From: Gammaproteobacteria bacterium
GTDB taxonomy: Bacteria; Pseudomonadota; Gammaproteobacteria; Steroidobacterales; Rariloculaceae
Direction of reading: 5' to 3'
DNA length: 64,000 bases
Assembly (NCBI GenBank): GCA_036563665.1
Contig: DATCLY010000070.1
Span: 284-64,283, forward strand
Shown here: piece after piece, positions 1 to 64,000 of the stretch
Position numbering within the stretch: position 1 is the stretch's first letter
How the letters are laid out: each line of letters begins with the position of its first letter
The notes under the pieces: model-generated
The model's input: the letters and a program-made list of their open reading frames with translations, nothing else
Database searches by the model: none
Told to the model about the DNA's origin: nothing
Made by a program: the position numbers and the translations under genes

Positions 1-3000
1 AGCGACACGCGGAACTCCTCGAGCAGCCAGCGATAGCGCGTGACGGCCGCCGGCCACGGCCAGCCCGGCGGCTGCCGCGCCCGCCACTCCTCGAGCGGCC
101 GGGCGGCGGCCCGCACCCGCGCTTCGAACTCCTCGTCCTTGGGGTGGCGCTCGGCGAGCTTGCGCAGTCGCGTCTCCACCGCGCGGAGGTACCGCAGGAG
201 GTGGCCCTGCCATTCGGCGGGGGTCTCGGTGAGGAAGCCGGGGTGGACGAGCGCGTCGAGCTGCGCAGCGATGTCCCGCCGCGCGCGCTCGGGCACCGCG
301 GGCGACGCGAGCCGCGCACGCAGCTCGCGATGCAGCCGCAGCACCGCGAGCAGGCCCTCGCGGAGACGTTCCGCGTTCGGCACGAACGCCGCGCGACCCT
401 TCTCCAGCGCCGTGGCGAACGCCGCCGCGGTGCGGATCGGCGGGTCGAGCTCGAAGCTCGCCTCCGCGCTCGCGCCGAGCAGGTCGTCCACGAGCTCGTC
501 GCCCCGGCCGACGCCGTGATAGGCCAGCACGAGCTCGCGGTTGCCCAGGATCTCATCGCGCACGAGCGCCGCCTGCTGCGGCAGGCTCTTCACGAGCAGC
601 CGCCGCACGCCGGCACGATGGCGGGCGACGGCTGCGGGACCGGGCGGCAGCAACTGCAGGTCCACGCGGCCGCGCTCGTCGAGCAGCGCGGGATAGAGAC
701 GCAGATCCACCGAGCCCTGGCGCACGACGACCTCGTCCGGCAGGTCGCCGAGATCCCACCGCGTGAGGCCCGAGCGCACCCACGCGCGCGCCGCCTCGGG
801 CGCGGGCGGCGGCCGCTCGTCGAACCGCCGCTGCAGCGCGCGGAAGTCCCGTCCCGACGCGATGATCTTGCCGTCCGCGTCCACGATTTCGACTCGCATC
901 GCGAGATGCGCCGGCAGCGGCACGCGCTCGAGCGCGGCCGCGTCGACGGCCACGCCGCGGCGGGCCGCGAGCGCCTCGGCCAGCGCCGCCGCCACGCTCG
1001 TGTCGTGCCGCCGACGCTCGATCTCCGGCAGGAGCTCGGCCACCGTGTCAGGCAAGGGCACGAGCGGCCGGCGCCGCTCCTTCGGCAGCCCGCGCAGCAT
1101 CGCGAGCGCCTTGTCCGGCAGCCAGCCGGGCACGAGCCAGTCGAGCGCCTCCGCCCGCACGCTGCCGACGAGCGCCGCGGGTATGCGCACGGTCAGGCCG
1201 TCGCGGGGCGCGCCCGGCTCGTAGCGATACTCGAGCGGCAGCCGCTGCCCCGCCACCTCGAGCGCGTCCGGATAGCGCTCGCGGGGCAGCGTCTCGGGAT
1301 CCCGTGTGGCGACGTCCGCCGTGGACATCCGCAGGCGGCGCGCATTCTCCCGTGTGCGACACCAGCGCTCGAGGCTGCCGCGGTCGCGCACCTGCGCCGG
1401 CAGGCGCGCCTCGTAGAACGTCCGCACGCCCGCCTCGCCGACGAAGAGATCGCGCGCGCGGCGCCGCGCCTCCCACTCGAGCAGCTCGCGCACGATGCGC
1501 CGGTTGTGCTCGAGGAACGGCATGGCGACGCCGAGGCGCTCGCCGACGAGCGCCTCGCGGATGAAGATCTCGCGCGCGGCCGCGGGGTCGACGGGCCCGA
1601 AGTCCACGCGCCGCTCGCTCGAGAGCGTGAGGCCGAAGAGCGTGATCACTTCCCGCGCGGTCACGCGGCCGCGGCGCCGGTCCCACTCGGCATCGCGGTA
1701 ATCCCGCCGCACGAGATGCGGGGCCACGCGAACGACCCAGCGGGGATTGATCTGTGCCGCCGTGCGCAGATAGGTGCGCTCCGTCGCCACGCGCTCCGCC
1801 GCCACGATCCAGCGCGGCCGCTTCCTCGCCAACGCGCTGCCGGGGAAGAGCAGCGCCCGCGCGCCGTGCTGGCCGCAGTAGCGGGCGCCCTCCTCCTGCT
1901 CCGCCACGTGATCGACGAAGGCCGCGAGCACGGCCTGATGGATGGCCGCGTAGTCGGCTTCGCGCCGCCGGTCGTAGCGCCAGCCGAGGTCGCGCGCGAG
2001 GCGCGCGAGCTCGTCGTGCACGTCCTGCCATTCGCGCAGGCGCGACGCGGACAGGAACCGCTCGGCCGCCCACGCGCGCCACGCCCGCTCGCCACCGCGC
2101 GCGGCCTGGCGGAACGCCTGCCACAGGTTCACCAGACTCAGGAAATCCGAGCGCGGATCCGCGAGCTCCCGGTGACGCTGCCGGGCCGCCTCCAGGTGCT
2201 CGGGCGGGTGCTCGCGCGGATCGGGCACGCTCAACGCGGCGCCGATCACGAGCCCCTCGCGCAGCGCGCCGTGCCGGTTCGCCACCACGAGCAGCCGCGC
2301 CACGCGCGGATCCACGGGCAGGCGTGCCATGAGCCGTCCGTCGCTCGTGAGACGGCGCTCTTCGTCGAAGGCGCCGAGCAGATGCAGCAGCCGATACGCG
2401 TCCTGCACGGCGCGCGCCGGCGGCGCATCGAGGAACGGGAACTCCTCCACGTGGCCGAGGCCGAGCGCCTCGAGCTGCAGGATCACGCCGGCGAGATTGG
2501 TGCGCAGGATCTCGGGCTCGGTGAACGCCGGCCGCTCGTCGAAGTCCTGCTCGGCGTACAGCCGCACGCACACGCCCGGCGCGAGCCGGCCGCAGCGGCC
2601 GGCGCGCTGCACTGCGTTGGCGCGCGCGATGGGCTCGACGCCCAGGCCCTGCACGCGATGCCGCGGCGAGTAGCGGGCCACGCGCGCGAGGCCCGAGTCG
2701 ATCACGGCGCCGATGCGCGGCACCGTGAGCGACGTCTCCGCCACGTTGGTGGCGAGCACGATGCGCGGCGCGCGGCCCGGATGGAAGATCCGCTGCTGGC
2801 GAACGGTGGACAGGCGCGCATACAACGGCAGCAGCTCGAAGCCGCCCGGCCCGGCAGCCGCGAGCGCCCGCTCCGCCTCGCGGATCCACCGCTCGCCGGG
2901 CAGGAAGACCAGCATGTCGCGAAGCTCGAGCGGCTCGCGAGCGAGCTCGACGGCCGCGCGGACCACTCCCTGCGCGAGCTCCTCGCCCGGCTCGAGCGGG

Positions 3001-3731
3001 CGATAGCGCGTCTCCACCGGGAAGGTGCGGCCGGCCACGCGGATGATCGGCGCGCCGCCGAAGTGCCGCGAGAAGCTCTCGGGGTCGATGGTGGCCGACG
3101 TGATGACGATCCTGAGATCCGGGCGCTGCCGCTCGATGCGGCGCAGGTAGCCGAGCAGGAAATCGATGTTGAGGCTGCGTTCGTGCGCCTCGTCGATGAT
3201 CAGCGTGTCGTACGCCTCGAGCCGCCGGTCCCCGCGGATCTCGTTCAGCAGGATGCCGTCCGTCATGACCTTCACCACGGTGGACGGCGACGTCCGATCG
3301 GTGAAGCGCACCTTGAGACCCACGGTTTCGCCGAGCGGCGTCTCGAGCTCCTCGGCGAGCCGCGCCGCGAGCGCACGCGCGGCGATGCGGCGGGGCTGCG
3401 TGTGGCCGATCATGCCGGCCACGCCGCGGCCCGCCTCCAGGCAGATCTTGGGGAGCTGCGTGGTCTTGCCGCTGCCCGTGTCGCCGCACACGACGATCAC
3501 GCGGTGAGCCTCGAGCGCGGCCCGAATCTCGTCGCGGGCTCGGGCGATGGGCAGGTCGGGATAGCGGATCGTGTAACGGGCCGCTCGCCGGAGCGCGACA
3601 CGCTCCTCGGCCGCGCGGCCCGCCGCGCGGGCCTTGTGGGTCAAGAGAGCAGGCTCGGAGAGGTATGTGGAGCTCGATCGCTCGTCGCCGACATGGGTTC
3701 GATCTTCGCAAATTCCGCCCGGGCGAGCCAT
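1..3731 (-). CDS. hrpA: ATP-dependent RNA helicase HrpA (DEAH-box); 3' end runs off the left edge of the window
   Basis: This minus-strand frame has no stop between 3731 and 1, so it is absent from the ORF track. Hand translation gives RYTIRYPDLPIARARDEIRAALEAHRVIVVCGDTGSGKT (Walker A, about 3462-3500) and LIIDEAHERSLN (DEAH box, 3169-3204). Both are in frame with the ATG at 3731. The exact start codon is uncertain. Confidence 0.9.
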   Translation of the reverse strand, partial: MARPGGICEDRTHVGDERSSSTYLSEPALLTHKARAAGRAAEERVALRRAARYTIRYPDLPIARARDEIRAALEAHRVIVVCGDTGSGKTTQLPKICLEAGRGVAGMIGHTQPRRIAARALAARLAEELETPLGETVGLKVRFTDRTSPSTVVKVMTDGILLNEIRGDRRLEAYDTLIIDEAHERSLNIDFLLGYLRRIERQRPDLRIVITSATIDPESFSRHFGGAPIIRVAGRTFPVETRYRPLEPGEELAQGVVRAAVELAREPLELRDMLVFLPGERWIREAERALAAAGPGGFELLPLYARLSTVRQQRIFHPGRAPRIVLATNVAETSLTVPRIGAVIDSGLARVARYSPRHRVQGLGVEPIARANAVQRAGRCGRLAPGVCVRLYAEQDFDERPAFTEPEILRTNLAGVILQLEALGLGHVEEFPFLDAPPARAVQDAYRLLHLLGAFDEERRLTSDGRLMARLPVDPRVARLLVVANRHGALREGLVIGAALSVPDPREHPPEHLEAARQRHRELADPRSDFLSLVNLWQAFRQAARGGERAWRAWAAERFLSASRLREWQDVHDELARLARDLGWRYDRRREADYAAIHQAVLAAFVDHVAEQEEGARYCGQHGARALLFPGSALARKRPRWIVAAERVATERTYLRTAAQINPRWVVRVAPHLVRRDYRDAEWDRRRGRVTAREVITLFGLTLSSERRVDFGPVDPAAAREIFIREALVGERLGVAMPFLEHNRRIVRELLEWEARRRARDLFVGEAGVRTFYEARLPAQVRDRGSLERWCRTRENARRLRMSTADVATRDPETLPRERYPDALEVAGQRLPLEYRYEPGAPRDGLTVRIPAALVGSVRAEALDWLVPGWLPDKALAMLRGLPKERRRPLVPLPDTVAELLPEIERRRHDTSVAAALAEALAARRGVAVDAAALERVPLPAHLAMRVEIVDADGKIIASGRDFRALQRRFDERPPPAPEAARAWVRSGLTRWDLGDLPDEVVVRQGSVDLRLYPALLDERGRVDLQLLPPGPAAVARHRAGVRRLLVKSLPQQAALVRDEILGNRELVLAYHGVGRGDELVDDLLGASAEASFELDPPIRTAAAFATALEKGRAAFVPNAERLREGLLAVLRLHRELRARLASPAVPERARRDIAAQLDALVHPGFLTETPAEWQGHLLRYLRAVETRLRKLAERHPKDEEFEARVRAAARPLEEWRARQPPGWPWPAAVTRYRWLLEEFRVS

Positions 3732-3855
3732 CGTGCGCACGGGGCGGGACCGCACAAGGGACCGCGCCGTCGCCGCCTCACGGAGACGGTTCGCCTTGAA
3801 TTTCCGCTTCGATGCGGCAAGCATGGACGCTGCCGAACCGGCGGGACACCTTCAC

Positions 3856-5856
3856 ATGACACGACGTGGCTCCCGAGCCAGGGCGCGGGCCGCGGTCGCC
3901 GCCCTCCTCTGCGGCGCGCACATCGCGTGCACGGCGCCGGCCGCCGCCGAAGCCGTGCCGCTCTTCGACGGCACCTTGAGCGGCTGGAGCATCGAGAACA
4001 CGGGCGCCGGCAACATCGCGGTGCGCGACGGCGTGCTGCGCGTGGAAGCGCCGGCGGGCTGGCTGCGCTCCGCGGCCGTCTACGGCGACTTCCGCCTGCG
4101 GGTGGAGTTCCGCTTCCTCACCGACGACGCGGACAGCGGCATCTTCGTGCGCGCCGTGGCCGACGGCGTGTTCGGGCGCGGCTGGCCGGCGAACAGCTAT
4201 CAGGTGCAGCTGCGCAACCCACTCGGCGAAAGCCCCTTCCCTCCCGTGGGCGGGATCTTCCGGCACGGCAAGCCGCCCGGCGAGACGCGCTTCGACGCCG
4301 AGCGCGCGGCCCGCACGTCGCTCGGCACGGGCGAATGGCAGACGCTCGAGATCGAGGTGATGGGCAGCGAGCTCGAGGTGCGCTTGAACGGCACGATGCT
4401 CACGCACGCGGCGGGCATCGAGAACCCGTCGGGCTACGTCGGGATCCAGGCCGAGGCCGGGGCGCTCGAGTTTCGCGCCATCGAGATCGAGGAGCTCGGA
4501 GATCTCGCCGCGCGGCCCACCACCGCGCGCGCGGCGGACGGCTCCTTCATCTCCTGGCGCGAGCGCATCGTCGACGACGAAACCATCGGCGGCGTGCCGC
4601 TGCGCGGCAGCGACGGCCTGGTCATGGCGGATCTCGATCGCGACGGACATCTCGACATCGTGTCGGTGCACGAGTCGGACGACCGCTACGACGGTGCGCC
4701 GGAGGGGCACATCCGCATCGCTTTCGGCACGGCGGACCCGACCGTGTGGCGCTCGATCACGGTGGCCGAAGGGCCCGAGGCCGGCGCCGCGGAGGACGTG
4801 GCCGTGGGCGACGTGAACGGCGACGGCTGGCTCGACATCGTGGCCGCGTGCGAGCTCGCCCATCTCATCTATCTGCAGAATCCCGGTCGCGGCGCGCGCG
4901 ACGCCCCTTGGCCTCGGCTGATCCCCGCCGCGACGCGCGGCCGCGGGTCGTTCATTCGCGTGTTCCTGGCCGATCTGAACGGCGACGAGCGGCTCGAGGT
5001 GGTCACGGCGAACAAGGGCGCGCAGGACCCGAGGCGGGCCCGCCAGGAGCCGAAGCCGATCTCGTTCTTCGCGCTGACCGGCGACCCGCTCGACGACGTC
5101 TCGTGGCGCGAGCACGTGCTCACGAAGGTGCCGTGGCCGATCAACTCCCAGCCCGTGGATCTCGACGGCGACGGCGATCTGGACGTCGTGGCGGGCAGCG
5201 TCGCCGAGCGGCGCATGCTGTGGTTCGAGAACCGCAGCCGCGGCGAGTCTTTCGACTTCGTCGAGCACCCCGTGGCGATCGAGCCCGCCGTGCCGAGCGC
5301 GGACGAGGTCTTCGTGCACGCGTTCAACATGGAGTTCGTCGACCTCAGCGGCGACGGCCGCCTCGACATCGTCACGTTCGACACGCCGCCGCTCGTCGGG
5401 CGCAGGCTCCTCTGGCTCGAGCAGCCCGCGCGTCTCGGGGAAGCCTGGCGCTATCACGTCATCGGCTCGTACGCGCCCGATTCGCTGGTCGGCCTCTCGG
5501 TCGCCGACATCGACGGCGACGGCGATCCCGACGTGATGACGGGCGGCTACAGCCTGTCGCCGCGGGACAGCGACGAGCCCACGCCCGACGCCTCGCTCGG
5601 CCGGCTCGCCTGGTACGAGAACCGCGGCGCCGACGGCTGGGCGCGGCACGACTTCTCGCGCCGGCAGCGCGGGATGTTCGACAAGTTCGTGGCGGTCGAC
5701 CTGGACGGCGACGGCGACGTGGACTTCGCGGGCACACGCGGCAACAGCGGCGCGTACGACGGCGTCTTCTGGCTCGAGCAGGTGCGCACTGCGGAGCCGC
5801 GCGCCGCCTTCCAGCGCGCCCGGACGCACGATAGCCCCGAGGTGCCGCTGCCTTGA
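3856..5856 (+). CDS. secreted DUF1080 (3-keto-disaccharide hydrolase-like) domain fused to an FG-GAP/VCBS repeat region
   Basis: This is track frame 3634..5856. I place the start at ATG 3856, which gives a signal-like MTRRGSRARARAAVAALLCGAHIACTAPAAAEA. The N-terminal PLFDGTLSGW...WQTLEIEVMGSELEVRLNG...GYVGIQAEAGALEFRAIEI fits the DUF1080 pattern. It is followed by repeated DxDGDGxLDIV-type motifs (ADLDRDGHLDIV, GDVNGDGWLDIV, VDLDGDGDLDVV, ADIDGDGDPDVM, VDLDGDGDVDF). Confidence 0.8.
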   Translation: MTRRGSRARARAAVAALLCGAHIACTAPAAAEAVPLFDGTLSGWSIENTGAGNIAVRDGVLRVEAPAGWLRSAAVYGDFRLRVEFRFLTDDADSGIFVRAVADGVFGRGWPANSYQVQLRNPLGESPFPPVGGIFRHGKPPGETRFDAERAARTSLGTGEWQTLEIEVMGSELEVRLNGTMLTHAAGIENPSGYVGIQAEAGALEFRAIEIEELGDLAARPTTARAADGSFISWRERIVDDETIGGVPLRGSDGLVMADLDRDGHLDIVSVHESDDRYDGAPEGHIRIAFGTADPTVWRSITVAEGPEAGAAEDVAVGDVNGDGWLDIVAACELAHLIYLQNPGRGARDAPWPRLIPAATRGRGSFIRVFLADLNGDERLEVVTANKGAQDPRRARQEPKPISFFALTGDPLDDVSWREHVLTKVPWPINSQPVDLDGDGDLDVVAGSVAERRMLWFENRSRGESFDFVEHPVAIEPAVPSADEVFVHAFNMEFVDLSGDGRLDIVTFDTPPLVGRRLLWLEQPARLGEAWRYHVIGSYAPDSLVGLSVADIDGDGDPDVMTGGYSLSPRDSDEPTPDASLGRLAWYENRGADGWARHDFSRRQRGMFDKFVAVDLDGDGDVDFAGTRGNSGAYDGVFWLEQVRTAEPRAAFQRARTHDSPEVPLP

Positions 5857-5885
5857 CGCCGCATCCGGACGCAGCGAGGAACGAC

Positions 5886-7196
5886 ATGCTGACCAGACGC
5901 ACGGTCATTCGCGGCATGGCGCTCGGCGCGGCCTTCGCCGCCGGCCTGCCCCGCACGACCTCCGCGCAGGACAGCGACGGCGATCTCGTCGCCCGCCTGC
6001 GCGCCGACCTCGAGCGGCACGCGAGCTTCGGTCTCAAGTTCTCGGCCGGCCCCGGCGACGCGGCGACGGCCGGTTGGGTCGCCGGGCGGCTGCGGGAGAT
6101 CGGCTACGCCGTGGAGGAATCGGAGTTTCCCGCGCCGTTCTTCGTGCAGCGCGCCGCCCGGCTGACTGCGGGCTCGGCGAGCGCGACCGTGCACCCGCAG
6201 GCGCCCGTCGTGCCCACCCCACCCGAAGGCGTCACCGCGCCGCTCGCGCTCGTCGAGGACGACGCCCGGGACGTGAGCGGACGCATCGCGCTCTTCGTCG
6301 CGCCGTTCGGCCGGCACGCCGCGCTGTTCCCCAACCGCGGCATCGGCAAGACGGTGCGTGAGATCGCAGCGGCCGGTGCCCGCGCCGTGGTGGTCGTCAC
6401 CACCGGCCCCACCGGCGAGGCAATCGCGCTGAACGCGCCCGAGGAGCCGTTCGTGCCGATACCGGCCGCGATCCTGGCGCCGAAGGACGCGGGTCCCTTC
6501 GTGGAAGCGGCACGCGCAGGCCGAACGGCGACGCTCGTCATCGACGGAGAAGCCACGCGGCGGCCCAGCAAGAACGTGGTGGCGCGCCTCGTGCGCGGCC
6601 GCCGCTGGATCGTCGTCTCCACGCCCCGCTCGGGCTGGTATCACTGCGTGGGCGAGCGCGGCACCGGCACCGCGGCCTTCCTCGAGATGGCGGCCTGGGC
6701 TCGCACGCGCTTCCCGGACCTCTCCGTGTTCCTCATGAACACGGGCGGGCACGAGTACTTCTTCGCGGGATCGCACCACGTGCTCGGCGAAGCGCCGCCG
6801 CCCGAGGACACGCTGGCCTGGGCGCACATCGGCGCCGCCATCGCCACCCGCGACGCCGTCGAGCGCGACGGCCGATGGGTCATGCTGGAAGAGGCCGATC
6901 CGCAGCGGTCGCTGATGGCCACGGAGGCCGCCCGCGCCGCCGCCGCGACGGCGTTCGCCGGCCTGTCCGGCCTGTCCGGCCTGTCCGAGCCCACGCCGGT
7001 GCGGCCGCAGGCCGGCGAGCTCTCGACGTTCACCGACCGGGGGTATCGCGCCGCGTTCGCCGTGCTCGGCGTTCACCGCTGGATGCACACGATGCAGGAC
7101 ACGCTGGAGCGCGTGGATGCGCGCCTCCTCGTGCCCGTGCTGCGAGCCCATCAGCGCACGATCGAGCTGCTCGTCACCGCGCAGGAACGCGCCTGA
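5886..7196 (+). CDS. Tat-signal secreted protein with a PA-like domain (possible M28-type peptidase relative; function uncertain)
   Basis: This is track ORF 5853..7196. ATG 5886 gives MLTRRTVIRGMALGAAFAAGLP, which is twin-arginine-like. An alternative TTG at 5853 overlaps the upstream stop (cTTGA). The family call rests on weak resemblance only. Confidence 0.55.
   Translation: MLTRRTVIRGMALGAAFAAGLPRTTSAQDSDGDLVARLRADLERHASFGLKFSAGPGDAATAGWVAGRLREIGYAVEESEFPAPFFVQRAARLTAGSASATVHPQAPVVPTPPEGVTAPLALVEDDARDVSGRIALFVAPFGRHAALFPNRGIGKTVREIAAAGARAVVVVTTGPTGEAIALNAPEEPFVPIPAAILAPKDAGPFVEAARAGRTATLVIDGEATRRPSKNVVARLVRGRRWIVVSTPRSGWYHCVGERGTGTAAFLEMAAWARTRFPDLSVFLMNTGGHEYFFAGSHHVLGEAPPPEDTLAWAHIGAAIATRDAVERDGRWVMLEEADPQRSLMATEAARAAAATAFAGLSGLSGLSEPTPVRPQAGELSTFTDRGYRAAFAVLGVHRWMHTMQDTLERVDARLLVPVLRAHQRTIELLVTAQERA
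6960..6986 (+). repeat. perfect 9-bp tandem repeat x3 (GGCCTGTCC) inside a CDS, encoding GLSGLSGLS
   Basis: Read directly: ggcctgtcc ggcctgtcc ggcctgtcc at 6960-6986. Confidence 0.9.
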
Positions 7197-7247
7197 CACA
7201 CGCCGCGCGGGTCGCCCCGGTCGCGGCCGCGGTCGACCGGACGGTGC

Positions 7248-8369
7248 CTATTGGACGACGGAGATCCGCGCCCAGATCGAGTCGACGATGCGCTCCGGGC
7301 CGAAGTCCGAGGGCAACGAGCGTCGGGCGGTCTCGGCGTCGATGAGCGCATTCGTCTGCAGGACCGCCAATGCGCCGACGAGCCGGCCGAAGCGAAGCGA
7401 GCGGGCGAGGCCGTCGACCTCCTGCGGCGGCGCTTTCCCGGGGATCTCGCCGTCGAGCGTGGTCAAGATGCGCGGCGACAGGTCCCAGCTCTGCGCGATG
7501 CGCCGGGCCGCCGCGGCGGCATGAGCGTCGATCGCCGCGGCCACGAGCGCGGCGGACGGGCCCTTGCGCCCGCTTCTCCTGAGCCGATCGCGCAGGACCG
7601 TGAACACCACGATCGTGCCGAGGCCCATGAGCAGGCCGAGGAGCTGCGCCGCGAAGCGATCCGTCTTCTCGACGAAGGCGCCATGCGCCTCTGCGGCGGC
7701 CGCAGCGCGAAACGTGTGATCCCAGGTGACGTGCGGAAAGCGGGCGAAGCGCTCGTCCGCCACGCGAAACACCGGCTGTATGACCGCCGCGGCCACCACG
7801 GACCGAATGCCTTCGGTGCCGAGCTGCACGATCGCGCGCTCGACGCTTTCGATGGGGCGCGGGCTCACGCGGTATAGCGGGCTGTTCGCGAGCCGCAAGA
7901 CGTTTCCCACCAGCGCCGGGTCGCGAACGATGATCGCCGCGAGCTCGCGCCACGACGTCTCGCTATCGTTCATCGCCTGCAGGAGGCGGGGCAGCAGCAT
8001 GGGCCGCCGCGGCACATAGCGGCTCTCGATGGTGCCCGATTCGATGACTGTCCCGAGCGCCGCAACCTGCTCGCCGTGCTCGGCGGCGCCGCCCGGGGAT
8101 ACGTCCGCGCCGAGCGCGAGCGCGTGCAGCTTTGCCCAGACCTCCGGCTCAGTCAGGGCGGGAACGTCCGGAGAAGCGGCCTCCGGAGACGCGGCCTGCG
8201 GAGAAGCGCCCTCCAGCTGTGCGTCCGGCGCCGGATCGACGGCTGCGGGCGGCTGCCGAGGGACGGCACGGCCGCGAGCGTCCAGGCGCAGCGCGGACGG
8301 AGCGAACGCGACGACGACTGCGCAGAACGTGCAGCCGATCGCGAGGACCAGCACTATCGCCAGAGTCAT
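7248..8369 (-). CDS. membrane-anchored HDOD domain protein
   Basis: This is track ORF 7248..8516. The likely start is ATG 8369, giving the TM segment MTLAIVLVLAIGCTFCAVVVAF. The C-terminal part is HDOD-like: LLPRLLQAMNDSETSWRELAAIIVRDPALVGNVLRLANSPLYRVSPRPIESVERAIVQLGTEGIRSVV. Confidence 0.8.
   Translation of the reverse strand: MTLAIVLVLAIGCTFCAVVVAFAPSALRLDARGRAVPRQPPAAVDPAPDAQLEGASPQAASPEAASPDVPALTEPEVWAKLHALALGADVSPGGAAEHGEQVAALGTVIESGTIESRYVPRRPMLLPRLLQAMNDSETSWRELAAIIVRDPALVGNVLRLANSPLYRVSPRPIESVERAIVQLGTEGIRSVVAAAVIQPVFRVADERFARFPHVTWDHTFRAAAAAEAHGAFVEKTDRFAAQLLGLLMGLGTIVVFTVLRDRLRRSGRKGPSAALVAAAIDAHAAAAARRIAQSWDLSPRILTTLDGEIPGKAPPQEVDGLARSLRFGRLVGALAVLQTNALIDAETARRSLPSDFGPERIVDSIWARISVVQ
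8170..8214 (-). repeat. imperfect 15-bp tandem repeat x3 inside the HDOD gene linker (encodes ASPQAASPEAASP)
   Basis: ggagaagcggcctcc / ggagacgcggcctgc / ggagaagcgccctcc, read on the plus strand. Confidence 0.75.
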
Positions 8370-8533
8370 GGGTCGCAGCCATCCGAGAGCCGCGCGGCCG
8401 CGTGAATGCGAGCCGCTCGGTCGGTGACAGTATGCACGGCCGCCGCAGCGGGAATATGTGAAAGCCATCGCAGCCGGCTCGACTCCGCCGGCGCCGCCGC
8501 AGGCGCCTGCGAGCATCGCGCGCGCTCGCCGGC

Positions 8534-8923
8534 TCAGGCTTTGCGGCGTCCTGCCTTGGCCGAGCGCCCCTTGGGCTTCGCGCCGACCAGGCCGTAGCTA
8601 TCGGCAATGAGGTCCTCGAGCATCGACCACTTGATGCGCGGGCGATCCATCCAGACGCCGATCCAGCCCTTGTGGCCGACGTAGGGCGGCACGAAGAAGC
8701 TCTCCGGGTCCATGGCGAGCAGGGCTTCCTGGGTGCCCTCGCGCCCTTTCATCCAGACCGAAGGCCGGCCTCCCGGGTAGTTCCCTTTGGCCATCGCGAA
8801 AATCTTGTCACGCACGCGCCACGTGGGATCGCCCCATGCGATTTTCTCGGTCGCGCCCGGAAAAGCGAGACAGATCTTGCGAAGCCGCTCGAGGCGGTCG
8901 GGAGAGATCGTCAGCTCGTTCAT
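8534..8923 (-). CDS. MmcQ/YjbR family DNA-binding protein
   Basis: 129-aa ORF. The sequence LRKICLAFPGATEKIAWGDPTWRVRDKIFAM...FFVPPYVGHKGWIGVWMD is the typical YjbR pattern. Confidence 0.8.
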   Translation of the reverse strand: MNELTISPDRLERLRKICLAFPGATEKIAWGDPTWRVRDKIFAMAKGNYPGGRPSVWMKGREGTQEALLAMDPESFFVPPYVGHKGWIGVWMDRPRIKWSMLEDLIADSYGLVGAKPKGRSAKAGRRKA

Positions 8924-9013
8924 CCGCTACGCCCTTCCCCGCAAGCGACGAGTGGCGTACCTCGCCCGCCTAGGCGGGAACGCTCCGACGCGCGAGCGCG
9001 CCGGGAAGGTGGA

Positions 9014-9415
9014 TCATTCCTGCTCGCCCGTGCTCGTCCACAGAGGCTCGCCGGTATCGGCCCGCACCATCGACGACGCGTTCGCCGTGTTCGTGCCGTT
9101 GCGCGCCCGATAGCCTTTGACCTTGATGGCGTCGCCCGGCTTCAGCGTGCGGCGCGTGAGGCCGCTGCGCGCCAGCGAGTTCACGCCGAGCAGCTCCACC
9201 GCCCACCGCGAGCGGTTGCCGTCGGCGTCCGTGACTTCCATGTGCACCCAGGTATGCGGGTTCGTCCATTCGATGTCCGTCACTGTGCCGGTGATCTCCA
9301 CCGGCTGACCGATGTCGAACTCCGCCGAGAACGAATGATGGGCGTGCACGCAAGCCCATGCGACAGCGAAAGCGAGCCCCGCGCTCGCCGACACCAGCGT
9401 TCTCAAAACCCCCAT
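9014..9415 (-). CDS. small secreted protein, DUF6152-like paralog 1 (family name from memory, to be verified)
   Basis: ATG 9415 is preceded by AGGGGAG. The signal peptide ends ...AWACVHA and the mature protein starts HHSFSAEFD. It carries the conserved IEWTNPH and KPGDAIKV motifs shared with paralogs at 23033, 46446 and 49536. Confidence 0.8.
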   Translation of the reverse strand: MGVLRTLVSASAGLAFAVAWACVHAHHSFSAEFDIGQPVEITGTVTDIEWTNPHTWVHMEVTDADGNRSRWAVELLGVNSLARSGLTRRTLKPGDAIKVKGYRARNGTNTANASSMVRADTGEPLWTSTGEQE

Positions 9416-9448
9416 GCAGACTCCCCTGCGTTCTATGTCCAATGCGTG

Positions 9449-9465
9449 CCAATAGTATACTTTGG
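9449..9465. promoter_or_regulatory. AT-rich imperfect palindrome CCAATAGTATACTTTGG (core AGTATACT) in a divergent intergenic region; candidate operator
   Basis: It lies between the divergent starts at 9415 (-) and 9507 (+). It stands out against the GC-rich background. The core has the GT-N2-AC symmetry typical of GntR-family operators. Confidence 0.4.
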
Positions 9466-9506
9466 CGACTCAACGGGATAACGATCAGGCCCGGACGGGG
9501 GAGCAG

Positions 9507-10589
9507 ATGAGACGGCCGGCGGCAGCCCTTCTTTTGATCGTTGCGAGCGCACCGTTGCACGCGCAGTGGTTCGACTGGCGCTCTCCGCTCGTGCCGCGCA
9601 CGGCCGACGGGCGGCCGGACCTGAACGCGCCGGCGCCGAAGACGCCCGACGGCCGGCCCGACCTGACCGGTCTGTGGGTGCCCGAAGGCGCGCGCGGCAG
9701 CCTGTTCGACGAGTCGAAGATCCTCGGTTGGGCCCGTGACGCGATGGCCGAGAGGGAGCGGCGCTACTTCCAGGACGATCCGCGCTTTCATTGCCTGCCG
9801 AGCGGACCGAGCTCGTATCTCGCCGGGGCCTCGGTCGGCGGCACCCGCAGGATCGTGCAGCACCCGACTTTCATCGCCGTGCTGAATCCCGACATGACCT
9901 ATCGCGAGATCTTCATGGACGGCCGCGAGCTCGAGGACGAGCCGGTCCTGCCGACCTGGATGGGGTACTCCGCCGGCCGCTGGGAAGGCGACACTCTCGT
10001 CGTCGAGAGCAACGGCTACAACGACAAGACTTGGCTGACCCGCGAGGGGCTGCCGCACACCGAGCAGCTGCGGATCACGGAACGCTACACGCGGCTCGAC
10101 TACGGTCACATGAAGCTCGAGATCACGTACGAGGATCCCGGCACGTTCACGGAGCCCGTGCAGGCCATCGTCGATCTCGTGCATCGGCCGGACGGCGCGA
10201 TGCTCGAGGTGGTCTGCAACGAGTCGGAAACGGGGCGCCGTCATTACAGCGGGGATATCGAGCAGGCCGAGACGAAGGTCGTGGAGGTTCCCGAGGACGT
10301 GCTGCGCCGCTACGTCGGCACGTACCGGGGCACGTGGCTCGGCAACCGGATCACGGCCGTCGTCACCTTCGAGGACGGCGCGCTCTATGTCACGCGCTCC
10401 CCGCGCTATTCCGACACGGGCGGCAACACGGACTCGGACACGTCCCGTCTGATCCCGCAGTCCGAGAACGCGTTCGACAGCAGCTTCGGCCTCGGCTTCG
10501 TGTTCAACGTGAACGAGAACGGCGAGGTCGAGAGCGTATCGGAGGTGCACGTCTCCGGCGCGTGGGTGCTGCGGCGCGTAGAGCCGTAG
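9507..10589 (+). CDS. secreted uncharacterised protein, 'C-x-P-x-G / WEGDTLVV' paralog family, copy 1
   Basis: ATG 9507 follows GGGGGAG and gives the signal MRRPAAALLLIVASAPLHAQ. Family motifs present: FHCLPSGP, GYSAGRWEGDTLVVES, EDPGTFTEP. Confidence 0.8.
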   Translation: MRRPAAALLLIVASAPLHAQWFDWRSPLVPRTADGRPDLNAPAPKTPDGRPDLTGLWVPEGARGSLFDESKILGWARDAMAERERRYFQDDPRFHCLPSGPSSYLAGASVGGTRRIVQHPTFIAVLNPDMTYREIFMDGRELEDEPVLPTWMGYSAGRWEGDTLVVESNGYNDKTWLTREGLPHTEQLRITERYTRLDYGHMKLEITYEDPGTFTEPVQAIVDLVHRPDGAMLEVVCNESETGRRHYSGDIEQAETKVVEVPEDVLRRYVGTYRGTWLGNRITAVVTFEDGALYVTRSPRYSDTGGNTDSDTSRLIPQSENAFDSSFGLGFVFNVNENGEVESVSEVHVSGAWVLRRVEP

Positions 10590-10607
10590 CGGTGCCCCGG
10601 CGCACGA

Positions 10608-10625
10608 CCCGGCGGCTACGCCGGG
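10608..10625. terminator. GC hairpin (7-bp stem CCCGGCG/CGCCGGG, loop GCTA) between convergent genes; possible bidirectional terminator
   Basis: Read directly. There is no U-tract, so this is weak. Confidence 0.3.
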
Positions 10626-10656
10626 AACCCGCCGGCTCGCGCCGACGGGCCGCCCC

Positions 10657-13407
10657 TCAGAAGGTCTTGGTCAACCCGAACGAGAAGCTCCGTCCGCGCG
10701 AGTCGTAGACCTGGGGCAGCGCAAGCTGCGCACCCAGGAAAATCGGCGGGCGCTCGTCGTTGACGTTGTTCACCGCGAAGCGGAGCTCGAGCGGCCTGTC
10801 CGACGCGCCGACGGTCAGGCCGTACACCAGGTCCACCTGCACGTAGTCCTGGTTCGCTTGCAGCGGATGGTCGTCCGCCAGCGCGCTGTGCAGCATGCCC
10901 TCGATGAACCTGACCGTGGTCCGCGCGTACTGGGCGCCGCGCTGCCAGGTCAGGCTCACGTTGGCTTTGAGCTCCGGCGCCGCATCCGCGAAGACGTTGC
11001 TGTTGGTGCGGCCGAGACCGTCGACGACCGGCTGATCTTCCCGAATCTGGTAGTCGAACTTCGTCATGAACGCCGCGGCAGTCGCGAGCCGCAGAGCGCC
11101 CGCGCGACCGATGTCGAAGTCCCAATCGAGCGACAGGTCGAAGCCTTCGGTGTTCAATATCGAGAAGTTGTCGAAGATCAGGTCGATGTCGGTGAGCACG
11201 CCGGATTCGTCGAACGTGAGCCGGTCCGCGTGCGCCCCGGTCCTGACGTACTCCTCCACGACGAGCTGAGCAGACTCCTGGCCGGTGATGTCCCTGGTAT
11301 CGAACCGCCACCAGCCCACCGTCAAGGTCAGGCGGTCGGTCGCGCTCCAAGTGATTCCGGCGCTGTAGGCATCGGCCTTTTCCGGCTCGAGATTCGGGTT
11401 CGGCCGCGTGACGGTGCGTGGAAAGAGCGTATCGATGCCCGGCACGTTGACTGTGTCGGTCAAGCCGGCGCTCGTCGCGTACGTGGGCACGAGCCCCGGT
11501 GCCTTGAACGACTTGCCGTATGTAGCCCGCACGATGAGGTTGTCGGTCGCGTCCCACAGCATCCCGATCTTCGGCACGACCGCCTCGATCCCTTCGCCGT
11601 AGTCCTCGTAACGGCCGGCGAGCTGCAGCTCGAGGGTGGAGGTGGCAGGCACCAGGAACTCGAAGAACAACGCGTGCGAGTCGCGATTCGCATCGAACGG
11701 CACCTCGCGGTTGCCGGCGAACTCGCCCGCAAGCGTCAACGGGTCGAAATCGTTCTTCATCGCCTCGTTGCGAAACTCGTAGCCGACCGCGACGCTCACC
11801 TCTCCGGCCCGCGTCTCCGCGATGTCGCCCGTGATGACGCCCGTAGCGGTGACGAGGCGCGACCGGGAGATGTTCTCCGCAAACGGGGTCATGAAGTCGA
11901 TGAGCGCCGGGTCGTTGTGCTCCGGGTCGCCGGGGCTCGCGAGATACTGCGATCCGAACGGGTTGTAGTATCTGCAGTCGCCGACCCCCGGCGTGCCGGT
12001 GTTTGGGTCGCAGCCGAAGCCGCCCAGTCCGAGCAACGCGTTGGCCACGCGCTCGGGGACGACTCCCCGGTTCTGCGCGAACGCTTCGTTCACGGACCAG
12101 GTGAGCTTCGTGTCCCAGCGCCAGTTGCTGCCCGGCGCGAAGTCGCCGTCGGCGAACAGGGCTACGCGCCAGGTGTCGCTGCTCGCGGTGAAGACGTTCG
12201 TACGATCCGGGCCGGCCGCGGGCCCGAGGATCGATCCCCGAAACAGAACGTCACCGCCGAACGGGTTCGCCGGGTGACTCGCGGGAACCAGCGACTCCGG
12301 CGCGGCGCCCGCATAGCCGGCCGCGCGTTGGAAATCGGAGCGCGTGAACCCGAGCTCCATCCCGATGTCGAGCGACTCGGCGACGCCGTGGTCGATGCGC
12401 GCGTACACGCTGGTGCGATCGACGGACGAAATGGCGGCGCGGCCGAGCCGGCCGTCCAACCGGCAGATCTGATCATTGTTCGCCGGCGAGCCCTGGAATC
12501 CCGGCACGCCGGCGACCGTCCCTTCCCCGAGCCGCGGATCGCCGCACAGCGGATCGCGGATCAGCCGATTCTCCCGTCCCGGCGGCACCAGCTCGTTGTA
12601 GGCCTGTCCCGGGATCAGCCGAAAGCTGCCCGGGCTGCCGTTCGCGCCGAGCTGCGGGTTCGCCTGGTTGAACGCGTAGACGTCGGGGTGGCTCAAGTAA
12701 TCGAACGGATCGCGCTCGAGCTGCTCGAATGCGAACAGCACGTGCGAGGTCTCCGTGCCGTGCCCGAGCAGGCCGGCGACGAGGCGCTCGTTCTGCCCTC
12801 CTACGTCGGTTTGCTGCCAGCTCGCTTGCAGCTCGATGCCTTCGAAGTCGTTGCGCGTAATGAAGTTCACCACGCCCGCGACCGCGTCCGTGCCGTACAG
12901 CGCCGATGCGCCGTCCTTGAGCACCTCCACGCGCTCGATCGCGATGGCCGGCATCAGGGAGTTCACGTCGAACGTCACCACGCCGTCGCGGTTCGGCTGT
13001 GCGTTGTTCACGGACCGGCCGCCGTTCAGCAGCACCAGCGTCGCGCGCGGCCCGAGCGAACGCAGATTGATCGGCGCGGAGGTGGAGGTGCCCATGCCCG
13101 TGCCGAAGCTCGTGAACACGTCGCTGCCGTTGAACGCCGGATCCGCGTGCAGCACCTCGGCGATCGAGGAGCGCGGCGTGAAAGCGAGCTCCTGCTGGGT
13201 GAGGATCGTGAGCGGGCTCGAGGAATCTTCCGCGCGCCGCAGATAGGAGCCGGTGACGACGACTTCCTCCACCCCGCCGCGATCCGCGTCCTGCGCGGCG
13301 GCGGGTTCGTAGGCCGCCGATAGCGCGAGCCCGAGCGTCGGCAAGGCTGCGGATGCGGATGAACGTCGGAGCAGCGAGCGGCGCGAGAGCCGCGGCGAGC
13401 GTTTCAT
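10657..13407 (-). CDS. TonB-dependent receptor
   Basis: 916 aa. The signal peptide is followed by a plug-like EEVVVTGSYLRR...PLTILT...INLRSLGPRATLVLLNGGR. The C-terminus ends in aromatic ...FSFGLTKTF. Confidence 0.92.
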   Translation of the reverse strand: MKRSPRLSRRSLLRRSSASAALPTLGLALSAAYEPAAAQDADRGGVEEVVVTGSYLRRAEDSSSPLTILTQQELAFTPRSSIAEVLHADPAFNGSDVFTSFGTGMGTSTSAPINLRSLGPRATLVLLNGGRSVNNAQPNRDGVVTFDVNSLMPAIAIERVEVLKDGASALYGTDAVAGVVNFITRNDFEGIELQASWQQTDVGGQNERLVAGLLGHGTETSHVLFAFEQLERDPFDYLSHPDVYAFNQANPQLGANGSPGSFRLIPGQAYNELVPPGRENRLIRDPLCGDPRLGEGTVAGVPGFQGSPANNDQICRLDGRLGRAAISSVDRTSVYARIDHGVAESLDIGMELGFTRSDFQRAAGYAGAAPESLVPASHPANPFGGDVLFRGSILGPAAGPDRTNVFTASSDTWRVALFADGDFAPGSNWRWDTKLTWSVNEAFAQNRGVVPERVANALLGLGGFGCDPNTGTPGVGDCRYYNPFGSQYLASPGDPEHNDPALIDFMTPFAENISRSRLVTATGVITGDIAETRAGEVSVAVGYEFRNEAMKNDFDPLTLAGEFAGNREVPFDANRDSHALFFEFLVPATSTLELQLAGRYEDYGEGIEAVVPKIGMLWDATDNLIVRATYGKSFKAPGLVPTYATSAGLTDTVNVPGIDTLFPRTVTRPNPNLEPEKADAYSAGITWSATDRLTLTVGWWRFDTRDITGQESAQLVVEEYVRTGAHADRLTFDESGVLTDIDLIFDNFSILNTEGFDLSLDWDFDIGRAGALRLATAAAFMTKFDYQIREDQPVVDGLGRTNSNVFADAAPELKANVSLTWQRGAQYARTTVRFIEGMLHSALADDHPLQANQDYVQVDLVYGLTVGASDRPLELRFAVNNVNDERPPIFLGAQLALPQVYDSRGRSFSFGLTKTF

Positions 13408-13449
13408 ACCCTCGATCCCCCTTAACGACCTTCGACCCTTGCGGTCGCG

Positions 13450-13480
13450 TTTATATTATAATATTAGTATCTTTTAGTTG
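13450..13480 (-). promoter_or_regulatory. AT-rich promoter/operator box upstream of the TonB receptor (TATTATAATATTAGTAT; palindromic core TAATATTA)
   Basis: This is the only AT-rich stretch for kilobases. On the minus strand it contains TATAAT about 45 nt upstream of ATG 13407. It shares the 9-mer ATAATATTA and flanks with the box at 15040-15062. Confidence 0.55.
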
Positions 13481-14967
13481 CACGCGGCTCGATCGCCGCC
13501 CGCTGCGCCGGCGTTGCGGTCCCGCGCGGCGTCGATGGGCGGCTGCGGCGACAACGGCGACAGGTCGCGCCCGACGAGCCCGGGATGATCGGGCGGCACG
13601 CGGGTCGCCCGGAACAAGGAGAACGGATTGGCGCGCGCAGTGGCGGTGCCGCTCCTCGTGCCGCAGAACGGCGACCAGTACTCCCAGACGATCGTGCCGT
13701 CCGGCCGCACCTCGAAGATCCGCCCCTGCGGTCCCGAGCTGATCAGCGTGTTGCCGGAGCTCAGCCGTTCCGCGCCCGAGATGAACGTCGCGTGCAACGT
13801 GTCTCTCGCCGAATAGGTCCAGACGGGATCTTGCGGACCGAACGGGCCGTTCGCCGGCAGCCGATAGCGGCCTTGCCCGTCGACCGGCGGCGCGATCTCG
13901 TACACTTGCGTGTAGCTTCCGGTCGGGCTCGGCGTTCGATTGCTGAACACGGTGATGTTGCCCGCGCCCGGTCGGCCCTCCGGAATCCAGCGGGCGTCGT
14001 GCTGGAAGCCGAGCTTCCGATCCGCCTCCCCGCCGCGCCGATAGACCTGAGGGTTCCCCCACCGATATAGCAGCCGGCCGCCGACGCCGGAGCGTCCGCC
14101 GTGTCCGCTCGCGGCCTCCTCCGTGGTCGTGCTGTGGTCGATGACCCAGATCTCGTTGAACGTCGGCGAGCTGATGATCAGCTGGTCGAGCTCGGGGCTA
14201 TACGCGACGGAATTGATGTGAAAGATGTCGCGTATCGGCTGCTCCGGCGGCTCGGTCATGCCGATCGTGTCCCCGTTGACGTCGATCAGCTCCGGGTGGT
14301 CGGCGGGATCGCCGTAGCCCTCGAGGCTCGGGTCGATGTCCTGGACGAGGTGATCCCATGCATGCCACTCCCAGACGATTCGAGCGCCGTGCGGCGGTTG
14401 CGGCTCGAGCTCGATCAGCACGTCGCCCCATACGCCGTCCGGGGGAATGAACTCCGGCCGTCGTCCGGCCCGGCGTGCTTCCTCGGCGCTCTTGCGCTCC
14501 CAGACCACGGCGACGATGTTGCCGTTGGGCAGGACGGCCACGTCGTGATGCGGCAACCGATCCGCCGTGTTGAGGGAGAAGTCCCAGACGAGGTTGCCGT
14601 CGAGGTCGAACTGCTGAAAGCGGCCGCCTTGGCCCCCGCCGAAGAATCCGTGCGTCTCGGGCTCTCGGCCGCCGCGAAGCACATGACCGTTGTCGAGCAT
14701 GTAGACCCATGCGCCCGACAGGAAATCGCTGGTCCACGTGCGCACCACGCGGCCTTCGAGATCGATCAGATAGGTGACGTAGGAATTGAGGGGAGCTAAC
14801 AGTGTGTAGCCGGGCGTCGCTTCCGGCGTCACCAGCCGGATGCCGCGCTGCTCCGTGTCGGCCGACGAGGCGGGCGCTTCCTGGCCGCCGGCGACGGGGA
14901 CAGCCGTCAGGAGCCAGCCGATCAGCAGGATGACGAACGAGCGGTTCGCTGAGGCATTCGCGGTCAT
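13474..14967 (-). CDS. arylsulfotransferase (ASST) family protein, secreted
   Basis: This is track ORF 13474..15069. The start is placed at ATG 14967, giving MTANASANRSFVILLIGWLLTAVPVAGG. The sequence GYTLLAPLNSYVTYLIDLEGRVVRTWTSDF...MLDNGHVLRGG...PHHDVAVLPNGNIV...IWVIDHSTT is ASST beta-propeller-like. Confidence 0.75.
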   Translation of the reverse strand: MTANASANRSFVILLIGWLLTAVPVAGGQEAPASSADTEQRGIRLVTPEATPGYTLLAPLNSYVTYLIDLEGRVVRTWTSDFLSGAWVYMLDNGHVLRGGREPETHGFFGGGQGGRFQQFDLDGNLVWDFSLNTADRLPHHDVAVLPNGNIVAVVWERKSAEEARRAGRRPEFIPPDGVWGDVLIELEPQPPHGARIVWEWHAWDHLVQDIDPSLEGYGDPADHPELIDVNGDTIGMTEPPEQPIRDIFHINSVAYSPELDQLIISSPTFNEIWVIDHSTTTEEAASGHGGRSGVGGRLLYRWGNPQVYRRGGEADRKLGFQHDARWIPEGRPGAGNITVFSNRTPSPTGSYTQVYEIAPPVDGQGRYRLPANGPFGPQDPVWTYSARDTLHATFISGAERLSSGNTLISSGPQGRIFEVRPDGTIVWEYWSPFCGTRSGTATARANPFSLFRATRVPPDHPGLVGRDLSPLSPQPPIDAARDRNAGAAGGDRAACN

Positions 14968-15039
14968 GGCGGTGTCCCCGTGAGTCCGCGCGTCGCTGCA
15001 CGGCGGAGTCGTCGTCGCACGGCTGCACATTCGATCGCC

Positions 15040-15062
15040 AAATATAATAATATTATGATATA
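15040..15062. promoter_or_regulatory. AT-rich divergent promoter/operator box (TATAATAATATTATGATATAG; same TAATATTA core)
   Basis: It lies between the ASST start (14967, -) and the sulfatase start (15087, +). TATAAT lies 39 nt upstream of ATG 15087. Confidence 0.55.
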
Positions 15063-15086
15063 GCCGCAACGCCTTCGGGAGGGGAC

Positions 15087-16745
15087 ATGGCGCAACTGAC
15101 CCGAAAGGAATTCATCAAGCGTGCGGGCGCGAGCGCGGCCGCTCTGATGGCGAGCTCCGTGCTGCCCGGCTTCGGGAGTCGGCCTGCTCGGGCTCAACCG
15201 TCGACGGGTCGGCCAAACATCCTGTTCATCTGCATGGATCAGCTTCGCTCATGGCTCGATTTGCCGCAGGAGCTACCGCTGCCCGCGCATCGCCGCTTGC
15301 TCGACGAAGGACGCGCTTTTCGCTTCTACCATGTCCATCAGGCGCCGTGCGCACCGTCGCGATCGAGCTTCTATACCGGCCAGCACATCCAGAAGACCGG
15401 GATCTATACGAATCCGCCGAGCGTCTTCGCGGAGATCACGCCGGGGGAGGACGTCGCGCTCGAGCTGCCGCTCGGCTTTCCGACCATCGGCACGCTGTTG
15501 CGCGAGCAGGGCTATTACACCGCGTACAAGGGCAAGTGGCACTTGAGCGTGGTCAACCAGCGCGCGCAGGCGGCCGCCGGCCGCGGCCGCTATCCGATCG
15601 CAACCGATATGCTCGAGGGTTACGGATTCTCGGACTACAACCATGACGGCGAGCACGCCGGACTGAGCTGGGAGGGTTTCACGCACGACGAATTCATCGC
15701 GGCGGATGCGATCAACCTGCTGCGTCGCCTTGCGTCCGGCCGTTCCGAGGGGCGGCCTTGGTTCCTCGCGGTGAACTTCATCAACCCGCACGACATCATG
15801 TACTTCGACGCGGCCGGCCGAGGCGGAATCAACCGTGGAGCGCCGATGCTCGGCGCGCCCGGGGTGCCGCTGTACGACCAGCAATGGGATTTCCCGCTGC
15901 CGCGCAGCTACTACGAGGACGATCTCTCCACGAAACCTCGCGTCCACCGTCCGGCGAACGACCTGGACGAAGCAGGCTGGCTGCGGTACCAGAACTACTA
16001 CTTCAATTGCATTCGTGACGTCGACCGCCACATCGCGAAGGTGCTCGACGAGGTCGACCGTCTCGGCCTCGCCGACAGCACCATCGTCGTCCTCACCTCC
16101 GACCACGGCGAGCGCGGTGGCGCGCATGGAGGGATGCGCGGCAAGGGCGCGGACATCTACAAGGAAACCGTGCGCGTCCCGTTGATCGTGCGCCATCCGG
16201 ACGTGTCCGAAGCGGGCCTGACGGACGCGCTCGCCTCCGGCATCGATCTGGCGCCGACGCTGCTCGGGTTTGCCGGGCTCGACGACGCCGCTCGCGCGGA
16301 GCGCTATCCGTTCCTGCATGGCATCGACCTGGGGCCGGTGATCGCCGACCCCCGAGCGCGTACCGAGCGAGACCGGCTCGGGATTCTGTTCAACTACGGT
16401 ACGCCGGGCGCTGCCGTGACGCCCGACGGGCCGGCCGAAGGAAACACCGATCGCGCGCTGATTCGTGGCGTGTTCGACGGCCGGTACAAGTTTGGGCGTT
16501 ATTTCAGGGTGACGGAGCACCACAAGCCCCTGGATTGGGATACGCTTGTCGCCCACAACGATTTGGAGCTCTACGACACCGCAGCGGATCCCGACGAGCT
16601 GATCAACCTCGCCTATCGGCCGGAGGCGCACGAGGAGCTCATCCTCGCGCTGAACGCGAAGGTGAACGCGCTCATGGACCGGGAGGTAGGCGTCGACGAC
16701 GGCTCGATGTACCCTGGAGACACCGCGCTCTACAACAGGATCTAG
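15087..16745 (+). CDS. Cys-type sulfatase (arylsulfatase family) with Tat-like signal
   Basis: The N-terminus is MAQLTRKEFIKRAGASAAALMASS. It has NILFICMDQLR and the formylglycine motif C-A-P-S-R (APCAPSRSSFYTGQ). Further motifs are LTSDHGE and GKG. Confidence 0.9.
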   Translation: MAQLTRKEFIKRAGASAAALMASSVLPGFGSRPARAQPSTGRPNILFICMDQLRSWLDLPQELPLPAHRRLLDEGRAFRFYHVHQAPCAPSRSSFYTGQHIQKTGIYTNPPSVFAEITPGEDVALELPLGFPTIGTLLREQGYYTAYKGKWHLSVVNQRAQAAAGRGRYPIATDMLEGYGFSDYNHDGEHAGLSWEGFTHDEFIAADAINLLRRLASGRSEGRPWFLAVNFINPHDIMYFDAAGRGGINRGAPMLGAPGVPLYDQQWDFPLPRSYYEDDLSTKPRVHRPANDLDEAGWLRYQNYYFNCIRDVDRHIAKVLDEVDRLGLADSTIVVLTSDHGERGGAHGGMRGKGADIYKETVRVPLIVRHPDVSEAGLTDALASGIDLAPTLLGFAGLDDAARAERYPFLHGIDLGPVIADPRARTERDRLGILFNYGTPGAAVTPDGPAEGNTDRALIRGVFDGRYKFGRYFRVTEHHKPLDWDTLVAHNDLELYDTAADPDELINLAYRPEAHEELILALNAKVNALMDREVGVDDGSMYPGDTALYNRI

Positions 16746-16809
16746 GCCGCGTCGACCGCGTCGAGAGCGGAGGCTTGCACGAGAGCCGGCGCATTTTACC
16801 GTCCACCGA

Positions 16810-17595
16810 ATGACAAACAGATCATCCAGAGGCCGGCGGCCGCGGCGCCAAGGGCTGGCAGCCGAAGGAGGCACGCACACCCTCAAGCGCGAGTCCATCG
16901 CGACCCGAATCGTGTCCCGCGTGATCGAGCTGCTGTTGAACAAGGAGCTCGGCGTCGGCAGCTTCCTCGGGACCGAGGCGAGCATCACCGAGACGTTCGG
17001 GGTGAGCCGGTTCCCGGCGCGCGAGGCGCTGAGCCGCCTCGAGGCGCTCGGAATCGTCGAGATCAAACGCGGCAGTGGCGGGGGCATCAGCATCGCCAAA
17101 GGCAACCCGGACCACTTCGCGAAGTTTCTCGCTGTTCACTTCCTGCTGGCAGACATCACCCTCGAGGAGCTGTTCGAAGCCCGGCTGGCGATCGTTCCCA
17201 AGGCGGCCGAGCATGCCGCGCGGCGCGCCACCCCCGAGGACGTTGCGGCGCTCACGGGCCATCTGGACGATCTCGTGCGGCTGCGGAGCGATTTCGATGC
17301 CGCATTGCAATCGTTGCTCGATTTTCACGCGAAGCTAGTGGAGCTGTCGAACCTGCGCACGTTGACGGCGCTCAACCACAGCCTCTCCTACCTCCTGAGG
17401 GACGTACATCAGCGCTATCCCCCGCCGATCCTCGTGACGTCACGCGACGTCAATACGTATGCAGGCCTCAAGCATTTGCGTAACGTGGTGAGCAAGATCG
17501 CCGCCGGCGACGCCCAGGGCGCGGCGGACGTGATGCGCCTCGCGATCACGGAGCACAAGAAGGCCGTGTTGGCGCTAGCTAAGGCCGGGCGCTGA
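16810..17595 (+). CDS. GntR family transcriptional regulator (FadR/FCD subfamily)
   Basis: The winged HTH reads LGTEASITETFGVSRFPAREALSRLEALGIVEIKRGSGGGISI. It is followed by an all-helical FCD-like C-terminal domain. Confidence 0.85.
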   Translation: MTNRSSRGRRPRRQGLAAEGGTHTLKRESIATRIVSRVIELLLNKELGVGSFLGTEASITETFGVSRFPAREALSRLEALGIVEIKRGSGGGISIAKGNPDHFAKFLAVHFLLADITLEELFEARLAIVPKAAEHAARRATPEDVAALTGHLDDLVRLRSDFDAALQSLLDFHAKLVELSNLRTLTALNHSLSYLLRDVHQRYPPPILVTSRDVNTYAGLKHLRNVVSKIAAGDAQGAADVMRLAITEHKKAVLALAKAGR

Positions 17596-18826
17596 CGAGG
17601 CGGCCGGGAGCGAGCGACTGGCCGCGTTGGGACACGCGGTGCAGCGCGATAGCCGCCGCGACCGAAGCGACGAAGAAGAGCAACAGTCCCAGGCGATAGT
17701 GCCCGGTCGCGTCATACAGCGACGCGAGGATCACCGGGCCGAGGCCGGCGCCGATCGCCCAGAAACCGGTGAGCGTCGGCAGCGTGACGTCGACGTTCCG
17801 GGGGCCGTAACAATGCTTTGCGAGGACCGCCGCCTGGGGCACGAGACCGCCATGCGCGATGCCGCGCAGCGCCGTGAACAGAAGCAGCGTCGGCAGCCCT
17901 CCCAGCGGGAGCGCCGTCAGGATCGACAAGGCGAGGAGCAGGTACCATGCCGCCGCGCCCCGCACCGACCACACGTCGTAGACTCTGCCGGCCGCGATCT
18001 TCGCCACGACACCGAGGCCGAAGATCGCCGCGAGGCTCCCCGCGGCATGGCCCGAGGTCATGCCCGCTTCGCGTTCGATCAGCAGCGCCGTGTGCTGAAA
18101 TACGCCGGCGTCGGCGGCGGCCGCCGTCATCAAACAGACGGCGACGACCCAGAATGTCGCCCGCCGGAGTGGCGCCGACGGCTGGCCGTCGTCGAGCGAC
18201 GCCAGGGGCCTGGGGGCATCCCCGGCTTCGACCAGCAACTCGTCGTGACGCGGGGTCTCGCGAGCCTTCCACAGGTAGAGCGGCAACGCGATCGCCCAAA
18301 TCGACAGCGATAGCGCCGCCAGGGCCTGTCTCCAACCATAGAGCTCGATGAGCTCGGTTGCGAGCAGCGGGAAGACGAGCCCACCGGCGCTCGTCCCAGC
18401 CAGCGTGATGCCGATGGCGAAGCCCTGGTTGCGTATGAACCATCGCGAGACGAGCACGTTGACGGCGATCATCACGCTCGCGACGCCGCAGCCGAGCAAG
18501 ACACCGGCCGCGTAATAGCTCGCGAGCGAACGCACCCCGAGGAACGCGAGCATGCCTGCCGCCGTCACGACCAGCGCGGCGATCATGACGGCCCGCAAGC
18601 CGAAACGCAGGAGCAGGGGCCCGAGGAGCAGCGCGATGACGGCGGATGCGGTGTTCTTGAACGTGAAGAGCAACGTGGTTGCGGTGCGCGACCAGCCCAG
18701 CTCGTCGATCACCGGGCCGTAGATCAGCGGCATGGTTGCGGTGGACGCGCCGAACGCCAGCGCGATGCAAACGAAGCCGACGGCCACCATCGTCCAACCA
18801 CGGAACTCCGGGCGTCGCCAGGGCAT
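17579..18826 (-). CDS. MFS transporter
   Basis: 415 aa with about 12 hydrophobic segments. Its 3' end overlaps the convergent GntR gene by 17 nt. Confidence 0.8.
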   Translation of the reverse strand: MPWRRPEFRGWTMVAVGFVCIALAFGASTATMPLIYGPVIDELGWSRTATTLLFTFKNTASAVIALLLGPLLLRFGLRAVMIAALVVTAAGMLAFLGVRSLASYYAAGVLLGCGVASVMIAVNVLVSRWFIRNQGFAIGITLAGTSAGGLVFPLLATELIELYGWRQALAALSLSIWAIALPLYLWKARETPRHDELLVEAGDAPRPLASLDDGQPSAPLRRATFWVVAVCLMTAAAADAGVFQHTALLIEREAGMTSGHAAGSLAAIFGLGVVAKIAAGRVYDVWSVRGAAAWYLLLALSILTALPLGGLPTLLLFTALRGIAHGGLVPQAAVLAKHCYGPRNVDVTLPTLTGFWAIGAGLGPVILASLYDATGHYRLGLLLFFVASVAAAIALHRVSQRGQSLAPGRLVSARP

Positions 18827-19053
18827 TCTCGACGAGGGGCCTGGTAGAGGTGCCGTGCCGCTCCGCGTTGCCGTCGGTGTTCTCCACGGTGAGTTTCACC
18901 AGATAGTAGAGCGCATGCGTCACAAACTTCCAGCGGGTGCCCTGTCGCGATCGTGCTCGACTCGATGCGATCGCCTCGGCCGAGGCAGCAGGATGCGCCG
19001 AGGGTGCCCATGGGAATCCACGCACGCGCTGCGCCGCGAGCAGCGCCGTTGCT

Positions 19054-19578
19054 TCACGCGGTGGGGGCCGCGGCGCTGCGCAAGATAGCTTCCGGGAGGG
19101 CGAGCAGATCCGTGACGCCGTAATCCTTGCCGCACTGGCTCAGCAGCGCCGTGAGCTGCCCGCGGTGATGAGCCTGGTGATTGAAGAAGTGGGTCACCGC
19201 GAGCCACATCTCGACGGAGCGCGGCGCGGGATTGCTGATGGTCACATAGTGGAGCGGGCCCGCCAGCACCTCGTCCGTCAATGTGGCCGCCCATTCCACG
19301 ATCTGCCGGTCGGTCTCGGCTCGCGCGCCTCGGAGCTCCTCGAAGTCGTGAAAGAGCTCCTGGTCGAGGCTCTTCACGGCGAACGGCTCACCGAGGAAGC
19401 GGCCCAGCCAGACCTTGTCCGCCAGCAGCAGGTGGTTCAGGGTTCCGTGGATCGATTTGAAGAACGCGCCGCGATCCCGGCGCCGCTCGTCGTCCGGCAG
19501 CTCCGCGCAGACGGCATACATCCGGCCGTTCATCCACTCGTTGTACGCGGCCATGAGACGAGCCTGTTCGGGTCGCAT
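19054..19578 (-). CDS. DinB family protein
   Basis: This is track ORF 19054..19635, which starts at a TTG. ATG 19578 follows GGGAGG. The sequence AYNEWMNGRMY...HGTLNHLLLADKVWLGRF...FFNHQAHHRGQLTALL is typical DinB. Confidence 0.8.
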   Translation of the reverse strand: MRPEQARLMAAYNEWMNGRMYAVCAELPDDERRRDRGAFFKSIHGTLNHLLLADKVWLGRFLGEPFAVKSLDQELFHDFEELRGARAETDRQIVEWAATLTDEVLAGPLHYVTISNPAPRSVEMWLAVTHFFNHQAHHRGQLTALLSQCGKDYGVTDLLALPEAILRSAAAPTA

Positions 19579-19631
19579 CCATACCTCCCGGCCGATCGTG
19601 TGCGTCGCCGCCATTCTAGCGTGCGTCTCGC

Positions 19632-20018
19632 TCAATCCGCTCCCCGGCCCCGCGACCTGTTCAGCGCCACGGCCGCGCGCACGAGCGCCTTGAAGGCGCT
19701 AGCGTCGATCGTCTCGCCTTCGCGGATGTCGATGGCGCGCCGCGTGTTGCCGTCGAGGCTGGCATTGAAGAGACCCGACGGATCCTCGAGCGCGGCGCCC
19801 CTCGCGAACGTGATCTTCACCTTGTCCTTGTAGATCTCCCCGGTGCAGATGATGCCGTTGTCCGACCACACCGGCACCCCGGCCGGGTTGGAGGGCTTCC
19901 GCCACTTCACCTCCTCGACGGCATCCGGGGCGGCCTGCTTGATGAGGGTGCGCACCCGCTCCAGCATCCTGGTCCGCCAGTCGCCCGTCTGTTTCCCAGC
20001 TTTCGTCCTCCCGACCAC
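19632..20018 (-). CDS. DUF1801 (YdhG-like) domain protein
   Basis: The sequence reads WRTRMLERVRTLIKQAAPDAVEEVKWRKPSNPAGVPVWSDNGIICTGEIYKDKVKITFARGAALEDPSGLFNASLDGNTRRAIDI. The start is uncertain. GTG 20018 follows AGGGAGGAG; alternatives are ATG 20063 and TTG 20087. Confidence 0.75.
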   Translation of the reverse strand: MVGRTKAGKQTGDWRTRMLERVRTLIKQAAPDAVEEVKWRKPSNPAGVPVWSDNGIICTGEIYKDKVKITFARGAALEDPSGLFNASLDGNTRRAIDIREGETIDASAFKALVRAAVALNRSRGRGAD

Positions 20019-20230
20019 TGCTCCTCCCTGCAAAGCCCCTGTGGCGCCGAGGGCGAACAGCATGCCTGTTGACTGCCGCCGGGCCAACCACCGCCGCTCG
20101 AACCCATTGATTCCACCCTCCTTGGGCAGTCGTACGAGCGTCTAAAGCGTCCCGTCCAAGGCCGCGTTCGTTCCGTGCGCGGCAGCGCTCGATCGGCTAC
20201 ACTGCGCCCGACGTGCCGCGGAGCCGTCCG

Positions 20231-20787
20231 ATGGATCGCCGCAAGCTGCTGAGCGCTTCTGCCGCCCTGGCAAGCGTTGCGCCGGGTTCTTCGCATCGAT
20301 TCCCTTCGTGCGCAGCCTCCCGCCCAGCGCACGCGCCAAAGGGCTCGCCAACCCGGTCGAGATCGACGTCGGCAATTCCGCCGGCGAAGTGCGCGGCTAC
20401 ATCTACCGCGGCGAAACGATGCTCGTGCTGCACCGCACCGAGCAGATGCTCGAGCAGGTCTCCGCCACGGCCGATCTCGTGCTCACCTCGGACACCACCG
20501 ATCCCGCGTACGTCGATCCCACCCATCGCGCGATCGTGCCGGAGTTCCTGGCGGTGCGCGGCGTTTGCACGCACCTCGGCTGCGTTCCGCAGATCGAGCG
20601 CGAGGAAGGCAAGCGGATCGTCGGCGAATGGTGGCCCGGCGGCTTCATCTGCCCTTGCCATCAGTCCGCCTTTGACTATGCCGGCCGCGTGATTCGCGGC
20701 CCCGCGCCGCGCAACCTGCCGGTGCCGCCGCACCGCTTCGCGGGCCCCGCCCGCCTCATCATCGGCGAGGAATTCGAGCCTACCTGA
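20231..20787 (+). CDS. petA: ubiquinol-cytochrome c reductase iron-sulfur (Rieske) subunit, orphan and apparently frameshifted
   Basis: The Tat signal and start of the TM anchor (MDRRKLLSASAALASVA) are in one frame from ATG 20231. The rest (GFFASIPFVRSLPPSARAKGLANPVEIDV...CTHLGC...CPCHQSAFDYAGRVIRGPAPRNLPVPP) is in the frame of track ORF 20308..20787. The switch is at about 20279-20283. No petB or petC follows. Confidence 0.8.
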
Positions 20788-20897
20788 GCCGTCGGCGCCA
20801 GGCCGAAGCCACGCAATCGGCTCGCCGCGCGCGGATTGCGCGCGGCCAGCGGCCCGCGGATACTGCCGCCCGATCGGCCTTTTGGGGGACCAGCCCG

Positions 20898-22202
20898 ATG
20901 CAGCAACGTCCGGCGGCTCTGTCCGGCGCGGAGTGGCGCCTGATCCTGCTCGCGAGCCTGGGCGGCGCGCTCGAGTTCTACGACTTCGTCGTCTACAGCC
21001 AGTTCGCGCGCTACATCGGGCAGGGCTTCTTTCCGAACGACGATCCGATGGTGTCGCTGATCGTGTCGTTCGGCGTGTTCGCCGTCGGCTATTTCGCGCG
21101 GCCCCTCGGCGGCCTCTTCTTCAGCCACATCGGCGATCGCATCGGCCGCAGGAGGGTGCTGATCGTCACGATTCTGACGATGTCGGCCGCCACGGCCGGC
21201 ATCGGCCTGCTGCCGACCTACGCGCAGTGGGGCATCGCGGCACCGATCCTGCTGGTGCTGCTGCGCGTGGTGCAGGGCATCTGCCTGGGCGGCGAGCTCC
21301 CGGGCGCCATCTCGTACGTCGTCGAGACGGCGCCGCGCCGCTCGGGATTCTCCGTCGGCATCGTGTTCTTCTGCGTCAACACCGGCGTCGTGCTCGCCGC
21401 CCTGCTGAGCCTCTTCGTGCATGAGACGCTGACGGTGGCGCAGGTGCAAGCGTGGGGCTGGCGCGTGGGCTTCCTGGTCGGCGGAGCGCTCGGCCTCATC
21501 AGCTTCGTGCTGCGCCTGTCCCTCGAGGAGAGCCGGGAGTTCGCGCGCATGCGTGCGGCGGCCGGCGCCTCGGCCGTGCCGATCGTCGAGGTGCTGCGCC
21601 ACCATCCCATGGCCGTCGTCGTCGGGGTGGCCATTCTGGCCGTGACGGCCGGCTTCAACGGCCTGCTGTTCGCGATGCCGGCCTTCCTGCCCGAGGCGAT
21701 GGGCTACGAGTCGGTGCGCGCCATCGAGGCGCAGAACGTGGCGCTGATCATCATGTCGTTCGGCTTGCTGCTCACGGCCTGGCTGTCGGATCGCGTGTCG
21801 CGCAAGGCGTTGGCGCTCACGGGCACGGGGCTGCTGATCGTCTTCGCCTGGCCGTTCTTTCGCGCCGCCGAAGCGGCGAGCGTCGACCTGCTCACGCTGT
21901 TCGCGCTCGCGGGGGTCGTCGGATCGATTTGCGCGGGCACGGTCATCGTGATCGGCGCGGACCTGTTTCCGACGCGCGTCCGTTTCTCGGGCGTCGCGCT
22001 GTCGTACAACCTGGCCTTCACGGTGTTCAGCGGCCTCGCGCCCGTCGTCGCCGCGCTGCTCGCCCGCACCACCGGCGTCGCGGCCAACGCGGGGTACTAC
22101 ATGGTGGGCTGCGCCGCGCTGTCGTTCGCGGCGGCGCTCGTCATGCACCGCTACGACGGCCGGATACTCGCTGGCCTCGCGAGCGACAGCGCGCCGGCGT
22201 AA
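20898..22202 (+). CDS. MFS transporter, metabolite:H+ symporter (MHS/ProP-like) family
   Basis: The N-terminal region reads LGGALEFYDFVVYSQFARYIGQGFFP...GYFARPLGGLFFSHIGDRIGRRRVLIVTI...VVQGICLGGELPGA. Confidence 0.85.
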   Translation: MQQRPAALSGAEWRLILLASLGGALEFYDFVVYSQFARYIGQGFFPNDDPMVSLIVSFGVFAVGYFARPLGGLFFSHIGDRIGRRRVLIVTILTMSAATAGIGLLPTYAQWGIAAPILLVLLRVVQGICLGGELPGAISYVVETAPRRSGFSVGIVFFCVNTGVVLAALLSLFVHETLTVAQVQAWGWRVGFLVGGALGLISFVLRLSLEESREFARMRAAAGASAVPIVEVLRHHPMAVVVGVAILAVTAGFNGLLFAMPAFLPEAMGYESVRAIEAQNVALIIMSFGLLLTAWLSDRVSRKALALTGTGLLIVFAWPFFRAAEAASVDLLTLFALAGVVGSICAGTVIVIGADLFPTRVRFSGVALSYNLAFTVFSGLAPVVAALLARTTGVAANAGYYMVGCAALSFAAALVMHRYDGRILAGLASDSAPA

Positions 22203-22239
22203 GGATCTCGACGAGCCGGTGCCGCCCGCCGCGCCGCGG

Positions 22240-23031
22240 CTAGTCCTGCTCGGGACCTCGGCGTGATTCGATCGCGACCCCGTAGGCCGGATCGCAATCG
22301 TAGGGGTAGACGTGGTCGTCGCCGCGGCGGAACGACATGATCCGCCCGGCGGTCCCTCTGAACGAGCCCGGATCCGCGAACTGCTGCGAGACGATCAGCG
22401 TGTTCGGATCGGCGAGCCGGAACCGTTCGAGCAGACGCACGTGCTCGGTGTGCTCCACGCCGTTGTTGAACAGTGTTCCCGGGAGCAGCTTCGCCGTGTC
22501 GACTACGAGGGTGTCGCCCTCCCAGCGCCCGAACGAGTGGCCGGTGTGCGAGTGCGGCCAGTCGTCCGGATGCTCCGTCTCGTTCATGAAGATGACGCGG
22601 ACGAGATCGAAGTACTCGAGCTTGATCACGACGAGATCGCGCCCTTCGAAGATCTCGATCGGGAACGGCCCCTGCATCGAGTAGATCAGGCCCGGCGGCC
22701 GGCAGGTGGACGACACGTCCGTCTGCTTCTCGGGGTCGTAGCCTTTCGCCGCCTCGCGCAGGCTCTCGTGCACGTCGAGCCCGCCGTATTCGCCGGGCGG
22801 AAACTCGTTCACGCCGGAGTCCGCCAGCAGGACCGTGCCCTCGGGGAGCTGCGCGATCAGCTCGGCTTCGGCCGGCGTCGGATCGCGCCGAGGCGGCATG
22901 GGCCCCGGCGACAGCGACCAGAACCCCGCGATGCCGTGGCCTTGCTGCGCCTGCGCTTCTACCCTTGCCGGCGTGACCCCGAGCACCGCGGCACAGCCGA
23001 CGATTGCAGCGAAGACGTTCGCGGCGCGCAT
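22240..23031 (-). CDS. secreted uncharacterised protein, 'C-x-P-x-G / WEGDTLVV' family, copy 2
   Basis: It has a signal peptide and the motifs STCRPPGLIY, GHSFGRWEGDTLVVDT and FADPGSFRG. Its start is 1 nt after the upstream stop (TGAcATG). Confidence 0.8.
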   Translation of the reverse strand: MRAANVFAAIVGCAAVLGVTPARVEAQAQQGHGIAGFWSLSPGPMPPRRDPTPAEAELIAQLPEGTVLLADSGVNEFPPGEYGGLDVHESLREAAKGYDPEKQTDVSSTCRPPGLIYSMQGPFPIEIFEGRDLVVIKLEYFDLVRVIFMNETEHPDDWPHSHTGHSFGRWEGDTLVVDTAKLLPGTLFNNGVEHTEHVRLLERFRLADPNTLIVSQQFADPGSFRGTAGRIMSFRRGDDHVYPYDCDPAYGVAIESRRGPEQD

Positions 23032-23032
23032 G

Positions 23033-23416
23033 TCAGTTGTTCGTCCCCGGCGGCACGCCGATCTCGGTTCCGTCCTCGCGGAACGCGCGCGTGATGCGCA
23101 TCAGATAGCTGCCGTCGAGCGAGGGCATCCCTTCGAGCGTCACCTTCTCCCCGGGCGTGAAGCTCTGCTGACTCCAGCCGCGCCTCCGTAACACCGACGG
23201 CGACGTGGTCTCGGCCGTCCACTCCTGCTTCTCGCCGTCCTCGCCCACGACCTCGAACTTCAAGATCGCATGGGGGTTCGTGAACCGAAACTGGGTGACG
23301 GTGCCGGTCACGGTGATGCGCTCGTCGACCTTGTAGAAGGCGGGGGCGGAATGGTGCGCGTACACCGCCCCGCTCACCAGCAGTAGCACGATGAAAGACT
23401 TCGAGATCCAGGCCAT
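23033..23416 (-). CDS. small secreted protein, DUF6152-like paralog 2
   Basis: The signal peptide ends ...VSGAVYA and the mature protein starts HHSAPAFYK. It carries FRFTNPH and TPGEKVTL. Confidence 0.8.
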   Translation of the reverse strand: MAWISKSFIVLLLVSGAVYAHHSAPAFYKVDERITVTGTVTQFRFTNPHAILKFEVVGEDGEKQEWTAETTSPSVLRRRGWSQQSFTPGEKVTLEGMPSLDGSYLMRITRAFREDGTEIGVPPGTNN

Positions 23417-23470
23417 GATGTCGTCCTCGACGAGCGTTCCCGATTCGGCGCGCCGCTGCCAGCGTGCGAG

Positions 23471-23935
23471 CTAAGCGTTGCCCCGCCCCCGCGCCCAGCT
23501 CAGCATGTCCCAGTTTTCGGGCACATGGATGAACAGGTTGGTCACGGGGGACAGCACGCGCGTGACGTGCCCTTTGCCCGTTACGTCTTCCAGGAAGACG
23601 AGATCGCCCGGCCCGATGCGGTGCCGCGAGCCGTCGGAGATCTCGACCTCGAGCTCGCCCGTCATGTTGATCGCGAACTGGCGCCGCGGCGCCGTATGCC
23701 ATTCCGCCGTGTTTGCGGCGTTGCGCGCGTAGGCCCGCGCCGTCATGCTCGTGACGGGAATCTCGCCCGCGTCGTTCGAGATCTCGACGATCCCGAGACG
23801 GGACTCGCCCTCCGGTGTGGCATAGATGTGAATCAGCCGCGCCTTGAGCTCGCCCCCCGGCGCTTGCGCCGAGCCCAACGATGGGCCGACCAACGTCGCG
23901 ACACCGGCCAGGGCCAGCAGCTCTCTTCGATCCAT
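23471..23935 (-). CDS. secreted cupin domain protein
   Basis: This is track ORF 23471..24301. The start is placed at ATG 23935, giving MDRRELLALAGVATLVGPSLGSAQA. The cupin-like region reads WHTAPRRQFAINMTGELEVEISDGSRHRIGPGDLVFLEDVTGKGH. Confidence 0.7.
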   Translation of the reverse strand: MDRRELLALAGVATLVGPSLGSAQAPGGELKARLIHIYATPEGESRLGIVEISNDAGEIPVTSMTARAYARNAANTAEWHTAPRRQFAINMTGELEVEISDGSRHRIGPGDLVFLEDVTGKGHVTRVLSPVTNLFIHVPENWDMLSWARGRGNA

Positions 23936-24170
23936 GCTCCCCTCCGCAGGCTCGAACTCGTTATGCCTGAGCTTATTGTATTTCCAGCCGGGGCACGCGT
24001 CTCGGCCTCCGACGACCTCGGCAGCCCGCGCCGGGCTCGGTTCGGCGGCAAAGGCTCTGCCTCCAAGGCAAGCGCCGGGATCCCGTTGGCAGCCATTCCC
24101 ATCGCCGGAGCAAATTCGCCCTGTTCCCGCTACCATAGGCGCGCCACACAGGCTCTTTGGGGGGAACCGC

Positions 24171-25451
24171 ATGCAGACAGCCGCTCCGCCGTCCGAAGCT
24201 TCGCGAAACGGCATCCTGACCACCCTCGGCGCCACCGTCGGCCTCGCCCTCGGCCCGAGCGTGATCGCGAACCTGACCGTGACGGCGTACATCACGCCCA
24301 TCGAGCAGGAGTTCGGCTGGCTGCGCTCCGACGTCTCGTTCGCGTTCTCACTCGTCGCTTACATGATCGTCGTGATGTCGCCGCTGCAGGGCATGCTGGT
24401 CGACCGGTTCGGCCCTCGGCGCGTCGTGCTCACGTCGATCCCGCTGTTCGCGCTGAGCCTGGCCGCCATCTACTTCACGCCGGCCAACATCTACGTCTAT
24501 TACCTGCTGTGGGCGCTCGTGCCGATTGCGGGCTTGGGGCTCTGGCCCCTCGGCTATCTGCAGGCCGTCACGCCGTGGTTCGACCGGAAGCTCGGTCTCG
24601 CGCTCGGCTGTGCGAACGCCGGCATCGGCGTCGGCAGCACCTTCCTGCCGATGCTCGTGATCGGTCCGATGATCGCCGCCTACGGCTGGCGCGAGGCGGT
24701 GGTCGCGGTCGCGGCGCTCGTCTTGTTCGTGAGCTGGCCCGTCGTGGCTTATTGCCTGCGCGAGCCGTCCGCGGCCGATCTCGCAGCACGCAAGCTCTCG
24801 GCGCGCGGCGGGACTTTCGGTCTCCCGTTCCGCGAAGCCATGCGCGAGCCGACGTTCTGGATGCTCAACGTGGGGTTCTTCCTGCTCGGCGTCACGGCCA
24901 CGAGCCTCGTGACGCAGCAGGTGCCGTTGCTGCGCGACGCGGGCTGGACGCCCGAGGAGACCACGCGCCTGCAGACGGTGTTCGGCTTCGGCTTGCTGTT
25001 CGCACGCGTGGCGGTGGGCTTCGTCATCGATCACATCTTCGCGCCGCGCGTCATGACCACCGTCTCCATCGGCGGCGCCATCGCCTGCCTGCTCTACGCG
25101 TTCTATCCGGGCCTCGGCTACGTCAGCGCGCTGCTGATCGGCTTCCTGCTCGGCGCGGAGTTCGACGTGCTCGCGTTCCTGATCAAGCGCTATTACGGCC
25201 TCGTGGCATACGGGCGGGTCTACGGCGTGATCTTCGGGGTGTTCTACCTGGGATCGGCCGTCGGCATCTGGGGCCTGCCGAAGCTGCGCGAGCTCTCGGC
25301 GGACCTGTCCTATGACAACGGCCTGTACGTCGCCGCCGGCATCCTGTTCGCCTCGGCCGTGCTCATGAGTTTGATGCCGAAGTATCGCTACGCCGTGGGC
25401 CACTCGGCGGAGCCCACCGCGCCGGCGGCTGCGGCGGCGCAGGAGGTCTGA
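24171..25451 (+). CDS. MFS transporter
   Basis: This is track ORF 23844..25451. The start is placed at ATG 24171. It has multiple hydrophobic segments and MLVDRFGPRRVVL. Confidence 0.8.
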   Translation: MQTAAPPSEASRNGILTTLGATVGLALGPSVIANLTVTAYITPIEQEFGWLRSDVSFAFSLVAYMIVVMSPLQGMLVDRFGPRRVVLTSIPLFALSLAAIYFTPANIYVYYLLWALVPIAGLGLWPLGYLQAVTPWFDRKLGLALGCANAGIGVGSTFLPMLVIGPMIAAYGWREAVVAVAALVLFVSWPVVAYCLREPSAADLAARKLSARGGTFGLPFREAMREPTFWMLNVGFFLLGVTATSLVTQQVPLLRDAGWTPEETTRLQTVFGFGLLFARVAVGFVIDHIFAPRVMTTVSIGGAIACLLYAFYPGLGYVSALLIGFLLGAEFDVLAFLIKRYYGLVAYGRVYGVIFGVFYLGSAVGIWGLPKLRELSADLSYDNGLYVAAGILFASAVLMSLMPKYRYAVGHSAEPTAPAAAAAQEV

Positions 25452-25539
25452 TCCGGCGACGAGGCAGCGGCCCGACGAGTGCGAACCCGAGGGGGATCGT
25501 CTCGGCGCGCCGCCGCGCTCTACGCGTCGCGCTCGGCGC

Positions 25540-25779
25540 TCACTTCGCCCGGATGATCTGCAACGCTTCGTTGATCTTGAAGATCACGATGAGCATCTCG
25601 CACCAGATGCGTGCGAACACCAGACCGGCGATGAGGGTGAGGAGGCCGCCCAGGAACGACTGAGCGAGCATCAAGCCCACGCCGGCGATCACGACGCCGA
25701 TCAGGAACAGCCAATAGATGAACGTGATGAGCTTCGGCGTGAGCATGTTGTCGAAGAACAGCACCTGGCGAAAGTCCAT
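25540..25779 (-). CDS. DUF4282 domain small membrane protein
   Basis: The sequence MDFRQVLFFDNMLTPKLITFIYWLFLIGVVIAGVGLM...ARIWCEMLIVIFKINEAL fits DUF4282. The start is ATG 25779. Confidence 0.75.
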   Translation of the reverse strand: MDFRQVLFFDNMLTPKLITFIYWLFLIGVVIAGVGLMLAQSFLGGLLTLIAGLVFARIWCEMLIVIFKINEALQIIRAK

Positions 25780-25849
25780 GTTGGCACCCTTTCGTGGTTT
25801 CGTGGCGCTGGACCACGAATGACGCCGCACCGCGCGGCCCGCCGGAGGA

Positions 25850-26542
25850 ACCCCCCTCCCCCTGGGCGCTTAGAGATGATGTGGGGCGCATCGAGCTCCG
25901 GTGGCGGCTCGACCCAATGACTCCGCGCCCGCTTCCAGACTTTTGCCCCACAGCGCAAAAACTCCAGCCACACTTCCTGCCCTGCCAGCAGATGCGGCGC
26001 GACGTAAATGCGATTCGACCCGGTGCTGAAGACTCGATCGCTGATAGGCCCCCCCTGCAGGCCCCGCTGTTGCCCCACATCTGTAACCATGTCCCAGGTC
26101 GTGACACGACTCGCACGGCGCGTGCGCAGCCGAAGAGTCTCAGCTCGACGTCCGGGTCGATCCATGCTCCGCCCGTCGCGATAGGGTGCGTCGTGGCCGC
26201 GTCGCTCTTGAGGCCGCACCGCTCCTGCACCAGCGTGCTCGTCTCGCCGGCATGAAGCGCAGCTACCCGGAAAATGAACGCCGTCGCGTCCTGCGGCACC
26301 ATCGCGCGATATGCCTCACCCGCGACCGTGAGTGTTGCAATGGCGCCCGGCTCGAGACCGGAGGCGTAAACGTCGATCGCGTCCTCGCAAGGAACTGTTG
26401 CGCTCCACGGAGCCGATCAGCGGCGGAGAGCGCCAGACCTCGAGCCCCGATCCGCATCGACGGCGACGACGGCTCCGCTGCCGGAACGGCAAGTGGGAAT
26501 CAGCAAGTAACGATCGCGATCGAGGAGAACCGCTCCGCTCAA
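25850..26542 (-). pseudogene. possible decayed gene of unknown family (one in-frame TGA plus one frame switch), or non-coding DNA
   Basis: Protein-like translation runs from TTG 26542, which overlaps the upstream stop (LSGAVLLDRDRYLLIPTCRSGSGAVVAVDADRG...). It reaches a TGA at 26417-26419 and continues SAPWSATVPCEDAIDVYASGLEPGAIATLTVAGEAYRAMVPQDATAFIFRV...AWIDPDVELRLFGCARAVRVV. It then switches frame near 26105 to TTWDMVTDVGQQRGLQGGPISDRVFSTGSNRIYVAPHLLAGQEVWLEFLRCGAKVWKR. Codon usage is visibly richer in A/T-ending codons than in neighbouring genes. Confidence 0.3.
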
Positions 26543-27318
26543 GGCGTGAGCACCACCGTCACGCGGCGCGAGCGCCAGTCGTCGATGCCGTCCGCCTCGG
26601 CCTCGCCGTCGATCCAGTCGATCTCGGCATCCGCCTCGAGGCCCGCGCCGCGCAGCAGGCTCGCAACCTCCTCAGCCCGTCGGCGGGCGACGCCGTCCGA
26701 TTCCCGGAGCAGCGTGCCGTCGCTGAGCCGATGCGCGCCGCGAACGCCGGTGATGCGCACCCGGCGCGCCGGCAACTCGCGGGCGATCCGGAGAATCGAC
26801 ATGAGCTCGCCCGGGTGGCGGAAGGACACGCCTTTGTCGAAGTCGAAGTAGATGTCGAGGGTCTGCGGCCCCTCCGGCGCCGGCCGCGCGGGCGGCGCGT
26901 TCGGATCCCGCGCGAACGCCAGCCGCCCGCCGCTCGGCCCCGGCGGCCGCGGAGCGAAGTCGATCGTGTAGCGCTCGTCCGCGGGCAGCAACGTGTTGCA
27001 GTTCGCGTCGAGCTCCGGCATCACGGAGAGCCGCACCGGGCGGAGCACGATCCCGCCGCAGATCGGCGGGGCGTCCGAGACGACGCCTTCGACGAGCACC
27101 CGGTGACCGAGCATCGGCGGTTGCACTTCCGCGCTCACGTCGCTCTGGATGGTCAAGTAATAGGTCTCCCCCTCGTACTCGGCGAGCCAGCAGGGCACGG
27201 AGCGCGTGTCCCGCACGATGGGGCAGCTCACGAAGCTGATGCGCTCGCCGGGCGGCGGTGCCGCGGCCGCGGCGCTCGCGAGCACTGCGAAGGCGGTGAC
27301 CAGGTGCGCACCGCGCAT
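26539..27318 (-). CDS. secreted protein with a C-terminal OmpA-like domain
   Basis: This is the real part of track ORF 26539..27897. ATG 27318 gives MRGAHLVTAFAVLASAAAAA. The C-terminus resembles OmpA_C: IYFDFDKGVSFRHPGELMSILRIA...RVRITGVRGAHRLSDG...VARRRAEEVASLLRGAG...WRSRRVTVVL. Its start overlaps the upstream stop (TGATG). Confidence 0.6.
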   Translation of the reverse strand: MRGAHLVTAFAVLASAAAAAPPPGERISFVSCPIVRDTRSVPCWLAEYEGETYYLTIQSDVSAEVQPPMLGHRVLVEGVVSDAPPICGGIVLRPVRLSVMPELDANCNTLLPADERYTIDFAPRPPGPSGGRLAFARDPNAPPARPAPEGPQTLDIYFDFDKGVSFRHPGELMSILRIARELPARRVRITGVRGAHRLSDGTLLRESDGVARRRAEEVASLLRGAGLEADAEIDWIDGEAEADGIDDWRSRRVTVVLTP

Positions 27319-28877
27319 CAGAGCACGCTCAGGAAATTCACGAGATCGATCCTCTCCTGCTCCGTGAGCCGGATGTTGAAGCGTCGGTCGTAGAAATCGA
27401 CGAGCTCGCGCAGGTTCGCGGCGGACCCGTTCGAGAAGTACGGCGCGCGCGCGGCGAGCCCGCGGAACTGCTGCATCACGATCGCGCCGACATCCTCGCA
27501 CTTGCCCGAGATCAGTGCGCGCCCCGGATCCTGCGTATAGATCACGCGGCCGAGGAACGGATGCGGCGGCAGGTCTTCCCGGCACGTGATCTTGAACAGC
27601 GGCAGCTCCGGCAGCTTGTCGGCCCACGGGCTTTCCGGCGGCTCGAGAGCCCACGGATGATTCGTCGTGCCGACGTCCATCCAGCCGTTCGCGGTGTCCA
27701 TGCCGGTCATGTGCATGCCGTGGCAGGTGGCGCACGTGCGCTTGATCGGGTTGCCGAGCCCGACGGTGTTGATGTGCATCGCGTCGCGAATCCAGAACGT
27801 GCGAAAGAAGAACACATCGTGGCCGCGCTGCACCGACTCGCGAAAAGCGTTGCGCTCGCGCTCCTCGGCGTCCCGGCCCTCGGGCAGGTCCGCCCACTTG
27901 TTCTCCATCGGGATCACGAAGCGCGTGGTATTGTTGCCGAGCACGCCATCCTCGCCGCGCTCCATCGCTCGCGGCCCGAGGCCCGACGGGCCGCCCGGCT
28001 CGTCCAGGCGGCCGGCGCCGTTGGAGAACGCCTGCGCGGCGTAGAGCTGCAGCTCGAGCTCGCGGATCTTCTCGAGCTGCTCCGGCGACAGGGGCTTCTC
28101 CACCTCCATGTGCGTGCGCGCGGCCGATTGCGCCTGCGTCGCGAGCGTCGGCTCGCGCGCATCGGCCATCATGTTCATGTTGACCGGCCGGCCCGTCTCG
28201 GGATCGACCGCGGCGAGCATCCCCGTCTTGCCGATGAACGGCGTCACGCCGAAGCGAGACGACACGACATAGCGCAGGTTTGCCGCCGGGCGCGGCCGTC
28301 GATAGACGGACACTTCACGCCGCTCGCCGTTGACGCCGTACACCGGGTGCGTGTTACAGCCGGTGGGATCGCGCACCACCTCCAGGGTGAACTCCGGCGT
28401 AATGCGGCGCCCGTCCGCGTCGACGGGCGGCCACGGCAACGCGATCCGAAAGAGGCCCCGCTCGAGAAGCAGCGAGTGCGATGCCGGGTCGCCGCGCGAC
28501 AGATTCGGGCAGTTCATGCCATCGACCGGCGCGAAGATCGGGTCCGTGCCGTTCGTCGCCTCCCAGATCCGCCGGATGGTCGCGACGGACAGCGACATCC
28601 CGTCGGCCGGCTGATGGCAGGAGACGCACGCCCGCCCGTTGGTCCCGAGCGGCTCGAAGAACGGGTGCCCAGCCGTCTCGACCGGGCCGCCGGCATTCAC
28701 TATGCCGAGCCGTCCGAGATCGTTCTCGTACTCGACATAGGCCGGCAGCACGCGGCCGTCTCCGGGCGCCAACCACCATTCCGTCAGCGTGTCGACGGTC
28801 CTCGACGGCGTCTGCGCCAAGACCGGCGCCGCCGCGCAGGCGGAGAGAAGCAGGCAAAGCTCGATCGGTCGGATCAT
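27318..28877 (-). CDS. di-haem cytochrome c peroxidase family protein
   Basis: It has two CxxCH motifs (CVSCH and CATCH). ATG 28877 gives the signal MIRPIELCLLLSACAAAPVLAQ; the track start at 28889 is a TTG. Confidence 0.85.
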   Translation of the reverse strand: MIRPIELCLLLSACAAAPVLAQTPSRTVDTLTEWWLAPGDGRVLPAYVEYENDLGRLGIVNAGGPVETAGHPFFEPLGTNGRACVSCHQPADGMSLSVATIRRIWEATNGTDPIFAPVDGMNCPNLSRGDPASHSLLLERGLFRIALPWPPVDADGRRITPEFTLEVVRDPTGCNTHPVYGVNGERREVSVYRRPRPAANLRYVVSSRFGVTPFIGKTGMLAAVDPETGRPVNMNMMADAREPTLATQAQSAARTHMEVEKPLSPEQLEKIRELELQLYAAQAFSNGAGRLDEPGGPSGLGPRAMERGEDGVLGNNTTRFVIPMENKWADLPEGRDAEERERNAFRESVQRGHDVFFFRTFWIRDAMHINTVGLGNPIKRTCATCHGMHMTGMDTANGWMDVGTTNHPWALEPPESPWADKLPELPLFKITCREDLPPHPFLGRVIYTQDPGRALISGKCEDVGAIVMQQFRGLAARAPYFSNGSAANLRELVDFYDRRFNIRLTEQERIDLVNFLSVL

Positions 28878-29150
28878 CGCTCGTAGCAAGCGGGCTCGGC
28901 TGCGGGGATTCTACAGCAGCCTCGTGCGACACGTTCGCTGGTAGAGCCCGACGGACATCCCGTCTGCTCCGACGACGAGCCGGGCAACTCGGGCAACTGC
29001 CGAGCCTGCGCCGACCGCTCGAGGAGCGGCGGGGGCGACGCCGACCCGCGCGGATGCGTCGCGGCGAGCTGATGGCGTTCGGCCGGAGCGGCTCGGCGAA
29101 GCTCCGCGGAGACGTGCAAAACTGAGATTGGGCTCGTTCCCGGTGGTCGA

Positions 29151-29246
29151 TGGCGGAAGGCAGCAGGAGTCGAACCTACCGGGGTGCGTCTGACGCCCCC
29201 GCCCGGGTTTGAAGCCCGGCCGCACCACCGGGTGCGTGTGCCTTCC
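29151..29246 (-). tRNA. selC: tRNA-Sec (anticodon UCA)
   Basis: The reverse complement reads GGAAGGCACACGCACCCGGTGGTGCGGCCGGGCTTCAAACCCGGGCGGGGGCGTCAGACGCACCCCGGTAGGTTCGACTCCTGCTGCCTTCCGCCA. It has a long acceptor stem, anticodon loop CT-TCA-AA, a long variable arm, a GGTTCGACTCC T-arm and an encoded CCA. It is 96 nt long and lies next to selB. Confidence 0.92.
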
Positions 29247-31155
29247 ATGCTTCCGGCCCAGCGCCGCCGCCTCGGCGCAGCAAGTGTACGTCGCGCACGC
29301 GACGCGTGTAACCGACGCGGTCGAAGAACTCGAGGATCTGGACCGCGCGCTTGCGCCCGATGCCGATCGCGTCGCGGAAACGCGCCGCCGTCGCAGCGCC
29401 CTCGGTGCGCTCGAGCCTCGCGACGATTTCCGCGAGCTCCCCGATGCAGCGGCTGTCGTAGAACAGGTCGCGCACGACCTGGCAGACCGCGCCTTGCCTC
29501 ACCTGCTTGCGCAACACCTCGCGCACCCGCTCCTCCCGCTCCCCGAGCACGGCGGCCAGGTCCCTGACCCACGGCGGGTTGAAACGTCCGGCGACGATCA
29601 ACGGCGTGAGACGCTCGGCGAGCGCGCGATCCTCGTCGGACAGCGTCATCTCGTGCTCGGGCGCTTGGAGCCATGCGCCGCGCCGGACGATCTCGCGGTC
29701 GTGCACGAGCGCATCGACGAGCGCCGCGCAAAGCGCGGGCGACAGGGCCGGGAAGGCGATGCGCCGCAGCCGCCCCGCGTCCGGACCGGGCTCGTCGGGC
29801 GCCGTGGCATGGAAGTCCCGCAGCGCCTCGAGCGCCCGCTCGCGAAGCCGCCGCCAGTGGCGCTCGAGCAGCACGAATCGCTCATCGCTCGTGTCGACCA
29901 CACGCGCGTCGTCCGGCAAGCGAATGCCCTCGGGAGGCAGCCCCGTCGCCCGAACGAGGTCAGGCATGGTCACGCCGTACGGCGCTTCGTGGAGCAGCGC
30001 TGTGACGTCGCCGTCGGCGATCGTTCGCTCGAGCGCCTCGAGCCTGCGGATCCGCTCGGCCGCGCGCCGCTTTCGCTGCGGGGCATCGGCATCGAGCACG
30101 ATGCCGCCGCCGATCGTTCGCGCCGCCGCCGCATCGCGGACGATGAAACGATCGCCCGGTAACGCGCACATCGGCGCGTCGAAGACCAGCTGCGCGCGCG
30201 CCGACTCCCCGCGACCGATCGCGCTCGATTCGAGCGGCACCACGTGTGCCACGCGGTGCGCCGTCCCGATGTGCACGTGCACCGGGGTACCCTGCCCGAG
30301 CCGCGCGGCGCCCGCCATCGGCAGCAGGCGCAGGCGCACGTCGAAGCGCTCGCTCGGCACGAGCAGGCCGGGCGCGGCGAGCCAGTCGCCGCGCGAGACG
30401 CCGTCCTTGTCGATGCCGGCGATGTTCAGCGCGCAACGCTCCCCTGCCCTGCCAACGACAGCCGGCCGTTGCTGGGCGTGAATGCCGCGAACGCGCACGG
30501 CAACCTGACCCGGCATGACGAGCACGTTGTCGCCGATCGAGACCTTCCCGGAGAACACCGTGCCCGTCACGACCGTGCCATGACCCGCGAGCGTGAAGAC
30601 GCGGTCGACGGCGAGCCTGAACAGCGCGTCCTCGCGCCGCTCGGCCGGGCCGGCGGCCGCCTGCTCGAGGTGCCGGCGCAGCGCCAGCGTGCCGGGGTCC
30701 GCGTCCGCTGCGGCATTGACCCGGAATAGCGGCGCCGCGGCCAGCGCCGTGCCGCGAAGCGCGTGGCGGACCGCGGCTTCCACGTCCCGCCTCCTCGCCG
30801 CATCGACACGATCGATCTTCGTCAGCGCGACGGCGCCCCGCGACACGCCGAGCAGCTCGAGGATCGCGATGTGCTCGAGCGTTTGCGGCATCACGCCGTC
30901 GTCGGCCGCCACGACGAGCAGCGCGAAGTCGATGCCGCATGCGCCCGCGACCATCGTACGCACGAGCCGCTCGTGACCGGGCACGTCGACGAACCCGAGG
31001 ACGGTGCCGTCGGCGAGCGGGACGTAGGCGTAGCCGAGCTCGATCGTCATGCCGCGCGCCTTCTCCTCGTCGAGCCGATCCGTGTCCACGCCGGTCAGCG
31101 CGCGCACGAGCGTGGTCTTGCCGTGATCGATGTGTCCTGCCGTGCCGATGATCAT
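29176..31155 (-). CDS. selB: selenocysteine-specific translation elongation factor SelB
   Basis: The N-terminus is MIIGTAGHIDHGKTTLVRALTG...DVPGHERLV...TKIDRV. The C-terminal winged-helix region ends ...ILEFFDRVGYTRRVRDVHLL. The ORF has no stop until TAG 29176, inside the tRNA-Sec gene. Confidence 0.92.
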   Translation of the reverse strand: MIIGTAGHIDHGKTTLVRALTGVDTDRLDEEKARGMTIELGYAYVPLADGTVLGFVDVPGHERLVRTMVAGACGIDFALLVVAADDGVMPQTLEHIAILELLGVSRGAVALTKIDRVDAARRRDVEAAVRHALRGTALAAAPLFRVNAAADADPGTLALRRHLEQAAAGPAERREDALFRLAVDRVFTLAGHGTVVTGTVFSGKVSIGDNVLVMPGQVAVRVRGIHAQQRPAVVGRAGERCALNIAGIDKDGVSRGDWLAAPGLLVPSERFDVRLRLLPMAGAARLGQGTPVHVHIGTAHRVAHVVPLESSAIGRGESARAQLVFDAPMCALPGDRFIVRDAAAARTIGGGIVLDADAPQRKRRAAERIRRLEALERTIADGDVTALLHEAPYGVTMPDLVRATGLPPEGIRLPDDARVVDTSDERFVLLERHWRRLRERALEALRDFHATAPDEPGPDAGRLRRIAFPALSPALCAALVDALVHDREIVRRGAWLQAPEHEMTLSDEDRALAERLTPLIVAGRFNPPWVRDLAAVLGEREERVREVLRKQVRQGAVCQVVRDLFYDSRCIGELAEIVARLERTEGAATAARFRDAIGIGRKRAVQILEFFDRVGYTRRVRDVHLLRRGGGAGPEAWKAHAPGGAAGLQTRAGASDAPR

Positions 31156-31495
31156 GATCGGACGCTACCGACTCGCCGAGCGGGCATCACGTTGAACGAC
31201 GCATGGGGCGGCTCGAGCGTGAGGCTCGATGACGCGGCAGTGCTCCAATGCCGGCTCCCGACCCTCCGATTGTATGGCTGCTCGGCCATGACGCGGCCGC
31301 TCGGCCGGGCCCCGCGCGGCCCCGCCGGCGGCGGCCGCGACGGACCGGACGGAAGGCGGCCGGGGGCCCGATCGAAGCCCCATCCGCAACGCGACGCCGG
31401 GCCTGCCGGCACGGGACCGCTCATCGGCGGCGGACTTCGTTCGCCCCGACCACACCGCCTTGCCGTAAGATTTTCCCCCCAGGAGGTGATCGATC

Positions 31496-33127
31496 GTGGG
31501 AAGCGCCGTCCGTTCGACTGAGGAGGTTCCGGTCCTGATCGTCGGGGGTAGCCTCGTCGGGCTCACGACGGCGCTCCTGCTGGCCCGGCACGGCGTGCAG
31601 GCGCTCACCGTGGAGCGTCACCCGGGCACCGCCATCCACCCGCGCGCGGGCCACTTCCAGATCCGCACGGTCGAGATCTTGCGTGAGGTCGGCCTCGAGG
31701 AAGAGGCCCGGCGGCAATCGCGAGAGACGTACGATCCGGAGGGCGGCATCATCGCGGTCGAGGCGCTCGCAGGCAGGGAGGTCGCGCGCTTCATCCCGAA
31801 TCTCAACGTGGGCGTGGATCACAGGAGCCCCACGGGACGGCTATTCGTCGACCAGGACGTGCTGGAGCCGCTGCTGCGCCGTAAGGCCGAGGAGCTCGGC
31901 GCGCGGCTCTGCTATCGCACCGAGATGACCTCGTTCGAGCAGGACGTGGACTGCGTGCGCGCCGTCGTCCGCGATCTCGATAGCGGCGACGAGCGCGAGG
32001 TGGTGGCGCGCTACATGGTGGCGGCGGACGGCAATCGGAGCCGCGTGCGCAAGGCGCTCGGCATCGAGATGCAGGGTTACGGCCTCCTCTCGAAGAGCGT
32101 CACGATCTACTTCGAGGCGGACTGCGCGCCGTACCTGCAGGGCCGCAACTCGGGCGTCTTCTACGTGCACAATCCCACGCTCCGCGGATTCTTCCGCCTG
32201 AACCGCGCGGCGCAACGGGGTTTCCTCGCCATCAACTGCATCGGCGAGGACGTGACGCGCGACGAGGCCGTCATCGTGTCGGCGGGCATGAGCGAAGAGC
32301 GCGCGGTCGAGCTGCTGCGTGCAGCCATCGGCGTGCCGGGGTTGCCGATGAAGGTGCGGCAGATCGTGCCGTGGGACGCCGAGGCGAACGTCGCGTCGCG
32401 CTTCAGCGAGGGCCGCGTGTTCCTCGCGGGCGATGCCGCGCACGTCGTGCCGCCGAACGGCGGCTTCGGCGGCAACACCGGCGTTCAAGACGCGCACAAC
32501 CTTGCGTGGAAGCTCGCCCTGGTCGTGAACGGAAAGGCGGGGCCCGAGCTGCTCGAGACTTACGACCAGGAGCGGCGGCCCATCGGCGCCTTCACGGTCG
32601 ATCAGGCATACGCGCGCTACGCCACGCGCGTCGTGCCCGAACGCGGCCTGGAGAAGGTCAAGCCGGTGGTCGACGACTTGCTGATCGAGATCGGCTACCG
32701 CTATCGATCCTCCGCCGTGATCGGCGGCTCCCCCGAGGCCCCGTTGGTCGAGCACCCCGACGGGCTGCGGGCCGCGCCCGGCACGCGTGCGCCGCACGTC
32801 GTGCTCGAGCGCGACGGCGCGTCCATCTCGACGCTCGATCTGTTCGGCCGGCACTTCGTCGTGCTCACGGGACCGGAGGGCGGCGCGTGGCACGAGGCGG
32901 CCGCGCAAGCCGCGAACGCGCTCGGCGTTCCGATCGACGTCTGGCAAGTGGGCGGCGACCGCGGCCTGCGCGACGTCGACGGCCGGTTTCTAGAGGCGTA
33001 TGCGCTCGGGCCGGCCGACGCCGTGCTCGTGCGGCCGGACTCGTTCGTCGCGTGGCGGGCCCGCGACTCGGATGCGAACGGCGACGCGCTCGCGCGCGCA
33101 CTCGCGTCGATACTCTCGCGCACCTGA
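31496..33127 (+). CDS. FAD-dependent aromatic-ring monooxygenase (PheA/TfdB-like)
   Basis: GTG 31496 lies 8 nt after AGGAGG. The dinucleotide fold reads [22 protein letters not shown]. It also has DG.RS ([10 protein letters not shown]) and [35 protein letters not shown]. Confidence 0.85.
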
Positions 33128-34452
33128 AGCGGAGCTCACTGAGCGCCACTCGCGCCGGCCGAGCACTCGAGGTCGCCGCGCCCCGGAGCTTCAGCCAGCC
33201 GTGCTGCGAGTCCACCGGGGAGGCGCTCGCCGCGATCTTTCCGGAAGCGCTGATTCAACAGGAGGTGTCGGGCGAGCGCTGGATTCCGATCCCCGCGCCG
33301 GTGCGCGAGGTGTATCGCCTGTGGCGCCCGACTCCACTGTTTCGCGCACACCGCCTCGAAGCCGCGCTCGGCACGCCCGCGAAGATCTTCTACAAGTACG
33401 AAGGCGTGAGCCCCGCGGGCTCCCACAAGCCGAACACGGCGGTCGTCCAGGCGTACTACAACCGCGAGGCCGGCATCCGCCGCTTCACGACCGAAACCGG
33501 CGCCGGCCAGTGGGGCTCGTCGCTTGCGCTCGCCGGCCGGATGTTCGGGCTCGAAGTGCGCGTGTTCATGGTCAAGGTGAGCTACGAGCAGAAGCCCTAC
33601 CGCCGCTCCATGATGCAGGCATGGGGCGCGGAGGTGCTCGCGAGCCCTACGAACGTCACCGAGGCCGGCCGCAAGGTGCTGGCCGCCGATCCCGCGAGCT
33701 CGGGCTCGCTCGGCATCGCGATTTCCGAGGCCGTCGAAGAGGCGGCGAGCCGCAAGGACACCAACTACGCGCTGGGGTCCGTGCTCAACCACGTGTTGCT
33801 ACACCAGACCGTGATCGGTCTCGAGGCGAAGAAGCAGCTGGAGAAGGCCGGCGTCTATCCGGACCTCGTCATCGCCTCGTGCGGCGGCGGCTCCAACTTC
33901 GGCGGCATCGCGTTTCCATTCCTCGCCGACAAGGCGGCCGGCAAGCAGGTGCGGCTCGTGGCGGTCGAGCCGACGTCCTGTCCCACGCTCACGAAGGGCG
34001 TGTACGCCTACGACTTCGGCGACGTTGCAGGCTACACGCCGCTGATGAAGATGTATACGCTCGGCCACGACTTCATCCCGCCCGGCATTCACGCCGGCGG
34101 CTTGCGCTACCACGGCGATTCGCCGCTCGTCTCGCAGCTCTACCACGAGAAGCTGATCGAAGCGGTCGCGGTGCCGCAGCTCGCCACGTTCGAAGCAGGC
34201 GTGCAGTTCGCGCGCACCGAAGGCATCATCCCCGCCCCCGAGTCGGCGCACTCGATACGCGTCTCCATCGACGAGGCGCTCGCGGCGAAGAAGGCCAACG
34301 AGCCTCGCGTCATTCTCTTCAATCTATCCGGCCACGGCCATTTCGACATGTCGGCGTACGACAAGTACTTCGCAGGACAGCTCGAGGACTTCGCCTATCC
34401 GGAGGCCGCCATCGCGGAATCGATGAAGAAGCTTCCGAAGGTGGCCGGCTGA
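33052..34452 (+). CDS. TrpB2-type tryptophan synthase beta-like PLP enzyme; start undefined and N-terminus not recognisable
   Basis: This is the conserved part of track ORF 32371..34452: [76 protein letters not shown]...[13 protein letters not shown]...[11 protein letters not shown]. The first in-frame ATG is deep inside the conserved core. GTG 33052 overlaps the upstream gene and yields a non-conserved Arg-rich leader. Confidence 0.75.
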
Positions 34453-34512
34453 CCGATCGGCCAGCGGTCGGCGCTACAGGTTTGGCGGGTGCGGACGGCG
34501 CCGGCGCCGACG

Positions 34513-34959
34513 TCATCGTGGGGACATGGAAGATCCCACAGCGATGACGCCGCCCCTCACGATTCTCGCGTTCAAGCCGCCGCGATGCACGAAGAACCGA
34601 ACCACCTCCTTGTGCGTGTTCCTCGCCCACTTCGTGCACGGTTCGCACAACTCGACGCCCTCGAGCTCGCACTCGCCGACGCGGAATCGTCTGCCCACGA
34701 GCGCGTTCAGCTCGACTCCCCTCGTGACGAGGTTGCGCCGCGGCGCGGACGGATCCATTGCCAGCCCCGTTTCCCGGACGAAGCTCTCGATCTGCTCCAG
34801 CTCGATGAGCGTGACCTGTTGTCCGGGATCCTTTCTGTTCTTGGCATCCGAATAGCGATCGCCTTTCAACCCCGTGTCTGCAATCGCCTCGACCGACTCC
34901 ACGGCCTCGCAGCGGGCGCCACGTTCGGGCGCGATGAATATGTGCTCGATGCGACCCAT
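34513..34959 (-). CDS. MOSC domain protein
   Basis: 148 aa reading IEHIFIAPERGARCEAVESVEAIADTGLKGDRY...QVTLIELEQI...RRNLVTRGVELNALVGRRFRVGECELEGVELCEPC. Confidence 0.8.
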   Translation of the reverse strand: MGRIEHIFIAPERGARCEAVESVEAIADTGLKGDRYSDAKNRKDPGQQVTLIELEQIESFVRETGLAMDPSAPRRNLVTRGVELNALVGRRFRVGECELEGVELCEPCTKWARNTHKEVVRFFVHRGGLNARIVRGGVIAVGSSMSPR

Positions 34960-35054
34960 CGTCCTTCAGATCCCCAGGCCCGAGCACGAGCTGGCCGCAC
35001 GAGCCAATCGCTACACGCGGCTCTCGTCGGTGGAGTCTACCTTGCAACCGTGCC

Positions 35055-35144
35055 TTATGCCGTCCACGCCACCGATCGTCCGATATCGATCCTGTTCCCG
35101 TCGGGATCGGCGAACACGAAACTGCGCAGACCGTACTTCAAGCG
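35055..35144 (-). pseudogene. 29-codon C-terminal remnant of a VOC/glyoxalase-family gene
   Basis: It lies directly after, and in frame with, the fdhE stop (TAG 35145-35147). The translation RLKYGLRSFVFADPDGNRIDIGRSVAWTA-stop is the typical last beta-strand region of VOC proteins. Confidence 0.55.
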
Positions 35145-36077
35145 CTATCCGCCGCGGGTCCACAGCAGCGGATTGCCGCTGGCGCGATGGTAGCCCGCCT
35201 CGGCGAGCAGCAAATCGAGCGCGAGGCTCGCGAGATCGTCGGCCACCGCCTCGACCCGCTCGTCCTCCTCTTGATACAGGATCTTCCGATACGTGCGGCA
35301 GCGGTTGCAGCACTCGGCGCGGATCGCCCCGGGACCGCCTTCAATGGATCGGTACGAGATGCCCTGCGTCGAGTGGCAGTGGCTGCACGTGACGCGAACG
35401 AGGTACCACTCGGTTGCACACAGGGCGCAGTGCAGGAACCGCCGCCCTTGCGACGCCCCGTCCTCGCGCACCACGCTCGCCACCGGTAGCGTGCCGCACA
35501 CGGGACAGACGCCAGGCGCCCCCGCGCCCTCAACGGCCTCGCGCGGCAGCCGGCTCGCGAGGGCGGCCGCGCACACCTGCAAAGCTGCCATCACGAACGG
35601 CGCCGCGGCCGCGTCCAGCTCGGCCGAGCGGCCGCCGAGGACCGCGTCGGCCTGGCGGTCGAGCGCGTCGGTCGGCGCCGCACTCAGCCGTTCGAGCACC
35701 TGCCGCACGCTTGCGGGCAGCTCCGCGGCCGCTTGAAGCGCGTCCGAGAGCTGCACCAGCACGTTCTGCCATTCGCCGTCGCGCAGCGCGGCGCCGTCGA
35801 CAACCGGCATGCCGTGCTCGCGCGCCCGCGCGAACTCCGCGTCGCCGGGCAACGCCTTCGGCGCGAAGCCCTCGAGCACGCGCTGCTGAGCGTCGGCGAG
35901 CGACGCCATAAAATGAAGGTACTCGGCGATCGAATGGCCGATCGCCTCCTCGGCCGCGAGCTCGCGCAGCCGCGCGGCACGGGCGGCGAACAGCTTGTCG
36001 GGCTCGGGAAGTCGCACGCGGGGCGGCTCGTGCCCCGCGAGCGCCTCAATCTGGCCGCGCTCGAGAATCCGCCGCAT
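35145..36077 (-). CDS. fdhE: formate dehydrogenase accessory protein FdhE
   Basis: 310 aa with the Cys clusters CPVCG...LHCALCATEW...CSHCH...CCNRCRTY. Confidence 0.9.
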   Translation of the reverse strand: MRRILERGQIEALAGHEPPRVRLPEPDKLFAARAARLRELAAEEAIGHSIAEYLHFMASLADAQQRVLEGFAPKALPGDAEFARAREHGMPVVDGAALRDGEWQNVLVQLSDALQAAAELPASVRQVLERLSAAPTDALDRQADAVLGGRSAELDAAAAPFVMAALQVCAAALASRLPREAVEGAGAPGVCPVCGTLPVASVVREDGASQGRRFLHCALCATEWYLVRVTCSHCHSTQGISYRSIEGGPGAIRAECCNRCRTYRKILYQEEDERVEAVADDLASLALDLLLAEAGYHRASGNPLLWTRGG

Positions 36078-36705
36078 GCCTCAACCTTTCGCGGAACCAG
36101 GCCCGGTGATGCTTGTAGGCCCAACCCGCGCTCACGCGGCCGCGGATCATCGCCTGCAGAGATCCCTTGACCCAGATGGCCGCGTACACGTGCACGATGA
36201 TCGCGACGATCAGCACCCAGGCGAGGAACGCGTGGGCGAGCGACGCGACGCGCACCGCCTCGAGCGGGAACAGACCGGAGAAGTACCGCCGCCAGATCAC
36301 GATCCCGGAGAGCAGGAGCCCGGCGAGCGCCACGACGAGCACGAAGAAGAGCAGCTTCTGGCCGGCGTTGTAGCGGCCGACCGCGGGCAACTCTTCCTCG
36401 CGATTGCGCAGCACGTGCCCGACGCGGCGCAGCCACTCCCAGTCACGCGCGTCCATGAGGTTGTCGCGGAACACCGCTCCGGCGAGCAGGACGAACGCGA
36501 CCGTCATCAGCACGCCCATGATCGGGTGCAGGATTCGCGTCCACGGCCCGCCGCCGAAGAGCGCGGCGAGCCAGTAGAGCGCCGGATGGAACAGCGCGAG
36601 CCCCGAGAGCGCCGCGAGCACGAAGAGCGCGGCAACGATCCAGTGATTCGTGCGCACGTTCGCGCTGTAACGCTCGAGCATGAGGCGCCGCTCGGGTTCA
36701 GGCAT
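36046..36705 (-). CDS. fdnI: formate dehydrogenase gamma subunit (cytochrome b556)
   Basis: The sequence reads [32 protein letters not shown]...ILHPIMG...[10 protein letters not shown]...[23 protein letters not shown] 36705 overlaps the fdnH stop (ATGCCTGA). The 3' end overlaps fdhE by 32 nt. Confidence 0.85.
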
Positions 36706-37606
36706 TCCTCGTCTCCTCCTCCATCGCACGCGCGGCGGCACGCTCGTCCTCGTCGCTCACCTCGTTCGGCCCGACGCGCAGGTAATGCAGGAAACCCGCC
36801 ACCGCCGCGAGCAGCATGCCGGCGAGGCCGAGCGGCTTCGTGATCCCCTTCCACAGCCCGACCAGCGGGCTGATCCGGGGGTTCTGCGGCAGGCCGCTGT
36901 AGAGGTCTGCGCGGTCGGCGTGATGGAGCACGTACAGCACGTGCGTGCCGCCGACGCCTTCCGGATCGTACACGCCCGCGTTGTCGAAGCCACGGGATTT
37001 GAGATCCGCCACGCGCTCGGCCGCGTGCTTCAGCATGTCCTCCTTCGTGCCGAACACGAGCGCGCCGGTCGGGCAGGCCTTCACGCACGCCGGCTCGCGT
37101 CCCACCGCCACGCGGTCGGAGCAGAGCGTGCACTTGTACGCCTTGCGGTCGACCTCCGAGATCCGCGGAATGTTGAACGGGCAGCCGGTGATGCAGTAGC
37201 CGCAGCCGATACAGTGCTCGCTGTCGAAATCGACGATGCCGTTCGCGTACTGCACGATCGCGCCTGGCGCCGGGCACGCCTTGAGGCAGCCGGGATCGGC
37301 GCAGTGCATGCAGCCGTCCTTGCGGATGAGCCATTCGAGATCGCCGTCGTCGGTCTCGTGCTCCGTGAAGCGCATCAGCGTCCACGAGCTCGGGGTGAGG
37401 TCGTGCGGGTTCTCGTAGAAGCCGGTGCAGGTGCCGATCTCGTCGCGCAGGTCGTTCCACTCCATACACGCGACCTGGCACGCCTTGCAGCCGATGCACT
37501 TCGACGTATCGATCAGCTTCGCCACCGGCGCCACCGCCCGTCGCGCCTGCGGCGGCCGCGTCGTGGTCGCGGAGCGGCGGACGATGTCTTGCGACTCGAG
37601 GGCCAT
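36698..37606 (-). CDS. fdnH: formate dehydrogenase beta (4Fe-4S) subunit
   Basis: This is the real part of track ORF 36698..38470. The N-terminus is [16 protein letters not shown]...[24 protein letters not shown]. It has further CxxCxxC clusters and a C-terminal TM anchor. Confidence 0.9.
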
Positions 37607-37614
37607 GGCTGCTC

Positions 37615-40600
37615 CTACGCTTTCTCCACCCTGACCAGGAACGCCTTGAACTCCGGCGTCTGCACGTTCGCGTCGCCGACGAACGGCGTCAGCGTGTTCG
37701 CCAGAAAGCCGGGCTTGGCGACTCCGGTGAAGCCCCAGTGGATCGGGATGCCCACGGTGTGCACGGTGCGGCCGTCGACGTTCAGCGGTCTGATCCGCTT
37801 GGTGACGACGGCCACCGCCGTGATGCGGCCGCGATTCGATACGACGTGCACCCGGTCCCCTGGGGCGATGCCGAGCTCCTTCGCGAGCGCCTCGCCGATC
37901 TCGACAAACTGCTCGGGCTGGATGATCGCGTTGAGCCGCACGTGCTTCGTCCAGAAGTGGAAGTGCTCCGTGAGCCGGTACGTCGTCGCGACGTGCGGGA
38001 AGCGCTCGGCATCGCCGAACGCCAGGCGGTCCGCCTCGAACACCCGCGCGGCCGGATTGCTCACGGCGCGACGCTCCTCGGGATGCAGCGGGTTGTAGCC
38101 GAGCGGCGTCTCGAACGGCTCGTAGTGCTCGGGGAACGGCCCGTCCGCGAGCCCCGCGCGGGCGAAGAGCCGCGCGACGCCTTCCGGGTTCATGATGAAC
38201 GGCCCCATTCCCCCGGCCGGATCCTCGCCGAGCGGGAAGTCCGGCGTGTCGGCGCCGACCCAGCGCGTGCCGTTCCACTCGATCAGCCGGCGCGCGGGAT
38301 TGAACGGCCTGCCTTGGCTGTCGCACGACGCGCGGTTGTAGAGCACGCGGCGGTTCGCGGGCCACGACCAACCCCAGCTCAGCGTCTGGCCGATGCCGGT
38401 CGGATCGGAGTTGTCGCGGCGCGCCATCTGGTTGCCGACTTCGGTCCAGCAGCCCGCATAGATCCAGCATCCGCAGGCCGTCGTGCCGTCGTCGCGCAGC
38501 TCACCGAAGCCCGAGACCTGCTCGCCGGCGCGGCGTATGACGCGCGTCGGGTCGGCGTCGTCGGTTACGTCGGCGAGCGCGCGGCCGTTGTACTCCTTCG
38601 CGATCTCTTCCGGCGACGGGCGCTCGGGGTTCGCATACGGCCACGTGAGGTTGAGGATCGGGTCGGGGAACGCGCCGCCCTCCATCTCGTAGAGCCTGCG
38701 CAGCCGCGTGAAGATGCCGGCCATGATCTCGATGTCGGTGCGCGCCTCGCCGGGTGGCTCCGCGCCCTTCCAATGCCACTGCAGCCAGCGGCCGGAGTTC
38801 ACGAGCGCGCCGTCCTCCTCGGCGAAGCAGCTCGTCGGCAGGCGGAAGACCTCGGTCTGGATCTGGCTGGGGTCCACGTCGTTGTGCTCGCCGAAGTTGC
38901 GCCAGAACTCCGACGTCTCGGTCACGAGCGGATCCATGATCACGAGGAACTTGAGCTTCGACAACGCCTCGGTCATCTTCGCCTTGTTCGGCGCGGCCGC
39001 GAGCGGATTGAAGCCCTGCGCGAGATACCCGTTCATGCGGCCCTGATGCATCAGCTCGTACGTCTGAAGCATGTCGTAGAGCCGGTCGAGCTTCGGCAGA
39101 TAGTCGTACGCCCAGTCGTTGTCCGCACGCGCGGCGTCCCCCCACCAGGCCTTCTGCAGGCTCACGAAGAAGCGCGGGAAGTACCGCCAGTAGCTCAGCT
39201 GGTTCGGCCTGAGCGGCCGCTGCGTGCGCGCGGCGACGTAGTCCGCGTAGCGCTGCTCTTCCTCGCGCGGCAGCGTGAGGTAGCCGGGCAGGAGGTCCGA
39301 CAGTAGGCCCAGATCCGTGAGCCCCTGGATGTTCGAATGACCGCGCAGCGCGTTCATGCCGCCGCCCGAGACACCGATGTTGCCGAGCAGGAGCTGCAGC
39401 ATCGCGCCGCAGCGGATCATCTGCGATCCGATCGAATGCTGCGTCCAGCCGAGCGCGTACATGATCGTCATCGCCCGGGTCGGCGTGGCGGTCGACGCGA
39501 TCAGCTCGCACACCTCGAGGAACCGCTCGCGCGGGGTGCCGCAGATGCGCTCCACCATCTCCGGCGTGTAGCGCGCGTAGTGCGCCTTCAGCAGGTTCAG
39601 CACGCAGCGCGGATGCTGGAGCGTGGGATCGGTGCGCACGTAGCCGTCTTCGCCGATCTCGTAGTCCCAGCTCGACCGGTCGTAGGTGCGCCGCTCGGCG
39701 TCATAGCCCGAGTAGAGCCCCTCGCGGAACGCGAACGCCTCTTTGACGATGAACGTGGCGTCGGTGTAGTGCGCGACGTACTCGCGCTGGACGCGGTCGT
39801 TCTCGAGCAGGTAGCGGATCACGCCGCCGAGAAACGCGATGTCGGTGCCCGCGCGGATCGGCGCGTAGACGTCGGCGACGGACGCCGAGCGCGTGAAGCG
39901 CGGGTCGACGACGATCAGCTTCGCGCCGTTCCGGGCTTTCGCCTCGGTGACCCACTTGAAGCCGCACGGATGCGCCTCGGCGGCATTGCCGCCCATGATC
40001 AGCACGAGATCCGCGTTCTTGATGTCCACCCAGTGGTTCGTCATCGCGCCACGGCCGAATGTCGGGGCAAGACCTGCCACCGTGGGGCCGTGTCAGACGC
40101 GGGCCTGATTGTCGAACGCGAGAATCCCTAAGCTGCGGACGATCTTGTGCGTGAGGTAGCCGGTCTCGTTGCTGCTCGCGGAGGCCGCGAGCATGCCGGT
40201 CGTGAGCCAACGGTTCACGGTCCGGCCGTCGGCGGTGGTCGTGACGAAGTTCTCGTCGCGATCCTGCTTCAGCAGCCGCGCGATGCGGTCGAGCGCGTCG
40301 TCCCACGAGATGCGCTCCCAGCGGTCCGAGCCTGGTGCGCGGTACTCCGGATACTTCAGGCGATTCGGACTATGGACGAAATCGATGAGCCCAGCGCCCT
40401 TGGGACACAGGGTGCCGCGGTTCACCGGATGATCGGGATCGCCCTCGATATGAAAGATGCTCGGCTTTGCGTTGATCGAGCCGTCCCCGCGGGAGTACAT
40501 CAGAATCCCGCACGAAACGGAGCAGTACGGGCACGTGTTGCGCGTCTCGGTGGCGTGTGCGAGCTTGAATTCACGGACGCTGGCGAGCGCCTCTTGCGGC

Positions 40601-40683
40601 GAGAACCCGAGCAGCGCCAGGCTCGACCCCGCAAGCGATGCCCCCGTGAGCGTCAGGAACTCGCGCCTCGTCATCTGGGTCAT
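37615..40683 (-). CDS. fdnG: formate dehydrogenase alpha subunit, selenocysteine-containing (UGA at 40093-40095 read as Sec)
   Basis: Track ORFs 40093..40833 and 37615..40080 are in one frame, separated only by a TGA: ...[34 protein letters not shown], the canonical FdnG/FdoG Sec context. ATG 40683 follows AAGGGGGA and gives the Tat signal [27 protein letters not shown]. Confidence 0.92.
40050..40092 (-). promoter_or_regulatory. bacterial SECIS hairpin immediately 3' of the fdnG UGA
   Basis: The mRNA reads UGA-CACGGCC-CCACGGU-GGCA-GGUCU-UGCC-CCGACAUUC-GGCCGUG. The outer stem is CACGGCC/GGCCGUG. The apical stem GGCA/UGCC has a GGUCU loop, like the E. coli fdhF/fdnG SECIS loops. Confidence 0.75.
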
Positions 40684-40792
40684 CGAATCCCCCTTCGACT
40701 TCGCGGCAAACGAGCTGATTCGAAAGACAGTATACCAGCGGAGCCCGGCCGCGGCCGGTCCATCATCGGTTCCCGCTCCCCGGCGCGCGCGA

Positions 40793-41707
40793 TCAGCTCC
40801 ACGTCTCCGCAACGATGCGCGCCACCTCCGCATGCGCCGCGTTGCGCGCGTCGAGCTCGACCGTCGAGTGGCTCAGGAAGCATGCGATGACGATGGGCGC
40901 GCGGCCGGGCGGCCAGGCGATGGCGACGTCCGTGGTCGCATTGTTGTCGCCGACGGACGTGCCGGTCTTGTCGCCGGCGCGCCAGCCCTGTGGCAAGCCC
41001 GCCCGGAGTCGAGAAAGGCCCGTCTGGCAAGCCACGAGCCAGCCGATCAGCACGTCTCGCGAGGCTGCGCTCAACACCTGGTCGGCGGTGAGGAACCGGA
41101 CCAGCGTCCGCGCCATGGCGTCCGGCGTCGTGGTATCGCGCTCGTCGCCCGGCAGGTTCTCGTTGAGCGCCGGCTCGATGCGGTCGAGCCGCGTGACGGG
41201 ATCGCCGTGGGCGCGTAGAAAGCGCGTGAATCCTTCCGGGCCCATCGCGCGCTCGAGCAGCAGATTGGCGGCGCCGTTGTCGCTTTGCGCCACGGCCGCC
41301 TCCGCCAGCTCTCCGATCGTCATCCAGCCGCGCTCGAGGTTAGCGGTCGTGACGGGCGTGTAACCCAGCGGAGCGAGATAGGCCTCGTCGAAGCGCGCCT
41401 GCCGGTCGAGGAAACCCGGCGTGCGCTCCTCGATCCACAGCATCTGCGCCGCCAGCAGCCATTTGAACACGGAGCACATGGCGAAGCGCTCGTGGGCCCG
41501 ATGGGTGAGCCACGCGTCCGTCGCGGTGTTCCAGGCGGCCACGCCGAGCCGGCCGCCGATGCGTCGCTCGATGGCGGCGAACCGCGGCTCGTCGCGTCGC
41601 CCGGCGGGCTCCAGCGGATCGAATAGCAGCGATGCCGGCTTCGGCGCGCAGGCGGCCAGCGCGAGGGCGCCGAGCACCGCGCTACGGCGCGTGAGAAACC
41701 CGTCCAT
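40793..41707 (-). CDS. bla: class A beta-lactamase, probable lipoprotein
   Basis: All four class A motifs are present: S-V-F-K (MCSVFKW), SDN, EPALNE (E166-x-x-L-N) and KTG. The N-terminus MDGFLTRRSAVLGALALAAC has a lipobox (LAAC). Confidence 0.88.
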   Translation of the reverse strand: MDGFLTRRSAVLGALALAACAPKPASLLFDPLEPAGRRDEPRFAAIERRIGGRLGVAAWNTATDAWLTHRAHERFAMCSVFKWLLAAQMLWIEERTPGFLDRQARFDEAYLAPLGYTPVTTANLERGWMTIGELAEAAVAQSDNGAANLLLERAMGPEGFTRFLRAHGDPVTRLDRIEPALNENLPGDERDTTTPDAMARTLVRFLTADQVLSAASRDVLIGWLVACQTGLSRLRAGLPQGWRAGDKTGTSVGDNNATTDVAIAWPPGRAPIVIACFLSHSTVELDARNAAHAEVARIVAETWS

Positions 41708-41710
41708 CGG

Positions 41711-42416
41711 CTACTCCCCGGCGGCACGTGCGAGATGCCGATGGAGGAACCTCACGATGCGCGGCCAGAGATCCGCCGACGCGGCGGCGTTGCCGCGCGG
41801 GCTGCCGCCGAACGCGCGCGTGAGCGGCACGACCGGATGCCGCCCGGACGTGCTCGTCGCAGGGAGGTTCGGCGGCATGCACGCGAAGTGCCCCGCCGCG
41901 GGATAGCGCACGTGCTCGAACGGGTACGCGAACCCGCGGCTGCGCAGGCGCTCCTCGGCGATCGCGGCGAGCCGCGCGGACGCCCAGAGCTGGTCGTCCT
42001 CGGCCGACATCATCAAGATCGGGCCGCGCGTTCGCTCGACGGGTATGGCGAAGGCGTCGATGCCGGCGCCCACCGCGTCGAGCGCGCGCAGGAACGCGGG
42101 CGCTCCCGCGAACGGCGCGCCCGTGGCGAACGCGGCGCGGCTTCCTGCATCGTGAGCGGATCGCCGGGCGGCGGGAAGACGGGGAACGGCTTGAAGGCGA
42201 GCATCCATCGGCGCCTTGGTAATCGCCCCCGACCGGCGCGTGCCGCGAGACGTCGACCGCGCCGTCGGCGGAGGCGACGAATTCCGCGCTCGCTTCCGCC
42301 TTCAGCGTGTGATTCCGGAGCTGCAAGCGGACGCGCGCGCCTGGCTCGAGGCCCGCCAGCGTGATCGCGGCCGGCTGGTCGACCAGGGCGTCAGCCGGCG
42401 TGACCGTGAGCCGCAT
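41711..42416 (-). pseudogene. acyl-CoA thioesterase/BAAT-family gene remnant (internal deletion plus frame changes)
   Basis: The BAAT N-domain start (MRLTVTPADALVDQPAAITLAGLEPGARVRLQLRNHTLKAEASAEFVASADGAVDVSRHAPVGGDYQGADG) is in one frame. The BAAT_C end (IDAFAIPVERTRGPILMMSAEDDQLWASARLAAIAEERLRSRGFAYPFEHVRYPAAGH) is in another. The whole locus is about 236 codons, whereas I recall this family as roughly 400 aa or more. The GxSxG nucleophile region is absent. Confidence 0.65.
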
Positions 42417-42523
42417 CGTCGACTCGGCGCGCTTCGACCGTCCGGCGCGTGAGAGCCCTTCCATCACTGCGCTCCACAGCGATCTCGGAGCGCATCATAT
42501 CCCGCCCGCCATGGGACGGTCTC

Positions 42524-44053
42524 TCACCGCAGCGGCAGCGCCCCCGAGGCGTCGTATTGCACCGGGCAGCCGAGCACGAAGCTCCCCACCCGGGCACGCT
42601 CGGCACAGAACGCCTGCGCCGCCTCCGCCTGCCTCTGGACGTTCGCCAGCGTTTCTTCCATCGGCAGCCCGCCCGGCGGCCCATGGACAGCCACGTTGCG
42701 CACGGGATCGAGGCCGTAGGCCTCGATGTTGGCCGCCAACGCGCCGGCCCACCAGTGCCACGTCCATCCGGCGTCGCTCAAATCGCCCTCCATCATGATC
42801 CGCTCGGCGGGCAAGTAGGCGAACACGGCGTTCGCCATGTGCGAGTGGCCGATGACGTGATAGACGTCGAGCCGCCGGGTTTCGTCCTCGAGCACGAGGT
42901 GCTCGTTCACCGGGACGAACCGCAGATCGTGCGGGCTCAGGGCGAGCGCATCGGGGAAGACGACCGCCGGCCGCTCGATCATCTCCCGGATGATGCCTTC
43001 GTTCCCGGCGTGCGAGATCACCGCGAGCCCGCGCGAGACCGCCGCGCGGAGGCCCGCGGTGTGATCGAAGTGGTGGTGGCTCACGATGACCGCCGTCACG
43101 TCCTTGTCCGGAACGAGCTCGTTTGCCGCATCGATCCGGGCGAGCGTGTCGGCCGGGCTGCCGCCGGCCTCGAACATGACCAGGTGATCGGCGAACTCGA
43201 TGACGGCGCCGCCGTTGTTGCCCACGCGCACGTCCCAGACTCCGTCGGCGAGGCGGGTCACGACGACGTCGCGCCCGGCCGCGCGGGGAGCGCCGCGCGG
43301 CGAATCGGGGAACGACGGCAGCTGCTCGTCCGGAACGTCGAGGCGGTAGGAGTCGACCTGGAACATCAAGGTGATCTGATCGCGCCAGTCGAGGCGCGTC
43401 ATGAGGCCGTGCGGCAACCGCACGCCGTCATACGGCACGTAGCCGGTGAAGTGCGTCGTGACGGCGACCTCACCCAGGTTCACGTGCGGAACGATCCGGC
43501 GCGACCACGCCGGCAGCCCCGTCGCGGGATCGATCGCCATCCAGATCGGAGTGCCGTCCTCCAGCGTGAACTGGACGACGGAGCGCCCGTCCTCGACCGT
43601 GATCGCGCCGAGCTTCGTGGCCGGATCCAGCGCCTCGAGCACCGCCGGCAGGGGATGGTCCAGCAGGTCCGCGCCGGTTTGCAGCGTCTCGGTGCGATTC
43701 CAGTTGAGCCCGAACGGCGCCGCGAACGGGAACATGTAGCTCAGCCGCTCCTGATTCAGCGCCCTGCCGTTCACGAGATCGAAGGTGCGCTGCGCGTCGG
43801 CGACGGCGCGCCACTTCGGCGGCGCGTCCGGATCGCCCGTGACGTTGCCGCCGCCGTCCTGATACAGGCGCTGGCCGAACCCCGTGAGCACGAAGTTGCG
43901 CACGCTGCGCAGGCGCTCCAGCCCGCCCATGGCTTCGGCGGTCGACTCGAGCAGCCGCCGGGCCGCGTCCTCCTGCGCAACGGCCGGCGCCGCGAGCGCG
44001 CTGGAAACCGCCGCCACGCTCGCGGCGGCCAGAGCAAAAGCTTGAATGCGCAT
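42524..44053 (-). CDS. secreted MBL-fold metallo-hydrolase with an N-terminal ~210-aa extra domain
   Basis: This is the real part of track ORF 42524..44938. ATG 44053 follows GGAGGGAGG and gives the signal MRIQAFALAAASVAAVSSALAAPAVAQ. The HxHxDH motif is IVSHHHFDHTAG. Confidence 0.85.
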   Translation of the reverse strand: MRIQAFALAAASVAAVSSALAAPAVAQEDAARRLLESTAEAMGGLERLRSVRNFVLTGFGQRLYQDGGGNVTGDPDAPPKWRAVADAQRTFDLVNGRALNQERLSYMFPFAAPFGLNWNRTETLQTGADLLDHPLPAVLEALDPATKLGAITVEDGRSVVQFTLEDGTPIWMAIDPATGLPAWSRRIVPHVNLGEVAVTTHFTGYVPYDGVRLPHGLMTRLDWRDQITLMFQVDSYRLDVPDEQLPSFPDSPRGAPRAAGRDVVVTRLADGVWDVRVGNNGGAVIEFADHLVMFEAGGSPADTLARIDAANELVPDKDVTAVIVSHHHFDHTAGLRAAVSRGLAVISHAGNEGIIREMIERPAVVFPDALALSPHDLRFVPVNEHLVLEDETRRLDVYHVIGHSHMANAVFAYLPAERIMMEGDLSDAGWTWHWWAGALAANIEAYGLDPVRNVAVHGPPGGLPMEETLANVQRQAEAAQAFCAERARVGSFVLGCPVQYDASGALPLR

Positions 44054-44115
44054 CAACCTCCCTCCTCGGCGGCACCCCGATTCTCGCCGGGCTGCGATCG
44101 GATCGTAGGGCTCGT

Positions 44116-45468
44116 TCATTCGAAGCGGAATATGTCGTCCTCGGCCGGAGGCTGCATGCCCTGTTCCCAGTACTTCCGCCAGATCGCCGCCCAAGGACGT
44201 CCGTACATGTCCGGCACCTCGTACTCGATGACGCGGCCGGGCGTCACCGGGGTGGCCGTTCCCTCGATCGGGAAGATGGTCTGGATGCACTCGGTATAGA
44301 CGTACGGGTCGGCCTTCGGGTCGTCGTACTCCGCTATCTTGACGAGCTTCCGGATGATGCGCACCGGCTCGACCAGCGCTTCGGGGTCGTACAGGATCGC
44401 TTCGTGATTGAGGCCGGTGAAGGCGCCGTTCTCGTCGCGCATCGGCGTATAGATCTCGATCGCCTGCATCTCGTTCGAATGCTCGAACGCCGAATGTGTC
44501 TTCCAGCCGAGTATGTTCGAGGTCCACGTGATGAGCGTGTCCTCGTCCCAGAAGCCGATCGTCTCCCCGTACCAGCGCGGCACGTCGGCGCCCAGGCGCG
44601 GCACGCGCCCGTCCAGGTTGAACTCGCGGCCGACATGAATGTTCGTGATGAAATTGAGCGCGCCGCTCGCGAAGATCTGCACGAGCTTCGGCGTCACCAG
44701 GACGAAGTGATCGTACGCCGCCCACTCGTGCCACCGGCGCACGAAGCCTTCCGGCCAGCAGTACTGCGACGGCCATTGCGGCTTGTTCGTATGACCGTGG
44801 TGGTACGCCTCCTGCACGAGACGCGTCTGGTACTCGGGCGTGAGGAGCGACAAGACTGTCGGCACCTGCACGTGGCGCATGTTGAACCAGTGCTCGTTGT
44901 CCGGGACGAAACGCGGCTGCCGGTAGACGCCGTTCCATTCATCGCCCGGAACGGTCGCGTAGGTGTGCTCGGTGGGGCCGCCGCGGCGCCTGGTCTCCGC
45001 GAGCAACGCCTCGTAGTGCTCCTGCGCGGTCCGGAACGGGTACGGGCTCACGATCGACTCGCGCGGATAGTCGCGATCGCAGTGGCCCCAGGGAGCGGTG
45101 CGCGGCGGGTCGTCGCCCATCAGGCTCGGGGCGTTGCCGCCCCAGAGGCTCTCGATCGCGAGCGGGCTGTTGCAGCGGAAGTAGCGCGGATCGCTCCACA
45201 AGTGGCGGTCCGCGTAGAAGTCCGTCGTCGTGAAGAGATCGCGCTCGAGCGGCTCGATGCCGGGCGGCGTTTCGCCGGCGCGCGCCGAGCCGATGAACCG
45301 GCCGTCGCGGGACATGGTCGCGCCGACCAGCTCGTAACGATTGATGTCGTGCCGGAGCGGTGCCGCCCGTCCGACGCTGACGAAGCCGATGTCCGCCGCC
45401 TGCTGGGCGCTCGCCGCCGTGCCCGCCAGCGCGACCGCGGCGATGGCGAGGCGTATCGCATGCCTCAT
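44116..45468 (-). CDS. secreted uncharacterised protein, long divergent member of the 'WEGDTLVV' family (copy 3)
   Basis: ATG 45468 follows AAGGGGGAG and the protein has a signal peptide. The motifs are degenerate: YCWPEGF and WYGETIGFWDEDTLITWTSN. Confidence 0.7.
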   Translation of the reverse strand: MRHAIRLAIAAVALAGTAASAQQAADIGFVSVGRAAPLRHDINRYELVGATMSRDGRFIGSARAGETPPGIEPLERDLFTTTDFYADRHLWSDPRYFRCNSPLAIESLWGGNAPSLMGDDPPRTAPWGHCDRDYPRESIVSPYPFRTAQEHYEALLAETRRRGGPTEHTYATVPGDEWNGVYRQPRFVPDNEHWFNMRHVQVPTVLSLLTPEYQTRLVQEAYHHGHTNKPQWPSQYCWPEGFVRRWHEWAAYDHFVLVTPKLVQIFASGALNFITNIHVGREFNLDGRVPRLGADVPRWYGETIGFWDEDTLITWTSNILGWKTHSAFEHSNEMQAIEIYTPMRDENGAFTGLNHEAILYDPEALVEPVRIIRKLVKIAEYDDPKADPYVYTECIQTIFPIEGTATPVTPGRVIEYEVPDMYGRPWAAIWRKYWEQGMQPPAEDDIFRFE

Positions 45469-45492
45469 GGTCTCCCCCTTCGCGTTGCGCGG

Positions 45493-46449
45493 CTATCGAG
45501 CCGCGTCCTCGAGCCGGACCTCGCCGATCCCGGCCGCGCGATCGCGGAACTGGTTGAACAGCGATTCGTCGCTCGGGACGCAGCGATCCTCCAGGATACC
45601 CGACCACCCGCCGATCGCCATGCGTTCCTTCGGGATCAGCGCCCAGACCTTCGGGCTCGCTTCCCACGGCTCGGTGTAGGTCGCGGGGTCGATCAGGGTG
45701 AGCCGCACGCGCAGCCGGTTGGGGCTCGGGCGGTCCCAGCGCTCCTCCAGCACCGCCTCGTCGCTGATGGGGAAGCCGTACTGGTCGAGCCACTGCCGGT
45801 CGTCGAAGCCGGTCGAGGTCACGACGAGCGTGTCGCCCTCCCAGCGGCCGACCGAGTAGCCGTTGAAGCGCGGCAGGTAGTCCTCGACGTTCGGGATGCC
45901 GCGCCCGTCCAACCAGATGTCGCGGAAATCCCAGGTCCACTCGAAGAGCTGAAGAATCCGGTCGTCCGTTTGCACGATCTCCATCGCGGCCCCGATCCCG
46001 GCGAACGTGATCAGCCGCGCGAGGCCGAGCGGCTCGCAGCGCATCTCCGGGTCGTTGCCGAACGCGGGCAGCACCGCGCGACGGTAGCCCGGATGGATGT
46101 CGGTGCGCTGCGCGGCCGCTTCACTGCCGAGCTCGAGGCCGCGCGACGGCCGGTTCTGCTCGAACCGCCGTTGCCCTTCCGGCGTCATCGGCGGCGTCTC
46201 GCCGAAGAAGCCGTAGCCCGGCCAGGTGGCCGGGTCGCGGCACTCCGGGCAAGGGGGCAGGTCGTATTGCTCCGGCGCGCGGCTCCAGAGCCCGCGAAAG
46301 TCCCGCTTGTCGTAGCTGCGCGTGTCCGTGTCCGACGAGCCGATGCCGCCGGGCGCGGCCGCCGGGCGGTCGCCCTGCGCCGCCGCGCCCTGGCCGAGCA
46401 GCGCGAGCACACAGGTCGCCGCCACCGCGAACGGGCGGTATCGCCTCAT
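45493..46449 (-). CDS. secreted uncharacterised protein, 'C-x-P-x-G / WEGDTLVV' family, copy 4
   Basis: This is the real part of track ORF 45493..46824. ATG 46449 overlaps the upstream stop (ATGA). Motifs present: MRCEPLGLA, GYSVGRWEGDTLVVTS, IDPATYTEPW. Confidence 0.8.
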   Translation of the reverse strand: MRRYRPFAVAATCVLALLGQGAAAQGDRPAAAPGGIGSSDTDTRSYDKRDFRGLWSRAPEQYDLPPCPECRDPATWPGYGFFGETPPMTPEGQRRFEQNRPSRGLELGSEAAAQRTDIHPGYRRAVLPAFGNDPEMRCEPLGLARLITFAGIGAAMEIVQTDDRILQLFEWTWDFRDIWLDGRGIPNVEDYLPRFNGYSVGRWEGDTLVVTSTGFDDRQWLDQYGFPISDEAVLEERWDRPSPNRLRVRLTLIDPATYTEPWEASPKVWALIPKERMAIGGWSGILEDRCVPSDESLFNQFRDRAAGIGEVRLEDAAR

Positions 46450-46937
46450 CGCGCTGCCTCCTCGCCCGGGAGGAGCTTGTCGCCCGTCGGCTGGCGGCCG
46501 CCCGGCACACCGTCGAGGTCCGGAGCGCCCGGGCCGCCGAATCCTCCGGCGATCGGTTCCCCGTTCTCGTTCTCGATGCGCATCACGATGGCGCTGAATC
46601 CGCCCGCGCGCGACGTGCCGAGCGTGAGCTTCACGCGCGTGCCGGGCGCTAAGGCGTCGAGCGTGCGCTTGCGGGTCCAGCCCTGCCGCGCCATCGTCGA
46701 CGGGTTGGTCAGCAGCTCCGCAAGCCAGTGCTCCACCTCGCCGTTTCCCACGACGCGGTCGAAGGTCATCGTGGGGTGCGGGTTCGCATAGTTGAACCAC
46801 GTGACCGTGGCCCACGTGGTCCACAGGTTCTCGACGTCATACGAGATGGCGCTGCCGTGGTGTGCGCCTGCCGGCATCGCAGTCATAACCAGCCCGACGG
46901 CGATTGCCGCGATCGCGCCGTGCATCCGTCGTCTCAT
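46446..46937 (-). CDS. small secreted protein, DUF6152-like paralog 3 (with Gly/Pro-rich C-terminal tail)
   Basis: ATG 46937 follows GAAGGAGGAA. The signal peptide ends ...MPAGA and the mature protein starts HHGSAISYD. It carries FNYANPH and APGTRVKL. Confidence 0.8.
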   Translation of the reverse strand: MRRRMHGAIAAIAVGLVMTAMPAGAHHGSAISYDVENLWTTWATVTWFNYANPHPTMTFDRVVGNGEVEHWLAELLTNPSTMARQGWTRKRTLDALAPGTRVKLTLGTSRAGGFSAIVMRIENENGEPIAGGFGGPGAPDLDGVPGGRQPTGDKLLPGEEAAR

Positions 46938-46949
46938 GGGGTTCCTCCT

Positions 46950-48704
46950 TCATCGGTCGCCGGCGAGATCGCGATACACCGCTTCGATGAACGCCTCGGT
47001 GGTCCACGGCCCGCGGGTGGCACCGAACACGCCGGCGTAGTCGAGCGCGGGCCGGCTGCGCTTGACGTCGGCCAGCGATTCGCCGGCGTCGATCGCGCGC
47101 TGGATGCGGTCCCGGATGATCGTGAGCATGTCCCGGTACTCCGCGACGTCGGTCTCGTCGTACAGCCGGCCGTGCCCTGGAACCACGCTCGTTCCGCCTT
47201 GCGCGCGCGTCTCGGCCACGGTGATGTCGAGGATGCGGTTCAAGGCCGCGATGAGACCGTTCACGGAGCCGCCCTCGCTCGCGGCGAAGCTCGGAAAGCT
47301 GGTGGTGGAGATCACGCCGCCCGCGCTGACGACGTCGGAGCCGCGGAAGAACACCAGCGAGTCGCCGTCCGTGTGCGCGCCTGGCACGTGGATGATCTCG
47401 ATCGCTTCGCCGTTGAAGTAGATCGCCTTCGACGCGCCGTAGAAAGTATCCATGACGAGGTTGCCCGCCTCGGCGCCGGTCTCCGCGAGGCGCAGCCCCA
47501 CGTTCTCGTGCGCGAGCACGGCCGCCTGCTGCAACGGCTCGTTCGCGAGCACGAGGTTGCCCCCGGTGTGGTCCGCGTGGAAATGCGTGTTCACGACATA
47601 GCGGATGGGCCGATCGCCCGCGAGCCGCCGGATCTCCTCGCGAACGGCCGGGGCCGCGTCCGCCGACCCCGTGTCGACGACGAGGACGCCTTCGTCGCCG
47701 ATCTGCACCGTGACGTTGCCGCCTGCGCCGAAGATCGCCCACACCTTTCCCTTCACGTGCATCGAGCGGATGCCCGCCGGGGGCGGCGCGGCCGCCGTCA
47801 CGGTGGCCGGCGGCGCCGCGACGGCGCGGTTGCCCCCGCGCTCGAGGCGGGCGGCGAACTCGGGGTACATCGTCGGCGCGCCCGCCGCCAACGCCCAGCG
47901 CGGCAGCGAGTACTTGCCCGCGAACTCGTCCAGCAGCGGATTCTCGCCCGGCAGGTAATGCGGCACGCGGTACTTGTCGGCCGTCGTCTCCTCCGCCGGG
48001 AAGCACTTGTAGAAGATCGGCGCGTCGTTGCGGGTGAGCGGATCGCCGAGCGCGGGCCCGGGACGCGGCAGCAACCGATACTCCGTGGTCCTGACGAACG
48101 GCTCGGCCAAGTACACCGGGTCGTCGACGACGGTGGTCACCAGCAGGTAGTCGTCGAAGCGCGTGAACTGCTCGATCATCCTCGCGCGCTCGCTCGTGGG
48201 CGCGCCGTTGCGGCGCAGCCAGCCGGGCTTCATGTGCGTGGTCTCGACGACGAGCGAATCTCCCTCCCAGCGACCCGTGGAGAACCCTTCGAAGGTGTGG
48301 AGCGCTTCCGGCGGCGGATGGGGACGACCGTCCAGCCAGACGATGCGGTCGATGCCGAAGGTGCCCTCCAGCCGGATCGCCTCCGCGACGCGGCGCACCC
48401 GATCGAACTGGGTCGTGACGACCAGCGTGTTCGGCCCCCAGAGCTGATACGCCGCCGGATGGGGCGTGCACTGATGCTCGGGGACGCTGAGCCAGGAGCC
48501 GGAGTAGCTCTCGGCCTTGCGGATGCCGGCCTCGTTGAGCGGCAGCCCGAGGTAGTCGCCGATCTCGGGTCCCGCGCCCCGGTCGTTGAAATCCTCGTGG
48601 CCGAAGACGCCCGGATGCTCCCAGGCGCCCGTGAAGTCCACTTGCGCGACGGCGATGGAGAGCGGCGCGAGCGCCAGCGCGAGAAGCGATTCGAGCCGTT
48701 TCAC
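46950..48704 (-). CDS. natural fusion: 'WEGDTLVV' family domain (copy 5) + MBL-fold metallo-hydrolase domain, secreted
   Basis: The start is GTG 48704. The N-half has DFTGAW, HQCTPHPAA, GFSTGRWEGDSLVVET and VDDPVYLAEPF. The C-half has VVNTHFHADHTGG and HVPGAHTDGD. Confidence 0.85.
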   Translation of the reverse strand: MKRLESLLALALAPLSIAVAQVDFTGAWEHPGVFGHEDFNDRGAGPEIGDYLGLPLNEAGIRKAESYSGSWLSVPEHQCTPHPAAYQLWGPNTLVVTTQFDRVRRVAEAIRLEGTFGIDRIVWLDGRPHPPPEALHTFEGFSTGRWEGDSLVVETTHMKPGWLRRNGAPTSERARMIEQFTRFDDYLLVTTVVDDPVYLAEPFVRTTEYRLLPRPGPALGDPLTRNDAPIFYKCFPAEETTADKYRVPHYLPGENPLLDEFAGKYSLPRWALAAGAPTMYPEFAARLERGGNRAVAAPPATVTAAAPPPAGIRSMHVKGKVWAIFGAGGNVTVQIGDEGVLVVDTGSADAAPAVREEIRRLAGDRPIRYVVNTHFHADHTGGNLVLANEPLQQAAVLAHENVGLRLAETGAEAGNLVMDTFYGASKAIYFNGEAIEIIHVPGAHTDGDSLVFFRGSDVVSAGGVISTTSFPSFAASEGGSVNGLIAALNRILDITVAETRAQGGTSVVPGHGRLYDETDVAEYRDMLTIIRDRIQRAIDAGESLADVKRSRPALDYAGVFGATRGPWTTEAFIEAVYRDLAGDR

Positions 48705-48705
48705 C

Positions 48706-49536
48706 CTACTCTCCTCGTGCCGCGAGCGGCGGCGCCGTCCGGCAGGGCGACGGGCGCCAGCTCGAGCCGTCCGGCTCGCGCTTGAAATGCGACGACGTGA
48801 CGAAATCGCTGCTCAAGTACGTCGGGTCGTGGACGATCGAGAGCACGGTCAGGTAATCGTTGCCGAACGCCGAGAAGCGGGAGAAATACTCCGTGAGCAC
48901 TGCGTTCTCGCTATAGGGCACGCCGTTCTTGCGCAGATACCCGGCGCGCAGGTGCGTGGTCACCGCCTTGAGCGCGCCCTTGGGTGGGCCGTCCGCGGGC
49001 ACGGGCGGCCTGCCGCTCATCACCGCCCTCAGATCGAAGCCCCCGACGGGGCGCGTCCACTCCGCGGTCGTGAAGCCCTGCCAGCTCTTCTCCGTCGACG
49101 GCGGCGGCGCGGCGCCGAAGCGGAGCAACCGCGTCTGCTCGCCCGCATCGGTCTCGATCTTGAGCGTGTCGTCGTCGTGCCAGGAGATGTGCAGGCGCAA
49201 CGGCATCCGCATGAGGCCGGCCGCGCCGAACGGCCGGCAGGCTTCGCCGCTCGCGGCGTCGCGCGCGGGATCCCATGCCGCGGCGACGCGTCGGCCTTCC
49301 GCGTTGAGCGGCACGCTGGTCGCGTCGCCCGGCGGCGGCGTGATCATTCGCCACAGCCAGTCCTCCGTGACCAGCGCCACCCAGTAGCCGGTGAGATCCA
49401 CCTGCGCGGATTCCCGCGCCGAGCGCGGCGCGGCGAAGCCGGGTCCTGCACCCGGCTGGGCGACGGCGGGTCCCGCGACGGTCAGCGCGATGAGCGACAG
49501 GGCGGCCGAAGGCCACGCCGCGCAGTGTCGCCGCAT
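48706..49536 (-). CDS. secreted uncharacterised protein, 'WEGDTLVV' family copy 6 (WEGD motif degenerate)
   Basis: This is the real part of track ORF 48706..49722. ATG 49536 overlaps the upstream stop (TGATG). It has DLTGYW, EACRPFGAAG and VHDPTYLSSDF. It aligns with the N-half of 46950..48704, for example THLRAGYLRKNGVPYSENAVLTEYFSRF against THMKPGWLRRNGAPTSERARMIEQFTRF. Confidence 0.75.
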   Translation of the reverse strand: MRRHCAAWPSAALSLIALTVAGPAVAQPGAGPGFAAPRSARESAQVDLTGYWVALVTEDWLWRMITPPPGDATSVPLNAEGRRVAAAWDPARDAASGEACRPFGAAGLMRMPLRLHISWHDDDTLKIETDAGEQTRLLRFGAAPPPSTEKSWQGFTTAEWTRPVGGFDLRAVMSGRPPVPADGPPKGALKAVTTHLRAGYLRKNGVPYSENAVLTEYFSRFSAFGNDYLTVLSIVHDPTYLSSDFVTSSHFKREPDGSSWRPSPCRTAPPLAARGE

Positions 49537-49928
49537 CAGTCCACGACCTCGCCCGGCAGAGTGCCCCAACCGAAACCGTCCGTCGTGCGCGTGATCGTCC
49601 TGAGCAGCAGACGGTGCTCCTCGGCGACCCGCCCCGGGTTCCCCGTCACGATGACCGGATCGCCGGGCCGCAGGGTTTGCGCCGTCAACCCGCGGGCGCC
49701 GAGCTGATTCGCGCCCTGCCACTCCACGGCCCAGCGGGTGCTCCCGCCGGAGCCGTCGGGCACCAGCACGTGCAGCACCGAATGCGGATTGCGGAACTGG
49801 AACTGCGCCACCTTGCCTTCGATGCGAATCGTCTCGTCGGCCCGGTAAACGGCCGCGAAGGAATGATGCGCGGCCGCCTGCCCGGCCGAGAGCGTCGCGA
49901 GCGCCAGAGCGACGACGATGCGTTTCAT
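49536..49928 (-). CDS. small secreted protein, DUF6152-like paralog 4
   Basis: ATG 49928 gives MKRIVVALALATLSAGQAAA, and the mature protein starts HHSFAAVYR. It carries FQFRNPH and RPGDPVIV. Confidence 0.8.
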   Translation of the reverse strand: MKRIVVALALATLSAGQAAAHHSFAAVYRADETIRIEGKVAQFQFRNPHSVLHVLVPDGSGGSTRWAVEWQGANQLGARGLTAQTLRPGDPVIVTGNPGRVAEEHRLLLRTITRTTDGFGWGTLPGEVVD

Positions 49929-49933
49929 CTGAG

Positions 49934-50935
49934 TCACCTGCGGTTCTTGCGGACGATGTCCGCCTGCATGCATTCGGAGACGATCCGCCAGAAGCGCTGA
50001 TACCGCTCGCTGCCCATGACGAACGGATGCGGGTCGCCCGGCCCTCGAGCCGCGAGCGCGGCGAGGCGCGCCGGCGTGTCGTCGAAGATCGGATGATTCT
50101 GTATCTCGACGTCCACGTTCTCGCGCGCCGCGACGTCGAGATAGTGGGCGATCGAGTCGATGTAGCGCTCGAGCCCCGCCGGCGGCGTGTAGGCCGCCGC
50201 GAGCACGGTGCCGCCGAAGAGGCCGGCCACGTGAGCTTCGCCGCGGTCGCGCACGGGGAAGATGAACGCGAGCGCGCCCGGCGTGTGACCCGGAATCTCC
50301 ACGGGCGTGATGGTCAGGTCGCCGACGACGATCGGCTCGCCCTCACGCACGACGAGGTCGCGCGTCGGGGCGGGTGTCGCGTCCCGCCTCCCCGAGGTCA
50401 CCGCCTGGGCGATGGTATCCCAGTCGGCCGCCGTGGTCCCGACCCGTGCGCCGTAGCGCGTCTGGAAGTAGCTCGCGCCGCCGTAGTGATCCGAATGGCC
50501 GTGGCCGAGCAGCACGAGCACCACGTCCGCGGGGTCGAGGCCGAGCTCGACGAGCCCGGGGAGCAGCACGGGCTCCACCTCCGACGCCACGCCGGCATCG
50601 ATGAGGACGATGCCCGCCGACGTCGTGATCGCGTGAACGACCGTCTCGGAGTTGCCGAGCGCGTATAGATTATCGAACAGTTTGACGGGCTCGAGCGGCG
50701 GCGCCGAGAAGTCGTTCGGCCGCGCGTTGCCGGGGACGCAGAAGAACTCGAAGGGCGCCGTCAGGTCCGTGCCGGCCAGGAGGCGCGCGTTCTCGACGTG
50801 GCGTGCGGCAAGCGCCTCGGCGGGGGCGTCGTCCGTCACGCCGTCCTGCGCCAGTGCCTGCCCGAACGGCAGGAGGAGCAGCGTTGCCGCTGCGCCGAGG
50901 CAGGTGGCGTAGAGCCCGGTTCTCGACTGACGCAT
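49934..50935 (-). CDS. secreted MBL-fold metallo-hydrolase (subclass B3-like layout)
   Basis: It has a signal peptide, the HxHxDH motif LLGHGHSDHYGG, and a downstream PGHTPG. Confidence 0.8.
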   Translation of the reverse strand: MRQSRTGLYATCLGAAATLLLLPFGQALAQDGVTDDAPAEALAARHVENARLLAGTDLTAPFEFFCVPGNARPNDFSAPPLEPVKLFDNLYALGNSETVVHAITTSAGIVLIDAGVASEVEPVLLPGLVELGLDPADVVLVLLGHGHSDHYGGASYFQTRYGARVGTTAADWDTIAQAVTSGRRDATPAPTRDLVVREGEPIVVGDLTITPVEIPGHTPGALAFIFPVRDRGEAHVAGLFGGTVLAAAYTPPAGLERYIDSIAHYLDVAARENVDVEIQNHPIFDDTPARLAALAARGPGDPHPFVMGSERYQRFWRIVSECMQADIVRKNRR

Positions 50936-50999
50936 ACGACCCCCACGCTTCCGGCGGAAGCGCCGACGGACATAGTGCGTCGCGAGAAGCGCGGCGGTG

Positions 51000-51014
51000 A
51001 TCGAATTTTCGAAT
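51000..51014. promoter_or_regulatory. candidate LysR-type box ATCGAATTTTCGAAT (T-N11-A; inverted repeat TCGAA-tt-TTCGA)
   Basis: This AT-rich element lies in the 114-bp gap between the LysR stop (51050) and the MBL gene start (50935). A TATAAA-like element is adjacent. Confidence 0.4.
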
Positions 51015-51049
51015 GCCAGGTATAAAGGCTCGACGATGAGTCGCGTCGG

Positions 51050-51952
51050 TCAGACCGAGCTCGCGACCTGCAGCAATTGCTCGCGCATCCACGCGTGCGC
51101 CGGGCTCGAGGTGAAGCGCGGGTTCCAGGCCAGCTTCTCGCGCAGCGGGGGCACCTCGAACGGCAGCTCCAGCAGGCGCAGCTCCGCCGCGTTCCGCATC
51201 CGCTCGCCGAGGCGCCGCGGCAGCATGGCGAGCAGCCGCGTTCCCCGCAGCAGGAACGGCGCGGCCGTGAAGCTCGCGCTCGACGCGGCGATCTTCTGCA
51301 CGTGGCCGTGGCGAGAGAGGTACTCGTCGGCGATGGAGAGGCGGCCTGGGTCCGAGATATTGAAGGAGAGGTGCGGATGCGCGAGGTACTCCTCGAGCGA
51401 CAGCGTGTCGCCGATCGCCGGATGTCCCGCCCAGACGGCGCATACCCAGCCGTCGTCGAACAGCGGGATCGAAGGCAGCGACAGCTCGACTTCCTCGGGG
51501 AAGATGCCGAAATCCACCTCGCCCGCCGCGATGCGCTCGCCGGCTTCCACGTCGAGCCGCACGAAGTGCAGCGACACGCCCGGCGCCGCTTCCGCCAGCC
51601 GCTGCATCAGGGGGCCGAACAGCAGCAGCACGGCGTAGTCGCTGGCGGCGATGCTGAAGGAACGGCTCTGCGTGGCCAGCGAGAAGCTCGGCTTCGCGTT
51701 CAGGAGCTCTTCGAGCTCCACGACGTGCCGGTGCACGCGGTCGGCGATGCCGGCGGCGAACTCGGTGAGCTCGAGATGCCGGCCCACGCGCACGAGCAGC
51801 TCGTCATCGAACGTCTGCCTCAGCCTCGCGAGCATGCCGCTCATCGCCGGCTGACTCATGAACAGCCGCTCCGCCGCCCGCGTGACGTTCCGCTCCTGCA
51901 GCAGCGCGTCGAGCGCGAGCAGCAGGTTGAGGTCGAACTGCCTGAGATTCAT
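51050..51952 (-). CDS. LysR family transcriptional regulator (NodD-like)
   Basis: The N-terminus is MNLRQFDLNLLLALDALLQERNVTRAAERLFMSQPAMSGMLARLRQTF, followed by a LysR substrate-binding domain. Confidence 0.88.
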   Translation of the reverse strand: MNLRQFDLNLLLALDALLQERNVTRAAERLFMSQPAMSGMLARLRQTFDDELLVRVGRHLELTEFAAGIADRVHRHVVELEELLNAKPSFSLATQSRSFSIAASDYAVLLLFGPLMQRLAEAAPGVSLHFVRLDVEAGERIAAGEVDFGIFPEEVELSLPSIPLFDDGWVCAVWAGHPAIGDTLSLEEYLAHPHLSFNISDPGRLSIADEYLSRHGHVQKIAASSASFTAAPFLLRGTRLLAMLPRRLGERMRNAAELRLLELPFEVPPLREKLAWNPRFTSSPAHAWMREQLLQVASSV

Positions 51953-51970
51953 CGCGGTGGCTCGGAGCCC

Positions 51971-52762
51971 CTACTCCGCTATGCGGTGCCGCTCGAGCTC
52001 GTCGTGCCAGAGCCCCTTGCTGCAGCCGTACTCGAGCGTCGCGGAGTCGTCCATGCGCTGATAGTAGGCGATGCGCCGCTGCGGGCCGTCGTAGAGCGTG
52101 GGATCGGTCAGCGTCATGTCGATCACGAGCACGTCGTCGTTGATCGGCGGCTGAACCGTGGCCACGAAGCCGGTCGGCCGCGGGCCCACGTTCGCGAGCT
52201 TGGTGAGCCGGACGCGCTCCACGATCCGGGTCTGCTCGCTGCGCGGCCATGGGCGGAGCCACCACTCCTCGAGCAGCCGCGTGTCGATGACCAGCGTGTC
52301 GCCGTCCCACGTGCCGATCGAGTAGCCGACCCCGGCGGGCGGATAGTCGTCCGGAAACTCCCGGCCGTCCAGGAACACGCGGCGGACCTGCGTCTCGAGC
52401 TCGGCCACCATCACGATGCGCGACGCGGTCTGCACGAGCTCGATCGGATAGGACACCAGCGACAGCATGACGCCCGGCATGCCCGCCCCGACGCACCAGG
52501 CGCCCGTCTCCGGAATCTCCGAGAACTGCTCGGCGAACGCGCGCAGCTTCGCCTCGCCTTCCGCCGAGTAGCGCGGCGCGTTGCCGCCGCCGTCCGGGTT
52601 CTCGACGGCGAACGCCATCCACACGCCGGAGAAGTCCGGATGCGACGCCGTCCCGGCTGTCGCGTCCTGCGCCGGGTCCGCCGGTGTGCAGGCGGTCGCG
52701 AGCAGGAACGCGAGCGGTAAACCCGCCGCGAGAAAACCCGTGGATCGATGCAATGCCGGCAT
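51971..52762 (-). CDS. secreted or lipoprotein uncharacterised protein, 'C-x-P-x-G / WEGDTLVV' family, copy 7
   Basis: Motifs present: AWCVGAGMPG, GYSIGTWDGDTLVIDT, LTDPTLYDGP. The N-terminus ends ...FLLATAC. Confidence 0.8.
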   Translation of the reverse strand: MPALHRSTGFLAAGLPLAFLLATACTPADPAQDATAGTASHPDFSGVWMAFAVENPDGGGNAPRYSAEGEAKLRAFAEQFSEIPETGAWCVGAGMPGVMLSLVSYPIELVQTASRIVMVAELETQVRRVFLDGREFPDDYPPAGVGYSIGTWDGDTLVIDTRLLEEWWLRPWPRSEQTRIVERVRLTKLANVGPRPTGFVATVQPPINDDVLVIDMTLTDPTLYDGPQRRIAYYQRMDDSATLEYGCSKGLWHDELERHRIAE

Positions 52763-53182
52763 TGAGGTCCCCCGAGCCCAATGCGCCGTGGGCGGATCGA
52801 GACTGCGGCGAGTATAGGCGAGCCGCGCGGCGGGGAACCAGCGCGCGACGAGCGCCGGCGCGCCACGCCGGCAACGGTTGCGGCGCCAGGCGCCCTCTGC
52901 ACCCGGCGTGACGGCGCACCGTCCGTCGATGAAGCCGACGCGACAGGAGTCCCAGATCGCGCAGACGCGCCGTGACGAGCGAGCGTCCGAGCGTCAGCGC
53001 AGCGATGCCGAGCGCCACCGCGGCCGAGAGCGCGGCGTTGACGAACGGATCGGCGAGCCCATCGGCCCACGCGTCGAGGGGAGGCACTTCCGCCTCCAGC
53101 GCAGCCACGACGAGCCAAGCGGCGGCCGCGGCGACTCCTCCATACCGCAGCATGCGGCGGAGCGTCGACCTTCGCAGCGCCT

Positions 53183-53671
53183 TCAACGCGGCATCCTCAC
53201 GCGCCTGGATCTCGGCGCGAATCCAGAGCACGTCGGGATCCGGCAAGGCCGGGGCTGCAGCGGCGATCTCGCGATGGTCGAGCTCCTCGACGTACGCCAG
53301 CCACAGCAACGAGCGTTGCCGCGGCGCGAGCCCCGGAACGCGCGCTCGACGTCGCCGTCGAGCGCGGGATCGACCGCTTCCTCGAGCAGCTCCGCCGCCG
53401 CACGGTCGCGCTCGCCTTCGCGCCGGTGCCGGCGCCAGCGATCGACCACGAGCGTCTCGGCCGTCCGATACAGATAGCCCCGCATCTCGGCTTCGCTCAG
53501 CAACGGCGGTGCCTTCGTGAGGAAGCGCACGAACGCGTCCTGCAGGACGTCGTCCGCCGCGTGCAGCGAGCCGACGCTGCGCGCGATGTACGCGCGCAGC
53601 GCCGGCGCCGTCTCGCGATAGAAGCGGCGGAACGCGGCCTGGTCCATGCGCGCACGGCCGGCAGCGGGCAT
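53183..53671 (-). CDS. ECF-type sigma-70 family factor, apparently frameshifted and lacking a recognisable region 4.2
   Basis: Region 2 (FRRFYRETAPALRAYI...DDVLQDAFVRFL...YLYRTAETLVVDRWRR) is in the frame of track ORF 53183..53671. The start of region 4 (GLAPRQRSLLWLAYVEELDHREIAA) is in the frame of ORF 51804..53681. The switch is at the C-run at 53330-53333. Confidence 0.7.
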   Translation of the reverse strand: MPAAGRARMDQAAFRRFYRETAPALRAYIARSVGSLHAADDVLQDAFVRFLTKAPPLLSEAEMRGYLYRTAETLVVDRWRRHRREGERDRAAAELLEEAVDPALDGDVERAFRGSRRGNARCCGWRTSRSSTIARSPLQPRPCRIPTCSGFAPRSRRVRMPR

Positions 53672-53733
53672 GGGCGCTCACGCGCCTCGCTTCTCGGTGA
53701 GGACGAGACGCAGCAGGGCGTTGAACAGGAGCC

Positions 53734-53880
53734 CTATGCCGACGGCCGCGAGAATCTCGCGATAAGCGCCTTCTGCAGCTCGGTCCGATGACGAATCTTG
53801 GCCCGAACGTGCGCGGCGCCCAGCGCCAGGACGAACGCGACGAACCCGAACACCACCAGCGTGATCAGCACCGTCTGCAT
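53734..53880 (-). CDS. possible small membrane protein (48 aa; below the track cutoff)
   Basis: ATG 53880 lies 7 nt after GGAGGAGG. The translation is MQTVLITLVVFGFVAFVLALGAAHVRAKIRHRTELQKALIARFSRPSA. Confidence 0.3.
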   Translation of the reverse strand: MQTVLITLVVFGFVAFVLALGAAHVRAKIRHRTELQKALIARFSRPSA

Positions 53881-54104
53881 GGCACATCCTCCTCCGGACG
53901 ATCACGCGCTTGACGCTCGTCGGCGCCGCAAGGTTAACAGGGGGAAGCGGAATGTCGCTCGTAGCGGCCGGCCGCGAGCAAGATGCCGAAGAGCGGATCG
54001 CCCGCACGAGCGCCCGCCGGTGAGCGCGACGAGCTACTGCCCCTCGTCCGCCGGTGCTTTCGCCTCGAGCGCGAACCTTCCGGCCCGCAAGGCTGCTGCC
54101 CCGG

Positions 54105-54593
54105 CTACGGGGGCGGACGCTGCACTCGATCGGTCCGGGCCGGCGGTCGAGCCGTCGCGGCCGGCAGCTCGAAGCTGCCTTCGTCGTTGAACCGGCGCGT
54201 GCCGAGCAGCCCGCCCTCGAGCTTGCCCCGAACGCGGTAGCGAACCTCTCGCGCTTCCGGAGCATTGGCGAAGCCGAAGACCTGCCGCGCCATGTCGAAC
54301 GCGGAAATGGTGACGGGAATGGTGAAGACGCTTTCGCCGTAGCGCGGCACGACGCCCACCGCGTCGCTCACGCCGGTGGCGAGCCGGCGGCCGTTCAGAT
54401 CGAGCGTGAGCGCCACGCCCGTGTACTCGAGCGGTCGATCGTTGGGGTTCTGGACTCTGATCGCCACGGCGAGGCGCAGCTCGAGGCCCTCGCTCGGCAA
54501 GGGCTCGATGCCCGCCACGGCGATGTTCAGCGGATCGCGATTCGCGACGGTCGCGCAGCCCGCGAGCCACGCCGCGAGCACGACGAGCGCCAT
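54105..54593 (-). CDS. LEA type 2 (LEA_2/NDR1-HIN1-like) family lipoprotein
   Basis: ATG 54593 gives MALVVLAAWLAGC, which carries a lipobox. The sequence LELRLAVAIRVQNPNDRPLEYTGVALTLDLNGRRLATG...ESVFTIPVTIS fits LEA_2. Confidence 0.75.
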   Translation of the reverse strand: MALVVLAAWLAGCATVANRDPLNIAVAGIEPLPSEGLELRLAVAIRVQNPNDRPLEYTGVALTLDLNGRRLATGVSDAVGVVPRYGESVFTIPVTISAFDMARQVFGFANAPEAREVRYRVRGKLEGGLLGTRRFNDEGSFELPAATARPPARTDRVQRPPP

Positions 54594-54717
54594 CGCCGGT
54601 CGCCGCTGCGTTCCGGATCCACCGCAGAGACAGTGCACCAAGGGCCCGCCCGCCTGTTTCGCTTCGGTACGACTAGTGTAAGCCCGTAGCCCGAGCGCCG
54701 CTTTGGCCGCCGGCGCT

Positions 54718-56211
54718 TCAGCGCCGCGCGGAGCCGCTCAGAGAGCCGAGCAGCCCGCGGAGGATCTGCCGGCCGAGCTGCGTCCCAAACGACCGCGCGG
54801 CGCTCTTCGCCATCGCCTCGAGGACGCTGTCGCCGCGGCGTGCCGTGGTGCGCCGGGCGCGGGCGCCGCTCGTGGTGCGGCCGGACCTCCCGCGCCGGGC
54901 GTCGTCCTCGTCGGCACCGGCAATCCGGGTGCGACTCGCGTGCGCCTTGAGCAGCTCGTACGCGGACTGGCGGTCGCGAGCGGCCTCGTAGTGCCCCGCG
55001 AGCGGCGACGCGCTCTGCAGCGCGGCGCGCTCCTCGGGCGTCAGCGGGCCGATGCGGCTCCGCGGCGGCAGCACGAACGCCCGCTCGGTGACGCTCGGCC
55101 GCCCCTTCGCGTCGAGGAACGAGATCAGCGCCTCGCCGACGCCGAGCTCGGTGATCGCCGTCTCGAGATCCAAGGCCGGATTGGGGCGCATCGTCTGCGC
55201 CGCGGCCTTCACCGCCCGCTGATCGCGCGGCGTGTATGCCCGCAGCGCGTGCTGCACGCGGTTGCCGAGCTGCCCGAGCACCGTGTCGGGGATGTCTAGC
55301 GGATTCTGCGTCACGAAGTAGACGCCGACGCCCTTCGAGCGGATCAGCCGCACGACCTGCTCGATCTTCTCGAGCAGCGCCTTCGGCGCCTCGTCGAACA
55401 AGAGATGCGCCTCGTCGAAGAAGAACACGAGCTTCGGCTTCTCGGGGTCCCCCACCTCCGGCAGGTTCTCGAAGAGCTCCGCGAGCAGCCAGAGCAGCAG
55501 CGTCGAGTAGAGCTTCGGCGCGGACAGCAGCCGCTCAGCGACGAGCACGTTCACGACGCCGCGGCCCGCGCCGTCCGTCTGCAGCAGGTCCTCGACGTTC
55601 AGCATCGGCTCGCCGAACAGCCGGTCGCCGCCTTGCTCCTCGAGCTGGACGAGCCCGCGCTGGATCGCGCCCACGCTCGCAGCGGAGATGTTGCCGTATT
55701 CGGTGGTGAACTCGCGCGCGTTGTCGCCCACGTGCTGCACCATCGCCCGCAGATCTTTCAGATCGAGCAGTAGCAAGCCGTTCTCGTCGGCGATCTTGAA
55801 TATCAAGGTGAGCACGCCGGCCTGCGTCTCGTTCAGGTTCAACAGCCGCGCGAGCAGCAAAGGGCCCATGTCGGAGATGGTGGCGCGGATCGGGTGGCCG
55901 CGCTCGCCGAACGGGTCCCAGAAGACGACGGGACACGCTTCCGGCCAGAACTCGCCGAGGCCGAGCATCTCCACGCGCTCGCGGATCTTCGGCGACGGCG
56001 TTCCGGCCGCACCGACGCCGGACAGATCGCCTTTGACGTCCGCGACGAACACGGGCACCCCGCTCGCGCTGAACGCGTGAGCGATCGTCTGCAGCGTCAC
56101 GGTCTTGCCCGTGCCGGTGGCCCCGCTGATGAGGCCGTGCCGGTTGCCCATGGCGGGAAGCAGGCAAACGTCGGCGCTGCCTGCCTTGGCGATCAGGAGG
56201 GGCTCGGCCAT
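54718..56211 (-). CDS. HerA-like ATPase (DUF853/YjgR family)
   Basis: ATG 56211 gives [11 protein letters not shown].... The Walker A motif is GATGTGKT. It also has [13 protein letters not shown] and [30 protein letters not shown]. Confidence 0.85.
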
Positions 56212-56458
56212 GTCGCCCTCATAGCACGGGACGGCCGGAGGTGGCAATGCGCGCCGAGCTCGCAGCGAGCTACGGATTGGCACGATTGCCCGACAGAACC
56301 GCGAACAGCCCGAGACCGAAGTACGCGCCGCCGATCGCGAAACGGGCCGGAGACCCGCTCGCGCGCACCAGGCGCGGTGCCGCGAGAGAGGCGACGAGCG
56401 CGTACACCGTGTCGGTGCCGGCCGCGATCACGACGAACAGCGCGCCGACCTGCGCGCG

Positions 56459-58854
56459 TCACTCCGGCAGATTCAGCCGCCGAACCAGCGCGCGAAACCG
56501 CGGATGGTCGCGCAGCGGCTCGGTCACGGACACGGCACGGATGTACGGCACGTTGAGGTCGCGGGCGTCGTAAGCCCGCTCGAGCCAGTCGACGGCGCGC
56601 TCCGTGCGGCCGGCCCGCGTGTACAACGTGGCGATGTGCACCGAAGCGACGTTGCGCTCGCCGGGCCGGGCCGCCAGGGCGTCGGCGGCCGCCTCCATCG
56701 CGCGCTCGTAGCCACCGGCGGCGTATTCCCGGGCGAGAAGCTCCGCGATGTCGCTCGCGCCGATCGTGGTCCAGAATCGCCGCTCCGCCTCGAGCGCCTC
56801 CTTGTAGCGGCCCAGGGAGTGGTAAACCTGCGCGAAATTGTTCAACGCGAGGCGCAGGGTCGGGGCCAGCTCGCGCGCGCGCTCGAATTGCACGAGCGCC
56901 TCCTCGTAGCGGCGGTTCATCGTGCGCTCGACGCCGTAGAGCGCGCGGATCAGCGGATTGAACGGATCGAGCTGCACCGCGAGCTCGATGTGCGCCGGCG
57001 CCTCCTCACCGCGGCCGACGATGTGCAGGTAGTGGGCATAGAACGCGCGCGCCTCCGCGTAGCTCGGGTTCGCGTCGATCGCGCGGCGGAAGGCGGCGTC
57101 GGCCCGCGACCAGTCCCACTCGAGCCAGGCGGCCACGGCCGCCTCGGCGAAATGCGCCTCGGGCACCGTGGGATCGAGCGAGAGCGCCGTCTCGAGGGCG
57201 GCCCGGATCGGTGCTACCGCTTCGGCCGGCGGCACGATCCCGCTCTGCGCGCGGGACAGCCACACGCGGGCGATGCCGATGTACGGCAGCGGATGGTCAG
57301 CGGCGCGCCGCCGCGCGAGCTCGAAGAGCTCGAGCGCCGTGTCGAAATCACCGCTCGTCCAGTACACCAGGCCGCGCAGGTAGTCGGCGTGCGCGTCGGG
57401 GTCCACCGGCCGCTCGGTCGCGAGCCGCGCCTGCTCGGCCGGAAAGAGCGCGAGCGCGAGGGCGTCCGCCACGCCGCGCGCGGCGTCCTGCTGCAGCGTG
57501 AGGATGCCCGAGAGCTCCCGGTCGAAGGTCTGCGACCAGCGCTGCGTCTGCGCGCGCGCGTCGATCAGCGTGGCGCTGATCCGCACGCGGTTACCCTCGC
57601 GGCGCGCGCTGCCTTCGAGCAGATAGTCCACCCCGAGCTCGCGGGCGATCTCGCGAGGCGGCAACGCGGTGCCCTTGTAGCGCATCGACGAGGTGCGCGC
57701 CACGACGCTCAAGCGCGGATCCATCCGGCCGAGCTGCGTGATCATCTCCTCCGTGAGCCCGTCGCTCAGGAAGTCCTGCGCGGGATTGCCCGTCAGGTTC
57801 TCGAACGGCAACACGGCGAGCCTCAGTGATGTCGCCTCGGCCTGGCCGAGGCCGAGGCGTTCCCGCACGGCGTCCACGTTCGCGACCACGAGCCCCGCGG
57901 CCACGAGCGCGGCGGCGCTCGCGGCGAGCGCGGGCCGCCGCCGCAAGCGCCGGCGCCACACGGCGAGGGGCGAACCGGTGCCGCGTTCGATGGCGGCGAG
58001 CGCCGCCCGGACCTCGCGCGCGTGCTGGTAGCGTCGCGCCGGGTCGCGCTCCAGGCAGCGCTCTATCACGTCGCGTAGCGCTGCCGGAACGCTCGCGGAC
58101 AGCGGCGCGGGCGAGCCGCTCAGGATCCGCGCGAACAGCTCCGGCACGGTCGCCGCCTCGAACGCCGGCGGCCGCTCACCATCTCGTAGAGCAGCACCCC
58201 GAGCGCCCAGATATCGGAACGCGGATCGGCGGGCTCGCCCCGCACCTGCTCCGGCGCCATCGCGTACGGCGTGCCGGCCGCTTCCCCGGGCTGGATGGCG
58301 GACGGGAGCATCGTCGCCGCCGCCACGAGCGCATCGGCCCGCTGCGCCAGACCGAAATCCACGATCTTGAGCCGGCCGTCCTCGGTCAGCATGGCGTTGG
58401 CGGCCTTGAAGTCGCGATGCACGACGCCGTGATCGTGGGCGTAGGCGAGCGCGTCCGCCGCCTGCACGCCGAGGCGCACCGCTTCGTCGGGGGGAAGAGC
58501 GCCTGCGTCGATGCGCCGCCGCAGCGAGGCGCCGCCGACGTACTCCATGGCGATGAACGACGCGTCGTCGGAGGTGCCGACCTCGTGCACGATGCAGATG
58601 TGCGGATGATTCAGCGCGGCGGCATTGCGTGCCTCGCGCAATAGCTGCAATGCGGACGTCTCGTCCTGCGCCGTGCGGTGCAGCACCTTCAGCGCGACGC
58701 GGCGATGCAGCTTGGTGTCGTAGGCGAGGAACACAGCGCCGTTCGCGCCGCGCCCGAGGAGCTGCTCGATCCGATAGTTGCCGAGCATGCCGCCGGAGGT
58801 GGCCGCCACGGCCACCGTTGCGGCGAGGGACGACGAGCCGTCGGTCTCTTTCAC
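56459..58854 (-). CDS. Ser/Thr protein kinase - TM - TolB-N-like - TPR sensor protein, apparently frameshifted near 58165-58175
   Basis: The 5' part is track ORF 58120..58854 (GTG 58854 or ATG 58788). It has LGRGANGAVF, VALKVL, HRDFKAAN, DFG, GTPYAMAPE and DIWALGVLLYEMVSG. The 3' part is in the frame of ORF 56459..59833: (R)PAFEAATVPELFARIL...CLERDPARRY, the TM segment PALAASAAALVAAGLVVANV, then LRLAVLPFENLTGNPAQDFLSDGLTEEMITQL and TPR-like repeats. Confidence 0.85.
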
Positions 58855-59223
58855 GGCCGCAAGATTCTCGCGTTACCCGTCCCGCCCCGCAACCTCGAGA
58901 CGACCGCGATCTTTCGGCGCTCGGGCTACTCCGCGCGCGCGAATATTCTGTCGAAAAGGATACGAGGCCGCCGCTTTCGACGCCCGGCGCAGCCGCCGCG
59001 CAGGAATCCGCAGAAATCCGTGGAAAAGCATTTCGAAAGCTTTCGGTTCCGCTCAGGCCCGGCCGGCCGCATCCGCCGACACTGTGCACAAGGCGGAGGG
59101 AACGGAGAGCGACGCAAGGAAGGTCCTCCCCCAACGATTCCGAGCGGAGCGATCCCTTCCCACCCGCCGAAGCTCCTGGCCAGCCAGGACCGTTGGGACA
59201 GCGAAAGACATGGGAGAACGGCG

Positions 59224-59373
59224 ATGAACAAGACGACGCAGAACGAAGCCCGGAAGACGACGAAGCGTTTCGGCGGTCTCGGCGAGGTGGCCTTCCACCT
59301 GGCGCTCGTGGCGGCGGTGGTGGGCGTGCTGATCGAGCGCGCGACGTACCTGAGCAGCGGGACGATCGTTTGA
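59224..59373 (+). CDS. possible small membrane protein (49 aa)
   Basis: ATG 59224 follows GGGAGAA. The translation is MNKTTQNEARKTTKRFGGLGEVAFHLALVAAVVGVLIERATYLSSGTIV. It lies just upstream of the FHA-cyclase gene. Confidence 0.3.
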   Translation: MNKTTQNEARKTTKRFGGLGEVAFHLALVAAVVGVLIERATYLSSGTIV

Positions 59374-59407
59374 ACGGGTCGGCGCAGGCCGGGCAGCTGG
59401 CAATCGG

Positions 59408-60358
59408 ATGGCCGCGGTTGTACTTTTGTGCCACGACGAGTGCGTCGGACGGGGGTCCATCGTGGCGCTCAGTGCAACTCGCGGCTGTCTGGTGCCCGTG
59501 CCGGCAGACGCCTTCTGGGCCGTCGATCGGGAAGAGCGCCGCATCTCCCGCTGGTCCTTGAACGGCGAGCCCGTCACCATCGGACGCTCGCACGAGTGCG
59601 ACGTCGTCATCCGCGACCCGAGCGTCTCCCGCCGTCACGCCATGTTGAGCTGGAGCGGGAACAAGCTGCTGCTCACGCACCTGAGCACGACCAACCCCAC
59701 GTTCGTGAACGGCGTGCCCGTGCCGCGCGACACGCCCACCGAGCTCGTCTCCACCGACAAGCTGCAGATCGGCGGCGCACGTTTCGAGGTGTTGCTCTGG
59801 AACGCCGACTCCGACGCCGAGACGCGGCCGCACGCGCCCCCGCGGGCGCTAGCCGTGGTGCTCGCGGCGGACGTGGCGGGTTACACGGCGATGTGGCAGC
59901 GCGACGAGACCGGCACGCTGCTGCGCTTCCATGAATGTCTGCGCGTCTTCCGCCGCGAGGCGCAGCGCTACCGGGGCCGCGTGCTGGACACCGGCGAGAA
60001 GGGCGATTGCGTCTACAGCCTCTACCACAGCGTGCTGCTCGGGCTGTCGGCCGCCATCGCCATCCGCCGCCAGGTGGCCGAGCTCAACCGCTCGTTCCCG
60101 GCGGACGGCGCCATCCGCTTCCGCTTCGGCATGCACTGCGGCGACGTGGTCATCGAAGGCGAAGGCATCCGCGGCGACGCCATCAACACCGCGGCGCACC
60201 TCCAGGCGCTCACCGAGCCTGGCGAGATCATCGTCTCGCACCGCATTCAGCAGGAGGCCGAGACGCACCTCGGGTTCCGGTTCGAGCCCGTCCCTCACCC
60301 GGAAAGAGCGCAGGAGATCGTGGGGTTCCGGCTCGTCGGCGACGGCCCGCACCGCTGA
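59408..60358 (+). CDS. FHA domain + class III adenylate/guanylate cyclase homology domain protein
   Basis: The FHA domain reads VTIGRSHECDVVIRDPSVSRRHAML...TNPTFVNGVPV. The cyclase homology domain reads AVVLAADVAGYTAM...KGDCVYSLY...IRFRFGMHCGDVVIEGEGIRGDAINTAAHLQ. The exact start is uncertain. Confidence 0.8.
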   Translation: MAAVVLLCHDECVGRGSIVALSATRGCLVPVPADAFWAVDREERRISRWSLNGEPVTIGRSHECDVVIRDPSVSRRHAMLSWSGNKLLLTHLSTTNPTFVNGVPVPRDTPTELVSTDKLQIGGARFEVLLWNADSDAETRPHAPPRALAVVLAADVAGYTAMWQRDETGTLLRFHECLRVFRREAQRYRGRVLDTGEKGDCVYSLYHSVLLGLSAAIAIRRQVAELNRSFPADGAIRFRFGMHCGDVVIEGEGIRGDAINTAAHLQALTEPGEIIVSHRIQQEAETHLGFRFEPVPHPERAQEIVGFRLVGDGPHR

Positions 60359-60391
60359 CGTCCGCCGCGGCGCAGCCGCTCGCACGCCCTT

Positions 60392-62020
60392 TCACCGCCG
60401 CAGCGCGCCGACTTTCCGCAGGCCGCCGAGCCGTCGATCGAGCACGCCCTTGTCGATGCTCATGCGCTTGAACAGCGCCTCCAGATGCTTGGGCGTCATG
60501 GCCGCGTTGATTTTCTTGCACTGCTCGAGCGCCGCCCGCGCCCGCTCCGCCTGCCCGAGGTGGCCGAGGACGTTGGCGTATTGCATCCAGGCGAGAGAGA
60601 GGCTGGGCCGCAGATCGACGGCTCCTTGAGCGGACTCGAGCGCGTCGTCGTAGCGGCCTTCGCAGGTGTCGGTAACGGACTTGTGATACAGCCAGAACGC
60701 GACGCCGGGATGCTGCGGCTCCATCGTGAGCAGCCGGTCGAGGATGCGGCGCAGGTCGGCCAAATCCTCCGGCTTGCCGGTGGCCGTGAGCGGCCAGCCC
60801 ATGTACCCCCAGGCCCCGAAGTCGAACGGCGCGTAGGTCACGGCCTGGCGCAGGCAGCTCAGCGACCTGCGGTGGTCGCCGGCATAGTCCCAGACGAGGC
60901 TCACCATCTTCAATATGAAGGGGTCCTGCGGCGCCAGGGCCATTGCGCGGCTCGCCGACTCGAGCGCCGCCGCCTCGTCCCGCTCCGGGTCGGCGCTCAA
61001 GCCGTTCACCAGCCGCTCCACGAGCAGCGAGGCGAGCGTCGCATGCGCCGCCGGATAGTCGGGGTCGATCTCGATGGCGCGCTCGAGCGGGTCGATGGCC
61101 GCGGCGAGCCCCGCCGGCGTGTACTCGAGCACGCAGGCCCGCGCCTTCTGCACCAGTCCCCAGGCGTCGAGGTTGGCGGTGGAGGTGTGGCGGGCGCGAT
61201 CGATCTCGGCGCGCAGCTGCTGAGTCGTGAATGCGGCTACGATCGCCTCGGCGATCTCGCGTTCCACGGCGAGCAGGTCCTCGCTCTTCCTGTCGTACGT
61301 GTGCGCCCAGACCTGGCTGCCGTCCTTCGCGTCGTCGAGCTCGGCCACCACCCGCAGCTGCGTGCCGCTGAGCTGCAAGCTGCCGGAGATGACGAAGTCC
61401 ACGTTGAGCCGCCGGCCGATCTCGCGGATGTCCACGTCGCTGTTCTTGAACGTGAACGAGGAGCGGCGCGACGCGACGCGCAGACGATCCACGCGTGCCA
61501 AGGTGCTGTGCAGCTCCGCCGCGAATGCGTCACCCAAGAATTGGAACGCCGGATCGGCCGAGTGATTGTCGAACGGCAGCACGGCCACGGAGGCGGCGGC
61601 GCTGCCCAGCGCGGGCGGATTGCTCGCCGGGTCCGACTCCTGGCCGTTCACCGAAGCGGCGGCCGCGGCCGTGGCGGGCGACGCGGCGGTCGCCTCCCGC
61701 GGCACGGCCGGCTCGAGCAGGCGGTAGCCGCGTTTCGGGACCGTTTGAATGTAACGCGGGCTGCCGCGCTCGTCGCCCAACGCGCGCCGCAGCTCGCTGA
61801 TGCAGCGGGTCAACACCTCCTCGGACGTGACCCGGCGCCACACCTGATCCAGAAGCGTGTCGCGCTCGACGAGCTCGCCCGCGTGCGCGGCCAGGAAGAC
61901 CAGCACGTCCATCACCTTCGGCTGCACGTGCTGCGGGCCTTCCGGGCCAGTGATGATCCCCGTGAGTGGCTCCACGTCGTACGCGCCGATTCGAAAACCG
62001 CGTCGTAGCTTCTGATCCAT
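60392..62020 (-). CDS. OmpR/PhoB-type winged-helix (CadC-like) DNA-binding domain + TolB-N-like + TPR protein
   Basis: The wHTH region reads HVQPKVMDVLVFLAAHAGELVERDTLLDQVWRRVTSEEVLTRCISELRRALGD...YIQTVPKRGYRLL. It is followed by VAVLPFDNHSADPAFQFLGDAFAAELHSTL and a TPR-like C-terminus. Confidence 0.85.
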   Translation of the reverse strand: MDQKLRRGFRIGAYDVEPLTGIITGPEGPQHVQPKVMDVLVFLAAHAGELVERDTLLDQVWRRVTSEEVLTRCISELRRALGDERGSPRYIQTVPKRGYRLLEPAVPREATAASPATAAAAASVNGQESDPASNPPALGSAAASVAVLPFDNHSADPAFQFLGDAFAAELHSTLARVDRLRVASRRSSFTFKNSDVDIREIGRRLNVDFVISGSLQLSGTQLRVVAELDDAKDGSQVWAHTYDRKSEDLLAVEREIAEAIVAAFTTQQLRAEIDRARHTSTANLDAWGLVQKARACVLEYTPAGLAAAIDPLERAIEIDPDYPAAHATLASLLVERLVNGLSADPERDEAAALESASRAMALAPQDPFILKMVSLVWDYAGDHRRSLSCLRQAVTYAPFDFGAWGYMGWPLTATGKPEDLADLRRILDRLLTMEPQHPGVAFWLYHKSVTDTCEGRYDDALESAQGAVDLRPSLSLAWMQYANVLGHLGQAERARAALEQCKKINAAMTPKHLEALFKRMSIDKGVLDRRLGGLRKVGALRR

Positions 62021-62298
62021 CTGATGCGGGACCCCGGGGTTCGAGCGAGGGGCCGGGTCCGTGGGGCGGACCGGGTTCGGAGCTCGCGGGCAGCGAAGGA
62101 TGGTAAGCCGCGGTCCTGCCTCCCAGCAACGGCGCCGTGCGGGGGGCGGCGCAGAAATACGCAGCTTCCCGAAGTTTTCCGAACGAAAAAATCATCGCAC
62201 GGTCAGTATCTTACGAGCGCTCGGGCGCACACTGGTCCCCGACGACGACGAGCTCCGGCCGAAACCGCGAGCGCTGGCAGGAAAACGAGGACCCTCCG

Positions 62299-64000
62299 AT
62301 GTGCCCACAGACCGCCATCCAGACCTCCCCCCCGGCAGTCACCGTTTCCGATCACGACCACGTCGAGCGCGACGCCGCCTGCTCGAGCCTGGACCGCCTC
62401 GTCGGCCTCTTCACTGCGGTTCGCCCCGGCGAGGGGCGCAGCGCCGCGCTCTTCTTCGCCTACTCCTTCCTGCTTCTCGTCTGCTACTACGTGCTCAAGA
62501 CCATCCGCGAGCCGTTGCTGCTTGCGAACGGCTCGGCCGAGCTCAAGAGCTACGGGAACGCCGCCATCGCCGGCGCGTTGCTCGTGCTCCTGCCGCTCTA
62601 CGGCGCGCTCTTCCGGCGCGCGGGCAAGCGGCAGCTCGTTCGCGCCGTGACGTTAGCGTTCTCGGGGACGCTCGTGCTGTTCTGCGTGGTCGCGCGCGCG
62701 GGCGTCGACGTGGGCTTCGTCTACTACGTGTGGGTGGGCGTGTTCGGCGTCTTCATGCTCGCCCAGTTCTGGGCGCACGCGGCGCACACGTACAAGGTCG
62801 AGAGCGGGCAACGGCTCTTCCCCGTGATCATGGCGGGGGCCGCCGTGGGCGGCCTGGCCGGCCCCCCGCTCTGCGGAGTCCTGTTCGATGCGCTCGGCGT
62901 GTCGAATTTGATGCTGCTCGCCGCCGCGCTGCTCGCGACGACCGTGCCGCTGGTCGAGTGGACGTGGAACGCGGTGCCCGCGGCCTCGCGCAACGGCGAG
63001 CCGCGCGGCGAGCCCAAGAAAGACCTGCTCGGCGGCCTGTCGCTCGTGCTGCGCGATCGCTACCTGCTGCTGCTCGCGGTGCTCGCCGTGCTGCTCAACT
63101 GCGTGAGCAGCACCGGCGACTACCTGCTCACCGATTTCGTCGTCCGCGAGGCGGATCTGCGCGTCGCGGCCGATCCGGGCCTCGACAAGGACAGCCTGAT
63201 CGCCGCCTTCTACGGCAACTACTACCTCACGATGAACGCGCTCGGCCTGTTGCTGCAGCTCCTGCTCGTGGCGCGCGTGTTCCGCTGGGTCGGCGTGCCG
63301 GGCGCCCTGCTCGTCCTCCCGGCCATCGCGCTGCTCGGCTACGGGCTGGTCGTGCTCGTGCCGGTGTTCGCCGTGGTGCAGGCGGTGAAGCTCCTCGAGA
63401 GCTCCACGAGCTACACGCTCATGAACACCGCACGCCAGGCGCTCTTCCTGCCGCTGCCCGCGGCGCACCAGTACGAAGGCAAGACCGCCATCGACTGCTT
63501 CTTCTGGCGCTGCGGCGATCTGCTTCAGGCCGGTGTGATCTACGTGGGACTGAACGCGCTCGATTTCGGGTTCCGCGAGCTGGCGCTCACGAACGTGCTC
63601 CTGGCGTTGGCTTGGATCGCCGTGGCCCGCGCGGTGGGCCGTCGCTATGCGGGTCATGCGCCGCGACGTTTCGCGCAGCGTTTCACGATCGAGTGGCGGA
63701 CGGTGGCGGTGGCGGCCTCGACGGCCGTCGCGGTCGTGGCGCTCGCCTCGCCGCGCGGCGTGCGTGCGGAGGAGCCCGCCGCCGCAACGCCGACGCTCTT
63801 CGCCGCTCACGAGCCGCTCGCCGTGGAGCTGCGCTATGACGCGCGCGAGCTCTGCCGGAAGCCGGAGCGCGAGGAGTGCGCGGACTTGCCGGCCACGCTG
63901 GTGTATCGCGAGGACGACGGCACGGAGCGCAGCCTGAACGTTCGCCTGCGCGCGCGCGGCAAGTGGCGCAACCAGTCGGGCAACTGCGCCGTGCCGCCGC
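62299..64000 (+). CDS. TLC/AAA-family (Npt-like) or MFS-like transporter, with a possible extra C-terminal secreted-type domain; runs off the right edge
   Basis: This frame is open from ATG 62299 to the window end, so it is absent from the track. Hand translation gives ...GRSAALFFAYSFLLLVCYYVLKTIREPLLLANGSAELKSYGNAAIAG... and about 12 hydrophobic segments. From about 63690 there is a signal-peptide-like stretch (TVAVAASTAVAVVALASPRGVRAEEP), then a soluble Cys-containing sequence. Confidence 0.55.
   Translation, partial: MCPQTAIQTSPPAVTVSDHDHVERDAACSSLDRLVGLFTAVRPGEGRSAALFFAYSFLLLVCYYVLKTIREPLLLANGSAELKSYGNAAIAGALLVLLPLYGALFRRAGKRQLVRAVTLAFSGTLVLFCVVARAGVDVGFVYYVWVGVFGVFMLAQFWAHAAHTYKVESGQRLFPVIMAGAAVGGLAGPPLCGVLFDALGVSNLMLLAAALLATTVPLVEWTWNAVPAASRNGEPRGEPKKDLLGGLSLVLRDRYLLLLAVLAVLLNCVSSTGDYLLTDFVVREADLRVAADPGLDKDSLIAAFYGNYYLTMNALGLLLQLLLVARVFRWVGVPGALLVLPAIALLGYGLVVLVPVFAVVQAVKLLESSTSYTLMNTARQALFLPLPAAHQYEGKTAIDCFFWRCGDLLQAGVIYVGLNALDFGFRELALTNVLLALAWIAVARAVGRRYAGHAPRRFAQRFTIEWRTVAVAASTAVAVVALASPRGVRAEEPAAATPTLFAAHEPLAVELRYDARELCRKPEREECADLPATLVYREDDGTERSLNVRLRARGKWRNQSGNCAVPP

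Follow-up and report, generated by a model that had tools for sequence, protein, structure and literature searches.

DUF6152 proteins and a family of exported, predicted calycin-like barrels are near-obligate partners and may form a periplasmic capture and hand-off module

Results

DUF6152 and a second family of exported proteins are near-obligate partners in several phyla of soil and sediment bacteria, a conclusion well supported by gene linkage across many genomes. As for what the pair does, the explanation that we favour, as yet tentatively, is that of a periplasmic small-molecule capture and hand-off unit serving periplasmic hydrolases, in which the small subunit carries a probable metal site.

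Two exported families in one window

The first-pass annotation had placed four small paralogous genes and seven members of a second secreted family in the window (the whole stretch of 64,000 nucleotides analysed here). Both counts are borne out (Table 1). All four small ORFs (S1-S4) match Pfam DUF6152 (PF19649), with scores of 52–98 bits (cutoff 27). The seven large ORFs (B1-B7) are mutually homologous in all-versus-all BLASTP (E-values down to 3e-26), B6 being linked through the N-terminal half of B5 (3e-21) and B3 through B1. HMMs built from the window members recover exactly these seven large and four DUF6152 genes from the six-frame translation, and none further. Independent ENA/Logan-contig gene calls from the same organism (130, 276, 584, 163, 318, 450, 263, 133 and 127 aa) agree with the annotated coordinates, with B1 as the sole exception: its start is called there as the TTG at 9555, whereas translation from the ATG at 9507 yields a complete signal peptide and agrees with orthologues of 359–360 aa. 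B1 also has an extra C-terminal DUF3471-like domain (25 bits, below the DUF3471 cutoff), and B7 may be a lipoprotein, to judge from a lipobox-like LLATAC in its translation.

The signatures that had been proposed for the two families hold less widely than claimed. B5 (CTPHP) and B7 (CVGAG) lack C-x-P-x-G, which was ascribed to all large members. Exact copies of G-x-W-E-G-D-T-L-V-V are found in B1, B2 and B4; B5 (GDSLVV) and B7 (GTWDGDTLVI) have near-exact ones, and those of B3 and B6 are degenerate. DP-x-x-(Y/F), likewise given for all, is found in four of the seven (B1, B2, B4 and B7). In the small family, the (W/F)xNPH motif reads Y-A-NPH in S3. The view that neither family has an assigned function stands: DUF6152 is a Pfam DUF, of which we found no mention in the literature under either name (DUF6152 or PF19649), and the large family (14,908 clusters at 50% identity) matches nothing in Pfam or NCBIfam even at E <= 1. 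Neither family has a sequence relative in the PDB.

Table 1 Features of the two families and of their surroundings in the window
Feature	Coordinates	Strand	Basis
S1, DUF6152 small subunit, 133 aa	9014..9415	-	Pfam PF19649 97.7 bits; identical ENA gene call
Palindrome in the S1/B1 intergenic region	9448..9466	.
B1, large-family barrel protein, 360 aa	9507..10589	+	BLASTP to B4 3e-26
B2, minimal large-family barrel protein, 263 aa	22240..23031	-	Homology; AlphaFold model FABP-like
S2, DUF6152 small subunit, 127 aa	23033..23416	-	Pfam 86.3 bits
Exported MBL-fold hydrolase, 509 aa	42524..44053	-	Pfam Lactamase_B on ENA gene call
B3, divergent, enlarged large-family member, 450 aa	44116..45468	-	BLASTP to B1 3.5e-8; window HMM 2.7e-74
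B4, large-family barrel protein, 318 aa	45493..46449	-	BLASTP homology
S3, DUF6152 small subunit, 163 aa, long C-terminal tail	46446..46937	-	Pfam 52.1 bits
B5, barrel domain (N-terminal half) and MBL-fold hydrolase (C-terminal half)	46950..48704	-
B6, large-family barrel protein, 276 aa	48706..49536	-	BLASTP homology; independent gene call
S4, DUF6152 small subunit, 130 aa	49536..49928	-	Pfam 75.6 bits
Exported subclass-B3-like MBL, 333 aa, HGHSDH motif	49934..50935	-	Pfam on ENA gene call
LysR-family regulator	51050..51952	-	Pfam HTH_1 and LysR_substrate
B7, large-family barrel protein, 263 aa, without adjacent DUF6152	51971..52762	-	BLASTP to B2 1e-17

The stop/start junctions reported for three of the pairs read as described. 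At S2/B2 (TGAcATG, 23029-23035) a single nucleotide separates the S2 stop TGA from the B2 ATG, at S3/B4 (ATGA, 46446-46449) the B4 ATG overlaps the S3 stop, and at S4/B6 (TGATG, 49534-49538) the B6 start overlaps the S4 stop; B5 in turn starts 1 nt after the B6 stop. The fourth pair, S1 and B1, is indeed divergent around a palindrome, the two genes being 91 bp apart. This palindrome, GCCAAT-AGTATACT-TTGGC, occurs only once in the window (~0 chance matches expected) and is a candidate operator.

The entire run from 50935 to 42524 forms a single conserved operon. Its first structural gene, that of the 333-aa MBL, ends 5 nt before S4 and is syntenic in ~15 loci; the best PDB relatives of its product are BJP-1, Blr6230 and L1 (7e-23). 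The operon is closed by the gene for the 509-aa MBL-fold hydrolase, which has no PDB sequence relative and is syntenic with the operon in L054–L056, L071, L074, L075 and L078. The LysR-family regulator gene stands immediately upstream of the operon, the same place that it occupies in L057, L059, L068, L071, L074 and L075. In other genomes, B3 orthologues come after B4. The single operon had been absent from the first-pass annotation, as had the fold assignments, the predicted N-terminal His-His and the MBL fusions in both orders that are described below.

The pairing is kept across genomes

The adjacency of the two families is strongly conserved outside this genome. In 76 unrelated genome loci drawn from Gamma- and Alphaproteobacteria and Acidobacteriota, 89 of the 96 assessable DUF6152 genes lie directly beside a large-family gene, which is directly downstream on the same strand in 84 cases and directly upstream in 5. 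A second, independent sample, taken with the large family as its starting point, shows 69 of 116 large-gene blocks linked to DUF6152; ~40% of large-family genes have no DUF6152 nearby, so that the barrel is evidently able to work without the small subunit. The usual order is small then large, with stop and start overlapping or nearly so; arrangements differ between loci (small→large, large→small, divergent), the linkage persisting throughout. Cognate classes are also kept (S2–B2, S3–B4 and S4–B6), with S2–B2 orthologue pairs found in more than 40 loci and the S3–B4 pairing retained in ~25. A mirror-tree comparison of 131 adjacent pairs gave r = 0.88 against a maximum of 0.07 in 500 permutations, a correlation that any co-inherited neighbours would be expected to show and that is no proof of physical contact. 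The small/large pair duplicates and diverges as a unit. Among cultured bacteria, candidate carriers of the module are Novosphingobium humi, Croceibacterium atlanticum, Sinorhizobium mexicanum and Aurantiacibacter gilvus.

It could be argued that the two genes have no functional link and that they are adjacent only because closely related genomes inherited the same duplicated segment. Many of the sampled loci are indeed from related Gammaproteobacteria MAGs, and co-inheritance alone yields mirror-tree signals. However, adjacency spans Gamma- and Alphaproteobacteria, Acidobacteriota and Gemmatimonadota, in settings that are otherwise unrelated, gene order changes while linkage stays, and bona fide fusions exist. 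This reading is already disfavoured, and we consider it extremely improbable.

Separately, pairs of DUF6644 membrane-protein genes adjoin DUF6152 in 5 loci from four lineages and are weakly similar to DUF2214; in Azospirillum, DUF6644 comes after DUF6152 and a barrel gene is absent.

Natural fusions join the families to each other and to MBL-fold enzymes

A clade of DUF6152–linker–barrel fusions comprises 10 clusters (369–387 aa) from independent sources, with no internal signal peptide in the fused chains, and three fused genes lie in tandem at L171. DUF6152 is always the N-terminal domain, and its free amino terminus is thereby kept. Among three tandem double-barrel proteins that were checked, two are followed by DUF6152. 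These natural single-chain fusions, together with the co-diversification described above, indirectly support an interaction between the two families. The small subunit would dock on the barrel 1:1, or 1:2 in those cases in which one small gene precedes two barrel genes or the barrels form a tandem fusion.

Barrels are also fused to hydrolases. The C-terminal half of B5 matches Pfam Lactamase_B (52.8 bits, residues 328-390) with an intact HFHADH motif, its barrel–MBL architecture recurs in P0269, P0312 and P0270, and the reverse MBL–barrel order is seen in P0367.

The small subunit is a predicted OB fold starting with His-His

Signal peptides were assessed by eye and, for DUF6152, additionally by the (-3,-1) rule in 103 sequences. 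Position -1 is A/S/G in 100 of these, position -3 is mostly A, V or L, and HH directly follows the predicted cleavage site, as at VHA|HHSF in S1. Sec export and signal-peptidase cleavage would thus leave a small subunit whose N-terminus is His-His. Conservation is 98% for the His predicted at +1; across 49 non-redundant sequences it is at least 94% for each of H21, H22, N47, P48, H49, W66 and E69. The subunit (~105 residues) is predicted to adopt an OB fold (model pLDDT 86, S2 entry), and its His-His, NPH histidine, Trp and Glu probably form a metal or ligand site. Such a conserved set, three His and one Glu at a free N-terminus, suggests metal chemistry just as strongly as passive carriage.

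Two groups of metal proteins invite comparison. One is CusF, a metallochaperone for Cu(I)/Ag(I) that works in the periplasm and has an OB fold. DUF6152 is likewise small and exported, with a predicted OB fold and conserved His and Trp residues that might bind a metal at the face of the barrel. Unlike CusF, it has no conserved Met ligands, carries His-His at its predicted mature N-terminus, lacks a Pfam CusF match and has no RND efflux pump encoded alongside; CusF chains are absent from the top 50 Foldseek matches of the DUF6152 model. DUF6152 also resembles the (mono-)histidine-brace copper proteins LPMOs, CopC and YcnI in that its predicted first mature residue is His and a further His is conserved, but its predicted fold is OB and not an Ig-like or cupredoxin-like β-sandwich, and copper binding by it is hypothetical. 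CopC and YcnI partner with CopD-type membrane proteins (PMC8424229, PMC12154828), to which the DUF6644 pairs beside a few DUF6152 genes may be compared, whereas the usual partner of DUF6152 is a soluble barrel protein.

The large subunit is a predicted FABP-like barrel

The large protein (~230 residues) has as its predicted core a 10-stranded FABP/calycin-like β-barrel (pLDDT 73 overall, 85–95 within the barrel and below 50 at residues 72–85, in the low-confidence portal region). Foldseek aligned the model with CRABP, CRBP and FABP4 at target-normalised TM-scores of 0.5–0.62, and the model shares with these antiparallel barrels a first strand with F-x-G-x-W and, after it, a helical insert. No relation to FABPs or lipocalins was detected at the sequence level (hhalign probability <1%; no Pfam match). 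The barrel further differs from FABP, CRABP and CRBP in being exported with a signal peptide, in its size (~100 residues larger, with a ~80-residue portal insert), in its conserved cysteine pair, and in its near-obligate OB-fold partner and MBL hydrolase fusions. In 96 non-redundant sequences, C110, R145, W170, E202, D220 and C246 are at least 94% conserved. Lying between strands A and B, the insert would form an enlarged helical "portal", the cysteines, one in the portal region and one near the C-terminus, possibly form a disulphide, and the near-invariant Arg, Glu, Asp and Trp probably line the barrel.

We propose that the ligand of the barrel is probably a small organic molecule, either amphipathic or poorly soluble, and that the module would present such substrates to periplasmic hydrolases, above all MBL-fold enzymes; substrates or products could also pass from outer-membrane receptors toward inner-membrane transporters. 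As no neighbour family is universal, the step of serving hydrolases rests on a minority of loci and on the barrel–MBL fusions in both orders. If the capture unit is true, the many paralogous pairs per genome would represent different ligand specificities. SdsA1-type alkylsulfatases combine an MBL catalytic domain with an SCP-2-like domain that recruits hydrophobic substrates. B5, P0269 and P0367 similarly join an MBL-fold hydrolase to a putative small-molecule-binding domain, and SdsA1 is among the weak PDB matches of the B5 MBL half (5e-7), although the likeness is at the level of the MBL superfamily only, the fold of the recruitment domain differs, and the putative binding domain here is mostly a separate protein with its own partner.

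The same residues could instead belong to a self-contained two-subunit periplasmic metalloenzyme, in which the barrel would hold a hydrophobic substrate and the His-His/His/Glu metal of the OB subunit, redox or Lewis-acid in a histidine-brace-like site on a new scaffold, would oxidise or hydrolyse it. The conservation of the +1 His, the free amino terminus kept in fusions, the conservation of the polar R145, E202 and D220 even in orphan barrels without DUF6152, the catabolic genes that surround the modules and the paralogue expansion, typical for catabolic enzymes, are consistent with such an enzyme. Against it, known histidine-brace proteins are β-sandwiches and not OB folds, ~40% of barrels would lack the putative catalytic subunit, and no electron-donor partner is consistently nearby, and we regard it as quite unlikely.

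Neighbouring genes and the case for metals

MBL genes are the commonest neighbours, found at 25 of 156 loci (16%), Acidobacteriota included. TonB-dependent receptors are near ~20% of loci and PQQ/β-propeller genes near 9%, and no neighbour family is universal in these counts. The earlier suggestion that the pairs take part in periplasmic handling of an imported substrate is, with receptors at this frequency, only plausible.

The recurrent association with MBLs, fusions included, brings to mind a role in inhibiting or regulating periplasmic metallohydrolases. Both TIMPs (OB fold) and the serralysin inhibitors of bacteria (APRin; calycin fold) inhibit through their N-termini, and by analogy the N-terminal His of the OB protein, which here has a free N-terminus and a calycin-like partner, might coordinate the active-site zinc of an MBL-fold enzyme. 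Yet 84% of loci have no MBL nearby, an enzyme fused to the partner of its own inhibitor is hard to rationalise, and the analogy with TIMP and APRin is the sole basis of the idea, which we hold to be very improbable.

Periplasmic metal trafficking is an unlikely but more serious alternative to the capture and hand-off unit. DUF6152 would be a Cu/Zn/Ni metallochaperone (N-terminal His-His, NPH His and Glu) and the barrel its docking partner or the holder of a metallophore, the metal being delivered to or withdrawn from periplasmic metalloenzymes such as MBLs, or passed to a membrane importer. MBLs require metal insertion in the periplasm, where both folds have precedents, CusF as an OB-fold metallochaperone and ZinT as a calycin-fold zinc protein. 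The near-invariance of H21, H22, H49 and E69 at a mature N-terminus predicted to be free, the DUF6644 pairs, the Azospirillum arrangement and the TonB-dependent receptors all speak for this reading. On the other hand, the inspected loci lack metal-sensing regulators and efflux or uptake systems as regular neighbours, a chaperone would not usually be present in four to seven paralogues within 64 kb, the Cys pair is the only potential His, Cys or Met ligand set that the barrel conserves, and there is no Pfam match to CusF, ZinT or CopC. Like ZinT/YodA, a periplasmic calycin-fold zinc-binding protein, the module links a calycin-like barrel that is exported to His-rich metal binding (predicted here), but the His ligands of ZinT are on its barrel itself, and the barrel family has no sequence or Pfam relation to it.

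No metal sensors are found among the regulators encoded nearby, which are of LysR, GntR, TetR and MarR types, and further neighbours of the modules include serine β-lactamase-like, amidohydrolase, lactonase, PQQ-dehydrogenase and sulfatase genes.

Layout of the two families in the window

The window (69.7% G+C) contains four small genes, S1-S4, and seven genes, B1-B7, of a larger second family. The four small paralogs listed in the first-pass annotation all belong to DUF6152, a family that is catalogued in Pfam (PF19649, gathering threshold 27 bits) and uncharacterised, with scores of 52-98 bits. The gene positions agree with those called on independent ENA and Logan assemblies of this organism. 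The proposal of a second family with seven members also stood, both in BLASTP (B1-B4, 3e-26; B5-B6, 3e-21; B2-B7, 1e-17; B1-B3, 3.5e-8) and in a six-frame translation of the window, where HMMs built from the window members found exactly seven large and four DUF6152 copies. The motifs described as universal were narrower. S1-S4 align at A-HH, NPH, W, E and PG positions, but (W/F)xNPH does not extend to S3, which reads Y-A-NPH. Among the large proteins, C-x-P-x-G is missing from B5 and B7, WEGDTLVV is degenerate in B3 and B6, and DP-x-x-(Y/F) occurs in four of the seven.

Three small genes are joined to a large one (S2-B2, S3-B4 and S4-B6) by the overlapping or 1-nt-spaced junctions TGAcATG, ATGA and TGATG that had been described, here read directly from the sequence. 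Gene coordinates and junction sequences show the run from 50935 to 42524 to be tightly packed throughout: MBL333, an exported metallo-β-lactamase (MBL)-fold hydrolase, is followed after 5 nt by S4, then with an overlap by B6, after 1 nt by B5 (a barrel-MBL fusion), after 12 nt by S3, with an overlap by B4, after 24 nt by B3 and after 62 nt by MBL509, a second exported MBL-fold hydrolase.

The fourth locus is divergent, as had been reported, S1 and B1 flanking a 91-bp spacer. Inside it lies the palindrome GCCAAT-AGTATACT-TTGGC, which has no second copy within the window and whose GT-N-AC core we take to resemble GntR-family operators; the window also encodes a GntR/FCD regulator. The ENA call starts B1 at TTG 9555 (344 aa), with loss of the n-region of the signal peptide, while a start at ATG 9507 gives the N-terminus MRRPAAALLLIVASAPLHA/Q and agrees with orthologues of 359-360 aa. 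The last ~100 aa of B1 form an extra, DUF3471-like domain that scores below threshold, and precomputed DUF3471 matches are present on many B1 orthologues. Elsewhere, DUF3471 is found at the C-terminus of serine β-lactamase-like hydrolases.

Coordinates of the features discussed (window positions, or positions in the sampled locus where one is named)
Feature	Coordinates	Strand	Remarks
S1	9014-9415	minus	DUF6152 (PF19649), 97.7 bits
S2	23033-23416	minus	DUF6152 (PF19649), 86.3 bits
S3	46446-46937	minus	DUF6152 (PF19649), 52.1 bits
S4	49536-49928	minus	DUF6152 (PF19649), 75.6 bits
MBL333	49934-50935		first structural gene of the operon
MBL509	42524-44053		last gene of the operon
Palindrome between S1 and B1	9448-9466
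B1 C-terminal domain	10270-10589		DUF3471-like, 25 bits (cut-off 29.3)
B7 N-terminus	52690-52762		lipobox-like
GntR/FCD regulator gene	16810-17595
TonB-dependent receptor, arylsulfotransferase (PF05935), sulfatase (PF00884), GntR/FCD regulator, MFS transporter	10657-18790		beside S1/B1
Serine β-lactamase-family gene (PF00144) and BAAT_C-domain gene	40793-42208		directly downstream of MBL509
Selenocysteine set	29151-29246; ~29176-31155; 37615-40683; 40040-40098	minus	complete
In-frame TGA, molybdopterin gene	40090-40092		inside SECIS_3
DUF6644, locus L089	7326-7832		beside DUF6152
DUF6644, locus L088	12162-13137		beside DUF6152
DUF6644, locus L090	8346-9402		beside DUF6152
DUF6644, locus L073	5498-6550		beside DUF6152
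DUF6644, locus L140	5717-6876		beside DUF6152
Tandem double barrel, then DUF6152, locus L084	5001-6978		Acidobacteriota; reverse of window gene order
Tandem double barrel, then DUF6152, locus L086	5001-7029		Acidobacteriota; reverse of window gene order

Pairing of the two families across genomes

Adjacency of the two families extends beyond this genome. Using DUF6152 peptides as seeds and one genome per species, we collected 76 loci, to which both HMMs were applied. Among their 102 DUF6152 genes, the large-family partner lies directly downstream on the same strand in 84 and directly upstream in 5; 7 have none and 6 are at a contig end, so that 89 of the 96 assessable genes (93%) adjoin a large-family gene. 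Hosts include Steroidobacteraceae, Pseudohongiellaceae, Pseudomonadales, Ca. Rariloculus, Rhodospirillaceae, Aurantiacibacter gilvus and several Acidobacteriota. An independent sample, seeded with the large-family peptide GRWEGD[TS]LV from four sequences and consisting mainly of Vicinamibacterales, Bryobacteraceae and other Acidobacteriota together with Gemmatimonadota, gave an adjacent DUF6152 in 69 of 116 large-gene blocks (51 upstream, 11 downstream, 7 on the opposite strand) and none in the other 47. Thus, DUF6152 almost always occurs with a barrel gene, while ~40% of barrels are orphans. B7, which has no adjacent DUF6152, has a signal sequence ending LLATAC/T and may, by this sequence, be a lipoprotein; the other six large members of the window differ at this point.

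The genes around the pair vary from locus to locus while the pair itself stays, which makes the pair the conserved unit. Cognate classes are also kept across loci, S2 with B2, S3 with B4 and S4 with B6, and a comparison of the two families' distance matrices over 131 adjacent pairs gives r = 0.88 (best of 500 permutations, 0.07). That the families have no functional link is extremely improbable. Arrays of three or four tandem pairs within 10 kb are common elsewhere (for example L091, L158 and L165), and the four pairs of the window are therefore typical, not exceptional. Most of the sampled loci come from metagenome-assembled genomes (MAGs). Cultured carriers include Croceibacterium atlanticum, Novosphingobium humi, N. 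sp. PP1Y, a Sphingobium and Sinorhizobium mexicanum, in which PGAP labels the two genes "DUF6152 family protein" and "hypothetical protein". The genes are plasmid-borne in N. humi (unnamed2, 25.1-27.8 kb), C. atlanticum (38.9-40.6 kb) and S. mexicanum (pEmeITTGR7c), and Aurantiacibacter gilvus is a further cultured host.

Natural fusions and tandem barrels

A profile search through all 1.84 billion representatives recovered 14,908 large-family clusters (50% identity) at E <= 1e-3, of which 8,668 reach E <= 1e-10. Pfam architectures of the longer matches comprise barrel-MBL proteins like B5 (P0269, P0312 and P0270), the order MBL-barrel (P0367) and the order DUF6152-barrel (P0370). P0370 has a single N-terminal signal peptide (...ISA/HHG), DUF6152, a non-hydrophobic linker of ~25 residues and a barrel that begins at DLSGFW, with no internal signal peptide. 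JGI, ENA, Logan and NCBI all contribute members to its 90% cluster, and the architecture of P0370 recurs in nine further fusion clusters (65-87% identity, 369-387 aa). Three fused DUF6152-barrel genes lie in tandem on one 3.45-Mb contig, with one unfused pair alongside. Another candidate, the metagenomic 474-aa protein P0469, was not accepted as one: it still contains an internal signal peptide, MKAHIRAGIILSAGVALSAGLFA, and probably arose from two ordinary paired genes as an artefact of read-through or frameshift.

Both families are exported, on signal peptides assigned by rule, linkage from the DUF6152 side is near-obligate, the families co-diversify and true fusions exist. Together, adjacency, co-diversification and natural fusion identify the large family as the usual partner of DUF6152, and we infer that the S and B proteins form a periplasmic complex. 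Acidobacterial proteins of ~520 aa consist of two barrel domains in tandem, and DUF6152 directly follows the double-barrel gene in two of three cases checked, which matches the "one small, two large" order of S4-B6-B5 and S3-B4-B3 in the window.

Predicted fold of the large family

The large family amounts to ~15,000 clusters at 50% identity and has no model in Pfam (2025 copy) or NCBIfam release 20 and no solved structure, in agreement with the first-pass view that neither family has an assigned function. Pfam gave no match to the barrel in 51 members at E <= 1, and Pfam and NCBIfam together matched only the MBL half of B5 and, weakly, DUF3471 on B1. Both structures described here are single-chain predictions. 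The B2 model has a mean pLDDT of 73, with 85-95 across the barrel and a poorly modelled portal region. Its layout of one N-terminal strand, a part-helical, part-disordered insert of ~80 residues and nine or ten further strands corresponds to the FABP/calycin fold, an up-and-down β-barrel of 10 strands in which a helical insert follows strand A. The best Foldseek matches in the PDB are CRABP2, CRBP1, FABP4 and myelin P2 (E ~2e-4, target-normalised TM 0.5-0.62). The F-x-G-x-W motif noticed in the first-pass annotation falls on the first strand of this predicted barrel; its G-x-W core reads TGLW in B1, AGFW in B2, RGLW in B4, TGAW in B5, TGYW in B6 and SGVW in B7, is unclear in B3, and is conserved at 85% for both G and W in 96 non-redundant sequences.

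FABPs have an N-terminal strand of their own that parallels this one, but sequence kinship is undetectable: hhalign against FABP3 and FABP4 gave probabilities of 0.2-0.3%. The resemblance of "WEGDTLVV" to the FABP "WDGxETTLV" is therefore no evidence of homology and was discarded as such. In 96 non-redundant barrel domains, conservation reaches 94% or more at C110, R145, G164, W170, E202, D220, P221 and C246. C110 and C246 are conserved together and may form a disulphide. Since orphan barrels keep the conserved residues, these serve the function or fold of the barrel itself and not an interface alone. Members of the FABP/calycin superfamily hold a small hydrophobic ligand within the barrel; the large-family barrel would bind a small organic ligand.

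DUF6152 and its predicted N-terminal histidines

The DUF6152 model (pLDDT 86) predicts an OB fold, i.e. a closed barrel of five β-strands with a helix separating strands 3 and 4 (strands 34-45, 50-57 and 63-69, helix 73-78, strands 91-99 and 105-113), and its Foldseek matches are SSB, the anticodon-binding N-domain of LysRS and PriB, at ~1e-4. Searches of the PDB by sequence and by profile returned chance matches only for both families. Across 103 DUF6152 sequences, the HH pair comes immediately after a hydrophobic stretch resembling a signal peptide; position -1 is A, S or G in 100 of them, and position -3 is mostly A, V or L. From these positions, with signal peptides assigned by rule, mature DUF6152 is predicted to start with His-His. 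H21, H22, N47, P48, H49, W66 and E69 are 94-100% conserved in 49 non-redundant sequences, and this His-His/His/Glu set may bind metal or cap the portal.

Such a set also permits other readings. A self-contained metalloenzyme with a histidine-brace-like centre is improbable: histidine-brace copper proteins likewise have His as mature residue 1, as predicted for DUF6152 from rule-based cleavage, but they are built on an Ig-like or cupredoxin-like β-sandwich and not on an OB fold; they bind copper in a T-shaped site made up of the N-terminal NH2, the His1 side chain and a second His. Similarly improbable, in our estimate, is that the pair is an unrecognised two-subunit periplasmic metalloenzyme or metal/ligand exchange machine, whose N-terminal His-His/His/Glu centre on the OB fold would be a histidine-brace-like site on a new scaffold and act on a small molecule held in the FABP-like barrel, with dozens of specificities deployed as tandem pairs in soil Acidobacteriota and Proteobacteria.

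Metal trafficking is somewhat less unlikely. It draws on the histidine set and on small, usually paired DUF6644 membrane proteins that adjoin DUF6152 in five loci, from Azospirillum brasilense, Novosphingobium humi, Sinorhizobium mexicanum, a Vicinamibacterales MAG and a Gemmatimonadota MAG. DUF6644 is possibly a membrane partner of DUF6152, in which case CopC-CopD would offer a parallel; the ±7 kb examined around the Azospirillum locus yielded no barrel gene. DUF6644 is weakly similar (0.006) to DUF2214, which we take to belong with CopD, and as this match is its sole support, a kinship of DUF6644 with CopD is a lead and not a finding. CusF, for its part, holds Cu(I) in a conserved His/Met/Met (+ Trp) site, whereas DUF6152 has no conserved Met, and the window DUF6152 proteins gave no CusF_Ec Pfam match at E <= 0.01. 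Searches of a literature library for DUF6152, PF19649 and DUF6644 found no paper, broader terms gave nothing relevant, and none was found on the large family or its pairing with DUF6152.

Hydrolases around the module and a proposed role

The C-terminal half of B5 matches Lactamase_B at 52.8 bits (cut-off 22.7), and HxHxDH motifs, read from the translations, are HFHADH in B5, HGHSDH in MBL333 and HHHFDH in MBL509; Pfam matches on the ENA gene calls agree with the MBL assignments. The nearest solved relatives of MBL333 are of subclass B3, e.g. BJP-1 and L1 (7e-23), while the MBL half of B5 is at most weakly related to any solved structure. In an NCBIfam scan of the window large-family proteins, the quinoprotein-relay zinc metallohydrolase models TIGR04558/TIGR04559 scored 78 and 67 bits, below their curated cut-off of 280-300. 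The operon LysR-MBL333-S4-B6-B5-S3-B4-(B3-MBL509) recurs in ~20 MAGs, and in some acidobacterial loci an MBL gene is wedged between barrel genes. The physical link between barrel and MBL, by fusion and by adjacency, is recurrent.

When the ORFs surrounding the pair were all clustered, first for 76 loci and then for 156, no universal third partner emerged. By raw counts, MBL is the commonest neighbour family (25 of 156 loci), and TonB-dependent receptor types, spread over three clusters, occur in ~31 and PQQ/β-propeller proteins in 14. Loci with fused genes adjoin PQQ dehydrogenase, SMP-30-type lactonase, amidohydrolase and molybdenum hydroxylase genes. Around the modules of the window lie a TonB-dependent receptor, an arylsulfotransferase, a sulfatase, GntR and LysR regulators, three MFS transporters, a Rieske protein, a small cupin-like protein, three exported MBL-fold hydrolases and a serine β-lactamase-like protein. 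The cluster beside S1/B1 looks like a locus for utilisation of sulfated aromatics or sulfated carbohydrates, and the PF00144 and BAAT_C genes beyond MBL509 continue the richness in hydrolases seen along the operon.

That the module is a TIMP-like inhibitor of metallohydrolases is very improbable. The reading we prefer, tentatively and at rather less than even odds, is a capture-and-presentation module for periplasmic catabolic hydrolases: it would capture substrate in the periplasm and present it to these enzymes, the paralogous pairs supplying different specificities. On the predicted structures, the module would be a calycin-type carrier with a dedicated OB-fold partner, both folds being familiar as ligand-binding; there is a non-negligible chance that its chemistry is new, and the near-invariant His-His, predicted to be free at the N-terminus, may be a sign of metal chemistry on a scaffold for which none had been described.

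Through the partnership, two anonymous families become one defined module with a testable architecture. To our knowledge, FABP-like soluble barrels are no established class of periplasmic carrier, and the passage of poorly soluble or scarce organic substrates across the periplasm to hydrolases and inner-membrane transporters is, as far as we know, not yet well understood; a carrier system that is modular and rich in paralogues in the dominant soil phyla would, if real, bear on it. A new annotation model for the large family is justified, and genetics is feasible in the cultured hosts.

Elsewhere, the window holds a complete selenocysteine set. It includes a tRNA-Sec on which ARAGORN and Rfam agree, a gene for a SelB-type elongation factor and a molybdopterin (formate-dehydrogenase-like) gene whose in-frame TGA falls within an 84-bit Rfam match to SECIS_3. 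In the gene calls the selenoprotein is broken up into a product of 196 aa and a downstream piece, which a frame scan puts at ~826 codons.

Follow-up and report, generated by a model that had tools for sequence, protein, structure and literature searches.

A conserved LysR-headed cassette of secreted barrel, DUF6152 and MBL-fold proteins in an uncultured gammaproteobacterium: a possible periplasmic capture-and-hydrolysis system

The window analysed here is a 64-kb stretch of DNA from an uncultured gammaproteobacterium. Between positions 42524 and 52762 it carries ten minus-strand ORFs, which encode three MBL-fold proteins and a LysR-type regulator interleaved with secreted members of two uncharacterised families, the W ('WEGD') barrel family and DUF6152 (Table 1). 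The intergenic gaps are, in transcription order, 18, 114, 5, -1, 1, 12, -4, 24, and 62 nt, and public gene calls made independently for identical contigs yielded the same ten products (263, 300, 333, 130, 276, 584, 163, 318, 450, and 509 aa). ORFs and gene calls thus agree with the original prediction of ten tightly spaced or overlapping genes at these coordinates, and Pfam matches support the domains that it had assigned (LysR, three MBLs, and two DUF6152). It had further credited every structural product with a signal peptide. Consistently, all nine display signal-peptide-like N-termini with a basic start, a 12-residue hydrophobic stretch, and an A-x-A-type site, as called by a heuristic that requires a mean Kyte-Doolittle value of >2.0 over the 12 residues.

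Table 1. Features of the ten-gene array and related genes elsewhere in the window
Feature	Coordinates	Strand	Basis
W7 (263 aa, 'WEGD' barrel family, probably lipoprotein)	51971..52762	-	LLATAC; AF2 model
LysR-type regulator, same orientation as structural genes	51050..51952	-	HTH_1 and LysR_substrate
LysR-MBL_A gap block, candidate LysR operator and weak promoter	50972..51023	-	MAFFT alignment, 11 genomes
MBL_A, secreted subclass-B3-like MBL-fold hydrolase (predicted)	49934..50935	-	Lactamase_B
DUF6152 copy A, secreted OB-fold protein, 1-nt overlap with W6	49536..49928	-	PF19649
W6, barrel family, degenerate WEGD turn	48706..49536	-	BLASTP to W5 domain, 5e-21
W5-MBL_B fusion	46950..48704	-	Pfam Lactamase_B in C-terminal half
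DUF6152 copy B (163 aa), 4-nt overlap with W4	46446..46937	-	PF19649
W4, barrel family, canonical RWEGDTLVV turn	45493..46449	-	BLASTP to W1, 6e-26
W3, 450 aa, divergent barrel-family member, extra N-terminal region	44116..45468	-	Weak but consistent BLASTP
MBL_C, secreted MBL-fold hydrolase (predicted), HHHFDH	42524..44053	-	Lactamase_B in C-terminal half
DUF6152 copy 1, elsewhere in window, divergent from W1	9014..9415	-	BLASTP to DUF_A, 2e-21; PF19649
W1, barrel family, C-terminal DUF3471-like tail, beside TonB-dependent receptor	9507..10589	+	
DUF6152 copy 2 (23033-23416), 1 nt, then W2 (22240-23031), free-standing pair	22240..23416	-	
Class A beta-lactamase, SxxK, SDN, and KTG motifs, downstream of array	40793-41707		

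Seven W copies occur in the window, five of them within the 10-kb array. Their proposed homology was recovered by BLASTP, with E values of 1e-8 to 6e-26 for most pairs at 21 to 38% identity, although copies 6 and 3 lack the literal WEGD. W6 matches the W5 domain and has orthologs of its type in 56 of 80 related loci, while W4 matches W1 and its type was found in 31 loci. The similarity of W3 is weak but consistent (W1, 6e-8; W4, 1e-3); it forms its own orthogroup in 15 loci and, in relatives, comes after a divergent DUF6152-like gene that has no counterpart here. The family comprises 15,180 clusters at 50% identity (E values up to 1e-3), and searches of Pfam, NCBIfam, and PDB sequences returned no match to the family, W7 included. 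W48, C90, and C247 are invariant, conservation of G46 reaches at least 90%, and the proteins share an N-terminal GxW motif; overall, the invariant residues are a W, two Cys, R, G, L, E, and D. The AF2 model of W7 (pLDDT 83) adopts a calycin/FABP-like fold, in which a first strand bearing GxW would be followed by a helix-helix insertion and an antiparallel barrel, with 'WEGD' predicted at a beta-hairpin turn. In a fold search with this model, the best 46 of the 50 PDB matches listed were retinoid- or fatty-acid-binding proteins, and the remaining four were FABP-like barrels too; the similarity is modest, the best match having an E value of 2e-4 and a TM score of ∼0.57 when normalised to the target and ∼0.33 when normalised to the query. 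W proteins are thus predicted, from the model, to be secreted, disulfide-bonded calycin/FABP-like barrels, of which W7, with its lipobox-like motif, is probably a lipoprotein.

Both DUF6152 proteins of the array score above the PF19649 cut-off (copy A, 75.6 bits; copy B, 52.1 bits), and the AF2 model of copy A (pLDDT 81) is an OB fold. The alignment of 73 sequences revealed an invariant cleavage site (A/S-x-A, followed by HH) and an invariant NPH; A-H-H-[S/G] at the cleavage site, NPH, W66, and E69 are all invariant, and NPH maps in the model to the loop joining OB-fold strands 1 and 2. Because the mature N-terminus is an invariant His-His pair, these sequences suggest a metal site. A His at the first position of the mature chain has been documented as a general means of metal chelation by secreted proteins (PMC12537917). 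In 62 of 78 cases, a DUF6152 gene has a W gene behind it at a distance of no more than 400 nt, and the pairing is type-specific; most W genes directly follow a DUF6152 gene and often overlap it. A W4-type gene comes after a DUF_B-type gene 32 times in related loci, orthologs of the W2/DUF6152 pair were found in loci L087 and L088, and in L096 DUF6152 and W are fused into a single protein. An N-terminal His-His protein encoded beside TonB receptors would fit metal uptake equally well as the handling of an organic substrate.

Pfam Lactamase_B matches MBL_A (54 bits), the fusion (residues 328-390), and MBL_C (41.4 bits; residues 284-407). The three intact HxHxDH motifs that had been reported are located at 145-150 of MBL_A (HGHSDH), 374-379 of the fusion (HFHADH), and 326-331 of MBL_C (HHHFDH). 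The closest solved relative of MBL_A is BJP-1 (E value of 7e-23 over ∼230 aligned residues); the HGHSDH, H217, and H281 of MBL_A align to the B3 zinc ligands and are 96 to 100% conserved in 26 sequences. In MBL_C, H76, H78, D80, H81, H155, D174, and H207 (C-terminal-half numbering) are 100% conserved in 17 sequences. Its N-terminal domain (∼250 aa) is unrelated to the barrel family (hhalign probability, 0.2%) and had no Pfam match at E values up to 1. The fusion consists of a barrel (∼aa 1-290; nt 47835-48704), an Ala/Pro-rich linker, and an MBL domain (∼aa 310-584; nt 46950-47775). Full-length relatives, with identities down to 37%, were found in 80 loci, where W5 and MBL_B are joined in a single ORF 49 times and encoded by two adjacent ORFs 27 times. 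Proteins P0001-P0009 carry instead a W6-type domain behind a W5-type domain, so that W5-type barrels occur free, joined to MBL_B, or joined to a W6-type barrel. Only 15 of 73 relatives retain the complete HxHxDH of MBL_B, and the intact motif here therefore does not define the function of the family. Domains of this type commonly lack the first two histidines while retaining the equivalents of H121, D221, and H263. Since the motif is lost in 58 of 73 relatives, di-zinc hydrolysis is, judging from this pattern, not the conserved role of the fusion. For MBL_A and MBL_C, with ligand conservation of at least 94%, the proposal of a hydrolytic system is plausible, but it does not extend to the fusion as a family. 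With the di-metal motif of MBL_B lost in most relatives, a hand-off from barrel to MBL domain may end without hydrolysis.

Comparison with related genomes, which the original prediction had recommended, revealed a conserved core. The core cassette comprises seven genes in the order LysR, MBL_A, DUF6152, W6, W5-MBL_B fusion, DUF6152, and W4. This order is kept in at least 11 related MAGs; all eight core parts are present in 11 loci, and rearranged loci retain the same set of genes. Of the 80 loci, 55 contain the W5/MBL_B/W6 triad, with representatives in Gammaproteobacteria, Acidobacteriota, and Acidimicrobiia, and flanking genes vary around the constant core. The seven core genes have dN/dS values of 0.12 to 0.23, indicative of purifying selection, so that the paralogs are not decaying. 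Conservation of the core across phyla, in variously fused forms, argues that the cassette is a real periplasmic system; its description as a dedicated, secreted, conserved system is borne out by the core order, the ten genes shared with the closest relative (L094), and the barrel-MBL fusions.

Two further elements of the original prediction need revision. Repeated local duplication had been invoked for the paralogs. In other lineages, Acidobacteriota among them, each paralog has a separate orthogroup, with median scores of 199 to 518 bits to the cognate copy versus 0 to 78 bits to any other copy (518 versus 78 for W4-type orthologs). Together with the 21 to 38% identity, this indicates that the duplications are ancient. 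The ten genes had also been taken as a single unit or operon; the run is a composite rather than one evolutionary unit, made up of the seven-gene core, a W3/MBL_C pair attached only sometimes, and W7, adjacent only in the closest relative. W7 adjoins LysR only in L094 (88% identity) and is not at that position in the other 80 loci, its orthologs at 67 to 72% identity being located elsewhere. The class A beta-lactamase also follows the array in L094 and lies beside the cassette in 0 of 80 other loci. W7, the class A beta-lactamase, and a BAAT fragment are thus recent neighbours and not core.

A further argument against a single operon is an operator-like block in the 114-nt gap between LysR and MBL_A. 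The regulator scores above cut-off for HTH_1 (57.7 bits) and LysR_substrate (81.3 bits), and 17 of 80 related loci have an ortholog (at least 300 bits) at the head of the cassette. The block consists of ATACC (51023-51019), TCACCG (51000-50995), a 17-nt spacer, and CACTAT (50977-50972); its columns are invariant in the MAFFT alignment of 11 genomes, while the remaining gap has diverged. It is a candidate LysR operator with a weak promoter. A consensus promoter scan found nothing, so the promoter is one that we infer, as are the operon boundaries, since promoter and terminator scans are uninformative in DNA of 70% G+C.

Genomic context provides a hint to the substrate. No universal extra partner emerged from the 80 loci, each TonB receptor family being present in at most 8 of them. 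In L090, a CarboxypepD_reg gene lies just upstream of an OMP_b-brl_4 outer-membrane barrel gene, followed by W5, MBL_B, W6, an FAA hydrolase, an arylmalonate decarboxylase, a W5-W6 fusion, a cupin, a carboxylesterase, a GntR regulator, and a tannase. L087 features serine beta-lactamase-fold esterases and a ceramidase, and a Croceibacterium plasmid carries two DUF6152 genes, a W gene, a TonB receptor, and MarR. These contexts and the regulators found at such loci (LysR, MarR, and GntR) point to organic catabolism over metal homeostasis.

The reading we favour, as a serious possibility that falls short of probable, is a LysR-controlled periplasmic system in which barrel proteins and MBL-fold enzymes would capture and hydrolyse a small organic ester, lactone, or lactam that is probably hydrophobic or aromatic. 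This compound would enter the periplasm, in relatives often via a neighbouring TonB-dependent receptor, and be captured by the barrels, with W5 and W6 cooperating to present it to the attached MBL_B domain. MBL_A and MBL_C would hydrolyse it, as might MBL_B where its site is intact, as here. DUF6152 and its cognate barrel would form a 1:1 complex to which DUF6152 contributes the N-terminal-histidine metal site, which may either deliver metal or be catalytic. LysR would sense substrate or product and activate the weak promoter in the gap, driving MBL_A through W4 and probably further through W3 and MBL_C.

Metal capture and trafficking is an unlikely alternative explanation of the same genes: the His-His of DUF6152 would take Zn, Cu, or Ni after TonB-dependent import, pass it to or work with W barrels, as in the calycin-like ZinT, and finally metallate the MBL enzymes. 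The invariance of His-His (mature positions 1-2) and NPH agrees with such a role, as do the zinc enzymes among the partners and the DUF6152-W pairs beside TonB-dependent receptors in the window, in L088, and on the Croceibacterium plasmid; characterised N-terminal-His secreted proteins bind or sequester metal (PMC12537917). However, none of the regulators is of the Zur, Fur, NikR, or CueR type, the invariant residues of W proteins include no His, Met, or free Cys to which a metal could bind, and ZinT-type structures are absent from the top fold matches of the W model. Moreover, the MBL domain most closely tied to the barrels is the one losing its metal ligands, and the loci are surrounded by esterases and catabolic enzymes.

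We regard as quite improbable a two-subunit periplasmic metalloenzyme, in which DUF6152 would cap the W barrel and place a histidine-brace-like centre over a bound hydrophobic substrate, oxidising or otherwise transforming it, with the MBLs acting before or after this step or as scaffolds. The tight, type-specific DUF6152-W pairing and the covalent fusion of both are in line with this arrangement, which also accommodates the invariant His1, His2, and NPH (the latter in the OB strand 1-2 loop) and a barrel fold typical of small-ligand binders; since MBL_B loses its catalytic motif, the chemistry may be carried out elsewhere. Yet the reading is purely inferred, no redox partner is consistently encoded nearby, and it does not account for the R, E, and D that are invariant among W proteins.

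A beta-lactam resistance or catabolism island, with MBL_A acting as a B3 beta-lactamase alongside the downstream class A enzyme and the other genes as accessories, has a low probability. All six B3 zinc ligands are present in MBL_A, BJP-1 is its nearest solved relative, and the class A gene recurs after the array in the closest relative. Nonetheless, MBL_A scores 107 bits against the NCBIfam B3 model (cut-off, 240), and falls well short of every named B3 family, none of the 80 other loci has the class A gene beside the cassette, and seven barrel/DUF6152 genes and their fusions would go unexplained. Finally, a fortuitous run of unrelated secreted-protein genes sharing only their orientation, to which the recent neighbours might lend some colour, is very improbable and already contradicted by synteny and fusions: at least 11 loci share the gene order, the set survives rearrangement, the families are linked by domain fusions of three kinds, genes overlap, and variable flanks surround a constant core.

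Among the closest known systems are the MBL-fold (type III) alkyl/aryl sulfatases, for example SdsA1 and Pisa1. These enzymes combine an MBL catalytic domain with a lipid-binding SCP-2-like domain. The fusion likewise joins a secreted MBL domain covalently to a predicted hydrophobic-ligand-binding domain; SdsA1 is among its best PDB sequence matches (E value of 1.4e-6), and PSdsA is the sole one for MBL_C. However, sequence similarity is limited to ∼66 residues around HxHxDH, the ligand domain here is N-terminal and calycin-like rather than a C-terminal SCP-2, there is no dimerisation domain, and orthologs of the fusion do not conserve the metal motif. MBL_A resembles the B3 MBLs (BJP-1, L1, GOB, and CAR) in being secreted and in keeping the equivalents of H116/H118/H196 and D120/H121/H263, but differs from them in falling below the NCBIfam cut-off, in its ∼75-residue N-terminal extension, and in belonging to a cassette with barrel and OB-fold partners that are not known from any described B3 enzyme. 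The predicted W topology matches that of iLBPs (FABP, CRABP, and CRBP) and calycins, whereas W proteins are about twice the size (∼230-aa mature domain), secreted, and disulfide-bonded, have no sequence-profile match to any Pfam lipocalin/FABP family, and bind ligands only by prediction.

DUF6152 recalls the N-terminal-His metalloproteins (LPMO and the CopC brace; DUF4198, DUF6702, Ang-1, and Ang-2; Franco Cairo et al. 2025, PMC12537917), which are periplasmic and often encoded near TonB receptors. Its second conserved His lies ∼28 residues on (His29, in NPH), compared with His1, His28, and His32 of DUF6702 (PMC12537917). It differs in its OB fold, which is not Ig-like or a beta-sandwich, in the invariant His at position 2, and in its obligate gene partner, the W barrel; metal binding is predicted, and the family is absent from that study and its supplements (PMC12537917). 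In fold, CusF/SilF and BOF (YgiW) are comparable small secreted OB proteins, with no sequence similarity to DUF6152 found. CusF and SilF bind metal ions, CusF via a His/Met/Trp site in the barrel and not an N-terminal His-His. For MBL_B, parallels are offered by the catalytically inactive MBL-fold partners CPSF-100 (with CPSF-73) and Int9 (with Int11) and by mono-zinc B2 enzymes (CphA). Although its homology to these proteins does not go beyond the fold, the pattern of ligand loss in MBL_B resembles that of a pseudo-enzyme partner or of a mononuclear Zn2-site enzyme.

The ten minus-strand genes of the array exist as described: the ORF list agrees with gene calls made independently on identical public contigs (loci L004-L006). 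In transcription order, both sources give products of 263 (W7), 300 (LysR), 333 (MBL_A), 130 (DUF_A), 276 (W6), 584 (the W5-MBL_B fusion), 163 (DUF_B), 318 (W4), 450 (W3), and 509 aa (MBL_C), with intergenic distances of 18, 114, 5, -1, 1, 12, -4, 24, and 62 nt and GGAGG-like ribosome sites before most genes. Pfam upheld the domain assignments of the original prediction, i.e., a LysR regulator, Lactamase_B in MBL_A and in the C-terminal halves of both the fusion and MBL_C, and genuine DUF6152 domains in DUF_A and DUF_B. The three HxHxDH motifs likewise read as described (HGHSDH, HFHADH, and HHHFDH), and a heuristic check found basic, hydrophobic, A-x-A-type leaders at the start of all nine structural products; W7 looks like a lipoprotein. 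The window DNA has ~70% G+C, and its nearest relatives are uncultured Gammaproteobacteria MAGs. The features discussed are collected in the table.

Positions of the features discussed, in the window and in related loci
Sequence	Feature	Positions	Strand	Remark
Window	Free-standing DUF6152/W1 pair and neighbors	9014-16745		Pair divergently transcribed, adjoins the TonB-dependent receptor
Window	W1	9507-10589	+	W-family homology
Window	TonB-dependent receptor	10657-13407
Window	Arylsulfotransferase near W1	13474-15069
Window	Sulfatase near W1	15087-16745
Window	W2	22240-23031	-	W-family homology
Window	tRNA-Sec gene	29155-29246	-	73 bits
Window	Formate-dehydrogenase-like molybdopterin alpha subunit	37615-40833	-	In-frame stop inside
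Window	SECIS_3 element	40040-40098	-	84 bits, at the stop junction
Window	Class A (serine) beta-lactamase	40793-41707	-	SxxK, SDN, KTG; just beyond the array
Window	BAAT/acyl-CoA thioesterase-like gene	41711-42467	-	Downstream of MBL_C, broken in appearance
Window	MBL_C	42524-44053	-	Lactamase_B, C-terminal half
Window	DUF_B	46446-46937	-	DUF6152
Window	W5-MBL_B fusion	46950-48704	-	Lactamase_B, C-terminal half
Window	DUF_A	49536-49928	-	DUF6152
Window	MBL_A	49934-50935	-	Lactamase_B
Window	420-nt "gap" between the ECF gene and W7	within 52763-53671	-	Region-4-like and two hydrophobic segments, another frame
Window	ECF sigma-factor gene	53183-53671	-	Match to region 2 only
L002	HXXSHH/DUF1552, DUF1592-like, and ankyrin-repeat genes	10978-13826		Beside W7 orthologs (L001 and L002)
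L014	Divergent DUF6152-like gene before W3	19104-19595	-	Equivalents in L016, L017, L031, L033
L087	DUF6152, W2, 721-aa protein, W5, MBL_B, W6			MBL_B motif SADPEH
L087	721-aa secreted-looking protein	9193-11358		Between the DUF6152-W2 pair and the W5/MBL_B/W6 triad; no Pfam match
L090	Co-oriented run, upstream end: OMP_b-brl_4 outer-membrane barrel gene, CarboxypepD_reg gene just upstream			Pfam
L090	After the barrel gene: W5, MBL_B, W6, FAA-family hydrolase, arylmalonate decarboxylase			MBL_B motif HAHPDH, intact
L090	End of run: W5-W6 fusion, cupin, carboxylesterase, GntR, tannase/feruloyl esterase
L092 (NZ_CP011453.2)	DUF6152, DUF6152, W, TonB-dependent receptor, MarR	36365-40564		Croceibacterium atlanticum 26DY36 plasmid
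L094	BAAT fragment, 114 aa	14415-14759		Position differs from the window's
L096	DUF6152-W fusion, 338 aa	15183-16199	-	Related MAG GCA_036381515.1

Our tentative reading, held with slightly less than even confidence, is that the array is a LysR-activated periplasmic capture-and-hydrolysis cassette. In such a cassette, the W barrels would bind a small organic compound (an ester, lactone, or lactam, probably hydrophobic or aromatic); W5 and W6 would cooperate, tethered to MBL_B; MBL_A and MBL_C would be the reliably catalytic metallohydrolases; and each DUF6152 protein would form a 1:1 complex with its barrel, adding an N-terminal-His metal site.

The seven W copies of the window (five in the array plus W1 and W2) have no match in Pfam or NCBIfam and belong, by the sequence profiles of these collections, to no described lipocalin or FABP family. 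Neither a W7 query nor a 115-sequence W profile found a meaningful match among PDB sequences, and our literature searches on lipocalin-like, FABP-like, MBL, and periplasmic proteins retrieved nothing relevant. The family is nevertheless large: a word-indexed search matched 6,830 of 8,000 scored candidates (named hits all "hypothetical protein"), and cluster representatives at 50% identity include 15,180 relatives at an E value of ≤1e-3 and 8,330 at ≤1e-10, the named cluster members being unnamed MAG proteins throughout. An AF2 model of W7 (pLDDT 83, pTM 0.78) comprises a strand with G46-x-W48, two helices, and then eight to nine antiparallel strands. Cellular retinoid- and fatty-acid-binding proteins were the best 46 of the 50 Foldseek matches listed against the PDB, and the other four were also FABP-like barrels (best E value, 2e-4; probability, 1.0; target-normalized TM, 0.5 to 0.6 [~0.57]; query-normalized TM, only ~0.33). 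GxW is a calycin signature; across 115 W sequences, W48 is invariant and G46 at least 90% conserved. C90 and C247 are invariant in the family, as are R127, E182, and D220 (W7 numbering). A secreted, disulfide-clamped, calycin/FABP-like barrel is our reading of the family, membership in the fold being plausible but not proven. The W-E/D-G-D motif lies at the hairpin between modeled strands 147-153 and 156-162 and its role is therefore more likely structural than catalytic. The N-terminal region of W3 has no Pfam match at E values up to 1. The C-terminal tail of W1 is DUF3471-like (27.9 bits, just under the 29.3 cutoff), a domain usually attached to serine beta-lactamase-fold hydrolases. W-family genes also occur on Novosphingobium megaplasmids.

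All four DUF6152 copies of the window match PF19649 (DUF_A, 75.6 bits, and DUF_B, 52.1 bits, versus a cutoff of 27), and a search with the family yielded thousands of hits. AF2 predicts a classical OB fold of five strands (pLDDT 81). In 73 of 73 sequences (the 4 window copies and 69 relatives), the signal peptide ends in A/S-x-A, as predicted by the -3,-1 rule rather than by SignalP, and is followed directly by an invariant His-His, so that the mature protein would start with His1-His2, with His29 near in sequence. The NPH motif, in the loop between strands 1 and 2, is invariant across the aligned sequences, as are a Trp and a Glu on strand 3 in the 79-sequence alignment; H22, H49 (of NPH), and E69 are invariant, and the N-terminal tail of the model has a pLDDT of only ~72. 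In secreted proteins, a histidine as the first mature residue acts as a general metal chelate, and this feature was recently used to discover DUF4198, DUF6702 (His1, His28, and His32), and the "anglerases" (PMC12537917). DUF6152 is absent from that paper and its supplements, and the name was not found elsewhere in the literature searched; PDB sequence searches with DUF_A and the 79-sequence profile gave no meaningful match. Judging from the conserved residues, DUF6152 may bind metal via an N-terminal His site. That the array as a whole captures or traffics metal is, in our estimate, unlikely; the regulators met beside the DUF6152-W pair or the W5/MBL_B/W6 triad are LysR, GntR, and MarR, never metal sensors. 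In relatives, a divergent DUF6152-like gene that keeps AHHS and has ANH in place of NPH precedes W3; the window lacks it, W4 and W3 being separated by only 24 nt there.

DUF6152 and W genes travel together. A W gene follows within 400 nt of a DUF6152 gene in 62 of 78 cases, and the pairing is type specific (DUF_B with W4 32 times and DUF_A with W6 22 times); the pairs of the window array overlap by 1 to 4 nt. The two are also found as one protein, which carries a signal peptide, AHHS, NPH, and then WWEGDTLVVD in its barrel part (L096). Such pairs might themselves be the enzyme, a two-subunit DUF6152/W metalloenzyme with the MBL proteins as auxiliaries. We regard this alternative as quite unlikely.

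All three MBL-fold domains score well above the PF00753 cutoff of 22.7 bits (MBL_A, 54.0; fusion, 52.8; MBL_C, 41.4). MBL_A is B3-like: its best solved relative is the subclass B3 enzyme BJP-1 (E value, 7e-23), and HGHSDH, H217, and H281 fall on the six B3 zinc-ligand positions (H116, H118, and H196; D120, H121, and H263), with 96 to 100% conservation in 26 sequences. A beta-lactam resistance or catabolism island would be compatible with this resemblance and is nonetheless improbable: MBL_A shares ligands and alignment with subclass B3 enzymes but misses the curated NCBIfam threshold (NF033105, 107.1 bits versus 240), and its best named B3 family, CAR, scores 113.6 bits versus 500. MBL_C keeps all of its metal ligands (17 sequences); taken together, the metal ligands of MBL_A and MBL_C are 94 to 100% conserved among orthologs. 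Its N-terminal domain (~250 aa) has no Pfam match at E values up to 1, and a diverged W barrel was ruled out there (hhalign probability, 0.2%).

MBL_B behaves differently. The motif is intact in the window (HFHADH), whereas among 73 relatives covering it HxHxDH is complete in 15 and the last His alone is kept in 28, and even syntenic orthologs at 64 to 78% identity carry DFHDEN, NWQEAH, or QWSDEH. Much better kept are AHTDGD, FRxSDV (Asp in 93 of 94), and PGHG (His in 70 of 94). Because HxHxDH is lost in most relatives, the family is not a conserved di-zinc hydrolase; the residues retained suggest that the domain may be mononuclear with Zn2-type ligands, as B2 enzymes are, or noncatalytic. A search of a plasmid collection with the fusion returned relatives of the MBL half only (~31% identity, on rhizobial megaplasmids) and no W-MBL fusion on plasmids of cultured organisms.

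Conservation was assessed by mapping the window proteins onto 80 loci with full-length relatives of the fusion, from a scan of one genome per species; having been retrieved with the fusion protein, this set is biased toward fusion-containing loci. It spans Gammaproteobacteria (including Steroidobacteraceae), Acidobacteriota (Vicinamibacterales and Bryobacterales), and Acidimicrobiia. The synteny that the original prediction proposed to check is there: eight core parts (LysR, MBL_A, DUF_A, W6, W5, MBL_B, DUF_B, and W4) occur together in 11 loci, 10 of them in the window's order and one (L034) rearranged. Another group has the core set as LysR, DUF_B, W4, MBL_A on the opposite strand, W6, W5-MBL_B, W3, and MBL_C. 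The triad of W5, MBL_B, and W6 is present in 55 of the 80 loci. W5 and MBL_B are encoded together by a single ORF in 49 cases and by two neighboring ORFs in 27, and W5-W6 two-barrel proteins also exist (P0001-P0009). W3 and MBL_C lie within 10 kb of each other in 11 loci, either appended directly or apart with their own second LysR and divergent DUF6152. In the closest long relative, L094 (GCA_036381915.1), the complete set of ten is present at 83 to 92% identity. A chance arrangement of genes, the weakest explanation, is hardly credible, being contradicted by synteny and fusions.

The paralogs are not decaying (dN/dS of 0.12 to 0.23 for all seven core genes versus three relatives). A recent date for the postulated repeated local duplication, in contrast, is ruled out by the 21 to 38% identity among the homologous W copies and by the orthogroup scores, with medians of 199 to 518 bits to the cognate copy versus 0 to 78 bits to any other; each paralog having its own orthogroup, the duplications are old. 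W7 was rejected as a core member since its orthologs of 67 to 72% identity lie in unrelated neighborhoods, yet it is kept in L094; neither a W7 ortholog nor the window's flanking genes are adjacent in the 80 other loci. Clustering of the nonquery ORFs revealed no further universal neighbor, no family reaching more than 11 of the 80 loci; ankyrin, FtsX-type permease, amidohydrolase, DUF1552, and several TonB receptor families recur. HXXSHH/DUF1552, DUF1592-like (a label read from the sequence, not a search result), and ankyrin-repeat genes were seen beside W7 orthologs (L001 and L002) and near the W5/MBL_B core in 8 to 11 of loci L007-L086 (Acidobacteriota and Gammaproteobacteria).

The array LysR protein exceeds the cutoffs for both HTH_1 (57.7 bits) and the LysR substrate-binding domain (81.3 bits) and falls far below every named NCBIfam equivalog. 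The 114-nt gap between LysR and MBL_A holds the only A+T-richer stretch, and alignment of this gap from 11 genomes revealed a conserved block (ATACC, ~20 nt, (A/T)TTCCG, 17 nt, CA(G/C)TAT) while the rest diverges; the window has TCACCG for (A/T)TTCCG, and a T-N11-A operator check found no clear dyad. We infer that the block resembles a weak promoter that depends on an activator and has a LysR site upstream of it. With such a block after LysR, the array would comprise a minimum of two transcription units, one for LysR (with or without W7) and one from MBL_A on. Consensus scans of 41500-54000 returned zero promoter-like and two terminator-like sites, below shuffle expectation and uninformative at 70% G+C.

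Independent retrievals placed the triad or the DUF6152-W pair in catabolic settings: the L090 run, the L087 set, the Croceibacterium plasmid, and, in the window, W1 and DUF6152 beside a TonB receptor, an arylsulfotransferase, and a sulfatase. Near the L087 set lie serine beta-lactamase-fold esterases, a ceramidase, and a B3-like MBL. Croceibacterium atlanticum is a cultured alphaproteobacterium whose W protein is annotated "hypothetical protein."

Several further features lie outside the array. In L094, the class A beta-lactamase and a BAAT fragment also follow the array, in swapped order; the beta-lactamase adjoins in none of the 80 other loci. The BAAT-like gene of the window is probably decaying: BAAT_C is matched solely by a 165-aa C-terminal piece, and the part resembling an N terminus lies in a different frame. 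The in-frame stop, SECIS_3, and the tRNA-Sec gene ~11 kb away mark the formate-dehydrogenase-like subunit as a selenoprotein with its tRNA. The "gap" after the ECF gene may reflect a frameshift or contain an anti-sigma gene that was not called.

With these findings, two very large secreted families, the W barrels (>15,000 clusters at 50% identity) and DUF6152, gain testable functional hypotheses. The locus suggests that the two families function as partners. Depending on the lineage, they are physically joined, both to one another and to an MBL-fold domain, and their genes lie in regulated cassettes of catabolic appearance in soil bacteria that are abundant and uncultured. The hypotheses opened are that His1-His2 binds metal, that the barrel binds a ligand, and that the two proteins form a complex; cultured sphingomonads with the pair (e.g., the C. 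atlanticum 26DY36 plasmid) are an experimental entry point. More speculatively, and doubtful as it stands, DUF6152 and the W barrel could be an unrecognized two-subunit periplasmic metalloprotein, with the N-terminal His-His (histidine-brace-like) metal center of an OB-fold subunit over the mouth of a calycin barrel holding a hydrophobic substrate, and with the often-degenerate MBL-fold domain (W5-MBL_B/W6) as scaffold. If true, this would define a new class of substrate-processing complex, widespread and often linked to TonB receptors, in Gammaproteobacteria, Acidobacteriota, and sphingomonads. MBL_B also carries a warning: a family of MBL proteins should not be taken for hydrolases on the strength of an intact HxHxDH in a single genome.

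W proteins resemble FABP-type calycins in predicted fold only. In principle, DUF6152 is comparable to the N-terminal-histidine metalloproteins, although it differs in fold and its partner is obligate. Its OB fold is a candidate fifth fold in this recently opened class of secreted metalloproteins. By functional analogy, the array comes nearest to the MBL-fold sulfatases with their lipid-binding domain. It does not belong among them because SdsA1-like enzymes match the fusion and MBL_C only locally (66 to 75 residues around the motif) and Pfam detected neither the dimerization nor the C-terminal SCP-2 domain of the SdsA1 type. Collectively, secreted binders and hydrolases with a LysR regulator are a known kind of operon; what is new is the families that compose it, the way they pair, the network of fusions, and the degeneration of the MBL domain.
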